In this document: piece by piece, positions 1-46,866 of the stretch
Position numbering within the stretch: position 1 is the stretch's first letter
Layout: every line of letters starts with the position of its first letter
Origin: Vitrella brassicaformis CCMP3155
Taxonomy: Eukaryota > Protista > Chromerida
Direction of reading: 5' to 3'
Assembly: GCA_001179505.1 (NCBI GenBank)
Contig: CDMY01000586.1
Coordinates: forward strand, 1-46,866
Length of the DNA stretch: 46,866 bases
Notes under the pieces: model-generated
What the model was told of the DNA's origin: nothing
Seen by the model: the letters and a program-made list of their open reading frames with translations, nothing else
The model's database searches: none
Made by a program: the position numbers and the translations under genes

Positions 1-424
1 GGGAGTTTCAGGAGCCGATTGTCATCACGCTCTCAGCAGTTCCCGTGGGTGAGAGAGATCTGGGGCCATTTACTACAGGAATCTGAAAGCCATCCAAGCT
101 CGCACGATGCAGGATCGCGCTGGGGAATGAATCAGACAATATCACGCAGCTTTGTGGTGAAGCGGGTGCGTGGAGCGCGTTCACAAGATGTCTGTGCGGA
201 GATCGTGGACTTCCCCAGCGGCATCAGCTCAACGGAGCTGAAGATGCACATCAAGAGGAGTTGGGACTGGACGTGGCATTGTGGACGATGCGCTTCCCCG
301 ATTATCCTGAGGTCGAGGAACACGTCACTGACACCAGCTTTCCGGACCACGGCAGGGAGTTTCAGGAGCCGATTGTCATCACGCTCTCAGCAGTTCCCGT
401 GGGTGAGAGAGATCTGGGGCCATT
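1..424 (+). repeat. Identical 70-bp direct repeat (1-70 and 355-424), 354-bp period
   Basis: GGGAGTTTCAGGAGCC...GATCTGGGGCCATT occurs twice. The first copy is cut by the window edge. Confidence 0.95.
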
Positions 425-690
425 CATTCATTCATTCATTCATCCGTTTCTTCGTTGGATGATGCTGTTTGATTCTTCACCCGCAGGAGACTGGGCAGCG
501 CGGCGCTCTCCTCCTTCTTTGCTTCATTGCATTCATTATTCTCGGCAGCACTGGCCTCCACACCTGGGCAGGATACATACTCAGCCATGGCATGTTCTTC
601 GCCGGAGAGACCGGCCAGAGCGGCACCCTCACCACGAGGCTTACGACATTCGGGCGGTGTGTCACGGGCATGTTCACAAGGGAGTGGTGA
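1..690 (+). CDS. 3' part of a gene encoding repeated ubiquitin-like (beta-grasp-like) modules and a C-terminal TM helix; apparent frameshift near 258 (possible pseudogene)
   Basis: Manual splicing with donors CCC|gtgggt at 45 and about 399 gives ...EPIVITLSAVP|ESESHP...SFVVKRVRG...AEIVDFPSGISSTELKMHIKR/ELGLDVALWTMRF...EPIVITLSAVP|ETGQRGALLLLCFIAFIILG...EW*. One base is missing at about 258. The fold assignment is a pattern inference. Confidence 0.4.
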
Positions 691-1806
691 CCCTGACGAG
701 CGGTGGCAAGGCAAGGAGAGCAGCATGGAAACGCCGCTTTTGGAGGATAGTTTCACTCGAGAGTGAGAGGGAGAGAGAGGGCGGAGGGCGAGAAGAAAGA
801 GCTGGCACAAGCCTTCGGCGTGTTTGGGTGCTTACAAGTTGAATAGCCCTGTCGATTGGTCAAGGTAAATGACACATAGGGGTATGCCTTTGCCTCATGG
901 TGTTGTCGTCTTGTTGTCATCCGTAGCCGTCTTGTTGTTCACGCGGAGAAGCGGCGGATCATGAGATTTCTTGGTAGGTGCATCAGAGAGTCACTCAATG
1001 CAAGGCACACTCAGAGCTTGGCTCACCGATAGCCAGGCGTCGTATTTTCCCTTGCTCATAGCCACACGGGATGTTGACGACGTGGAGGCTCACATGCTTT
1101 TGATGCCCTCTCGTCGCCACACCCCGACACACACTGATTTTGCATGTCAGTGGACCCAATGGAGATCCGCTGATCTGTTGTCTTGTCTTGTCTTGTCGTG
1201 TGTGTCGTCGTGCAGGTGCTTTGTCTTATTATTCAATTCAGCTGTGCACCTGCCTCTTTGTTGGCATCGCGAGTCGGCCGCTGTTCGGTGCCAACCCCCG
1301 CGTGGAGCCGCCAAGCTATCGAGTCATGCGTGCAGCTTTTGGCGTCTCCTTTGGCCTTGTCGCATGACGTATGTGTGTGTGGGCGCAGCTGCACCGATGG
1401 ACGGCCGACTACAAGGATGCGCATTTTGCCAACTAGTTAACTCTGTACGTACCGCTTGGAAGCAGCCATAGCCCCTGGGATATATAGCCTTCAGTGTGTC
1501 CATCAAAGCTTATGTGTATGAGAGACCCCTGAGTGCACCGCACCCTATTGATTTGATTGATGCCATCATTGAATGGTGTTTGAGTTGAGACTTCTTAATG
1601 TCGCATGCAATGGTCTTAAGTATACGGTTGGTGATAAATTGCGCGTGTGTATGTATGGCTTATCCATCATCCATCCCGATATCGAGTCAGCCCTTCCCTT
1701 GTTTGTTTGTTTGTTTTTGTTTGTCAGTCCATCCGTTGTGCGACCGACAAGAGCAGACAGGCGAACAAGCAGAGACTGCGGCGAGATCCACACACGCCCG
1801 TCATGC

Positions 1807-2106
1807 NNNNNNNNNNNNNNNNNNNNNNNNNNNNNNNNNNNNNNNNNNNNNNNNNNNNNNNNNNNNNNNNNNNNNNNNNNNNNNNNNNNNNNNNNNNNNN
1901 NNNNNNNNNNNNNNNNNNNNNNNNNNNNNNNNNNNNNNNNNNNNNNNNNNNNNNNNNNNNNNNNNNNNNNNNNNNNNNNNNNNNNNNNNNNNNNNNNNNN
2001 NNNNNNNNNNNNNNNNNNNNNNNNNNNNNNNNNNNNNNNNNNNNNNNNNNNNNNNNNNNNNNNNNNNNNNNNNNNNNNNNNNNNNNNNNNNNNNNNNNNN
2101 NNNNNN
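1807..2106. other. Assembly gap (300 N)
   Basis: Run of N in the sequence. Confidence 0.99.
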
Positions 2107-2237
2107 CCCCCCGCCCTCGTCGGTTACACATTGACCCGCCCCCTCCCTCTGTGTCCGTCTGTCTGTCTGTCTGTCTATGCTATCTTTCCGTCTACTCTAC
2201 CGTCGGGCTGGTCGGCCACTCATCAACATGAGATTGA

Positions 2238-3859
2238 TCAGAATTCCTCTGTGGGGTCAGTTGGCATGATTTCGACGGTGTCGCCCGAGTTGACCATCGA
2301 CACGCAGATGTACCAGTCCTGGTGGCTGCGGGGCAGACCCGGGATCTTGTACAGCTGCGGACCCTCCAACATGCGACGGTGGACCTGTGTGGTGTGTGGG
2401 ACACGCAGGAAGACGCAACAGGTGGGTGGGCCTGTAGGTGGTGTGCCTGTCCGCGTGTGTGTGTATGAGTAACGTACCATGGCCAGTAGTCCCGATCGTC
2501 CGCTGTATCTGACGACGGCGACGTCTCCCTCCCGCCACTTGCCCCAGCCCTCGATGCAGCCCGTGTCGCGACCGCCCTGGATCACCTCCATTCCGCCCCA
2601 GCTGAATGAATCAAGACAGACGACATTCATTATACAACGAGCCCTGTGGATGGATGGATGCCTGTGGGGGTGGCGGTGGGTGGCTGGTGAGATGTGAGAT
2701 GTGAGGTGTGAGTGGGTGGACCGACCCGTAGCAGGTGGCGTGAGGGACGACGCTATGGTTGTTCTGGAGGCCCTCTGTGCTGCCTATCAGACCGATGAAC
2801 AGCTGGGGCACACTGCCCAGCTGATGAACCTACACACACATCCATCCAAACACACGAATGCAGAGAAGAAAAGAGAGGTAGATGGTGGAGGGTGTGTGCG
2901 TTGACTGGCGACAGGCGTGTGTGCGTACCTTTGCTTTGAAGTAGACGGTTGCGTCTCTGGTTTGGTTGACGGGCGGCTGCATGATGGCACAGCTATAGCG
3001 GTCCCCCGCGTGCCTCACACAACGCTCAGACAGACGCATCGCACCAGATATCACCTAACAGACAGGACAGTCATAACATACACCAATATGCACACCCACA
3101 TCCCTCCCTCCATCCCTCCATCCCTCCCTCCCTCCCTCTGTCTGTGTGTCTGTGCGTCTGACCTTGAAGTGGTACTCGAAGGGGAAGAGGTAATCAGTCA
3201 TTCCCAGGTACTGCAGCAGGTGGCCGAACTCGCCTTGCTTCTCCTTCGGGATGATCGGCCGCGGGGCGGGCCGCCCAGGGCCCTCTATCCGCTTGTTGCG
3301 CAGGAAGTTGAGCAGCGCCTTGAAGCAGTCCGGATCAAAGTCGAGGAACACACTGGGAGCACACACACACAGAGAGAGAGCACCAAAAGGATGGATGTGT
3401 TCGTCAGGTCACCTCTCCTCCCACCCTCTGTGTGTGTGTGTGTGTGTACCTGCCCTGTTTGTCTCGTTTGACAGCGGCCTCCCACCTGCCGCTGAACATG
3501 CTGGTGAGGAGGGAGGTCTCGCACTGACAGAGGGTGCTCCGCAGCACCGACATCCGCTCACCGCCCACATTCAGCTCTATCACGTCCTCCTCGCACCCGC
3601 CCGAAGATGATGAAGGCGTCCCCGGCCGCTCTGATGACATGGCGCCCTCGCCCTCTCCCTCTCCCTCGCCGTCTACCGCTCCCTGTCTGTCCATCTGTGT
3701 GGCGCCATCCCTCTTGTTGTCGTGCTTGTCGCTACTCTCATTCCTTCTCTCACTGGTGTGCGAGGCTGGTGTAGCGGGCGGGCCGGGAGTGACTGCCGGC
3801 TCTGATATGCGATTAGGCGATGAGGGGCTGCTGGACGGCGGCGGGTGCTTTTTGGCCAT
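2238..3859 (-). CDS. BTB/POZ (KCTD/T1-type) domain protein with a C-terminal beta-rich, SPRY-like domain; about 6 exons
   Basis: VIELNVGGERMSVLRSTLCQCETSLLTSMFSGRW...VFLDFDPDCFKALLNFLR is the KCTD-type BTB signature. In-frame GT-AG junctions at 3450/3352, 3163/3054 and 2929/2829. Stop TGA at 2238-2240. The SPRY-like call is tentative. Confidence 0.85.
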
Positions 3860-4014
3860 CACGCACAAGCGGAAGCGCACCAGGGAGAACGTGGTTGCGT
3901 GCTCTTGCGTGTTTGATGTTGTCCAGCTCCCTCCCTCGCCCTCTCTTCAGCTCGCAGGGAAGCTAAGCTCGCAGGGAGAAGGAAGAGAGAAGGGACGGCA
4001 CTCGCACTGCAGCC
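3860..4014. promoter_or_regulatory. Bidirectional promoter region between the BTB gene and LC8
   Basis: The two ATGs (3859 minus, 4015 plus) are about 155 bp apart. The interval contains two AGCTCGCAGGGA copies. Confidence 0.55.
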
Positions 4015-4458
4015 ATGCCGGAGGGCGAGAAGATGCAGACTGACATGGTACCAAAAACTGGCCATTTTGACCGTCGGTTGGGGTTGGGCATGCAGTGAGT
4101 GCCCGTGTGTGTATGTGTTGTGTGCAGGACAGTCAGGAGATGCAGACGGACGCCGTGGCGCAGGCGTCTGTCGCCCTCAGCAAGTATGAGACGGAGAAGG
4201 ACGTCTCCAGACATATCAAATCCTTCTTCGACGCCAAGTGAGCCTTCTTGTGTGCCGTGTGGCTCACTGGATGAATGGGGCGGTCTGCGTTTCTCCTCTC
4301 CTGCTCTTTGTGTATGTGTGTTTGTGTGTTTGTGTAGGTATTCGCCCAACTGGCACTGTGTGGTGGGTAAGAACTTCGCCAGCTACGCCACCCACGAGTC
4401 GAAAACCTACATCTTCTTCTACCTGGGGCAAGTGGCTGTCCTGCTCTACAAAGCATGA
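4015..4458 (+). CDS. DYNLL: Dynein light chain LC8 type, 3 exons
   Basis: Spliced product [11 protein letters not shown]|[37 protein letters not shown]|[39 protein letters not shown] matches the LC8 consensus. Confidence 0.95.
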
Positions 4459-5565
4459 TTAATATTGATCAGCGGTGGGAGGGGAGCAAAGGACAACCTG
4501 GAGGTGGCGGGCTGTGCGGGGGTGGGACACATCAAATGGATGGACGGACGGATGGACCTGCCCTGGTGCTGTGTGGATGACGTACAAGTAAGGGTGTGTA
4601 TGGTGTACGTGTGTGTGTGTTGTGGGTTCGGTTGAGATGATGATATGTACACATCTGTCTGTCTCACCATCATGCATCATCAATAGCATGACAGGCACGG
4701 CCACCATGACACGGAGAGTAAGGCAAGCCACTCGATCAGCCAGCCAGCCAGCCGTACCTACGTATGCAGCCAGAGAGAGAGAGAGAGAGAGATGGACCGT
4801 TCCGCCTTTGCTGAGTGAGACAGACAGACAGACAGACAGACAGACAGGTAGACAGGGAAGGTACCCACGCACTCACACACGCACCGGCAGTTAGTTCGTT
4901 GGTATGTTTCTATGGTACAGGCAGGCAAGCTTCCTTCCAGGACAAAGGAGCAAAAACCATTCATTCACTCTTATCTCTCTCTGTGTGTGTGCGCGTCACG
5001 TCCACTGTGTGTGTGTGGATATGTGTCCACCCATCCCATCTGGCCGCCTCCCCTGTCGGCTGGTTTGTTGGGACCCGCACCCACACACGCACACACGCGC
5101 ACGTGCACATTCACATGATGCGATTGAGAATGCAAAAACACTCCATCCATTGGAGGAGTGGTCCGGTGTGGTGGGTGTGCTGTGACCTGACTACCCGAAA
5201 TGCGCTCTCTCTCTCTGTCTCCGCCTGTCTGTCTGCTGTCGCCCACACGCACTTCCACACATGCAGACACAGACAGCGATGGATATCTAGATAAAGCACA
5301 CGCAATCAGTCAATTCTCTCTCATCACAGACAGACACGGAGGCAGGCAGGCAGCCCACACCAGACACCAAGAAAAGCATCTCAATGTATAATCCATCCAT
5401 CCATCCAGAAGGGGGGCAAAAATGGCTTCACACCACCCACCAGCCAGCAGCCCGGGAGCTCATCCGCAATCCAAAAGAAAACAAAACAAAACGGAACAAA
5501 ACAAATAAGAAACATACACAGAGAGGGAGAGAACGAGATACGTCTACCCTCCCTAGTACGGTCGC

Positions 5566-8500
5566 TCAGCCGAAGAAGCCCCGCCTCTCCGGCTTCTGCT
5601 GCTGCTGGTTCTGGTTGTTGGAGGGGTCGCCTTGCTGCTGCTGCTGTGGCGAGGCTACAGGAAAGGGCCCAGCTCCGCCCACCTGCTGTCGGTGAGTGGC
5701 GAGGTCCTGCCAGCTCTGATCCATCGGGGAGGGAGGGTACCGGATAATCCCAGGGGCTTGCTGGGCGGGGTACCCGAACATGGGCGCATTGTGTGCCTGA
5801 GGGTGGGGGTGGTGGGGGTAGTAGCTCGGCCGCATTGTCGGATTGGGATTGGGATTGGGCTTCTGCCGCCGCGCGCTGCGGGACGGCCACACCCGGTTGA
5901 GGCCGGTGAGCAGCCACTTGTCGAACCCCGCAAACACGAAGACTAAAACGGTGCCGACTAGAGCCACGAGGGTGTAGCCGAGGCTGGTCATGGCGTCGTT
6001 CAGCCCATGGCCCGCCTGAATGCCAAAGGCCTGAGCGCGGCTGACGATCTCTGCCCCATACTGGGGCTGGACGCCGCCGAGCCACACCAGCAGAACGCCC
6101 ACCAGCCCGAAGAGGGACGAGTAGAGGACATGCCCAGTGCGTGAGAAGTAGACAGAGCCGGCGATGGACGCGATGACGGCGCAGAGGTATCCGAGTAGAG
6201 TGAGGTCTTTGCGCAGGATGGTGTTCCAGCAGGCCGGCGTGACGTCGTCCCTCCACCACTTGTCGATGACCTTGGGCAGCAGGGCCTCGCCGATGGTGTG
6301 CTTGGACGACTTGGCCGAGGCCGCCTGGATGAACCGCTCGCCGGTCGATATGGCCGCCTTGCGGAAGCGCCACCAAATGAAGTAGGATGAAACAGCCGAC
6401 TGCACACAGACAGACACACACACATACATACAGGGGGGCAGCGCCATGGCTGTGGGTGTTGGTTACCGACCTTTAGCTCGGCGAGTGCTTGGTCTAGGGG
6501 CACTTGCACGATATCCTTGAGGGCCTCCACGTTGCGCTGGTCGAGCGCCCTCTCCCGCTGCTCCAGTCTCAGATGCAGATCACGCAAACCCTGGTTACAC
6601 GGAACACACACCACACACGCCACACAGGCAAAGATGAAGCGGGCAAAAAGCACTCTGGTGGGCAGAGATACTCACCCTGTTCCATGCGGACGAGTTGGCG
6701 CAGTAGAGCAGTGCGAAGGCGGCGTCTGCGGCCTCCCTGCCCCTGTCGAAGTGCTCCTTGAGCGTGTGGTCCTCGACGGGGAAGACCACACCCTTCTGGA
6801 TTATCCCCTCGAACTCGTGCTCCAGCTGATGCATCTTACGCTGACCACACACACAGATACACAGAGAGAGGCTGCTCGCTGGTGTGTGGGTGTGTGGGTC
6901 TTGGGGTGTGTGTGGTTGGTTACCTCGGCGTTGTCTTCGCATCGTTTCTCCCAGTTGGCTTCTACGGTTTTGGTGCCCTTCTGGACGATCTTGTCGAGGG
7001 TGGCGCGCCAGTCCCTCATGTAGGGGTGGCCGTGCAGGCCTCCGAGCTCGCTGTCAAAGGCACCCCGCGACGCATCACTCAACCCCTGCACACACTCACA
7101 CACGAACGGACACACACACAGATGTGGGATGGCTGTGGTGAGGGATGGCTGTGGGTGACTGTTTACTTGTATTTTGCTGTTGAGGTCATCCAGTGAGATG
7201 TCCAGACTGCTGGGCTTCACCTCGGTAAACACCTTATCCGCCCGAGCCTGAGCTGCCACACACACACACACACACACGCAAACACACGCAAAAACACACA
7301 CATGTCGGTCACTCTCTCTGCTGGTCCCTCTCTCTCTCTTTCCCTATTCCCCTGCACCACACCTACCTCTGTCGACGGCCTTCTGCGTGATCCTGCTGTT
7401 ATTCCGCGATATCTCGTTGATGTGCGCCTTGGTGATCTGCTCGAAGCTCGCCAGGCTCGACTTACAGCACTGGCTGTCGGTGAAGTTGGGGTGCTCCGCC
7501 CTCAGCGACTCGAACAGCTTGGCCGTCGCCTCGTCCCTGGCCTCGTTGGCCGCCTTGTCAAGCGCATTGGGCGTGAGCGGCAGCGTGTCGTGGATGTCGT
7601 CCATCTGTTCCATGAAGGACCGGAAGTGGACGCTCTTCCACCGCTCGCAGTGGTCGGTGAGGGTGCGGCAGTTCTGCTGCTGCAGGCTGCGCATGGCCTT
7701 GTGTATGTCGGCCTTGAGCTTGTCGCTGGCGTCTTTGGAGTACTGCTCCAGCCCCTTGGTCAGCCGCCAGAAGACCAGCATGACACTTGTGCGGACCCGC
7801 TCGTGCTGCTTGTCGAACTCGTCGTCGTACAGCGGCCGGGTGCCGTTGATGGCCTTCATTATCTCGGTCTCGTACTTGCGCAGCATGTCGTTCTTGGTCA
7901 TGGACACCTGCAGCTGAGCGTACTGGTCCCACAGCGAGCTCGGCGGCTTCGGCTGCGCATCCTCTGACCGAGATGCCGCCACCAGGAACTTGACCAGGTC
8001 AGCCAGATCGGCGCCGCTCATTTTGCGCTCCTCGCTCTTGGTCTTGGGGAAGCGGCTCGCGTCCGCTATCAGCCGCTCGCGGAACTGCCTCATTTCCTCG
8101 ACAAAGGCGCGCTCGAATGCCGCCTCGTCGGCCTGGTCGAGACGGCTCAGCGCGGAGGCGTCACCGCTAGGCGGTGGGAGCGTGACGCAGTCGACTCGCG
8201 AGAAGAGGTCTGAGATGGAGCCGTTCTTGCCCTCCCTGTTGCGGTTGTCGATGAGCTCCTCCAGCCAGCGGCGGGAGCTGCGGCCGTTGAGATCCTGAAC
8301 GAAGTCCTGCACCACCCACGTCAGGCCCGAGGGCTTCAGCGACTCCACCAGATCGGCCACCGAGCTGTTGGCGAACGTGTGGGCGCGAACACCAAACAGC
8401 TGACGATGAACCACATTCACACACACGGACACACACACACACACACATAATGGCCATGAGGAACATTCTGCATGTGGGTGTACACGCGCCCCGCCGACCC

Positions 8501-9155
8501 AGCGACCGACCGACCTGCGATCTACGTGTGAGGAATTCCAGGTAGTCGAGTGCGTTTTGGTCGATGAGTTTGACCGAGTTGTAGACGACCTCCGACGAGA
8601 GGAGCGTGGCGACCGAGAAGACCTTGCTGTCGTAGTCTGCCGTGATGTTGGGGCCGTAGAAGCCCTCGGTGTCCAGGAAGAGGATGCTGGTGCCGTTGAC
8701 GTCTATCGGCTCGGACCACCACCACAGCCCGCTCGTCTTGGGGTCCACGGTGTAGCCCAGCTCAAACCCTCGACGCTCACCTGAAAGACAGACACAAATG
8801 CGACACACACACACGACAGAAACTGCGAGAAGAGGCCATGTTTTCGCCCCATGCTGCATGGCTGTGTCCGCTTCGTCTCATCCTGACTGTCTGATCATCC
8901 CTGTGGCCCACCACCGTAGGTACCCAGTAGCTGATTGAGGAGGAAGCTCTTGCCGCTGTGGATGGCTCCGACGACCGACACAACGGCGATGGGCGCCGGC
9001 ACCTGCTTGAGCCTGTCGACATTGGTCCGATTGATGAGCAGCTGCGTGTGGCTCTCGTCGGGGTAGATCAGCTGCAGCGGCTCCCCGGACGCATCGCAGG
9101 CAATGACGAGAGAGGCTAGCGACACACAGATGCGTAGCAATAGGGCTGCTCTCAT
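5566..9155 (-). CDS. Guanylate-binding protein / atlastin-superfamily GTPase with N-terminal signal peptide, helical stalk, about 3 C-terminal TM helices and a P/Q-rich tail
   Basis: P-loop VVGAIHSGKSFLLNQLL, G2 region GYTVDPKTSGLW, G3 LFLDTEG, and WVVQDF. About 8 exons join in frame. Hydrophobic N-terminus MRAALLLRICVSLASLVIACDA. Confidence 0.88.
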
Positions 9156-9486
9156 CCTGGCTGCTCACATCCAAGGAAAACAAAAACCAAAGTGGCAGCT
9201 GCCGAGACGAACGTTTACAAGGGGGATCGGGGCAATGGCCCTTTGACCTTTCCGTGCACTTGTTCCGACGGGAAGGAAAATAAAAACAGGCACACGAGTC
9301 AACTGAAGCTCAACATGGGTGTGGACATGCAAACCGCTAGCGAGTGCCCTCCCTCCCAGTTCACCCGTGTCCCTCATGCAAAGGGGAGAAGGGAGACGAG
9401 TCATTCAAAATTGTCGACTCTCATCCATCAGCACACAAGCAGTGAGGCGCTCGCGCCTCCAATTGGGCTGATTTGTATGTCGGGCA

Positions 9487-10976
9487 TCAATCGACACATC
9501 GAAACCAGACAGCACCACCCACTGGCCAGCTGACACCACCCCTTACACCACCACCGTCCGTCCCCCTGTTGATGACGTCACGCTTGAGGGAAGGGTCGCA
9601 GCACCCACGGCACGCCAACGGGGCATCCATCGACTGCGGGAAGCGGTCGGCGAGCGGCTCAGACCGATCACCAACAGGTCCTCGGTCGTGGACAGAATTC
9701 ACAACACCGCCCAACCCAACCGCCAGGTGGGTCTCGCCCGGTCTGTGGCCGCTCAGAATCACACGACGATGGTCATCGGCATCAGCAGCATTCAGATCGT
9801 CCCCATCGCCGCGATCTTCGACAGCGATGCCCAAATCCTCTGGGATGCCCGATGTCAGCACGGCCATAGCGGGGGTCACCACTGCCGATGTGTGCAAGGA
9901 GCACCCTCCTCTGAACCCTTCCCTGTTCATCGAGGGTGATGTCGGTCGGTCACCAGAAAGCGTCCTCTAATAGAAAGGCGCTGAGGGAAAGGGGAAGGGG
10001 AGGGGGACGTACCGGGGATGGTCATTGCCTGAAAGTGCACACACACACATGCACATCCATCCATCCATCCACGTAGCCGTGAGTGGGTCACCAAGCCATG
10101 CACAGCTCTCTCCCTTTGCACACTCGATCAAATCAAACTGTCCCCCTCCTTTACGTAGCGGCCGGATGATGGTGAGGCGTATGGGGCGCCCCGGGCGGTC
10201 GCCCTTGCCCGCAAGACCCTCGCTCACGGGCAGGGCCTCATCGATGGTCTTGTCTTGAAATCGGTAAAGTGCATCGCCCATGTACCCCTCCGGGTAATAA
10301 GGGCTCTTCTTGATCATCGCCTTGAAGTCATTGGTGCACGTGCCGGCTCTCACATCTACGGGGAAAGGTTGTAGGCTTCGGCCGCTCTCCTCGACTAGCA
10401 CCACCCACTTCCGAAGCATCTTTCGTGGGTTGGAGCTGGGAGGAGGAGGAGCTTTCGGAAGCAAGTCCGCCAGCCAATCTCCTAGCTTCGAGCCAGCGGG
10501 GAGCTGCTGAGTGCCGGGACGGGGGCGGGCGGGAGAGGCAAGTTGCTGCGGCCGCGACGCAGTAATAGGGGAGGGGCCGATGAACGATGCTGGATCAGCA
10601 AGGGGCTGCACACACACATCACACACACACACACGTAGACGAGTCCACGTGCGCTCTCGTGTGCTCTGCCTGCCCCAGATGCCCGTGGGTGTATGTGTGC
10701 GGCCGGCGCTGCTGCCTGTCAGCTGACCTGTGTGCTGCTGTGTATGCCCTGCGTGGACAGCGTGAATAAGGCAAACAGCAGGGCAAACAAACTCTGCAGG
10801 AAACCCATATGGACGCAGTGACGAGAAAGATCCAATCACGATTTCGCCGCTCTGGGCGTCGATGGAGCGAATCGATGACCTATCGACGCGCCGGGCCGGA
10901 CATGACAGCGCTACTGAAGACAAGAACAACGGCCATACATATCGGTGCGTTGTGCTGGCGTGCTGCCTTTCGCTCT
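9487..10976 (-). CDS. Left copy of the ubiquitin-like-domain gene, probably continuing into an uncharacterised 3' exon (9487-9890)
   Basis: ORF 9967-11262 contains KWVVLVEESGRSLQPFPVDVRAGTCTNDFKAMIKKSP...LYRF...GKGDRPGRPIRLTIIRP. The downstream ORF 9487-9930 is protein-like. The exact splicing is unresolved. Confidence 0.5.
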
Positions 10977-12283
10977 CACCTGTCAACTGTGGTCGTCTTG
11001 CTCTGTCGCTCGGGACAGACGGGGACAGGCATTTCACCAGGAAAGAGGCAAGCTCGCCAAGCTCGCAGGGGCTCCGAAGAAAAGGACTTAACTCATTCCT
11101 TCGGAGAAGAAAAGAACTCCCTGAAACCGCTGCTGCAGAAGAAAAGGATTTTAAGAAAATATCGGAAGCGCGTGGAGTCGGTCGCGATGTGCCATGATGT
11201 CTGCAGAATACCCTGGTACGGATGGGGATCGGGGGATGGGAAGCATCGCAACACCGTCGCACTCATCCGACCTTCAGACAGAGCGAAAGGCAGCACGCCA
11301 GCACAACGCACCGATATGTATGGCCGTTGTTCTTGTCTTCATTGGCGCTGTCATGTCCGGCCCGGCGCGTCGATAGATCTTCATCGATTCGCTCCATCGA
11401 CGCCCAGAGCGGCGAAATCGTGATTGGATCTTTCTCGTCACTGCGTCCATATGGGTTTCCTGCAGAGTTTGTTTGCCCTGCTGTTTGCCTTATTCACGCT
11501 GTCCACGCAGGGCATACACAGCAGCACACAGGTCAGCTGACAGGCAGCAGCGCCGGCCGTACACATACACCCACGGGCATCTGGGGCAGGCAGAGCACAC
11601 GAGAGCGCACGTGGACTCGTCTACGTGTGTGTGTGTGTGATGTGTGTGTGCAGCCCCTTGCTGATCCAGCATCGTTCATCGGCCCCTCCCCTATTACTGC
11701 GTCGCGGCCGCAGCAACTTGCCTCTCCCGCCCGCCGCCGTCCCGGCACTCAGCAGCTCCCCGCTGGCTCGAAGCTAGGAGATTGGCTGGCGGACTTGCTT
11801 CCGAAAGCTCCTCCTCCTCCCAGCTCCAACCCACGAAAGATGCTTCGGAAGTGGGTGGTGCTAGTCACGGAGAGCGGCCGAAGACTACAACCTTTCCCCG
11901 TAGATGTGAGAGCCGGCACGTGCACCGATGACTTCAAGGCGATGATCAAGAAGAGCCCTTATTACCCGGCGCCGTACATGTGGGATGCACTTTACCTTTT
12001 TGAAGACGAAACCATCAATGAGGCCCTGCCCGTGAGCGAGGGTCTTGCGGGCAAGGGCGACCGCCCGGGGCGCCCCATACGCCTCACCATCATCCGGCCG
12101 CTACGTAAGGGAGGGAGACAGTTTGATTTGATTGAGTGTCCAAAGGGAAGAAGGAAGCCGTGCATGGCTTTGTGACCCACTCACGGCTACGCGGATGGAT
12201 GGATGGATATGCATGTGTGTGTGTGTGTGCTCTTTCAGGCACTGACCATCCCCGGTACGTCGTCCTCCCCTTCCCCCTTCCCT
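9985..12283. repeat. About 1-kb inverted repeat (arms about 9985-10976 and 11280-12283) around a spacer of about 300 bp
   Basis: The reverse complement of the left arm matches the right arm, including introns. ORFs 9967..11262(-) and 11222..12175(+) translate almost identically. Confidence 0.95.
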
Positions 12284-12417
12284 GGTGACCGACACCACAC
12301 TCGCACCGCACACAGACCGGCCGGCCGGCGGGCTCGCTGGCCATCCGTCCGTCCGTGCGTGTGCTTGTCACTTCATGTAGTTCTGTCTGTCTGTCTGTCT
12401 TCAGGTATTATGGTTGA
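11194..12417 (+). CDS. Right copy of the ubiquitin-like-domain gene; first exon MMSAEYP; short C-terminus
   Basis: ATG at 11194/11197 with donor G|gtacgg at 11216. The Ubl-like exon reads KWVVLVTESGRRLQPFPVDVRAG...IRLTIIRPL. Terminal micro-exons end at TGA 12415-12417. Internal splicing is uncertain. Confidence 0.5.
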
Positions 12418-13175
12418 CTGACCACTACGTAGATATCAATGGATATCAATGTAACCAGCGCAGCGACGCTGCAGGACAGACAGACAGACAGAACTACACT
12501 CAGGTGCCTTGCCTCGCCGCCTGCCTCTTGTATGTATCCACGTCTCTGTATGCATGCATTTGGGATTCTGTATTCTCGCGTGTGGGGATTTGTGTGGGTG
12601 TATGGGAATGTATGGGCGTGTGTTTGCGTAGCGAAGTCCAAGCGGAGCGCCTGACCCACCGTTCATGGCCTCAGTGCGTGTGAAATCGTTTGATGCATGT
12701 TGTCGATTGACAAGTCACAATGCATTTATCGCCATGGCCCGGATGGAAAAATTGACGTGTCAGCGTCATCGTGGTCACGTTGTAAGTCAGTGCACACACA
12801 CACGAGAGGTGCAAGCATGCAAGATGTCCGCAAGGCACACGCCTTTGCACTGATTTGGCCTTCAGACGTGCACTTGTGTTCCGAGGGGAAATAAGCAGCA
12901 CAAAATGCATACAAAGCAACCATCCCACCCCCCGAGATCATCCTCGCAACACCCACGCCAGCAAACCACAACACACGGACACCCGACACGCCAACTCAAT
13001 CACACGATGCAGACAAAAACCGAGTTGACCAGCTCGCCCCTCAGGCAACGCACCTCAAGAGGGAGCAAGGAGCCTGCAGCCAAAACCAGTCATTTCTCAT
13101 CCATCAGCAGTATCGGCTGTGTTCGCTCTTGTGTGTCGGGCATCAACCGACGCATCACTCCTCCCCCCCTCTCAG

Positions 13176-15056
13176 TCAGTCGATCCCCAGCGACACAAAC
13201 TCTCCCCCACTGCTGCCCTCGACACGCCAGCCCAGCTGCCGCCACACAAAGTGGCAGTCCTCATCGCCCAGGTGCTCGTTGAAGCCCTTCACCACCGCAT
13301 CCGCAAGCCCCCACATGCGCAACGCATGACGCGGGGCCGAGTTGCCGAGCGACTCCAGCCGCGCCTTGTGGACCACCTCACGCAGCCCCAGACGGCCGGC
13401 CGTGTGCACCACATGAGGCGGACGGCTGTCGGCCCCATCGGCGACGGCGAAGCACTGCAGCGGCACCCGCACCACCACGCTGCCCACATTCTCCTTGCGG
13501 CCCACCACCTCCCTGTTGCTGCTGGCCCTGAGCACTGCCGAGCGGACGAAGTGCTCGACGGCCGCACGCACACGCCGGGCCAGGACGCTGTGCCGCACAC
13601 CGATGGCCTCACTGATGGCCTCCCGGGCGGCAGCCATGTCGAAGAGGTAGGATGCGATGCGCCAGCCGAAGATGGGCGCCTCGTGGGGACCGACGGCCAG
13701 CCGGGGGGTGAGGAGGGCCGCGAGTGAGCGATGGGGGGCGAGGGCATTGTTGACCGCCGAGATGACGGCACCCGGCAGCTCGTTGAGCACTGTCGCGTAC
13801 TCGGCCAGCACCAGCTGACGCTGACGGAGGCTTGCCTGGATGGCATTGTGGTACGCCCGGATGGCTGAAGGGGGCATGTTGTTGTCTAAGCCAATGCTGT
13901 CGATGTCGGCGCCGGCCCGCAGCAGCGAACGGATGGTCAGCTTGCGGTTGCGCATCCGGAAGTCCTCTGGTGGCGTGTACGGCGAGATCGTTTCGTAGGC
14001 GGTAGAGGCAGCCTCGGCCAGGGGCGTGAGTGTCGGTTCGTTGATTTGGTCCACGGGCAGCCTGCGGCAGAGGTACTCGGTCACATAGGGCGCGCCGAGA
14101 TATGCCGCCGTCTGCAGCGGCGTTTTGCCATTGATGCCACCGACTGCCGTCATGTCTGCCCCGTGCCGTACGACGATGTCCAGGTAAATGTTGATGAACG
14201 ACTGGGAGTAATACCCCAACGCGCGCATGGCTGCCATGTGCAGCACGTTCTCGCTATGGGGTTGTTCGGTGGCGAGAGAGGGGCTGCGTTCGATGAGGGT
14301 GCTGTAGAATGACAGAAGCCGAGTCTGATAGTCGGGGGGAGGGGGATGCCCGGAATCGAGCAGCGGCATGGGCAGCGCCATCACCCAGAGTCCGTCCAGG
14401 TCGATGTTGTCCTGCGCCATCAGCAGCTTGAATGCCGCCTCGTTGCCGGATACGATTGCCACTTGGAGGGGTCTTTCCTCCGCGCCATCGGCCGCGTGAC
14501 GGGCTTGTCCACCGTTCACGTCGGCGCCTCCGTCAATCAGCGCAGTCAGGATGGCCTCCTGCAGCTCATCTGACGTCCACTGCGGCAGGGCGACAGCATC
14601 CAAATCCGCATTAGCTCGGATCGACAGCACGGTGTTGCCCGATGTGTTGTCGATAGCGAGAGCGAGCATCGAATACACACGGAGGCCACACCTGGTGCGG
14701 AAGCCACACCTGCTGCCCTTTCTTCGCAGCCCAGCCACGGCACGGGGGTTGGCTCCTTGCTGCCGAATAAGGGCGGTCAATTGGTGTGGGCCGGTGAGGG
14801 TGCGGCCGACGATGCCCGCTGCCATTCGCTTGGTGGCCTCGTTGGTGCCCCGAGGGAGGAGCATCTCCGTGTTGGTGGCCGTCAACCAGTTGATGGGCAA
14901 ATCAGTGGGGGCAGCGGCGCCGTCAAAAGTGAAAACTGCACAACAAACAGGGGGAATGTTTGTTGTGCCGGTTTGGCATGTACGTGCCGTACCGCTCTTC
15001 TCGTCGAAGTTGTATCCATTGTGTTGGTCACTGTCCAGTAAGCCACCCTGCAGCAA
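13176..15056 (-). CDS. Ankyrin-repeat protein with a conserved uncharacterised C-terminal domain (paralog 1); extra 5' exons likely extend to about 15330
   Basis: Long ORF with ankyrin motifs RPLQVAIVSGNEAAFKLLM, NVLHMAA, KTPLQTAAYLGAPYVTEYL and LLRAGADIDS. Confidence 0.85.
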   Translation of the reverse strand: MLQGGLLDSDQHNGYNFDEKSGTARTCQTGTTNIPPVCCAVFTFDGAAAPTDLPINWLTATNTEMLLPRGTNEATKRMAAGIVGRTLTGPHQLTALIRQQGANPRAVAGLRRKGSRCGFRTRCGLRVYSMLALAIDNTSGNTVLSIRANADLDAVALPQWTSDELQEAILTALIDGGADVNGGQARHAADGAEERPLQVAIVSGNEAAFKLLMAQDNIDLDGLWVMALPMPLLDSGHPPPPDYQTRLLSFYSTLIERSPSLATEQPHSENVLHMAAMRALGYYSQSFINIYLDIVVRHGADMTAVGGINGKTPLQTAAYLGAPYVTEYLCRRLPVDQINEPTLTPLAEAASTAYETISPYTPPEDFRMRNRKLTIRSLLRAGADIDSIGLDNNMPPSAIRAYHNAIQASLRQRQLVLAEYATVLNELPGAVISAVNNALAPHRSLAALLTPRLAVGPHEAPIFGWRIASYLFDMAAAREAISEAIGVRHSVLARRVRAAVEHFVRSAVLRASSNREVVGRKENVGSVVVRVPLQCFAVADGADSRPPHVVHTAGRLGLREVVHKARLESLGNSAPRHALRMWGLADAVVKGFNEHLGDEDCHFVWRQLGWRVEGSSGGEFVSLGID

Positions 15057-15950
15057 ACAGATAGCCCCCCGATGACGTTGGGTGGGTGGAGTTCGTGCCT
15101 TACGTCATCAGCGGCTGTCGCACCCTCACGCTGCTGCTCGTCTGAATGACAAGTGACACAGAATGAGTGACACAAAATGAGTGCACCTTTTTGTGTGTGT
15201 GGCTCACCGTCGTGGTTGGTGTCTTGGTGTGGCTGCCCGCTGCCGCCGTGCTCACGCACATCCACTCCACCTGCTGACAAGCATGCTCGTGGGGGGGTGT
15301 ATGGTGTCTTGTGAATGTGTGTGGCATTCAAATACCTGCTTCGCCATGCACCGGATGGGCAGCCGAGGGCACGTCAGTGTCGGGCCGCTCAGACATCACA
15401 AACACACACCGACACCTCAACGGTACACAAACAGTTACTGTCGTCTTTCCACGATTGACGGTCGCTGACGCTCACTGTGTGGTGCTGTCTGCGTTGCCTC
15501 ACCGGCACTCAATGAATGAATGGATGAATCAATCAATCAATGAATGAATGAATGGCTCTCCGCCACGACAAAGCTGACCTGAACACACAATCACATGCCG
15601 TCTGCCTTTCATGGTGCCTGAATAGTTCGTCACTCACCGGGGCAACTGAATCCAGCAGGTCGGGTGTGTCAGCTCCTTCAGCAGCCTCCCACAACGACGC
15701 GAGAGGCAGGTCCGCTATGCATGCGATATCGAAAGAGAGGCTGAAAAGGGAAATGGTCTCATGACTCTCATCCGCTGTGGCCAGTCTGCTCCACAGCCGC
15801 CTCTACACAACGGCAAATGCCGGCGACAAACGAGGCTCGAGAAAGCCAAGCTCGCCAAGCTCGCAGCTGGAAGGGACGAAAGATCTGAATGTGGACGTTT
15901 GCTGGAGTGAAGCAGAGGCGCGTCCGGTGTCGGCTGATGAGTGAGATGTG

Positions 15951-16754
15951 ATGTCACTTGAGTCCGTCAAGAAGAGCCTCTGGGTGGCGGCCAAGTCAGT
16001 CCAGCTCATCGGCGTCCTCCACGTCATACACGAGTACCTATTCGACTTCTCATCGGTGAATCAGTGACCAACACACCGAGAGCGGCTCATGCATGGCCAT
16101 GGCAGAGGGAGATCTTCATGTTGATTTGTGTGTGGGGGGGTATGCAGGCCGTCGGCCCTTCGATGATTCCAGCGCTCAATGACAAGGGCGACATTGTCAT
16201 TTACGAGCGGCTCACTTATCGGCTGCGTGGCTTCGAGAGGGGCGAGGTCGTCATTGCCGTGTCGCCAGAGAACTCACAGCTGCGCGTGTGCAAACGCATC
16301 ATTGCCACGGTGGGTGCTGTAGGACACACATAGATGCGGACAGTCATGTGCTCCTGTTCGGCCATTGGTTGCAGGAGGGCGACAGAGTGATAACGGGTGT
16401 GAGCGGCGCCAAGAGCATCGGCCAGTATGACGTCAAGACCACCACCGTGCCCCGGGGCCACGTGTGGCTGCAGGGCGACAATCCGCTGCACTCACACGAC
16501 AGCCGCCATTACGGAACCGTGCCCGTCGGACTCCTCCTCGGCAAAGTCACCTGGAAGGTCGGCTGAAGGCTTTGACAGCAATGGCATAGATGGGGAGCGG
16601 CTGACTGCGGATGTTCCTTCTTTGCTTGTGTGGTACATACGTGTTAATTGTTCAGGTTTGGCCGTTCTATCAGGTGTGTCGGGTGTCGCGTGAGGTGCCG
16701 CTGGAGGCCAAGGCTTCGGTGATTCCTTTCGGGGTCGCGACGGTGCCCGGCTGA
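15951..16754 (+). CDS. IMP1: Mitochondrial inner membrane protease subunit 1 (peptidase S26), 4 exons
   Basis: AVGPSMIPAL carries the catalytic Ser, RVCKRIIAT the catalytic Lys; also VPRGHVWLQGDNPLHSHDSRHYGTVP and final VWP. Stop TGA at 16752-16754. Confidence 0.92.
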
Positions 16755-17582
16755 TCAATGAGTGGATGGGTGCTGGTGTTGGTGTTGGTGCAGGGGTGGT
16801 CAGCCTGCTCCGCTCTGTACAGTCGTGTGCATTCACTGTACATGTGTGTCTTTGTGCGTCGGTGCCCATGTAGGTCTCTGGTTTGAGGAGACAGACAGAC
16901 AGACCGACCGACCTGTACAGCTGGTCCACTTATACATACAGACCTTGATCACTAACTATTGGACATGTGACGTCAGTTAAGTGGCTGTGGTGCATCGGCA
17001 CGTCAAGTGTGAAGATTCCCTGCCATTCATCCATCCACTCCTCCACAGTCATGGTTCTGGGACGCGTTGACGCGCGAATTGCTCAGTCCGTCTGTTGTTG
17101 CCTTTGTCCTTTCACTACGCGACACTTCTTATCCAGGCAGGCAGGCAGGCAACGACGATCCATCCATCCATCCATCCATCCATCTAGGCACTCATTCACT
17201 CCATCAGCCATGGCATCCATGAGTCGCTCAGGCAATCAGTACACACTCAGCGTGGCGTCGGCGTCTTCGCCGACACCACCTGGGGGATGGGTGGTGGAAG
17301 GATACACCAAAAACACAGACAGCGGATTGGGGGCGGGCTGGACCGGTGGGGCTTTTCCTCATGTGTGTGTATGGTTTGCTTGCGACGGCAGGCAGTCAGG
17401 CAGGCAGGCAGGCGAGCGATTGATGACTCCGGCAAAGGAACTGAGGGACAACAACAGACAGAAAGCAGGGGAGAGCCAGGGGTAGATGGACATACGGTCA
17501 TTTGTGTGCCTGTGTGCTGTGTGCCCGCCCACCGACCCACCGACCTCTATGTATGTGTGTGTTGTCCACCATGCTGTGTGTT

Positions 17583-19165
17583 TCAGCAGCAGGGGCATCG
17601 GCGTCTGTGTTTCTTGCTCTGCTTCTTCTTCTTCTTGAAGAGTCCGGGGTACATGGCGCGGACCTGGGCGGCGGCCATCTTCTGCTGCTCCTTGACCATC
17701 TCGGCCTGGCGCTCCTGCATCTCCTGCATCTGCTGCTCGTACTGGATGCGCTGCTGCTCCTGAATCTCAGCCTGCACAGTGGCCTGCTCCTCGGCCCACT
17801 TCTCGTACTCCTTCTGCTGCTTCTCCATCTCGGCCTGCCCCGGGGGGGCCTTCTCGCAGCAGGCCCAGGAGCTCTTCTTCTTGGCGGGGGGCACGGAGCG
17901 CTCCATCGCCTGCTGGTAGGCCTGCTCGTTGGCCTTCTGAGCCTCCGCAACGGCCTTCTCGTACTCACCTGACCACCAACCACATCACACACAGAGACAG
18001 AGACACCATGAGGGAGAGACGTGGATGGATTGTGTGTCGGGTACGTTGGTATTCCTCCTGTGCCTTCTGCTGGTCCTTCATCATCTTCTCGTACTCCTTC
18101 TGCTGCCTCTCGTACTCGGTCTCGGGAGCCTTCTCGCCGCAGCAGGCCCAGGAGCTCTTCTTCTTGGCGGCCGGGACGCCCCTCTCGGCAGCAGCGGCGG
18201 CAGCCTGCTGCTCCCAGTCCTTTTGGGCCTGCTCGTTGGCCTTCTCGGCATCCTTCAGAGCCTGCTCGTACTGACCTGCAGCACAAACAGACAGATCCAA
18301 TGGCACAAAGACATGCTTTGGTGCCGGTGGGGGCGAGGGGGTGGGGGAATGGTGTAGGTACGCTGGTATTCCTCCTGGGCCTTCTGCTGCTCCTTCATCA
18401 TCTTCTCTTGCTCCTTCATGGCCTTCTCGTATTCGGTCTCGGGAGCCTTCTCGCCGCAGCAGACGCCACACGACTTCTTCTTGGGCATGGCGCGCTCCAT
18501 GGCCTCCTTCTGCTGACGCTCAGCCTCCTTCTGCTGCGTCTCGATCATCTTCTGCTGCTCCTTCTGGTACTTCTCCATCTGCTTCTGCGCCTCCTTCATC
18601 TGCTTCTCTTGCTCCTTCTGCTGGGCCTGCACAACACAGAGACACAGAGAGAGACACAGGGATGGATCGGCACTGTGTCTCCCTCCCTCCCTCTCTCCCT
18701 CCGTTGTGTCGGCCCACCTGCTGGAACTTGATGACAGCGTCCTCTGCGGCCTGGAGGAATGCACAGGCGCAGCACTTCCAGGCCTCGACGTCCATCTGCT
18801 TCTCGTTGACGCCGAGGTAGCGAAGGTAGCCGCGGGCCTTCCTGGGAGACAGCGCACCCTGGGCGTCCGACACGCCATCCAAACCGGGGGGGCCGTAGTA
18901 CCGACCGATCACCGACTTCAACATGGGCTCCAGAGGCTGTTGTACCACAGGGCAACACGCACAGAGAGAGAGAGAGAGATAGAGAGTAGTCGACAACGGG
19001 GTTCCTTGCCTCTCACCGTCAATGCGAGTGTGCCTTCCTGAGCGGTGTCCATCTGCTGGAAATGCCCCACGAGCTCCATATCCAGGCCGGGACGGGCTGA
19101 CCAGGCAACACCACACCGACAACAAACACAACACAGGCCGACTCACGACATGCAGAAGGAGTCAT
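17583..19165 (-). CDS. Coiled-coil (E/K/Q-rich) protein with three exon-encoded KKKS..CC repeats, a polybasic CPCC C-terminus and a possible N-terminal EF-hand-like segment
   Basis: In-frame exons give KKKSCGVCCGEKAPETEYEK, KKKSSWACCGEKAPETEYER, KKKSSWACCEKAPPG and end KKKKKQSKKHRRRCPCC*. N-terminal FQQMDTAQEGTL. The start at 19165 is inferred. Confidence 0.75.
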
Positions 19166-19306
19166 TTCTCTCCCCCCGCCTCCCTGCACCCCTCCCCTCC
19201 CTCCCCCCGGCTGTTATCTTACTGGAGAAGAATTCCCCCAGGGCCTCGGCCTTCTTCTCAGCGGAGAGAGAGCCGCCCATCGTCACCCAACGAACAAACA
19301 CTCACA
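19166..19306. promoter_or_regulatory. Bidirectional promoter region between the multi-Cys coiled-coil gene and GAPM
   Basis: The inferred divergent ATGs are about 140 bp apart. Confidence 0.5.
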
Positions 19307-21255
19307 ATGTACACGGAACCACTTGACACGTCAAATCGGAGGGCCGCTCTGGGGAGGGACCGGGCAACGGATGCGTGTGCAGACTCTCCCGCCGAAGAAC
19401 TCCCGAAGGGTGGGGGCGCGTTGTCCACCCCCAGTCTCGACTCGCGACCCAATCTCAAGCTGGCCAGATCTCCCGGGCCAACGGAGATTGAAAACCGCAG
19501 ACGCCCGCTCAAGGTTATCGACCTGCCGGCGATAATGGATATGCAGGCGTTTGTGGACACCTTCTCCAAGAACACTCTCAGAGTGGGCATCACCCTGCAG
19601 GTACTGACGCCGCCAAGGATGGGCATTGGGCAGGATCAGCGCCGTACCTCCTTTCTTCCCGGTGTGCGGTGCAGTTGGTGTCGTTCATCACGCTGATCAG
19701 CGTTTGGTATGCGTTGGCAGGAGGCGACTTCGTCGACGGTATCAACGGACTCATCGAGGTGAGGAGAGGAGCAGTCTGAGAGATGGATGCACTCACAGAT
19801 GCACGGACGGATGGAATGGACTGATGGAAGTGTTGGGTTGTTGTGGGTGTTGTGTTGTGTTGTGGTGTGTTGTGTTGTGGTGTGGTGTGGTGTGGTGTGG
19901 TGTGGTGCAGTACACGGATGACACCCTGCGCGACAATTCTCTACTCAACGCGGCGGAGAAAGCCGTCAACCTTCGACTCCCAATGTGCGTATCTATGTTG
20001 GCCACACCGCAAAGCGCTGGCCGTGACGGTCTACTTGTGTGTGTGTGTGTGTGTGTGGTGTTGCTGTTGTGCAGGGCCATCATTACGTTCTTCTTCCTGG
20101 TGAGTGACCCATCCCAGCGATGCCCAACGGATGCATAATCTCCACCCGTCCCTGCCCTCTGTGTGTGCTGCAGCTGGGGGCCCTGTATTTGGCCGTCTTC
20201 CAGAGTGCGATGGATGGATGAATGAATGGATGGAACCACTGCAATGCAATGCATCGCACGGCAGAGAGAGACCTGCAGGGATCTATCTGTTGTTGTGTCG
20301 GTTCAGGTTTTCTCCACCAGGGCGAAAGGGCCAACAGAGGTCACATACACGTGCAACAAGACAGAGAGTGATGCGCCCGCCGTCTTGACGGACATCAAGT
20401 GTGTGTGTGCAGGTTTCCGTGCTGGTGGGAAGTTCCTGATGTACGCCGTGACGTTCGACATCCTGCAGCTGCTCACGACGTTCATCTTCTGGGGCGCTCT
20501 GTGCAAGGTCGGTCCACAGACACATGCCATGCATCGTCTTCTGTCCGGCCCGGATGGTGGATGAATGTGTTGCAGTTCGACAGCAACGCCACGCAGAACA
20601 TGCAGGGTTTCCTGGCGTCTGGTGCGACCAATCGTGCCCTCTTCATCTCCCAGACGGTCGCGAGCATCGGGTGGATCTTCTACGCCGCCGCATTCTTCCT
20701 TATGGAGGTGAGCGAGGTGCTAATGGATGGATGAATGAAGGGGCTCGTTGTAAGTTTGTCGTAATGGCGTCAGCTCAACAACACGGAGGGTCCTGGGATG
20801 GTGTTCGGGTGGATCATTGCCTCGTCCTACAAACTCGCCGGTGACGAAGTGACTCAGAGAAGCGCAAAGGGGATACCCACGTCTCGTGTGTTGTGTTGTG
20901 TGTTCAGCGGTGTTGGGGCTGGTGTATGTGTTCCTGCCGACGACCGCCCCCAGCTTCTGGATGCACCTGGCCATGATGGTCTTCTACGGCCTGGGGCTCT
21001 TCGTCGCCACCATCTGGGCATTCATGTTCGAACCCACCATCCACTGGGTCGGTGGGGGAGGGACCTTACACGCAAAGACCACACAGACATCGGGATACAC
21101 ACGACTGCGACGCCCATACGCACATCGCATTTGAGTATTGCATATGTGTGTTGGTCGGTGTGTTGCAGGAGGGGGCTCCGGGGATGTATGCGGAGAGCTA
21201 CGAGTTGGCCCCCGCCCTCGCACCCAAGCCCGTCATGGCCACGACCATGTCGTGA
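19307..21255 (+). CDS. GAPM: Glideosome-associated protein with multiple membrane spans (GAPM family), about 11 exons
   Basis: The spliced product has NTLRVGITLQ, LGALYLAVFQ, GFRAGGKFL, FYAAAFFLME, YKLA and TIWAFMFEP. These match my recollection of apicomplexan GAPM motifs. About six TM segments. Confidence 0.88.
19851..19908 (+). repeat. (TGTTG)n/(TGTGG)n intronic microsatellite, representative of many (GT)n, (GA)n, (CAGA)n, (ATGG)n and (ATGA)n tracts in the window
   Basis: Directly visible pentanucleotide run inside a GAPM intron. Confidence 0.9.
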
Positions 21256-21568
21256 GCAGCCCGCCGCAACAATACAACACGATACTAGCACACATTAGAT
21301 AGGGGGCACGTAGGCAGGCAGGGGCGGGAGGGAACAGCGGGCGCCGGCGCATCAGACATACGGAGTTTTAATAACGGGGGATGTCAGAGGGGTTCGGTGC
21401 TGGATTTTTCGTTGCGGACACCACACACTGTCACATCCATTGTTTATATCACACCACCACATCCACACGTTCATGGAACGTCCATGTCTCGACTCTACTT
21501 TCCCATGAAGTGACGGCAGCCTTGGCGGCTCACAATTACGCCCACCCATGAATGCACCTCTTTGTCTG

Positions 21569-23163
21569 CTAGCTAGTCGGCTTGAGGCACTTGCACTCCT
21601 GACAGGCCCTCTCGGCCGGCTCATACCGGCCCAGCTCGAGCGACCTGAAAAGGGCGTCTTTGGCGAACTCATATGCGCCGAACATGAGGAAGCCGCCGAT
21701 GCCGATCCACAGGACGCGCGGCACCACGCCCTTCATGAGATGGAACATGGCCTCCTCCCGGACGATCTTGACCATCGCATCACTGACACCCTTGTACTGA
21801 CAGTGACAGGCACACATGCACACACGGGATGGTTGTCGAGGCTTGAGATGGTTGGCTGGGTGGCTGACCGACCTTGATCTTGCCTCCTTGTGTCGTGATT
21901 GACTGTGTCATGATTCTCGTCTTGCACACGTCCAGGGGCGTCGTGGCCGCCCCTGCTATCGCGCCTACAACCACACACACACACAGCAACCGACCACAGA
22001 TGACGGCCGCGTACATTTGTGTGTGCTGTGCTCTCTATGTCTGTGTCTGTCTGTGTGTGTGTGCGTGTGTGGCGACCTGCCAACGCCCCGCAGACAGCCG
22101 ACTGCATGGGCGAGAGCGTGTAGATCTCATTGGTATACGATGGCCGGTCCCGCATCTTTGAGATCTCATAATGATACTTCAGCTTCTCCCTTCAACCACA
22201 CACCACAGAGACCAAGCGAATCCTTTCCCATTTGAGTGCACTGATGTGTGTGTGTCGCACGACCCACCGGCCGACCCACCATATTGCGAACTCGAAGGCG
22301 TCGAAGGGCACCTCTCTGGCAAGCTGCGCTCCATAGCCCACAAATAAGCCGGCCATCCCCTGAGCGACGTAGATCCGCGACACGGCGGCGCGTGTCGACA
22401 AAGGGCGGTGCACGCTGCACTGCATCTGCTGCTTGACCACCTCAAAAGGCACCCGGATAACACACGCGACCACCTGAGCGGCCGATGCCGCCAGGAGATG
22501 GACCACAAAAGGCGGCAGCACACCTTACTTGAGGGACATACAGCACACACAAGGGCAGCGACCAATCCCATTAATGTGCTTCGAGAGTTGATCACTGATC
22601 AGCACGTTCTTACTGTTTCGTTTGAGAGTGCGTTTGGTCCACTCATAGGTGGCCCAGAAAGCAGCCGTGCCGGGGAAACTGCCGAGCAGTGTTGGCGTCA
22701 GGCCTGCATGAGCAGCAAATCACGCACCCACCCACTCACTTTCGCCTCCGAGCTACTACCTCTATAGAGCGTGCGGATCGCCCGAAGGCCGCCCTTCGTC
22801 AGAAGACTGCCCTTGGTCACCGTGGTCATCAGCCCGCGGCTGGTCCAATTCACCAAGTGCAAATGCTGTGTTGGCAGCCGGGCCTGCCTCAGCGTCTTGT
22901 AGTGGTCCAGGGGATACAGCACCTGCCATGAGAAAATCAATGACAACGCAGAGATCACAGCAAAGATCTATCTACATGAGTCGGCCATGCATCTGTCCAT
23001 CTATCAATTTGTTCATCCCTCACCGCATCTGCAGCCATGCCGGAGAGGCCGCCAGCTGCAAGAATGGCTGCACACAGTCACACAGCCACACGGTGCATCG
23101 CTTTCTGCGAAGGATCACGTTCTGAGAATACCAAGCATCCGTACCAGCGTATTCTGCAGACAT
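21569..23163 (-). CDS. Mitochondrial carrier, S-adenosylmethionine carrier-like (SLC25A26/PET8 type)
   Basis: Three carrier signatures: PLDHYKTLRQ, PFEVVKQQMQ, PLDVCKTRIM. Also YGAQLAREVPF and KGVVPRVLWIGIGGFLMFGAYE. First exon MSAEYA at 23163, spliced to ILAAGGLSGMAADA|VLYP. Confidence 0.88.
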
Positions 23164-23911
23164 CGTGGCACAAAGTGAAGACGCTTATCGCAACCGACTC
23201 CACGCGCAGATCCTTTCTGGAGCAGCAGCGGTTTCATGGAGCACCCTAGTTTTGCGAGCTTAGGTTTCTGCAATTTTGGTTTTCTGGCATCTCCGCCATT
23301 GTGTAGAGGCGGCTGTGAAGCAGACTGGCCACAGCGGATGAGACCATTTCCCTTTTCAGCCTCTCTTTTGATTCGCATGCACAGCGGACCTGACTGATGC
23401 GCTTGCTGTGGGAGGCTGCTGAAGGAGCTAACACACCCGACCTGCTGGATTCAGTTCAATTGATTCAGTCGCCCCGGTGAGTGACCAACTGTTCAGACAC
23501 CATGAAAGCCAGACTGCAGGTGACTGATGGTTCAGGTCAGCTTTGCCGACGGGCGCAATAGGACGGGCGTTTCATTCATTAATTGATTGAGTGCCGGTGA
23601 GGCAACGCAGGCAGCACCGCACAGTGACCGTCAGTAGGCGCAGACGCAGCGTATGCAGTGCCCGTGGCAATTGTCGCTCTGTTGTGTTTGCCTTTGCTTG
23701 TGTCGTTCAGGTACCTTTCTGCCGTTGCGAGGAGCTGAAGCAGCTGCTCGAGTCAACCGCAGGATCATCCATCGCCGACTCGGTGAGTGATGACCGACTC
23801 GCCGGCACACACGAACGGCGGGCCTGAAGGGTGACAAACGGATGGTGTCTGCTGCCCTGGTGTGATTTTGTCAGCTGACAGTGAACCACTTGTCGGAGCA
23901 GCATCGGTGCG

Positions 23912-25777
23912 ATGTGGTGGAATTATTATGACAAGAGTTATGAGGACACCGGTACGCCGGACAAGGGAGAGGGTGCGATGAAATGCCCACAGACACCCAC
24001 TCACTCTCTGTGTGCGTCGTGTGGCGGTTGTGTTATGTTGTGCTGTGCTGCAGGCGTGGCTATCGTCCTCTTGACGGCCGCTTCGGTTCAGGTGCCGGTG
24101 ACGGCTGTGGGCGTCGACAAGATTGAGGCTCGATTCCCCCGGGGCACCAGCGAGGCCACCAAGCACCTGGCAGTGGGCGACATCGGCCGCACCATCGCCA
24201 GTCCACACGACGCGACCGCACTTATTCGGCAGCATGGAGCCGACCCCAAGATCGTGCCTCGGCTGCGGCAGGGCAGCGGGGAGGAAGGCGGACTCAAGAG
24301 TAATGGGTTCGCCTACTCGCTCCTGAATCTCGCCATCGACAACAAGTCGGACAACACCGTCGGAAGCATCTCAGCAGAGGGGCTACCTGATGGACTGCCG
24401 GACCAGCCCGTCGTCCTACCTCAGTGGCCCGACGGGCTGCAGGAAGGCATCCTCACTGCACTCATCGACGGCGGCGCTGACCCCACCGCACTCAAACCCC
24501 TTGAAGTGGCGATCAGGTTTGCCAACGAGGCGGCCTTCGACCTGCTTATGGCGCGTCACGACCGTCTGCACGACCAACCCGGATCTCTGCACAACCAACC
24601 CGGAACTGACCTGCGTGGGTCGTTGATGGGGCTGCCCGAGCCGCTGTCTCCGCTCGCCTCCGACCAACGCCCCCCGCCCACCCACTATCTGAAGGTGCTC
24701 ATGTCGACGTATCAGCGACTCATCCAACGAGACCCCACCCTCGCCACCGATGGCCTCCTCGTGCACAGAGCTGCCTTCTTTGCGGGGGGCCTCTATCCCC
24801 AGTGGTTCATGGACAGCTACCTGGACCTCATCGCGCAGCACGGCGCCGAGATGACGGGATTTGACAGCGATACAGGGACGCCGCTGTACGTGGCGGCAGA
24901 ACACGGCTCTCCAGAGGTGGCCGACTACCTCTGCCGCAAGCTGCCCGCTGACCAGATCGACAGACGGGGGAACCACCCTGCCTACACACCCCTCGGCAGG
25001 GCTGCAGCGGGGCTCGATTTTCACACCTCCTGCGAGGTCATGAAGAAGTATTTTGGCGCCAAGATTCCCAACTACAAGATGACCATCCGTGCGCTGCTGC
25101 GGGCCGGGGCCGACATCAACAGCATCCACAACCCCTATGACATACAGCAGCACCACCGTGAGCGCCGGCTTGTGCTGCTCGAGTATGCCACGGTGCTCAA
25201 GGAGCTGCCGGGTGCCGTCATGTCGGCGGTCAACAATGCCCTCGCCCCCCATCGCTCACTTGCGGCCCTCCTCATACCCCGGCTGGCCGTCGGCCCCCAC
25301 GAGGCGCCCATCTTCGGCTGGCGCATCGCATCTTACCTCTTCGACATGGCTGCCGCCCGGGAGGCCATCAGTGAGGCCATCGGTGTGCGCCACAGCGTCC
25401 TGGCCCGGCGTGTGCGTGCGGCCGTCGAGCACTTCGTCCGCTCGGCAGTGTTCAGGGCCATCAGCAACAGGGAGGTGGTGGGCCGCAGGGAGAGTGTGGG
25501 CGGCGTGGTGGTGCGGGTGCCGCTGCAGTGCTTCGCCGTTGCCGATGGGGCCGACATCCGTCCGCCTCATGTGGTGCACACGGCCGGCCGTCTGGGGCTG
25601 CGTGAGGTGGTGCACAAGGCGCGGCGGGACGAGGCGGCACTGCATGGTGTGGAGGACGTGGCCAAGGGCTTCAACGAGCACCTGGGCGATGACGACTGCC
25701 AGTTTGCGTGGTGGCAGCTGGGCTGGCGCATCGAGGGCAGCAGTGGGGGGGAGTTTGTGTTGCTGGGGATCAGCTGA
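23912..25777 (+). CDS. Ankyrin-repeat protein with a conserved C-terminal domain (paralog 2)
   Basis: KPLEVAIRFANEAAFDLLM, GTPLYVAAEHGSPEVADYL and LLRAGADINS. The C-terminus is nearly identical to paralog 1. It has an N-terminal intron at the same position as paralog 1. Confidence 0.85.
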   Translation: MWWNYYDKSYEDTGTPDKGEGAMKCPQTPTHSLCASCGGCVMLCCAAGVAIVLLTAASVQVPVTAVGVDKIEARFPRGTSEATKHLAVGDIGRTIASPHDATALIRQHGADPKIVPRLRQGSGEEGGLKSNGFAYSLLNLAIDNKSDNTVGSISAEGLPDGLPDQPVVLPQWPDGLQEGILTALIDGGADPTALKPLEVAIRFANEAAFDLLMARHDRLHDQPGSLHNQPGTDLRGSLMGLPEPLSPLASDQRPPPTHYLKVLMSTYQRLIQRDPTLATDGLLVHRAAFFAGGLYPQWFMDSYLDLIAQHGAEMTGFDSDTGTPLYVAAEHGSPEVADYLCRKLPADQIDRRGNHPAYTPLGRAAAGLDFHTSCEVMKKYFGAKIPNYKMTIRALLRAGADINSIHNPYDIQQHHRERRLVLLEYATVLKELPGAVMSAVNNALAPHRSLAALLIPRLAVGPHEAPIFGWRIASYLFDMAAAREAISEAIGVRHSVLARRVRAAVEHFVRSAVFRAISNREVVGRRESVGGVVVRVPLQCFAVADGADIRPPHVVHTAGRLGLREVVHKARRDEAALHGVEDVAKGFNEHLGDDDCQFAWWQLGWRIEGSSGGEFVLLGIS

Positions 25778-26041
25778 CTGTGAGAGCGGGAGGAATTGAT
25801 GTGTCGACTCATGTCCGACCCACAAGAGCGAAGACAGACAGTCGATAGACAGCGCGGAGAGGCGGGGTGCATGGTGGATGGGCGAGACACATTTAGCTGC
25901 ATGAATGAATGAATGAATGAATGAATTTCGACATGGATGTCGTAACTCATGATTGAATGCAATTACCTTCGTCATTGGAATGAAATGTCTTTCTGGAATA
26001 TCAGTCAATGTCCATGGCTCCAACACATCAACATTCGGACC

Positions 26042-28208
26042 CTAATCATTACTAACATCACTCTGCCACCTGACCCCTCTGCCCCTCCCACCCCCCTCAC
26101 TCGAATCACTCTCCAGCACATTCGCCCCCGACCGACGCACGCCAACCGAGGAGGCACACACAAAGATGCCGTCGATGGCACTCAGCGACCTTGGCGGGAT
26201 CGTCTCCTCCCTCATCCCTCGGCCCTCGACCGACGTGCAGGGAGGTGGTGGGCCACTAGGAGAGTGAGGGAGGGTGGTCGTGGTGCGGCTTCTCGAGTGC
26301 TTCCTGTTGATGCACGGCCGCAGCTGCTTCGGTGACCCGTCAATGAGCGATGCACCCGACTCAGCATTGGGCGCGCTGCCGGCCGCCGCGTCCCCAGCTT
26401 GCGTAGCCGACTGTGGGGATGACGATCCCGGGCCGAGTGATGGGGTTGGTGTGTGGGTGGTGGCGGAGGCTGGCCCGTCGACGAGGAAGGCCTTGAGCGA
26501 CTCGATCCAGTGGTCCCGCTGGACGTCGTCACGGAGGACCATGGGGTACGGGAAGGCCGACATCTTGACGATCACTGACTCCCCCTTCTGAATCTCCATG
26601 CGGGAACGGCCGTCGATTGCCACCTACACACACGAGAGACCAACAGACATGCATTGTGTGCTGTGCGTCGTCTTGTCAGGTTGCTTGGCCTACCCATGCG
26701 GTTGCACGGCTGTCGTCCGGGACCTTGATGCGGAGTACGCCCGAGTCGTGCAGCACGAGGGGGCGGAAGGAGGGGAAGTGGGGACAGATTGGGGTGAAGA
26801 GCATGCACGGCACCTGGGGATGCACCATGGACCCGCCAGCTGACATGCTGTAGGCCGTCGAGCCAGTGGGAGTTGCGATGATCAAACTGATCAACCAATA
26901 CCACACAATGCATCCACTCGTCTGCCTGTCTGACGTTTGGCCCGCACCCGTCAGCTGCAACGGTTGCAAAGAACTCTTCGTTGTAGAACGCATCAAGGTT
27001 AGTCAAGAAAGAACCAGGACCTGCATGACACACACACGATCAGACAAGGAAAACCGTGCAGGCTTTTTCCTCACTCTCCTCCTTGTGGCTGCCTGATCTG
27101 ACGCACCTCTGTCGACAACGCAGTCATTGATGGCGCTCAACTCGTGCTTAATCACGTCACGTGAGTCAACCAGCATCACCTCTGCACACACAGACACGTA
27201 GCGGTGCATCACATCCCTCCCGGCTTGCTCACTGAGTCTGCATCTGAGGCATATGGAGAAGCCAGAGTGGACCATCCGCCGCAGCACCGCCTTCATCTCA
27301 GACACTTCAAAATGAGTCAAGTAACCCAACGAACCCTGCAGCAAGCCAAACACACACACAACGCACAACGTCCGTCATGCGGGGCCTGTCGGTACCATGG
27401 AGAATCCGACGACGGGCGGTACGACATTGGTCATGAGGTGTGATGCCCAGAGCATGGTGCCGTCGCCCCCCAGTGCGACCACAAAGTCGATGTGGTTCCC
27501 CAGCTCCTCGGGAGGACCCTCCTCCTCGTGCCACGTCTTGACCATCATCGCACCCTGACACACGCACAGTGCGGATGCGGGTCGTGCTGTGTCTGGGTGT
27601 AGTGGTATACCGCTGAGACGAATTTGTCTGAGGCGGTGGGCTCGACGATCACCTGCAGGCCAAGCTCCTCCGACAAAAACCTGACGAGCAAAGGCCGCAT
27701 ATGACATGCACGTACGTACCATCGTATCAACGGCTGATCTCTCTCCCCACTGGTGCTTCTCTCACACTGCAAGTTCGACTGCCACTTTGGTCATGCTTGG
27801 TGAGTTGATGCGCTTAATCATGAGCACCCGCTGGGGCTTCTCCTTGAAGGTGCGGTAAATGTTGCCCGTCTGCGCACGCGGCAAGTGGTCCATCCTGCAG
27901 CCAACAAAGCGGCAAACGTAGTGTCTGTCCGCGCCCGGGTCGGTGTGTAGGTCAGCTCACTCGAGGTTGTGTCCATCGGCGGCATCATCGGTCTGCCTGT
28001 AGATGCGGATGACGCTCTTGGCAGGCGACTCGGGCACATGGTCAGAGTCCGCTGGCGACGGCTCCTGCCGCTCAGTCCACACGGCGGGAGTGATCCCAGC
28101 TCCCGAATTGAGCCCAGTGCCCGTCGTGCCACCAATGGAGGCGTTGCCACCAGGTGTCTGGCTATCCTTCGGCTTCCCGCTCGCAAAGATGCTGGGATTC
28201 GTGGACAT
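26042..28208 (-). CDS. NADK: ATP-NAD kinase
   Basis: [17 protein letters not shown] (GGDG motif), [33 protein letters not shown] and FTPICPH. Start MSTNP at 28208. Confidence 0.93.
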
Positions 28209-28233
28209 GCTGACAGGAGAGGAAACCACCGTA

Positions 28234-28419
28234 GTAAAAAACGGAATGAATGTGACGACTTGTCTGCGCCGCCGCGCGATCCGGCTGCCGCGCGGAAGCC
28301 TCCATCGCTGAGTGGCTGAAATGCGTCCATTCAATCCCGAACTCGGGATCGCTTCTTGAGCTCGCAAAGTGGCCCGGGCTGGGGAGCTCGTGTTTATGGT
28401 TGCTCCATCACTCGTGGCT
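28234..28419 (-). promoter_or_regulatory. NADK promoter/5'UTR segment, duplicated in inverted orientation at 33422-33610
   Basis: The core 135 bp differ at 5 positions by manual alignment. A further 50 bp or so of looser match extends upstream. Confidence 0.85.
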
Positions 28420-28700
28420 TTTCCCCCACAGGCGTGGAGCAGAGAGATATCTATGGAGCCATTGACTCATGGACTACAACTGATCGTCGTTGAACTATGT
28501 CTACACACACATGTAAACTGGCTCTCATCTGTGCCTGTAGGCAGATTATCCGTCTGGCTCACATTATCTGTATGTCTTTCTGTCTGACAGTGTCTGTGCG
28601 GACACTCCACATCGCGCCGATCACACACACACACACACACACGCACACACAGGGCTCACATGGCGCATGACTAAAGGCAGAAATGGCATGCAGCCTTCAA

Positions 28701-30058
28701 TCAATCTGACCTCTCCTCCACACAAAGGACCTCCAAATCGTCGGCCATAAAGTCCTTACTGCCCCCAAACACAGCTTTGCCATGCATATCTCTCGGCCCC
28801 ACATAGCCCTCAGGTACATCATACCTGCCGACGAACTGACGGCAGCTGTACATGTCAGCCGCAGCACCACATCCCAGCCACAACCTCGCACCGATCCACA
28901 GCTTCGCTCGCCCATAAACTGTCCCCTCCCGCCCGGCCACCCGCACTCTCCGCCCGCCTATCATCTTGGTCGGTTGTTTAAAGTGGCCACTCAACGAGAA
29001 ATGCCACACATCGCAGTCGTAGATGTTCTCGCCTGTTGGGTCGTCTGGCGGCTTGATGCGGCCGCTCACGTAGGCGCCGAACACGTAGGCATTTTTCTTG
29101 ACAACAAACACCAGCTCGCTCTCATCGCCCACACAACCGAGGAACTTGCCATACGACGGCCCATCGCGAGTCGCCCTGTAAAGACGACGAGAGAGAGGCC
29201 CATGCAGATGAGCATGAGTCCAGGACAAGCGCACCTGTAGATGAGCTTCAGTCTCCTTCCACTTGCCTCTCCAAGGAAGTGATAGAGTGCCGCAGACGTG
29301 AGGGCATCGAAAGTTGCGCCCTGGATCATCTGCAATGACAGCAGACCACCAATGCCGCTCTCTCTCTCACTGATATGTGTATGACCTTAAGTGAGAGTAG
29401 TGACCGGTATTGGACACCAATGACTTCCAATTCATCGGCCATAAAGCCCTTACTGCCCCCAAACACAGCATAGCCATTCTCATCCCTCACCCCCACATAG
29501 CCCTCAGGCAGGCAGGCATGTCCGTCAGGGATGAAGTGACAGCAGCTGAGCATATCAGCAGCGGCGCCACCCTCACAGCCCAAACCCAGGCCAGCACCAC
29601 CACCGAACAGGCCCCCGATCCACAGCTTCACCCCACCCCACACTGTGCTCTCCCGCCCAATGATTTTGATGGAATGCCGGCCTTCCATCATCTTGGTCGG
29701 CTGTTTGAAGTGGCCACTTAAGGAGAAATGCCACACATCGCAGCTGTAAAACCACGCCTCCGTCTCATCGTCACTGTGATGTGGGATTGCGCCGCTCATG
29801 TAGGCGCCGAACACGTAGGCATTTTTCTTGAGAACAAACACCAGCTCGCTCTCATCGCCCACACAACCGAGGAACTTGCCATACGACGGCCCATCGCGAG
29901 TCGCCCTAACACGACGAGAGAAAGCGTTAAGGCACATACTGTTGGGCCTGTGTATCGCACCTGTAGAGCAGAGTGAATTCACATTCGTCCGCCATGGAAG
30001 GCACGAGGGAGTGGAGGGCCGCAAACTCGGCCTCACTGTGGCCGCTGCCAACGATCAT
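28701..30058 (-). CDS. Tandem TLDc-like domain protein (two domains; N-terminal part unresolved)
   Basis: Two copies of LYR|ATRDGPSYGKFLGCVG...VFGAY..G...WHFSLSGHF...FGGSK.FMAD.LEV, each with the intron at LYR|A. Confidence 0.82.
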
Positions 30059-30059
30059 C

Positions 30060-33000
30060 TGCATGACAGCGAGAGGTGAAAGCAATCAAGGTGATGTGAC
30101 CACATGGGCATTCTCACTCGCAATACACGCCCGTCGTCCCCGTATGTCTTCCTACGAGACCACACCTGCACACATCACACAACAATGCCATACCGTCTGT
30201 CTACGTGGGTTTGTTCCATTGCAGTTGACTCACGATACGCGGCGGCACCTCTCGGTGGTCGCGTGTGGGCGTCTTTTGGACCTCATACGACACACTGATC
30301 ACGTCACCATCATCCTGAAGGCAGAATGCATGTGTGCAGCAAGGGAATTGTTGCTCTGTGCATCTCTCTCACCTCTTGTATGTCACTCAGGCGATCGTCG
30401 GCAGTGACGCTGAATGCAGGGTCAACACATGAGCCAGACCACACCTGCACACATCACACAACAATGCCATCCCGTCTCTCTACGTGCGTTTGTTCCATTG
30501 CAGTTGACTCACGCCAGACGGCGGCACCTCTCGGTGGCCGCGACTGGACGTCTTTTGGATCTGGACCGGTGGCCCCCTTGGCAGCTGTTTGTCCGACACC
30601 GACGGTGGAAGCTGAATGAAGTACGGTGCTCGTTCGCCAACAGATAAGTGAGCCTTCTTCGCTTTCTTACGGGCGTGACGTTTGTTTGCTGTGATGGCTG
30701 CGATTGTGCGTCAAACGGTTGACCACTACCAGCAGCAGCAGCATCGGTGGTCTGCAGAACACGGGAAATACGCAGGGGCCTCTCTCGCTGCCATGGTGTC
30801 AGACCGCTTCTCTCACCATAGCGTCAGGACCGCGACTAATGTTCTCATGTGCTTCTCGCACCGCAGCTGACTCGCCAACCATTTGCTCCTGCAGACAGCA
30901 GAGAAAAGACGTGCACTAATTGCGTGCATCGTCTGACGTCAGACGTTGTTTTGCTTCCTACATGCTGGTCGCTGAGTCGGTCGCTTTTTGATGACGGTGG
31001 TGCAGCAGCAGGCTCGGCGCCCTGAGACGAGAAACACATTTGCTAAAAGTGCATGTGGATGTGTGGTGCGTACGTGTCTGCTCAGTCCATTCGTGAGCTC
31101 CTCTTGTAGTGGCTGGTCAGAGATGGGAGCAGGCAGGGGGTGTGGGTGGGGCGGATGCCACGGGGGATGGGAAGACGCTGCGGCCGCAGCCGGTACAGGC
31201 GCCTCTTTTCGGGGCTGCAACAAGCACCAGATGGGAAGTGCTTTGAGTACCTGATTTCTCTCTCACCTGAATGTCATCCGATGTGTCAGCTTCCGGATCG
31301 GGCATACTTTCCCACCACTTCTGAAGCGCCTTGGCCTCTTCCTCACGTGTCATCTGTACACAAAAACATACGATGCTCACGGCGCTCGGTGATCCGATGG
31401 ACATGCACTCTTTTCTTTGCCGACCGGCATTCCATCGGTGGGTGGAACAGCAGCTGCAGCGGGATCGGCAGCGCGTGACTCAGAAGGCGGCAGAGAACTC
31501 TGGTTAAGCACGCATGAATTAATGAATGGCGAGTGTCTCACCGCTTCATGCCTACAGTGGTCTCTCGATTCACCTGGTGGTTGTCTGACGTGGCACTCTC
31601 CGTATGCTCTGCAGCCTGCACGCAGAGAGAGAAGCTGTCTCTGCGGTAGCCCTCCCTGCATGAGTGAGGTGATGCACAAACCTGTCGGCTATCGACTCTT
31701 GAATTTGTCAGACTTGGCGGACGCTCGTCGTGGGATGCCCTTGCCGGAGGTGAGATGGCTGCAGCAGCAGCAGCAGCTGGTACAGCACCAACTGCACCAG
31801 CCGCCGCGGGAAGGGTCTGACGATTCAGGAAAGCACGGATCGATCATTTACAAATCCCCTATGTCGTTGCTCTTTCCCCCACCCGCTCATATCTGTTCTT
31901 GACGCCACCCGGTAAACCTACGTCTGCGGAACCAGCAGCAGCAGGGGCGGGGGCGCGGGTGGCTTGTGGGACGGCTGGCTGTGGCTGTGCCTGTGGCGGG
32001 ACGGTCATGGGTGGTGCCATTGAAAGGGCATGAGTGGGGGGAAGCCGAACGGCATCCCTGGCGCAGGGAACATCCCCGGACCGATCGGAGGCACTGGGAA
32101 GCCTGCAACAACCACACACACAGACCACTCACACAGACACGATGCACACACACCGCCCGCCCTTGCTTGTTCTCTCACCTGGTCGAGGGACCACGTTGGC
32201 CAGCCCAGCCATGCCCATCCTCGGACGGATCTGCTCCGCCCCCCGCGCGGCCGCAGCAGCCGTCGCCTCGGCCACCTTCGCGTCCTCCGATGACGGAGGA
32301 CGAGGCTGTCTCGGCCCAAATGCTGTAACCACACAGCACAACATCAACCCCTCTCTCAATGCCAGGCGCTGCTCTTTATTTCTTACTCAATGCATGGCCG
32401 GAAGCAGGGGTGGGAGGCACAGGTTGGTCTGGAGCGTTAGAGTGCTGAAGAAAGCCACAGATCCTTTCTTATCGAACAACAAAGCAATAATCTGATCTTG
32501 CCCGACCTGATCAGATGCATCGTCCTTATCATCCTTGCGACACCGGTGTCTGCTCCATTCACCCGCGTCGAAATAATTTTTTTGCGCAACGGCGGCACCG
32601 GTCGCGCTGCTTCTCTGTCGTGCTGTTGTACTCCCAGGTGATGACGAAGGTCGACCCGTTTTTCAGGTCGACGATAGCGTGAGGTTCTCACGATGAGTGA
32701 GGCTGGTGTGAGGGCCGAGGCTGCGCGTCTTGAGAGGGCAAGCTGCAGACAAACGTGTCGACTCGCTCGCGGTCCTTTCGAGGCGAGCAGGCAAAGAGGA
32801 TTGCATACAAGACGCTAGAGCAGTGCACTTAGCTCCTACCGGATTGTCTGTCCGACACGTGGCTCAGCTCCGCAAATCCAAGCAAGACGCTTTTGACAGC
32901 CGAGTCGTTGAGCTTCTTGATGAAGTCTTCGCGGACCGGCACTCGAAAGCCACAAACCTCCACCCATTCGCAGTGGTCCTTCTCCTCGGAATTCTTGACC

Positions 33001-33330
33001 TTGGCGGCAAGGCCTCTTTCCAGCCAGTTGACGATGTCACGCCACCGCATGGATTGCAGAAGCTCAAACACCTTCTTTGTGACGCGATCTTGTACTTCCG
33101 CCGGCGGCTGCGCCGATTGAGATGGCTAACCGAGGACACATGCACACACATACACACGTGTCGTGTGTGGTGGCTGTCATGTACCTGTGGTGGTTCAGTC
33201 ACCTTGTAGCTACTGCGGCCGCACACACACAGCAGGGATCTGTGTTTGATTCCTTTGCGTTTCTTTTCCTGGTGGCTTACGTGAGGCCGACGACGCTGCC
33301 TGTGTTATCAATCCCAACACGCCTTCTCAG
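30060..33330 (-). CDS. Unresolved minus-strand exon fragments (Pro-rich segments and a CxxC..HxC-like segment); one or two genes, possibly degenerate
   Basis: Protein-like stretches flanked by splice signals, for example MFELLQSMRWRDIVNWLERGL, GFPVPPIGPGMFP and QMTREEEAKALQKWW. A single frame could not be reconstructed. Confidence 0.3.
30156..30561. repeat. Imperfect direct repeat of about 125 bp (30156-30285, 30436-30561) covering an exon end and intron start on the minus strand
   Basis: AGACCACACCTGCACACATCACACAACAATGCCAT...GGCGGCACCTCTCGGTGG occurs twice, 280 bp apart. Confidence 0.85.
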
Positions 33331-33421
33331 TAAAGGGCACAGCAGATCTCCCAGACGGGCGGCTTGGGTGAACAAATCAATTCATGAAACACACGAACAG
33401 ACGGCCTCACTGTCTCCCCCC

Positions 33422-33610
33422 AGCCACGAGTGATGGGGCAACCATAAACACGAACTCCAAGGGAGCCCGAACCAATTTGCGAGCTCAAGAAGCGATCCCG
33501 AATTCGGGATTGAATGGACGCATTTCAGCCAGTCAGCGATGGAGGCTTCCGCGCAGCAGCCGGATCGCACGGCGGCGCAGACAAGTCGTCACATTCATTT
33601 CGTTTTTTAC
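33422..33610 (+). promoter_or_regulatory. Copy of the NADK upstream segment lying directly upstream of the RBR gene ATG
   Basis: Reverse-complement match to 28234-28419, ending 4 nt before ATG 33615. Confidence 0.85.
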
Positions 33611-33614
33611 GACC

Positions 33615-34761
33615 ATGGGCCAGGCCTCGTTTGGCTTCCCGCTCCACACTCACACACAGCAGGAAACCACGTTTCTCTGCTGTGTGTGTTTGGAGCATGT
33701 CAGCATCTATCATGCCTTTCGGCCGGCATGCAACCATCCCACGTGCAGAGCATGCCTGACCGAATACGTCAAGACGAAGACAAACGACGGCGAGGTCAAC
33801 GGTATGGCCTTGAACACACACCAGAGCTCTTGCTCTTTCTGTCTGTCTAATATGTGTGTTTCAGACAAAGATCTCATCTGCCCGCACCACGACTGCAAGG
33901 CGGTGAGAACGAAGAAGTCCCATGCACGACTCGGAGCGCGCCATTGCATGTTGTGGTCGTCAGAAGCTGCGCACAGATGACATTCTTGACCTCCTCCAGC
34001 ACGAGCCGGAGACCCTCACGAAGTTCCTCGACTTCAAGTAACCAAAGACGCGCACGAGACGAATACAGCCAACACTTCTTTTTTCAGAGCCCAACACTTC
34101 AAGCCTGAAGGGCGGGACGCGTTCGAGTGCATCATGTTTCAGTGCCCCACGCCTAACTGCGCATGGAGTATGGTTCCCAGCGACGCGATGAAGGCAAGTA
34201 AACAGACGTGATGAGTGCACATCAATCATGCTTTGATCGTGATCGTGCAGGTGCAGTGTCTGGGTTGCAAGAAGTACTGGTGCCCCCAGTGTTCGGGGGA
34301 GCCTCACCTTCCCTACACATGCCAGGAGGCGCCCGACGAGCGGGTCAAGCAGTGTCTGCGGGATATTGGCGGACACGTACGCATATACGCATTCGAGCGA
34401 CTGTCGACCTTCTCGACAGTGAATACCGTGTGTGACTGTCTTGCAGCAATGTCCCGCGTGCGGCATGGGCATCGAGAAGAAGGGCGGCTGCCAGTTCATG
34501 CGGTGCAAACTGGTCAGGGCATAAGGCGTCAACTTTGCATATTGCTTGATCATCCTTCGTGTGTCTGATTTGCGATTTGCAGTGCAACCACACGTACTGC
34601 AACGTTTGCGGCGCATCCGTCACTCCCGCCGAGGTAAGCCGGTGACCTACACGTACCATCCATCTGCCAACCAAGATGCCCTCTTATCCATGCAGGAACA
34701 CGCTCACCTGAAGTTCGGCCTATTCGCAAATGCGTGCGTGAACGTCCCCAAGACTGGCTAG
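33615..34761 (+). CDS. RBR (RING-IBR-RING2) E3 ubiquitin ligase
   Basis: RING1 CCVCLE...CNHPTCRAC...CPHHDC, IBR CPTPNC...CLGCKKYWCPQCSGEPHLPYTC, and RING2 CPACGMGIEKKGGCQFMRC...CNHTYCNVC. Stop TAG at 34759-34761. Confidence 0.9.
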
Positions 34762-34874
34762 ACCGAAGACCTCGGGGTCAAGAGGCGGGTTGGGTGCGTG
34801 TTGCCTGTGCCCGCGTCTGTCTGTGCATGTGGACCGGGTCAGCGGTGAAGGTGACAACCAGCTAGGCACATACA

Positions 34875-34913
<39 letters not shown>

Positions 34914-35473
34914 TATTCCGAAAGTGTCTTCAGTGCATGTGTGTCGAGCTGTCAACCGGGCCTTGTGACGTGCGTATGGATGTGTGTTGTGTGTGCCAAC
35001 ACCAATCATGCCATGCATGCTCACTGGCTGACTGGCTGGCTGAAGTGGATCGATGCAGTGAGGCCGACGTGTCCACACTCTCTTTTGAACAGTCGCTTTT
35101 CTCACACAGTGCATATGTGGGTGGGTGGGTGGGTGGGTGGGTGGGCGTTATCATTGCCGGCAGTGAGAATTTCTAAGGCAGAGAAGGCTGAGGATGGAGC
35201 AAGGCACAGTGGCAGAGGGGCGAAGAATCTTTCAAGTGCCAAATGAAGTGTGATGCGTGTGGGACGACCTAGCGTGTCGTGAAGTGCCCGTCTGTTTGTC
35301 CGTAGGGCTGTTGGTATGCCTGTCTCTCGCTCGCTCTCTCTCTCTGTGCTTTGTCTTCGATCCATGATGTGTGGATGTGTGTCGTGTGCACATCGCATTC
35401 TGTTTCTCGACATGAATGCTGGCAACCTTACCAAACGACATGTCGTTGCAAACATTACAGTCCGCTCATTTGT

Positions 35474-38400
35474 TCAGTCATCGCCTTGCACCACCCCCGG
35501 CGGCTCCAACAGATCAGCATTCCCAGCATCATCATCGCCGTCGCTCAGCCACCTGACCCCTCTGCCCCTCTCACCCCCCTCACTCGAGTCGCTCTCGAGC
35601 ACATTCGCCCCCGACTGATGAAGGCCCACCGACGGCGAGCCCATCTGCGGCGTCGAGTCGCCCAGCTCGGAGGCGTACGAGCTGTGCCGGTGCTGCAGCC
35701 GACGACGGATCACTTCGGTGGCCACACGCTTCTGCACATACACCAGCTGCCTCAACGTCAACTCGGCCAGAGTGGCCCTGAACTTGGCGGCCGGGAGGCC
35801 GTGCTCGCCGTCGTATGGTTGCCTTGTGGGATTGGGCAATCGAGAGGCGGTTTGAGAGACCGCGTGTCTCGCGGGCAGCGGGGGGAGCTGCAGGTGGGCT
35901 GGGGCCACTGAGTGGGAGTGAAGAGCCACGCTGGCCATCGTCGTGAGCGTCTCAGCTCCTTCCGGCGCCTCTTCCTCTTCTCCAGCACGATCAGGCCAGC
36001 CCATGCGTGGGAACTCCGGCGTCTGCGGCTGTTGCTGCGGCTGTTGCTGCTGATCTTCGTGGCTAATGCCGCGTGTCTCCTCCACTTGTTGCTGTTGTCT
36101 CTTTGGCGACTCGAGCGGGTCGGTGACGTGTCTCTTGGGACTGCGGGTGGGGGTTGACGGGTGCAGTGGAGGTGTGCGGCTGCCCGACTGCTTCATCCCA
36201 AAGGTACAGCTCCTGGAGTACTGGGGGCTGCCGGGCAGGGACTTGTCCTTCTTCCAGACAGAAAGGAGAACTCATACAGGCGTCTTTGCCAATGTTGTAC
36301 CTACCTCTTTCTCCTTGTTTGAGTCGAGCATCTGCAGCTCCCTCAGCCGCCTTCTCCCCTCGGCCTCCAAGCGGGCTGCCTCGTTCGGAAATTTTCGCAG
36401 CAGCTGCTGGAAGGTGCCGCGCTGGATCACCCGCAGGTCGCAGAACGTCACTGTCCTGGCAGGCAGGATCAGAATGCAGCCTAGGTGTATTCTGTTGTGA
36501 AAGTATGACTAACGTATGTGCGTTAGTTACTTGATTGTTGCTGTGCGTTTGTTGCTGATGCCCAGCAAGGCCATCTCGCCAAACACAGAACTGCAGAAGA
36601 GGGGTACATGATTGGTCAGGTCACATGGCCCGCCTGGCCTGCCTGCAGATGGACGGGGTTCCTACCCTTCAGACAGAGTTGCAACCTTGACGCCGCCCTT
36701 GAGCACGCTGCAGCCATACATCCACGCACAGACGCGGGCAGCTGCATGTGTGTGCTTATGTGTTTCGCCTCGGTCGCTCACTCGACAGTCCCATTTGCGA
36801 GGATGTACATCGAATCGCCGATGGAGTTCTCCTGCAGCACCACCTCGCCAGGGCTGACGCAACGAAGAAAAGAAAACAATCAAGGACAGCTCTCTCGTGC
36901 CTATGAGTGTGCCTCTTGCCCTTGCCTGAAGTATCTCCTTTGCATTTCGCCGCAGACGTCGGCGACAAACGACTCATCGGCGCCTTGAAACACCGGCGCG
37001 TGACGAACAATGCCTGAAAAATGTGACAGACATCAGCAATGGTGACAAATATGGGTGGTGTGCGTTTCTTTCTGTGTCGGTCTGTTGACCAGCGTTGATG
37101 TGCAGAGCAACCTCCTGCCTCAGCTTCGACGACAGCTCGCTCATCAGATACTTCTCGTCCTCCATGTCGTCACGACCCAGCTGATACCTGGTCCACCAAT
37201 GCAGGCAGACAGACACTTGCGCCGAAACCTCCCAACACGTCCCCTCACCGACCGACCGATCGACTGACCTTTTGAGGAACATGAAATACTCCCTGACGCG
37301 TCTCTGGAGCGGCAAGGGGAGGTCCTTGGCCTTGAGGAATGTGTTGATGAGGTCCATCTTGCGCTTGAAGCGCATCTGGGAGGCGTTGAGCTCCTTGACC
37401 AGAGACATGATGACGGTGATGAGGGTTGCGAGGATGCAGCTGCCGGCGATGGTCGCAAACACCTGGCAGACCAGCTCTTCCGTCGATATCCCTCGCACAT
37501 CGCCGTAGCCGATGGTCGTTACTGAATCAAGGCAGGGAAGACAAAGGAAGGTGAGCACATCGACAGGAGTGGCGGGCTGTCTGTGTGTGTCGATTGATTG
37601 ATGTCCACCAGTGGAGGCGGCAAAGTAGAGGGCAAAGACATATCTCATGCCATTGCCGTCGTCCCGCAAACCATGGTCATCAACCCAGCTCTCTCGGTCT
37701 TCGTACATCTGCACAACACAATGAGCGTCTAGAAACGCCTCACGTGTTCCCCCCTCTTTCTATCAATGCCGGCTGACCGTGTTTAGGGCAGCCACGTGGA
37801 AGATGCAGCATATCCAGTGGCACGTCAGGGAAGCCAGGATGGCGAACTTGATGATCGACACCACCGAGCCCTTCAGCACCAGGGCCTCCTCTAGCCTCTC
37901 AAAGATGCGACCGAGGCGGAGTAGACGCAGCAAACGGGCAATCTGTAGACGGAGACACGCAGAAATAAAGTCGCCCATTACACAGGAACGAAAAGATGCC
38001 TCCTGCTGACTGGCCTTGAGCAGTTTGAATGCCCGGAAGTATTTGGCGGTTGTGGATTTCTCTCCGCCGACAGTCCAGAGGAAGATGAGGTCGATCGGGA
38101 TGGAGGCCAGGAGATCGAACAAAAACCAGCCCCTCAGGTACTGACCGACACCGACGAGACACAATCAAAACAAGCGGGAGAAGGAACGGCCTTCTGACAC
38201 TTCGTCCGCTCTCTGCACCTTGTTGGCGATCTGTCGACGGTCAAGAATGACCTAAACAATGGGAGAAATGGAGAGACACCTCTCTGTCTCTGCAGGCATC
38301 CACACATAATCCGGCTTCCTCCTACTTGTCCGTCAGACTCGATGCCAGTCTGCACAAACAGCCATCCGTTGCAGATGGAACAACAGTAAGACCGTGTGTG

Positions 38401-39095
38401 AGACCTCTGTGTGTGCATTTCAGGTGTTGGCTGACACACGTTGAAGTTGACAAAGAGGTCAAGGATGAAGATGGCGTCCACCAACTGCATGATTTGGCAT
38501 CGCCACACGCACACACGTGTCAGTGTGTCAGTGTGTGTCTGTCAGTGCATGAAGGATTCGTACACGGTTGAGTTCGAACCATGGCGAGTCCAGAAACACG
38601 TCAAAGCACACAACAAACGGCTCCAACACAGCTGCACGACACAAACAGACACACACGAATATATCTCTCCACAGATCTACGTCTTCTTCAATGGCAATTC
38701 CTACCCGAGAAGACGATGAAGAAGAGCATGAACGAATCGTAGCGGATTCGGACCTCCCCGAATGGGTGGAGAACAAGGTCTCCCCGCAGACTTGACCGGG
38801 TCCCAAAGTTGACGTCCAACAACCCTGTGTGGGCCCGACGCAGACTCTGCATGCTCTTCATCGCAAGGCTCGCCATACTCTTCCTTTTCTGTGTTGTGGA
38901 GGAGAGCCTTTTCCCTTCGGGGGAGACTCCACGTCTGAGACTGGGGGCCCTGACGCGGCCCTCGCTGCTCCCGGTGGTTGCGTCGGTTCAAAGAGAGTGC
39001 ACGGGTCTTCGATCTGTCACTGGGGCGCTTGGACGAGTTCCAGATCCACCCCTCAGGTTCACCTCTGAGTTAGGGTCTGTGAAACCTTTCGCCAT
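35474..39095 (-). CDS. Cyclic-nucleotide-binding-domain potassium channel (KCNH/HCN/CNG superfamily); 5' end uncertain (39095 or 38876)
   Basis: S1 VLHPFGEVRIRYDSFML, S3 YLRGWFLFDLLASIP, S4 IARLLRLLRLGRIF, filter VTTIGYGD, C-linker LPLPLQRRVREYF, and CNBD GDSMYIL...FGEMAL. Confidence 0.9.
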
Positions 39096-39439
39096 TGGCG
39101 ATCCGAGCAAAAGTGAGCAACGTTGGCAAAGGACGAGGCAAGAGGTTCGAAGCCTTGGAAAAGTGCTGAATAGAGGCAAATCAGGCCCCCAGCGCAAGGG
39201 GGTTCGCTGTTCAATCGCGAGAGCATCTTCCGCCATTCCCGCCCTGCTGTCTGATGAAGATTGTTCATTCAGCCCTTACCGAAGTCCCACCTGACGCCCA
39301 CAACAGCCTTGTGGACTTCTAGGCTACCGCAATTGTTCGTCTTTGTGTCGCTGGGAGCTTTCCTTTCATCGCCGGCGACTGCATAGCTTTGTCGAGGAGC
39401 TTTTCCTGAGAGATTGGCAGCATAGCGCCTCTGTGGGAT
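39096..39439. promoter_or_regulatory. Divergent promoter region between the K+ channel gene and the Mei2-like gene
   Basis: The two genes are head-to-head within about 350 bp. Both starts are inferred. Confidence 0.4.
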
Positions 39440-42400
39440 ATGAGTGATCAGGCACGTGCCCAGGGAGAGGGATTGGGTGCCGTGAGTGGGGCTGCAGCAC
39501 CGCCCAGAGAGATCCATATAGGTGAGGGAGGGAGAGGGAGGGAGGTGGGGGAAGGAGGACAGGGCAACACATCGAGGCAGCCGGATGCATGCAGCGATGA
39601 GTGCTTGATGCGCACTGACGGATTTCCATTTCTGTCCTTTCTTGGTCCGTCCGTCTGTGTGTGTCCGTCCATTCAGTTCATCACCACCACCATCACTACC
39701 ACTACCACCACCACGTTCACGGAGCCACGCCGCCAAGCGATGACACCAACAGAAGCCAACAGACCAACCCCCCGACGGTAAGCCAGGGAAGCAAAGGGCA
39801 GAGATCCAATCGTCACCCATTCTCTGCCGTGTCCAACCGTCTGTTGACCAGCTTCCCCCCGTCCCGTCCCCCGCCCCTCCCGGCGGCCCTCCCGAGAGCG
39901 CCATCAACCTGCAGACCCTCGAGCTCGAAGCCGAGGCCATCTGCGAGAAGGCTGCCATCACCACCACGACCACCACTGCACAGCCGTCACAGCCGTCACA
40001 GCCACCCCCGCAGGCGGCCATCATGACGCCTGCAGCCGACCTTCACGGCTCGTCGGATGGATCGCAGTCGCAGGAGGGCGAGGGAGAGGTCAAGGGCCCG
40101 CTCAAGAAGATGAGCAACTCCAACGAGACGACCGACACGGACGGGACGGACAGCAAGGAGGGGGGCGTGGGCAGCTGGAACGCCAGTGGGAGCGAGGGGG
40201 GCGGCAAGGGGCTCGTGGTGCGAGTGCAGGCCGTCCCCAATGAGAGTGGCGACAGCGACGGGCTCGACGGGTCGTCGATTGGCGAGTCGACGCCCAGGGA
40301 GGACGGCATGGTCGCCTCTGACCTCAGGCACATGCCCCGCCCTGACGCACAGCAGCAGCAGCACCAGCGGGAGCAGCAGCAGCAGCCCCCGTCACTGTCC
40401 CCCCAGCCGCCACCCGCGCACGCCCCCTCTCCCTCGGCGCCCCACACGCCCCCGCGCCAGTACGACGTGGCGCATCGCGCGTCTGCGCCGCTGTACTCGT
40501 CGTCTGACCCGAGCAGCCCCGAGGGCCACAGCGTAGAGTTTGAGCTGAGGATGGAGGAGAACGAGGACGGGCCGTCGTCCATCGACTTTTCGGTCGGCCG
40601 GTCGTTCAGCCACGCCGACGAGGACTGGCACCCGTCAGGCAACCGCCCCTTCTACACGGGCTTCATGCCGCAGTCATTCCACCAGGCCATCAGCCACACT
40701 GACCACAGTGGGGGGGTCGGCGGCATGCACCGACACAAGTTCTTCGTGTCGCCGCTGCTGGACTCCATTGGCTGCTCCCCGGTGGGCTCGCCGACGCCAT
40801 CTTCCCCCATGCTGGCGTCGTCGGCCACGCCCAGCGAGCCGGACCAGTCCAACAATCTGCCTGAGCTGGCGGGAGTCGACACATTCGATCATGTCGATGA
40901 GGTAAGAAAGACAGCCGAGAGATCAGTTCTTAGTTGGTCAACTGTATGTGTTGTTTTGGTTTGCATGTCCTGTGTGTGTCAGTTGCCTGGTCTGAAGGCG
41001 ATCCAGAGCCGCTCACTGGGCGGTTGGTCGTTCCCTCCGCCCCCGCCCGGCTTCGACGGCAATGGGCAGCCGCAGCCACCACAGGCACACCCAGACCGAC
41101 ACATGAATGGATTCGCCAACATAGCGGTGCGCACCTAAACGAGGCAGGCAGCACATGTGAACCGACTCGCGGTTCGTTCCATTGTGTGTCCTCTGTGTTG
41201 GTTGGATGCAGGATCCGTCGAGCGCTCAGTCGGCGTCTCCCCACCTGCTGCAGCCCCCCCTTCCCCACACGGGCGCCCCATTCCCCGGGCCCCTCAATCG
41301 CAACCGCAGCTCGGGGGACGTCCCATTCGCCCTCACCGACACCACTCAGGCCGGCAGCAGCATCAGCAATGGCACCTTTTTTGCCTCGCAAGACAGCATG
41401 ATGGTGGCACACCAGAGCACCATGCAGCAGCGGCTTGGCGGTGCTGGGGGCGGTGTTGGGGTGCAGGGCGGCAGCGAGGAGATGACGATAAGGAAGAGCA
41501 TGAGTGTCGGGATAGACATGCAGAGTTTGAGGGGGGCCATCGGGGCGCTGGGCGACGGCAACGAAAGCGGGTCAGCCAACACACAACACAACAGACAACG
41601 TGTGACGAATTGGCGACAATGGCGTCCATTCGTCGTGTTTGTTGTTTGTGCGTGTCAGGCTGCCGTCCACGCCCACACCGAGCCAGCCGTCATCGCCGCA
41701 CCCAACCGGCCGGGGCAGGCGGCAGCGACGCGGTCGGGCGCAGTGTCCGGCGGGCGACGCCAAGGCCATCAAAGAGGCGTTCGAAATCAACCTGGAGAAG
41801 GTACCGATGACCACGATGGCGCCATGAGTATTGGTGTCCCAGGAAGTGAGGGCCTGTCTGTGTCTGTGGGTATGGTGTCTTGTGTGCAGATCAAGTCTGG
41901 GGAGGAGCAGCGGACGACGTTGATGATCCGAAACATCCCCAACAAATACACGTGAGCGAGCTGAGGTGGCACAAGACAGCACAACAGCTGTTGTCAGGGA
42001 TGGATGGATGGATGGATGGTTGTGCGGCTGTGCAGGCAGCGGATGTTGCTTCAGACGATCAATCGCAGCTACAGGGGACAATATGACTTCTTCTACCTGC
42101 CAATCGACTTCAAAAACAAGGTACGGGAGGCAGGGAGGCAGGCAGGCAGCGAGGGAGAAGCTCATCGCTGCCGTCGTCTGTGTGGTCAGTGCAACGTCGG
42201 CTACGCATTCATCAACTTCATCGAGCCCACGTACATCCCGCCATTTCACATACAGTTCCACGGTAGGTGGGTGCACCATCGCTCACGCAGCCACACCGCA
42301 CAGGCACGTCGGAATGTCTCTCTGTGTCTGTTGCTGTGGCGCGTTGTGTGTCTGGGCTGGCTGCGCTGGCTGCGTACAGGCAGCCGTTGGGAGAAGTTCA

Positions 42401-43267
42401 ACAGCGAGAAGATCTGCAGCGTGACCTACGCGCGCATCCAGGGCAAGGAGATGCTCATGAGCCACTTCCTCATGTCGTCCGTCATGTACCAGGCAAGCAC
42501 CCACACAGACAGACAGACAGACCAACCACAAGCGCCACCACCCATGCCTGCAGGATCGCCGCATGCGGCCCATTTTCAAGCTCGACCAGACGGACCAGCA
42601 GAACGCCTTTTTCAAGATCCACAACGTCGGCGAGCCCAAGGACGCCCCCATGCAGAGCCCCAACACCCACACAGCGGTGCCCTCCGCCAGATTCGGCAGC
42701 CCAATGGACGACAGCGATCTCGCTAGGCCCTCTGACTCGAGACCATCACCGGCCGCCTCTGCGTCGCCGCCCCCCTTCCCCTCACCAAGCGCATCCCCTC
42801 ACTCCCAGCACGCACAGGCGTCATCTCACTCGGTCTTCCGGCCACCGCTCCCCGGCAGCCCGCCAGCAGAGATGGACGTCGCACCGCCGCCCGGCTTCGC
42901 CTCAAGCCAGGGGCCTGCGTCCATGCCAATGGGTGGTGCCGCACTGCACTCTCACCCTCACTCGCCCAGCAGCCCGCCGCCGCCCCCGCCCCCCGAGCAG
43001 CAGCAGCAGCAGCAGGCGTCCACGTTCAACTGGCCGCGGGGCACCACCTCGCCGACGCCCACACCTCCTCCCCCACCTGGTGTGAGTGGCGGAGGATTGG
43101 GCGGGCGTGGGGGATTGGGCGGGTCTCATGGGGGCGGGCTGGGTGGTTTGGGCAACCTGGCCAACATGGGTGCGAGTTTCGGTCTGGGTGGTATGCGCCC
43201 GCAGCAGACCAGGGGTCAGGGGGGCCCTGGGCCGGGGAGGGGAGGGGGGCAGCATGGGTGGGCGTGA
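39440..43267 (+). CDS. mei2-like: Mei2-like RNA-binding protein (single C-terminal Mei2-type RRM, long low-complexity N- and C-termini)
   Basis: RTTLMIRNIPNKYT|QRMLL...GQYDFFYLPIDFKNK|CNVGYAFINF...WEKFNSEKICSVTYARIQG is the Mei2 RRM3 signature. The inferred start is MSDQAR at 39440. Confidence 0.9.
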
Positions 43268-45218
43268 TCAGTGAGGGACTGAGGATGGGTGGAGGGAGGG
43301 ATGGCTGTGGTGATCGATGGATCGTTCTGTACAGGTTGGTTCCTTCCCTGGTCTGTATGGTCGTCGTTCGGCTTGGTTGGTTTGTACGGTGGATTTCTGA
43401 GAGATTTTCGTTAAGATGCGTGTGGGGCGGGGCGGTCGATGGCTGGATACACGACGGATGCTGCGAATCGGTGGATGGATGGATGGCGTGGTTGAGTCTT
43501 TCTCCGTGTCTGTCTCATTTCCGCGTGAGTGTGTGTGTGTGTGTGTGTGTTGACTGATTGCGGCACCGTACGTACGATCGGGTCGAAAGGAGATTGCCTG
43601 CCTGCCTGCCTGACTGCCTTGTCAATTTTTCTGCCGCTCTCCCTCAGCACCACTGGCCTCTCTCTCCCTTGCGCGGCCAACTCACTCGTCATCTCTTCTT
43701 TCGTGTCGGCCCGTGTCGTCCGTCGTCGCGTTGTCCCGCCTGCCTAAACAGACCTGTTCCGTGTACAGTCAGTCAAGTGGCGTCGGTGCGTGCATTAGTG
43801 CGCACACACGTGGGGCGGTGTCGATCGGTCCGTCGGTTTCTCCCATGATTCATTCCATCGTCTGCGCGTGTGCCGTGCTGGTTTTGACCTACCTATCTAC
43901 CTAGATGTTTCTCCCAAGGCTGGCTTCTCCGATGGATGGATGGATGGATGGCCATTTTTGCTCTCTCTTGTCGTCTCGTCTCGGCTTCTCGTCTCCTGAC
44001 TCGTCTCTCTGTCCCTCTCTGTCCCTCTTCCCTTACTGAGTCTTGTGGGTCGACCGATCAGGATATCGACCTTTCGTTCTGTTCCTCCCTGGTCTGGCGA
44101 GAGACATGTGATAGTGTTGTCGCATCACACACACGCGGGCGGGGAGGGGCGCGTTGGGGCGGTTGTGAAGGAGCTGGGTGGGCATCTGGAGAGGGGGACA
44201 TCTGGAGAGGGGGAGAGATCGAGCCCATTCCAATCGCTCTTCATCGCTGGCCTGGTCTGGCCGAGGGAGGGGGAGAGAGGGGCTGCAGAGAGAGACACAG
44301 AGGGTCTGCGTTGCGTTGCGTTGCGTAGTGTTGTGTTGATGCGTGGCTGCCCAGGAGTTGCCCCACAGTCTGGCGGCACCTCTGGATGGACAGACAGACA
44401 GACAGACCTACCTGCCGGCAAGATTTTCCCATATTCTTTACATGCGCCTGTCTGCAGCAAGAGAGAGAGGGTCGGAGGAGAGGGAGGCGAGAGAAGAAGG
44501 ACAGATTGCTCATAATTCCGTTCCCGATAGGGGGTGCATGGCAGCGGTTCGTTCGTTGCTTCGCCTGCACCATTTTGTGATCGACACACGCTTTCCTGCT
44601 CATAGACCACACACACACACACACACATTCACTCCTTCATAAGACACGATTGCGTTGCTGCCTTCCTGCCTTGCATCGTTGGCCGATGTGGTGCTTTTTC
44701 TGTCGTTGCTCGTCCGCCCACCCAACCATCCATCCGCCCCTCATCGGCTTTTTAAGCAACAGCTGACGTGGGGACGGATGCACTCACACAGACATGGGAG
44801 GGGGGGAGGGGAGGGGGTGCATGGCATGGTGTGGCTCTTTACCATTTCGCCATTTGTTCCGGTCCACCCACTCAGCCCATCGCATGCATAGTTGCCTTCC
44901 TTCTGTGGTGCGTGTGGACTGACGTGGCGTGTCTAGGTGCTGGTGGCAGCACAGCACGGTGCGGTGCGGCATGGCCTGGCCTGGCAGTGCCCGCTCCTTT
45001 TTGCCAGGCCAAGCCAGCTGTGTTGGTGGACATACTCCACCCAGCCACAGCCACAGACCCTTCCAATGATCGGATGAATGGCTGCTCGTGCGCGTGTGTG
45101 TGTTGGTGTGCATCGGTGCCAATTCGATCCCCTGCTTACACACGCGCACTCGTCCATTCCATGACACCCAGACATTGATTGCTGTTTCCGCTTTTGAGAG
45201 GTGAGGGGGGGGGGGGGG

Positions 45219-45518
45219 NNNNNNNNNNNNNNNNNNNNNNNNNNNNNNNNNNNNNNNNNNNNNNNNNNNNNNNNNNNNNNNNNNNNNNNNNNNNNNNNNN
45301 NNNNNNNNNNNNNNNNNNNNNNNNNNNNNNNNNNNNNNNNNNNNNNNNNNNNNNNNNNNNNNNNNNNNNNNNNNNNNNNNNNNNNNNNNNNNNNNNNNNN
45401 NNNNNNNNNNNNNNNNNNNNNNNNNNNNNNNNNNNNNNNNNNNNNNNNNNNNNNNNNNNNNNNNNNNNNNNNNNNNNNNNNNNNNNNNNNNNNNNNNNNN
45501 NNNNNNNNNNNNNNNNNN
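45219..45518. other. Assembly gap (300 N) flanked by poly-G runs
   Basis: Run of N with G homopolymers on both sides. Confidence 0.99.
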
Positions 45519-46298
45519 GGGGGGGGGGGGGGGGTGATTGCTTCTTCCTTCTTGGCTGCGTGCCCGTGGCCGCCCCAACCGCCCGCCCGACCAGTCAGTG
45601 TTTTTCCATACTTATCCACCCTCTCGCACGCACGCCATCGTACGTATCGATTTTCGTCTCGGCCCGCTTTCTACCTGACTGCCTGCCTGCCTTTCTGCCT
45701 GCCTGCCCGTGAGTGCCGTGTGGTGTGTGAGGTGTTGTCTGCCCCAGTTTTGCGCTTCATGTGATTCTAATTAGCGGAGAGGGAGGCGAGGGAAAAAGGT
45801 GCGTAGGATACGGACGTCGATGGTTGCCGAATGTGTGAGAGACTGCGAGTGTGAGCGTGTTGTGCGCTGATGATGGTGCATGAGTCGAGTGGCATGGCAT
45901 GGCATGGCGTGCCGACAACGGACAGTGTGCGTGCCTTTCGTTATGTATTGTATGTACGTAACGAAATGACTGCCCGAGGTGCATCCATCGCATGTTGGGG
46001 AGCAAATCAATTCGACGAGGTAGGTGTGCACATCACACACATTCACACGCGCGTCTCCTCCTATACTGAGCCAGGAAGGGGAATGCTACTGGCAATGACA
46101 CTGTTGTTTTGGTACATGATCAGTGGAGGCACGAACATACCGATATAAAATGTAGGCAGCCATGCCCAACACCACTACCTTGGCATCCCTCCCTCCTCCC
46201 TCCATCTCATGCTGACAGCCGTCTAACACCTACGCACCGACATGCTCAGGCCCTCAGGCGCGGCCCTCACATGATCTGCAACAACCAAGCCACACACA

Positions 46299-46866
46299 TT
46301 ACACAGAGCGATAAGTGGTGTCTCTGAATGCTGTGTGATGTGTCCCTCTGTCAATTTTGGCTCTTCTTACTTGCGTCGGACGATGCGGGCGACTCATCGC
46401 TGTCTTTTGCCGGCGCTCGATAAGTGGGCTGACGCTGATGGGACGGTGAGGTGCTGCTGCTGCTGCTGTGGCTGGTGTGTGTGGGCGGCTGTGGGCGTGT
46501 GTTGAGTTCCCCACAGCATGCCCCTCACCCACTTCACACACCTCGGCATCGACATGGTCCTCAGCTCAGATGTGGGATTCACAGGATCTGCAACAAGAAC
46601 CCACACAGACAGAGACCGATGAATGGTGTCTCTGCCCGTAATGTGCTGTGATATGTTGGCGTACCTTATGATTGTGCTCAAGTCCTCTCGCTGCCCCTCG
46701 TCCGCATTCATCCCGCCCCTTATCAGCACCAGCGCCATTTTGAGGTCCTTAACGGCCTCCGCCTCCGCCCTCGCGCCCTTCTGCCCCTCCTCACGCAGCC
46801 GCCCCTCCACCGCATCGACCAGCCATGTGTAGCGACCCTCTGCCGCCTCGCTCGTCAGGCCCTTCA
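46299..46866 (-). CDS. 3' end of an unidentified spliced gene entering from the window edge
   Basis: Helical, protein-like frame (...AVEGRLREEGQKGARAEAEAVKDLKMALVLIRGG...) followed by GT-AG bounded segments. No motif was recognised. Confidence 0.35.

What the first reader, a model, noticed from the sequence alone, without database searches (positions are those of the whole stretch)
5566..9155. A GBP/atlastin-type GTPase predicted to face the secretory lumen
Established knowledge: GBPs and atlastins act with a cytosolic GTPase domain. Seen in sequence: this one starts with a signal-peptide-like segment (MRAALLLRICVSLASLVIACDA-SG). It has at least nine N-glycosylation sequons before the membrane region (NRT, NGT, NIT, NSS, NGS, NGT, NFT, NNS, NSS). 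About three TM helices follow, then a P/Q-rich tail. The P-loop GxxxxGKS and DTEG are intact, and the usual RD motif reads QD. Inference: a luminal or extracellular dynamin-superfamily GTPase, possibly acting in the ER, alveoli or the periplastid compartment of a complex plastid.
Basis: partly seen in the sequence, partly recalled or inferred. Interest (0 to 1): 0.7.

Follow-up and report, generated by a model that had tools for sequence, protein, structure and literature searches.

The report
Signal-peptide-bearing membrane GBP-like GTPase
This Vitrella gene encodes one member of an old, eukaryote-wide group of GBP-like GTPases whose conserved signal peptide and membrane anchors predict a GTPase head inside the ER/Golgi; that would be unprecedented for this superfamily, but it has never been properly tested.

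Summary
An 8-exon, all GT-AG gene on the minus strand (9155..5566) encodes a 965-aa protein identical to the annotated Vitrella brassicaformis protein P0002. It has an N-terminal signal-peptide-like segment, a GBP large-GTPase domain, a ~450-aa helical stalk, three hydrophobic helices and a P/Q-rich basic tail. All nine sequons are present.

It is not a one-off. About 90 homologues form one clade, including Dictyostelium GBP, Toxoplasma TGME49_304990, gregarines, Chromera and invertebrates, with plant GBPL2-like proteins as sister. Most carry the signal peptide, a C-terminal anchor, His in place of the GBP arginine finger, and WVVQDF. The literature already notes "signal peptide + TM" for DdGBP and AtGBPL2, so this is a new member of a known kind.

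On topology:
- Flanking charges at both ends, family-wide, predict a luminal GTPase and a cytosolic tail (p about 1e-12 and 1e-9).
- The sequon argument fails family-wide (observed/expected 0.80).
- There is no conserved cysteine pair.
- The one conserved sequon lies in the predicted G-G dimer interface.

The Toxoplasma orthologue is assigned to the ER or Golgi and is strongly fitness-conferring. I put luminal orientation at about 0.55-0.6. A periplastid or alveolus-specific role is unlikely.

The parts
5566..9155 (-). Whole coding region: 8 exons, 965 aa. It equals the annotated Vitrella protein P0002.
   Evidence: Exon borders are supported by RNA-like contigs.
9090..9155 (-). Signal-peptide-like segment, residues 1-22 (MRAALLLRICVSLASLVIACDA). 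It has a basic n-region, a 12-residue hydrophobic core and small residues at -3/-1.
   Evidence: An equivalent segment is present in 63 of 87 homologues. An in-frame TGA lies 12 nt upstream.
8924..9089 (-). Rest of exon 1: start of the large GTPase domain (PLQLIYP strand) and the P-loop GAIHSGKS at 8946-8969. His66 occupies the arginine-finger position.
   Evidence: Pfam GBP PF02263 E = 5e-7. Alignment to human GBP2. His is invariant in 68 of 68 clade members.
8515..8780 (-). Exon 2: switch I (Thr93), G3 DTEG (8662-8673), and the conserved sequon N122-I-T just after it.
   Evidence: Pfam GBP E = 5.9e-18. Conservation. Residues 118-123 lie in the predicted dimer interface.
7367..8399 (-). Exon 3: end of the G domain with G4 TWVVQDF (QD at 8304-8309), then the first part of the helical stalk.
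6471..7252 (-). Exons 4-7 (7252-7167, 7085-6924, 6840-6676, 6590-6471): the remainder of the long all-helical stalk. Introns are rich in (TG)n.
   Evidence: The model is helical with pLDDT mostly above 85.
6073..6204 (-). Hydrophobic helices 1 and 2 (residues 754-772 and 779-797), separated by the short loop YFSRTGH.
5926..5982 (-). Hydrophobic helix 3 (residues 828-846).
   Evidence: The preceding flank is acidic or neutral and the following flank is basic.
5566..5925 (-). P/Q/N-rich, net basic (+7), predicted disordered C-terminal tail (residues 847-965), plus the stop codon at 5566-5568.
   Evidence: pLDDT below 50.

Best explanation
The gene encodes the Vitrella orthologue of a eukaryote-wide clade of signal-peptide-bearing, membrane-anchored GBP-like large GTPases. 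Other members are Dictyostelium GBP and Toxoplasma TGME49_304990, and plant GBPL2-like proteins are sister.

Shown here:
- It has a GBP-type large GTPase fold.
- G1, switch I, G3 and the G4 aspartate are near-invariant across the clade.
- His replaces the arginine finger and Gln replaces the Arg of the RD motif.
- A roughly 450-aa helical stalk follows, then three hydrophobic helices and a basic disordered tail.
- The gene is spliced and expressed as modelled.

Inferred:
- The N-terminal segment is a cleavable signal peptide.
- The protein is threaded into the ER so that the G domain and stalk face the ER/Golgi lumen. Helices 1-3 span the membrane and the P/Q-rich tail stays in the cytosol.
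- The G domain binds guanine nucleotide and pairs head-to-head through the canonical GBP/atlastin interface. Catalysis is altered and probably slower.
- It would therefore act as a nucleotide-dependent luminal tether or scaffold of endomembranes, not as a cytosolic fusogen. ER fusion is likely covered by the separate Sey1/RHD3 gene in this genome.
For: Identity and model:
- Pfam GBP matches on exons 1-3.
- Human GBP2/GBP1 match at E = 1e-28 to 1e-25, atlastins at 1e-8.
- AF2 model has pLDDT 80.7. Its large GTPase domain matches the hGBP1/GBP5 domain at TM 0.83-0.90 and rmsd 2-3 A.

Clade:
- 127 homologues at E <= 1e-3.
- Dictyostelium GBP matches at 1e-72, collinear over 758 aa.
- Toxoplasma TGME49_304990 matches at 5e-45 plus 4e-17, collinear through the TM region.
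- In the tree, signal-peptide-bearing proteins form one clade with 99% support. Vitrella sits in a 100%-supported myzozoan/gregarine group.

Topology signals:
- 63 of 87 homologues have a signal-peptide-like N-terminus.
- The hydrophobic core has a median of 15 aa. C-flank minus N-flank charge is negative in 55 and positive in 4 (p = 1.7e-12). At the last TM, charge after minus charge before is positive in 41 and negative in 3 (p = 1.6e-9).
- Myzozoan relatives keep three helices, with a basic loop 1 and a basic tail.

Nucleotide machinery is conserved in at least 90% of members.

Homodimer model: ipSAE 0.46 against a best control of 0.02. That mark was reached by 21 of 30 solved homodimers and 0 of 23 solved monomers. 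The runs agree in at least 90% of contacts and pLDDT is 82. The interface covers the P-loop, switch II and G4. This result may come from the model's memory of solved GBP dimers.

The Toxoplasma orthologue:
- hyperLOPIT assigns it to 'ER 1' with probability 1, and its CRISPR score is -5.5 (PMC7670262).
- It was recovered in the GRA-BirA* BioID tables (four supplementary files). These baits travel through the secretory lumen and also label BiP and signal peptidase.
- It localised to the Golgi on C-terminal tagging (PMC4981711).

The Vitrella genome holds a separate Sey1/RHD3 hit and a classical GBP with an Arg finger and RD motif.
Against: - No dynamin-superfamily GTPase is known to work in the secretory lumen, and no luminal GTP supply is known (established knowledge; my literature search found nothing).
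- Sequons are not enriched family-wide: ratio 0.80, equal to the reversed control motif.
- There is no conserved cysteine pair. Cys237 is also present in cytosolic human GBPs.
- The only conserved sequon (N122) lies in the predicted G-G interface, where a glycan would clash.
- The authors of the DdGBP study read their proteinase K assay as showing a cytosolic G domain (PMC12040241).
- My reading of that assay differs. GFP placed before the signal peptide would mask it. C-terminal GFP is cytosolic in both models, exactly like their calnexin-GFP control. The assay therefore does not discriminate.
- SignalP 5 calls no signal peptide on the annotated Toxoplasma N-terminus.
- The BioID lists also contain cytosolic contaminants.
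- I could not run SignalP or DeepTMHMM.
Confidence: 0.55

Rival explanations
1. Atlastin-like topology. The G domain and stalk are cytosolic. The N-terminal hydrophobic segment is an uncleaved second anchor or is not used, and helices 1-2 form an atlastin-type hairpin. The protein tethers or fuses ER/Golgi membranes from the cytosolic side using cytosolic GTP.
For: - Every characterised GBP, atlastin and Sey1 works this way (established knowledge).
- Helices 1 and 2 are only about 6 residues apart, as in atlastin.
- GTP-binding residues are under strong constraint.
- Sequons are not enriched and there is no conserved disulfide pair.
- The conserved N122 sequon sits in the predicted dimer interface.
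- The DdGBP authors conclude cytosolic exposure.
- The plant GBPL2 work treats it as an ATL1 counterpart acting with nuclear GBPL3.
Against: - The family-wide charge bias at both ends is the opposite of what this topology needs.
- The N-terminal cores are too short for a membrane span, with a median of 15 aa.
- A third helix followed by a strongly basic tail is conserved in myzozoan relatives.
- Flanks before the TM are acidic, unlike tail-anchored proteins.
- The genome already has a Sey1/RHD3 gene.
- The DdGBP assay cannot tell the two models apart (my reading).
- ATL1 and SEY1 did not replace GBPL2 unless ATL1's putative NES motif was replaced with that of GBPL2.
Confidence: 0.3
2. Luminal or exoplasmic pseudo-enzyme. 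The protein is translocated as predicted, but the G domain no longer cycles GTP. It serves as a nucleotide-independent structural module, for example a spacer or a receptor.
For: - The arginine finger is replaced by His and the RD arginine by Gln throughout the clade.
- GTP is not known to be available in the lumen.
Against: - The P-loop G/K/S, switch I Thr, DxEG and the guanine-contacting Asp198 are 90-100% conserved over deep divergence. This argues for continued nucleotide binding.
- His66 itself is invariant, which suggests a retained catalytic or binding role.
Confidence: 0.1
3. Targeting to a chromerid-specific compartment (periplastid space, plastid or alveoli). Alternatively, a gene-model artefact in which the signal peptide is not the real N-terminus.
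For: - Vitrella has a complex plastid and alveoli.
- The 5' end of the transcript was not resolved by the contigs.
Against: - Only about 5 residues separate the signal-peptide end from the first G-domain strand, so there is no transit-peptide-like region.
- The clade is present in organisms without plastids or alveoli.
- The Toxoplasma orthologue is assigned to the ER or Golgi.
- An in-frame stop lies 12 nt upstream of the ATG.
- The same N-terminus appears in the annotation and in gregarine and other orthologues.
Confidence: 0.04

Closest known systems
Dictyostelium discoideum GBP (gnbp, DDB_G0281639, Q54TN9; P0135)
   Same: [quoted passage not shown]
- His in the P-loop and the WVVQDF motif.
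- A long helical stalk and a C-terminal membrane anchor.
- 27% identity, collinear over 758 aa, E = 1e-72.
- ER localisation is reported for it (PMC12040241).
   Different: - DdGBP has a single C-terminal TM with a 6-residue tail. It lacks the three helices and the 119-aa P/Q tail.
- Its authors assign a cytosolic G domain, using an assay that in my reading does not discriminate.
[quoted passage not shown]
   Same: - Same myzozoan lineage, H-type P-loop, WVVQDF motif and conserved GPN[IV]T sequon.
- Three C-terminal helices and a basic tail.
- Collinear alignment into the TM region.
   Different: - It is 1281 aa, with large low-complexity insertions in the G domain and a 38-aa extension before its N-terminal hydrophobic segment.
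- Experimental data exist for Toxoplasma only: ER by hyperLOPIT, Golgi by tagging, CRISPR score -5.5.
Plant GBPL2 clade (AtGBPL2, At2g38840; grass and Closterium relatives P0152, P0155)
   Same: - The literature describes an N-terminal signal peptide plus three C-terminal TM helices, with ER or tonoplast localisation (PMC12489281, PMC12034427).
- They are sister to the His-type clade in my tree, with 99% support for the joint clade.
   Different: - They keep the arginine finger.
- They are about 600 aa, with a short stalk.
- They carry C-terminal NLS/NES motifs.
Human GBP1/GBP2/GBP5
   Same: - Large GTPase fold (TM 0.83-0.90), P-loop, switch I Thr, DTEG and G4 Asp.
- A helical domain follows the G domain.
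- The predicted head-to-head G dimer is the same.
   Different: - Human GBPs are cytosolic, with no signal peptide and no TM. They attach to membranes through CaaX prenylation.
- They have the Arg48 finger and the RD motif.
- Their stalk is much shorter.
Atlastin-1/3 and Sey1/RHD3
   Same: - They are membrane-anchored GBP-superfamily GTPases of the ER.
- They have two closely spaced TM helices after a helical middle domain.
   Different: - Sequence similarity is only distant, E about 1e-8.
- They have no signal peptide, an even number of TMs, and both ends in the cytosol.
- Vitrella has its own Sey1/RHD3-type gene elsewhere.

Membership tests
GBP family (Pfam PF02263, large GTPase domain) | Profile match above the curated cut-off, and the large GTPase fold | tested here: met
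   Exon 1 scores 29.6 bits and exon 2 scores 65.4 bits, against a cut-off of 21.1. Foldseek gives TM 0.83-0.90 and rmsd 2-3 A to the hGBP1/GBP5 large GTPase domains.
GBP family (Pfam PF02263, large GTPase domain) | G1 GxxxxGKS, switch I Thr and G3 DxxG | tested here: met
   GAIHSGKS (residues 63-70), Thr93 and DTEG (114-117) align to the human GBP2 motifs. They are conserved in at least 90% of the clade.
GBP family (Pfam PF02263, large GTPase domain) | Catalytic arginine finger in the P-loop (R48 of hGBP1) and the (T/L)RD G4 motif | tested here: not met
   His66 aligns with the finger Arg. VQD aligns with LRD, so the Asp is kept and the Arg is not. Both changes are clade-wide.
Signal-peptide-bearing membrane GBP-like clade (DdGBP / TGME49_304990 type) | N-terminal signal-peptide-like segment directly before the G domain | tested here: met
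   Residues 1-22 have a 12-aa core, N-flank charge +3 and C-flank charge -4. 63 of 87 homologues share the feature.
Signal-peptide-bearing membrane GBP-like clade (DdGBP / TGME49_304990 type) | C-terminal TM anchor(s) with a basic segment after the last helix | tested here: met
   Three helices and a +7 tail. In the family, 41 of 44 informative members are more positive after the last TM than before it.
Signal-peptide-bearing membrane GBP-like clade (DdGBP / TGME49_304990 type) | Phylogenetic placement inside the clade | tested here: met
   Quick IQ-TREE of 90 rows gives 99% SH-aLRT support for the signal-peptide clade and 100% for the 7-row myzozoan group that holds Vitrella.
Signal-peptide-bearing membrane GBP-like clade (DdGBP / TGME49_304990 type) | Actual cleavage of the signal peptide and luminal location of the G domain | not testable with these tools
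   There are sequence predictions only. The published DdGBP protease assay is ambiguous, and the Toxoplasma BioID hit is indirect.
Atlastin | Close sequence relationship to the atlastin G and middle domains | tested here: not met
   Atlastins match at E = 1e-8 to 1e-6, against 1e-28 for GBPs.
Atlastin | Cytosolic N-terminus without a signal peptide, exactly two TMs, and a C-terminal amphipathic helix | tested here: not met
   A signal-peptide-like N-terminus and three hydrophobic helices are present, followed by a disordered basic tail.
Sey1/RHD3 | RHD3_GTPase profile (PF05879) | tested here: not met
   This gene gave no PF05879 hit. The only hits in the genome lie on another contig, G000:C422.

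The most novel reading that the evidence does not exclude
The whole signal-peptide-bearing GBP-like clade works with its GTPase head inside the secretory pathway lumen. The clade includes Vitrella, Toxoplasma TGME49_304990 (CRISPR score -5.5), Dictyostelium GBP, invertebrate members and probably plant GBPL2. This would be the first dynamin-superfamily GTPase of the ER/Golgi lumen. It would imply a luminal guanine-nucleotide supply and a luminal membrane-tethering or scaffolding mechanism. The invariant Arg-to-His finger change would be an adaptation to that environment.
Probability: 0.5. Interest if true: 0.85.

Novelty: new member of a known kind. Interest (0 to 1): 0.55.

Why it matters
All studied dynamin-superfamily GTPases act from the cytosol or from organelle spaces with a known GTP supply. 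Here a deeply conserved clade carries coherent signals at both ends of the protein for the opposite orientation.

The few papers that noticed the signal peptide (Dictyostelium, Arabidopsis) assumed or inferred a cytosolic head, without a test that can discriminate. The Toxoplasma orthologue has a CRISPR fitness score of -5.5, is assigned to the ER or Golgi, and is uncharacterised. The question is therefore directly testable in a tractable organism.

If the head is luminal, this opens two problems: how guanine nucleotides are supplied in the lumen, and how a GTPase could tether membranes from inside. If the head is cytosolic, the conserved signal-peptide-like segment needs another explanation.

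For Vitrella itself, the gene is an ordinary, already annotated member of this family.

Tried and rejected
- Sequon enrichment as evidence of glycosylation: rejected. The family-wide observed/expected ratio is 0.80, equal to the reversed motif. Eight of the nine Vitrella sequons are not conserved.
- Conserved disulfides as a luminal signature: none found.
- Transcript 5' end: the single read-laying run did not resolve it. X1 covers exon 1 up to about 9136 but nothing in 9137-9269. The stretch 9250-10027 belongs to the 3' end of the upstream gene, with its intron 10028-10153 spliced.
- Word search with exon 3 alone found only the Gregarina fragment because of its length window. This justified the exhaustive search.
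- Literature search for a luminal GTPase or ER-lumen GTP found nothing.
- One search on a bare number was wasted, and one call failed on a term-length rule.
- Fis1 interaction of the Toxoplasma orthologue: this is a yeast two-hybrid hit in the lowest confidence class, and I gave it no weight.
- The homodimer prediction passed, but it may reflect the model's memory of solved GBP dimers. I use it only to locate the interface.
- SignalP and DeepTMHMM could not be run. I used hydrophobic-core length and flank-charge statistics instead.
- The spliced protein was never typed or sent to a search tool. Exons were searched by reference, and full-length searches used the database entry P0002. The exons were joined only inside a script, to count sequons and hydrophobic windows.
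Full report
**What is in the window**

The finding's coordinates hold a complete eukaryotic gene on the minus strand. Reading the sequence and checking splice sites by script gives eight exons, all with GT-AG introns:
- 9155-8924
- 8780-8515
- 8399-7367
- 7252-7167
- 7085-6924
- 6840-6676
- 6590-6471
- 6399-5566

Together they make 2898 nt, or 965 codons plus a stop. Most introns contain (TG)n/(CA)n runs.

The exhaustive protein search returned a 965-aa database protein, P0002. It is 100% identical over exon 3 at residues 167-510. The word search names it as an unnamed protein of Vitrella brassicaformis CCMP3155, and its longest contig is 46,866 bases, the length of this window. The window is therefore Vitrella, and my model equals the existing annotation.

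The joined coding sequence existed only inside a script, for counting.

**Expression and ends**

Two runs flagged as possible RNA (X1, X2) hold 49-63% of the sampled words. Four DNA runs hold 74-99% and a fifth 31%.
- Contig pieces from X1 and X2 end at 6397 (exon 8 starts at 6399, next to a skipped repeat), 6675-6840 (exon 6), 7367 and 8399 (both ends of exon 3).
- Contigs from the DNA runs X3 and X4 run straight across those borders.
- This is the pattern expected of spliced transcripts, and it supports five of the fourteen exon borders.

The 5' end was not resolved.
- X1 covers exon 1 but nothing between 9137 and 9269.
- The stretch 9250-10027 is transcribed and joined across a minus-strand GT..AG intron (10028-10153) to the upstream gene. 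That gene's reading frames all close within about 100 nt of 10027. So 9250-9960 is that gene's 3' UTR.

Three things fix the start codon:
- An in-frame TGA lies 12 nt upstream of the ATG at 9155.
- The annotation uses the same ATG.
- Orthologues have the same kind of N-terminus (see below).

Every item is present.
- The N-terminus is MRAALLLRICVSLASLVIACDA|SG.
- The nine sequons are exactly those listed, at residues 42, 106, 122, 177, 225, 351, 471, 499 and 642.
- Three hydrophobic windows lie at 754-772, 779-797 and 828-846.
- A 119-residue P/Q/N-rich tail follows.
- Pfam GBP (PF02263) matches exons 1 and 2 above the cut-off and exon 3 just below it.
- Alignment to human GBP2 places GAIHSGKS on the P-loop, Thr93 on the switch I threonine, DTEG on G3, and TWVVQDF on VWTLRDF.

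His66 sits where GBPs and atlastins have their catalytic arginine finger.

Nine sequons against a shuffle mean of 4.45 (sd 1.95) gives P = 0.023. This is a mild excess for a single protein.

**It is a family, not a curiosity**

The exhaustive search with exon 3 found 127 proteins at E <= 1e-3. The word search with P0002 added named ones, and a cluster look-up named more.

| Group | Members found |
|---|---|
| Amoebozoa | Dictyostelium discoideum GBP (P0135), Polysphondylium, Pelomyxa, Mastigamoeba, Mayorella |
| Myzozoa | Chromera (two proteins), Gregarina, Blabericola, Cardiosporidium, Theileria equi, Toxoplasma gondii (P0046, 1281 aa) |
| Animals | Echinoderms, Nematostella, tick, mite, millipede |
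| Green lineage | Mesostigma, Diphasiastrum; GBPL2-like proteins of a grass and of Closterium |

Among 87 full-length homologues with a recognisable P-loop:
- 63 start with a signal-peptide-like segment.
- 76 have His at the finger position.
- 55 have a C-terminal hydrophobic anchor.

Many of those without a signal peptide begin exactly at the conserved PxQL strand. That looks like truncated gene models.

In a quick IQ-TREE of 90 G domains, all signal-peptide-bearing proteins fall in one clade with 99% SH-aLRT support, apart from classical Arg-finger GBPs without a signal peptide. The plant GBPL2-like proteins (Arg finger plus signal peptide) branch first within it. Vitrella sits in a 100%-supported group of seven with gregarine and other myzozoan sequences.

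Pairwise comparisons confirm the relationships:
- Dictyostelium GBP aligns collinearly over 758 residues, E = 1e-72.
- Toxoplasma P0046 aligns through the G domain (5e-45) and then through the stalk into the three helices (4e-17).

The Vitrella genome also encodes:
- a classical GBP (GLYRTGKS, FLWVLRDF) with no signal peptide visible, on contig C385;
- a Sey1/RHD3-type gene on contig C422.

**What the literature already says**

The architecture has been noticed twice.
[quoted passage not shown] - Another paper treats GBPL2 as the plant counterpart of atlastin-1 (PMC12034427).

The one topology experiment is the proteinase K digestion of GFP-DdGBP and DdGBP-GFP, read by its authors as cytosolic exposure. 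In my reading it cannot decide the question:
- GFP placed in front of the signal peptide would mask it.
- A C-terminal GFP after a single TM is cytosolic in a type I protein. This is exactly how their calnexin-GFP control behaves.

**Sequence evidence on topology**

I could not run SignalP or DeepTMHMM, so I measured the classical determinants over the family.

At the N-terminus:
- The hydrophobic cores are short, with a median of 15 residues (IQR 13-17). That is signal-peptide length, not TM length.
- The N-flank is positive (mean +1.8) and the C-flank is negative (mean -0.85).
- The difference is negative in 55 proteins and positive in 4 (sign test p = 1.7e-12).

At the other end:
- The 15 residues after the last TM are more positive than the 15 before it in 41 proteins, against 3 (p = 1.6e-9).
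- This is the reverse of tail-anchored proteins, whose basic residues precede the anchor.

In Vitrella and its myzozoan relatives, three helices are conserved, with a basic first loop, a neutral second loop and a basic tail.

Both ends therefore independently predict the same picture: stalk and G domain on the luminal side, tail in the cytosol.

These proteins are representatives at below 50% identity. They are still related to one another, so the p-values overstate independence.

**Evidence that cuts the other way**

- The sequon argument does not generalise. Over 79 His-type proteins, sequons number 259 against 324 expected from composition. The reversed control motif gives 258.
- Of the nine Vitrella sequons, only N122-I-T is conserved (36 of 67 homologues; it appears as NVS in the family consensus).
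- That residue lies in switch II. The homodimer model places residues 118-123 in the head-to-head interface, where a glycan would clash. The model scored ipSAE 0.46 against a best control of 0.02. That mark was reached by 21 of 30 solved homodimers and 0 of 23 monomers, the runs agree in at least 90% of contacts, and pLDDT is 82. The result may come from the model's memory of solved GBP dimers.
- There is no conserved cysteine pair. Cys237 is conserved (63 of 68) but also exists in cytosolic human GBPs, and Cys417 is present in only 35 of 68.
- No luminal GTP supply is known (one search found nothing; otherwise my own knowledge).
- Yet the nucleotide-binding residues are 90-100% conserved. The domain must therefore meet guanine nucleotide wherever it sits.

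**Experimental hints from Toxoplasma**

P0046 is TGME49_304990. In the hyperLOPIT atlas (PMC7670262):
- It is assigned to 'ER 1' with TAGM-MCMC probability 1.
- It has four TMHMM helices.
- SignalP 5 predicts no signal peptide on its annotated N-terminus, where the hydrophobic segment is recessed by 38 residues.
- Its CRISPR phenotype score is -5.5, which is strongly fitness-conferring.

In the parasitophorous-vacuole BioID study (PMC4981711):
- It appears in four supplementary tables of hits for BirA* fused to dense-granule proteins. These baits travel through the secretory lumen and label BiP and signal peptidase.
- It was among the 15 BioID hits the authors chose to localise. Their stated selection criteria included a SignalP 4.1 signal peptide.
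- It localised to the Golgi on C-terminal tagging.

This is compatible with a lysine-bearing luminal domain. The lists also contain cytosolic contaminants, so the support is modest. A lowest-confidence yeast two-hybrid hit with Fis1 adds nothing.

**Structure**

The AlphaFold model built on a 64-sequence alignment has mean pLDDT 80.7.
- The G domain and a continuous all-helical stalk to about residue 750 are confident.
- The three helices are less confident.
- The tail is disordered.

Foldseek ranks human GBP5, GBP1 and GBP2 first, with atlastin-1 interleaved from rank 6. The large GTPase domain aligns at TM 0.83-0.90 and rmsd 2-3 A.

**Verdict**

What it is: a GBP-type large GTPase (not atlastin-type, not Sey1-type) of the signal-peptide-bearing, membrane-anchored clade. 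I hold this with high confidence.

How it most likely works: as a type-I-like ER/Golgi membrane protein whose G domain and stalk face the lumen and whose basic tail is cytosolic. It would bind guanine nucleotide and pair through the canonical G interface, with a His-based and probably slower catalytic site. It would act as a luminal tether or scaffold. I put the luminal orientation at about 0.55-0.6 and the atlastin-like cytosolic alternative at about 0.3. The functional reading is inference only.

The periplastid and alveolar suggestions are unlikely for three reasons:
- There is no transit-peptide-like spacer.
- The clade predates and extends beyond alveolates.
- The Toxoplasma orthologue is in the ER or Golgi.

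For this window, the gene is a new member of a known kind. The open and testable question concerns the whole clade.

Noticed in passing
G000:C385:302725-303626 (locus L001, minus strand): A second Vitrella GBP gene of the classical type. It has P-loop GLYRTGKS (Arg finger kept), FLDTEGLG and FLWVLRDF (RD kept). It has a Pro-rich N-terminal stretch and no signal-peptide-like segment in the exon seen. Both GBP types therefore coexist in this genome.
   Followed up: partly
G000:C422:23467-23792 (loci L006, L007): A Sey1/RHD3-type GTPase hit (PF05879, 67.6 bits). Vitrella probably has a dedicated ER-fusion GTPase besides the gene studied here. A weaker third GBP-profile hit lies at G000:C198:72204-72320.
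   Followed up: no
window 5391-5408 and 10054-10071: Short (TGGA)n / (CCAT)n microsatellites. Reads pile up there (depth up to about 3400 in bin 9925-10121), and many contigs break or make false joints between the two sites. The repeat appears to be very common in this genome.
   Followed up: partly
window 9250-10154: The upstream minus-strand gene has a last intron at 10028-10153 (GT..AG), seen spliced in the RNA-like runs. Its 3' UTR of about 700 nt ends near 9250-9270. At most about 95 nt remain for the intergenic spacer, promoter and 5' UTR of the GBP-like gene.
   Followed up: partly
proteins P0011, P0129, P0131-P0134, P0136-P0138 (unnamed metagenomic and Logan proteins; P0138 is from a mite): A subclade ends exactly at a C-terminal segment of the type GILAxIxGFxEYLLSFIGF, with no residues after it and an acidic residue inside it. 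It looks more like an amphipathic helix or a GPI-type signal than a plain TM anchor.
   Followed up: no
window 8662-8650 region (residues 118-124, GPNIT) and the family alignment A1: The sequon right after DTEG is conserved as N-[IV]-[ST] in about half of the clade, including Toxoplasma (GPNVT) and Dictyostelium (SSNVS). It lies in switch II, in the predicted dimer interface. Whether it is a glycosite or a catalytic or structural motif is unexplained.
   Followed up: partly

What the first reader, a model, noticed from the sequence alone, without database searches (positions are those of the whole stretch)
9985..33610. Three serial outward-facing inverted duplications that recycle promoters between unrelated genes
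Seen in sequence: IR1 (Ubl genes, 9985-10976 / 11280-12283), IR2 (ankyrin genes plus upstream DNA, 13105-15865 / 23253-25850) and IR3 (28234-28419 / 33422-33610) lie almost end to end. In all three, both arms are transcribed outward. The duplicated or captured DNA includes upstream regions of housekeeping genes (SAM carrier, IMP1, NADK), and these now sit in front of fast-evolving family genes (Ubl, ankyrin, RBR). No transposase or RT ORF is visible. Inference: a recurrent process may be generating new gene-promoter pairings in this region. Candidates are inversions with staggered breaks, which leave inverted duplications at both breakpoints, or fold-back template switching.
Basis: partly seen in the sequence, partly recalled or inferred. 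Interest (0 to 1): 0.8.

Follow-up and report, generated by a model that had tools for sequence, protein, structure and literature searches.

The report
Three inverted duplications of different ages
In the alga Vitrella brassicaformis three real back-to-back inverted duplications lie side by side, but they differ widely in age and kind: two are whole family genes copied with their own start regions, and only short gene-start pieces have truly been copied in front of unrelated genes.

Summary
Self-alignment recovers all three inverted repeats within 13 nt of the stated coordinates: IR1 95%, IR2 71-77%, IR3 92%. All face outward. None is a high-copy element or a likely assembly artefact.

The single-process reading is only partly supported.
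- IR1 is a young palindrome of a complete small gene (signal-peptide-like exon, linker, Ubl domain). Its inner 560 nt have been homogenised. Its 303-nt spacer holds two GCGAGCT words and a 107-nt copy of the SAM-carrier 5' end.
- IR2 is a pair of old ankyrin paralogues from a family with at least 48 matches. Each has its own 5' exon and promoter block, which ends exactly at a GCGAGCT word. A third copy on contig C472 matches the right arm through the gene body and the left arm in the 3' flank. That pattern points to an exchange between the arms, probably an inversion of about 12 kb, not to staggered breaks.
- IR3 is a 190-nt non-coding start module. It ends 2 nt before the RBR start codon and 23 nt before the NADK start codon.

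Promoter reuse is shown at sequence level for IR3 and the IR1 spacer. Promoter function and mechanism are untested. This scan noted similar start-module copies elsewhere in this genome (s1-197160, s1-248667).

The parts
9491..9932 (-). Fragment (C-terminal part only) of a family with 40 or more matches. Full-length members elsewhere open with an F-box-like N-terminus (my reading of the motif, not tested). It lies 52 nt from the outer end of the IR1 left arm.
9984..10976 (-). IR1 left arm. It holds the whole small Ubl gene: about 170 nt 5'UTR, signal-peptide-like exon 10808-10728, intron 10727-10606, exon 2 from 10605 (linker plus Ubl domain 10419-10111), then an intron and a mini-exon.
10977..11279 (.). 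IR1 spacer between the two Ubl genes, a candidate bidirectional promoter. It carries a GCGAGCT doublet at 11051-11066 (- strand).
11117..11224 (+). Copy of the SAM-carrier 5'UTR, start codon, first 19 coding nt and splice donor. The original lies at 23241-23136 on the - strand.
   Evidence: local alignment score 69 against shuffles 15.6 +/- 2.1, 0 of 500 reach it
11280..12283 (+). IR1 right arm: second copy of the Ubl gene (signal-peptide-like exon 11451-11531, exon 2 from 11654, Ubl domain from 11840).
12446..13105 (.). Flank F: the 3' flank of the left ankyrin gene. It is 86-91% identical to C472:56672-57334 and absent from the right arm.
13105..15865 (-). IR2 left arm: ankyrin ORF 13176-15056, an unalignable intron region, and the promoter/5'-exon block 15465-15865, which ends in a GCGAGCT doublet at 15849-15864.
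13354..13852 (-). High-identity tract of IR2 (93% to 25131-25629; 93-98% among left arm, right arm and C472). Read as an arm-to-arm gene-conversion tract.
15951..16566 (+). Start of IMP1 (Peptidase_S26). The ATG is 86 nt beyond the inner end of the left arm. Its 5' end is not similar to the SAM-carrier 5' end.
21570..23163 (-). SAM-carrier-type mitochondrial carrier gene. The ATG at 23163 is 85 nt beyond the inner end of the right arm.
23248..25850 (+). IR2 right arm: promoter/5'-exon block 23248-23634 with a GCGAGCT word at 23254-23260, and ankyrin ORF 23912-25777.
26430..28208 (-). NAD kinase gene (approximate 3' limit). N-terminal domain exon about 27375-27722, C-terminal domain exon 26643-26885, ATG at 28208.
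28231..28419 (-). IR3 left arm: non-coding start module with TGCGAGCT at 28358-28365. It ends 23 nt before the NADK ATG.
28573..31608 (-). Most of the interval enclosed by IR3: a tandem pair of a multi-copy TLDc-like family (70 or more matches elsewhere).
33422..33613 (+). IR3 right arm: the same module with TGCGAGCT at 33478-33485. It ends 2 nt before the RBR ATG at 33615.
33615..35500 (+). RBR (RING-IBR-RING) E3 ligase gene, annotated as CEM24678.1 (212 aa, starts MGQAS). The 3' limit is approximate.

Best explanation
The three inverted repeats are separate local duplications of different age and kind. They lie in a stretch of the Vitrella brassicaformis nuclear genome that is rich in family genes and prone to duplication.

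IR1 is the youngest. It is a palindromic copy of an entire small gene (signal-peptide-like exon, linker, Ubl domain) around a 303-nt spacer. The inner 560 nt of its arms were later homogenised, most likely by arm-to-arm gene conversion. The spacer is derived from a SAM-carrier/ankyrin-type head-to-head promoter: a GCGAGCT doublet followed by a 107-nt copy of the carrier's 5'UTR, ATG and splice donor.

IR2 is the oldest. It is a pair of inverted ankyrin paralogues, each with its own 5' non-coding exon and promoter block, and each block ends at the GCGAGCT word shared with a back-to-back neighbour gene. The arms still exchange sequence. An exchange near the stop codon has probably flipped the roughly 12 kb between them. 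This is inferred from a third, partial copy on contig C472.

IR3 is of intermediate age. It is a 190-nt non-coding module (word plus 5'UTR) duplicated in inverted orientation, so that it abuts the start codons of two unrelated genes, NADK and RBR.

Shown: the homologies, their boundaries, their ages and the mosaic patterns. Inferred: gene conversion, the inversion, and that the copied modules act as promoters.
For: - Repeats and boundaries.
- Copy number: IR1 and IR3 arms occur only twice in the genome. The ankyrin arm matches 48 or more places at 67-72%.
- IR1 identity by part: about 98.9% over the inner 560 nt (SP-like exon 100%, intron 99.2%), 93.8% in the Ubl domain, 90.6% beyond it; change-point p = 1e-7. 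In the Ubl domain pN is about equal to pS, both near 0.062.
- Paralogues on C478 and C472 share the SP-like exon, intron and linker and have no ATG at the start of the Ubl domain.
- Spacer copy of the SAM-carrier 5' end: score 69 against 15.6 +/- 2.1 in shuffles; it is unique in the genome.
- Ankyrin tree: (left,(right,C472)) with support 100/99.
- C472:51645-56660 matches window 20587-25837 at 80-88%. C472:54988-57334 matches window 14852-12446 at 74% overall and 86-91% in the flank. Informative sites switch from right+C472 to left+C472 near the stop codon.
- The C472 copy is the derived one: its GAPM copy is 5'-truncated and its carrier copy lacks exon 1.
- IR3 arms have no coding frame, whereas NADK exon 1 scores +26 in the MSTNPS frame. 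The annotated RBR protein starts at 33615.
- GCGAGCT occurs 18 times against 7.7 expected, and it lies in or at the inner end of every repeat.
Against: - No RNA data could be reached, so start sites and promoter activity are unproven.
- No outgroup genome was available. The IR2 inversion therefore rests on one intragenomic paralogon. A chimeric duplication made by template switching, or conversion followed by deletion, would give the same pattern.
- The direction of the IR3 copy (NADK to RBR, or the reverse) is unknown. The NADK paralogue on C510 lacks the module.
- Three divergent pairs lying side by side, all containing promoter words, may still reflect a common cause, such as breakage at promoters, which this account does not exclude.
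- The background frequency of inverted repeats in this genome could not be measured.
Confidence: 0.6

Rival explanations
1. One reading: one recurrent process, inversions with staggered breaks. Each inversion leaves inverted duplications at its breakpoints. This process made all three repeats and keeps creating new gene-promoter pairings.
For: IR2 and IR3 bracket blocks of 7.4 and 5 kb. The IR3 arms are an otherwise single-copy sequence, as in the Drosophila cases of Ranz et al. 2007, where 17 of 29 inversions had such duplications with mean identity 88% (PMC1885836). The IR2 interval shows signs of having been flipped. Unchecked notes from this scan report similar cases elsewhere in the genome.
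Against: IR1 encloses only 303 nt between 1-kb arms. In IR2 the left arm's gene body and intron are far older relative to C472 (36-71% identity, partly unalignable) than its own contiguous flank (86-91%). A simple duplication at a staggered break cannot give that. The ankyrin arms belong to an old, large family. Divergences of about 1-7%, 8% and 29% show events far apart in time.
Confidence: 0.15
2. Replication-based template switching or fold-back priming made IR1 and IR3 as small inverted duplications, with no inversion of the enclosed DNA. The SAM-carrier piece in the IR1 spacer is a templated insertion at the junction.
For: IR1 has the classic fold-back shape: 1-kb arms and a short asymmetric spacer. 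The spacer contains a 107-nt piece copied from a locus 12 kb away. IR3 is short (190 nt) and ends precisely at gene starts. The C472 copy could itself be a template-switch chimera of the two IR2 arms.
Against: The junctions cannot be compared with an ancestral sequence, so microhomology is untestable. The spacer piece is collinear with the promoter word in the same way as at the real carrier gene. That suggests one contiguous 180-nt copy and not a junction filler.
Confidence: 0.2
3. The repeats are assembly artefacts or copies of a mobile element.
For: The assembly is a short-read draft of 1064 contigs. A multi-copy family fragment abuts the IR1 left arm, and multi-copy TLDc-like genes fill the IR3 interval.
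Against: The arms differ by 5-29% and contain indels. IR1 and IR3 arms occur only twice in the genome. No transposase or RT domain was found in the ORFs tested. There are no Rfam or tRNA hits.
Confidence: 0.04

Closest known systems
Inverted duplications at inversion breakpoints (staggered-break model; Ranz et al. 2007, PLoS Biol 5:e152)
   Same: Inverted copies of otherwise single-copy, non-repetitive DNA flank a block of genes (IR3, 92% identical). The identity is close to the 88% mean reported for Drosophila.
   Different: Inversion of the enclosed block is not demonstrated for IR3. For IR2 the arms are older than the exchange and mosaic. IR1 encloses no block at all.
Palindromic gene pairs kept similar by arm-to-arm gene conversion (for example the palindromes of primate sex chromosomes; from general knowledge)
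   Same: IR1 has two arms, a short unique spacer, outward-facing complete genes, and much higher identity in one part of the arms (98.9%) than in the rest (91-94%). IR2 has a 500-nt tract at 93-96% inside arms that are otherwise 60-70% identical.
   Different: The scale is tiny (1 kb and 2.7 kb arms). The homogenised part of IR1 is the 5' half next to the spacer. No population data are available.
Inversion by recombination between inverted paralogues (non-allelic homologous recombination)
   Same: Old inverted repeats with a high-identity tract are present. Relative to the C472 copy, the two sides of one ancestral unit (3' flank versus gene body, promoter and neighbouring genes) now sit on different arms.
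   Different: Only one of the two reciprocal products has a comparison copy. A chimeric duplication would look the same.
Duplicated gene-start module in the same genome (scan finding s1-197160, an unchecked AI note)
   Same: A head-to-head start region of a few hundred bases is present as two inverted copies around a small gene block, and it supplies the start of an unrelated gene.
   Different: That case reportedly includes a copied first exon with RNA support. Here the IR3 module is entirely non-coding and no RNA evidence was reachable.

Membership tests
Staggered-break inversion with breakpoint duplications | Inverted copies of ancestrally single-copy sequence at both ends of a segment | tested here: met
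   IR3 arms are the only two copies in the genome. The same holds for IR1. The IR2 arms belong to a large family.
Staggered-break inversion with breakpoint duplications | The enclosed segment is inverted relative to the ancestral order | not testable with these tools
   No relative's genome could be reached. For IR2 there is only indirect evidence from the C472 paralogon. For IR3 there is none.
Staggered-break inversion with breakpoint duplications | The two copies have one age along their whole length | tested here: not met
   IR2: against C472 the left arm is 36-71% in the body and 86-91% in the flank, and the right arm shows the reverse. IR1: 98.9% against 91-94%.
Fold-back palindromic duplication | Two inverted arms separated by a short unique spacer | tested here: met
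   IR1: arms of 993 and 1004 nt, spacer 303 nt.
Fold-back palindromic duplication | Junction microhomology or templated insertion relative to the ancestral sequence | not testable with these tools
   No ancestral sequence is available. The spacer does contain a 107-nt copy from 12 kb away.
NAHR inversion between inverted paralogues | The repeats predate the exchange and share a high-identity tract | tested here: met
   The gene bodies are 60-70% identical, with a 499-nt tract at 93%. Informative sites in the tract favour left+right (18) over right+C472 (10) and left+C472 (12).
NAHR inversion between inverted paralogues | Reciprocal exchange of flanks relative to an outgroup arrangement | tested here: inconclusive
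   C472 links flank F (now at the left arm) to the gene body, SAM carrier and GAPM (now at the right arm). There is no comparison copy for the other product, and a chimeric duplication is not excluded.
Transposable element | Many dispersed copies of the repeated unit | tested here: not met
   IR1 and IR3 arms and the spacer piece each occur only at these places.
Transposable element | Transposase or reverse-transcriptase coding capacity | tested here: not met
   No such Pfam family was found in 48 ORFs scanned between 9192 and 35911. Not every ORF was scanned.
Bidirectional (head-to-head) promoter | Two divergent genes with starts less than 1 kb apart | tested here: met
   Ubl-L/Ubl-R 10808 to 11451; ankyrin-L/IMP1 15056 to 15951; SAM carrier/ankyrin-R 23163 to 23912.
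Bidirectional (head-to-head) promoter | Transcription starts mapped in the shared region | not testable with these tools
   No transcript data were reachable. Only the enriched GCGAGCT word is there.

The most novel reading that the evidence does not exclude
Vitrella repeatedly breaks and rejoins its chromosomes at the nucleosome-free GCGAGCT start sites of back-to-back genes. It keeps only those rearrangements in which a copied start module of 100-400 nt (word plus 5'UTR, with or without a first exon) restores a promoter to the orphaned gene. Under this reading promoters are modular, portable units that are routinely swapped between unrelated genes. IR3, the IR1 spacer piece, the inner ends of IR2 at the word, and the similar cases noted elsewhere in this genome would all be footprints of that process.
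Probability: 0.2. Interest if true: 0.7.

Novelty: new member of a known kind. Interest (0 to 1): 0.42.

Why it matters
Chromerids are the free-living photosynthetic relatives of apicomplexan parasites, and almost nothing is known about how their promoters or genome rearrangements work. This locus offers three things:
- two clean natural experiments in which a short start module (190 nt and 107 nt) has been placed in front of an unrelated gene;
- small palindromes that show arm-to-arm homogenisation;
- an internal paralogue that dates an exchange between inverted gene copies.

If the modules drive transcription, they delimit a minimal Vitrella promoter built around the GCGAGCT word. If the pattern is genome-wide, it would show promoter-centred breakage as a source of new gene regulation. 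As it stands, this is a well-documented but ordinary example of local inverted duplication and recombination.

Tried and rejected
Only C472 (70 kb) could serve as a control. It has one inverted pair, 1-208 / 8971-9178.
- Gene models and transcripts: the look-up of encoding contigs found no record for the ankyrin ORF or for CEM24678.1, and records of the window's own genome may be left out of that look-up. The word search with the RBR 5' ORF returned only the annotated protein and no transcript-derived product.
- Ubl domain: no Pfam hit. No homologue of 57-180 aa; the real proteins are probably about 200 aa. The Atlas gave only a weak Crinkler-like lead.
- IR3 as the remnant of a larger NADK duplication: rejected. 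No other similarity exists between 25800-28700 and 33200-36500 apart from a 130-nt direct repeat.
- IR3 module as native NADK 5' DNA: untestable. The C510 NADK paralogue has no similar upstream sequence.
- IR2 homology extending into the IMP1 5'UTR: rejected (87 of 500 shuffles reach the score).
- IR3 arms as coding sequence (a shared presequence): rejected by codon scoring. The reading frame happens to stay open on the RBR side.
- Positive selection as the cause of the differences clustered in the IR1 Ubl domain: not needed. pN is about equal to pS, and the downstream intron is just as diverged.
- Rfam and tRNA scans of the window: nothing found.
- Literature: one paper holds both 'Vitrella brassicaformis' and 'inverted duplication', each once in passing, and its subject is loss of photosynthesis in cryptophytes.
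Full report
**Source.** The window is the whole 46,866-base contig C586 of a 72.7-Mb, 1064-contig assembly. A protein encoded here is CEM24678.1 of Vitrella brassicaformis CCMP3155, whose longest contig on record is 46,866 bases. This is therefore nuclear DNA of a chromerid alga.

**Observation.** The repeat finder and a self-BLAST recover the three inverted repeats almost exactly as described.
- IR1: 9984-10976 / 11280-12283, 95.4% over 1004 columns, with a 303-nt spacer.
- IR2: 13117-14857 / 24135-25837 (71.3%) plus 15465-15861 / 23248-23634 (76.6%), separated by an unalignable stretch.
- IR3: 28231-28419 / 33422-33613, 91.7%.

E-values range from 0 to about 1e-73. In each pair the left gene is on the minus strand and the right gene on the plus strand, so all face outward. 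The IR1 and IR3 arms have only these two close copies in the genome. Because the arms differ by 5-29% and carry indels, an assembly artefact is unlikely. Pfam scans of 48 ORFs across the region found no transposase or reverse transcriptase. Rfam and ARAGORN found nothing.

**IR1.**
- The arms hold a complete small gene, not just a Ubl exon plus promoter. Upstream of the Ubl domain (ATG at 10419 / 11840) lies an 81-nt exon encoding a signal-peptide-like sequence (10808-10728 / 11451-11531). It has a phase-0 donor and is followed by a 122-nt intron and an in-frame proline-rich linker.
- Paralogues on contigs C478 and C472 share this exon, intron and linker layout, and they have no ATG at the start of the Ubl domain. 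Translation must therefore start at the upstream exon. That makes a protein of roughly 200 aa and explains the blank word search limited to 57-180 aa.
- Identity is uneven. It is about 98.9% over the inner 560 nt, including 99.2% in the intron. It drops to 93.8% in the Ubl domain and 90.6% in the downstream intron and mini-exon (change-point p = 1e-7). In the Ubl domain pN is about equal to pS at 0.062.
- Neutral sites thus differ roughly ninefold in divergence between the two halves of the arms. That points to recent arm-to-arm homogenisation of the inner half, not to selection focused on the Ubl domain.
- The spacer carries a doublet of the word GCGAGCT (11051-11066, minus strand). About 50 nt further on lies a 107-nt copy of the SAM-carrier 5'UTR, start codon, first 19 coding bases and splice donor (11117-11224 against 23241-23136). 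Its local score is 69 against 15.6 +/- 2.1 in shuffles, and there is no other copy in the genome.
- The word and the carrier piece are arranged as at the real carrier gene. The spacer therefore looks like one contiguous copy of that head-to-head promoter core. If the copied donor were spliced to the Ubl exon-2 acceptor, the frame would break, so at most it contributes a non-coding leader.
- The outer end of the left arm lies 52 nt from a fragment (9491-9932, minus strand) of a family with 40 or more matches. Full-length members elsewhere open with an N-terminus that I read as F-box-like.

**IR2.**
- The arms are two members of a large ankyrin family, with 48 matches at 67-72% and 191 first-look candidates. 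Each arm contains the ORF, an unalignable intron-like region, and a conserved upstream block that ends in a consensus splice donor (a 5' non-coding exon) and begins at a GCGAGCT word.
- The homology between the arms stops at that word. The IMP1 ATG (15951) and the SAM-carrier ATG (23163) lie 86 and 85 nt beyond it. The IMP1 and carrier leaders are not similar to each other. The ankyrin genes were therefore duplicated with their own start region. What the housekeeping neighbours share with them is a head-to-head promoter core.
- A third copy sits on contig C472. C472:51645-54096 matches window 20587-23118 at 88% (GAPM 3' part plus carrier). C472:54161-56660 matches 23281-25837 at 80% (promoter block plus right ankyrin gene). 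C472:54988-57334 matches the left arm and its 3' flank (14852-12446). A protein tree gives (left,(right,C472)) with support 100/99.
- Window-by-window identities show a reciprocal mosaic. Right arm against C472 is 79-94% through the promoter, intron and gene body, where the left arm is 36-71%. Left arm against C472 is 86-91% in the 3' flank, where the right arm is unrelated. All three are 93-98% identical in a 500-nt 3' domain.
- Informative sites switch from right+C472 to left+C472 around the stop codon. Inside the 3' domain they slightly favour left+right (18 against 10 and 12), which is a sign of arm-to-arm conversion.
- C472 is the derived copy. Its GAPM copy starts in mid-exon next to an unrelated gene with a DnaJ-like motif (my reading of the sequence, not scanned), and its carrier copy lacks exon 1. 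It therefore records an earlier state of this locus, in which flank F, one ankyrin gene, its promoter, the carrier and GAPM were contiguous. Today F is attached to the left arm and the rest to the right arm.
- The simplest account is a crossover between the two pre-existing inverted paralogues near their 3' ends, which inverted about 12 kb. I put this at about 55%. A chimeric duplication made by template switching between the arms (about 25%), or conversion followed by deletion (about 20%), would give the same picture.
- A staggered-break origin of the arms does not fit. The left arm's body and its contiguous flank have very different ages relative to C472.

**IR3.**
- The arms score as non-coding in all frames, whereas NADK exon 1 scores strongly in the frame that starts at 28208. 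The annotated RBR protein starts at 33615. The homology ends 23 nt before the NADK ATG and 2 nt before the RBR ATG.
- Each arm contains TGCGAGCT. The 128 nt between the word and the gene are 95% identical, and the roughly 55 nt on the other side are more diverged.
- Nothing else is shared between the two gene regions except a separate 130-nt direct repeat (26016-26149 / 35502-35632, 82%, unique in the genome).
- The NADK paralogue on C510 (75-79% identity) has no similar upstream sequence, so the donor gene cannot be named.
- The enclosed 5 kb is mostly a tandem pair of a multi-copy TLDc-like family. I could not test whether this interval is inverted.

**Synthesis.**
- The three repeats differ about 30-fold in divergence and differ in kind: a whole-gene palindrome, a pair of old family paralogues, and a 190-nt non-coding module. 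They sit among other local duplications. That argues for a duplication-prone neighbourhood and not for one demonstrable mechanism.
- Three divergent orientations out of three is not significant on its own (p = 1/8).
- What does stand out is that GCGAGCT, enriched in the window (18 against 7.7 expected; none of 100 shuffles reach 18), lies in the IR1 spacer, inside both IR3 arms, and exactly at the inner ends of IR2.
- Earlier unchecked notes of this scan proposed this word as a start-site signal of head-to-head genes (s1-212022, s1-226937). They also reported other inverted start-module copies in this genome (s1-197160, s1-248667) and several inverted segmental duplications bracketing gene blocks (s1-205707, s1-197257, s1-205723). 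I did not test those cases.
- They keep open the more novel reading, that breakage at promoters plus retention of copied start modules is a recurrent feature of this genome. Testing it needs the genome-wide scan and the transcript-start data that I could not obtain.

**Comparison with known systems.** The closest described phenomena are these:
- breakpoint duplications of staggered-break inversions (Ranz et al. 2007, PMC1885836);
- palindromes homogenised by gene conversion;
- inversions by recombination between inverted paralogues.

Each repeat here resembles one of these. None is a new kind of system.

**Verdict.** I rate it a new member of a known kind, of moderate interest.

Noticed in passing
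window 10808-10111 (-) and 11451-12150 (+); L003, L010: The Ubl genes probably encode small secreted proteins: an 81-nt signal-peptide-like first exon, a 122-nt intron, a proline-rich linker, then the Ubl domain. Paralogues on C478 and C472 share the layout and have no ATG at the start of the Ubl domain. The Atlas feature search gave a weak Crinkler-header lead (0.89-0.90).
   Followed up: partly
window 9491-9932 (-): C-terminal fragment of a family with 40 or more matches (clusters on C350, C240, C377). Full-length members are about 350-530 aa and open with an N-terminus I read as F-box-like. The fragment lies 52 nt from the end of the IR1 left arm, on the same strand as the left Ubl gene, so it may form a chimeric 3' end or be a dead fragment.
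   Followed up: partly
window 28573-31608: Tandem pair (28720-29197 / 29414-29924, 75%, with sub-blocks at 81-95%) of a multi-copy TLDc-like family with 70 or more matches elsewhere, concentrated on C268.
   Followed up: partly
window 26016-26149 and 35502-35632: A 130-nt direct repeat (82%), unique to these two places in the genome. One copy lies in the 3'/3' gap between the right ankyrin gene and NADK. The other lies about 1.9 kb downstream of the RBR start. Its origin is unexplained.
   Followed up: partly
C472:51645-57334 (L030): A derived partial copy of GAPM-3' / SAM carrier / ankyrin / flank. The GAPM copy starts in mid-exon and carrier exon 1 is missing, so both are probably pseudogenes. 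C472 also has an inverted pair of its own, 1-208 / 8971-9178 at 98.6%, at the contig end.
   Followed up: partly
C510:263571-265805 (L048): A second NAD kinase gene, 75-79% identical at DNA level to the window's gene from exon 1 to the 3' flank. Its upstream region is unrelated and carries its own GCGAGCT doublet.
   Followed up: partly
window 33615-33760: The annotated RBR model CEM24678.1 splices out 25 codons right after MGQAS. These include the first Cys-x2-Cys of RING1. The open frame and codon score suggest this 'intron' may be coding.
   Followed up: no
window 1-70 and 355-424: A perfect 70-nt direct repeat at the very start of the contig.
   Followed up: no
window, 18 sites: GCGAGCT is enriched (18 sites against 7.7 expected; none of 100 shuffles reach 18). 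The doublet at 11046-11066 in the IR1 spacer is 20/21 identical to the doublet at the inner end of the IR2 left arm (15846-15866).
   Followed up: partly
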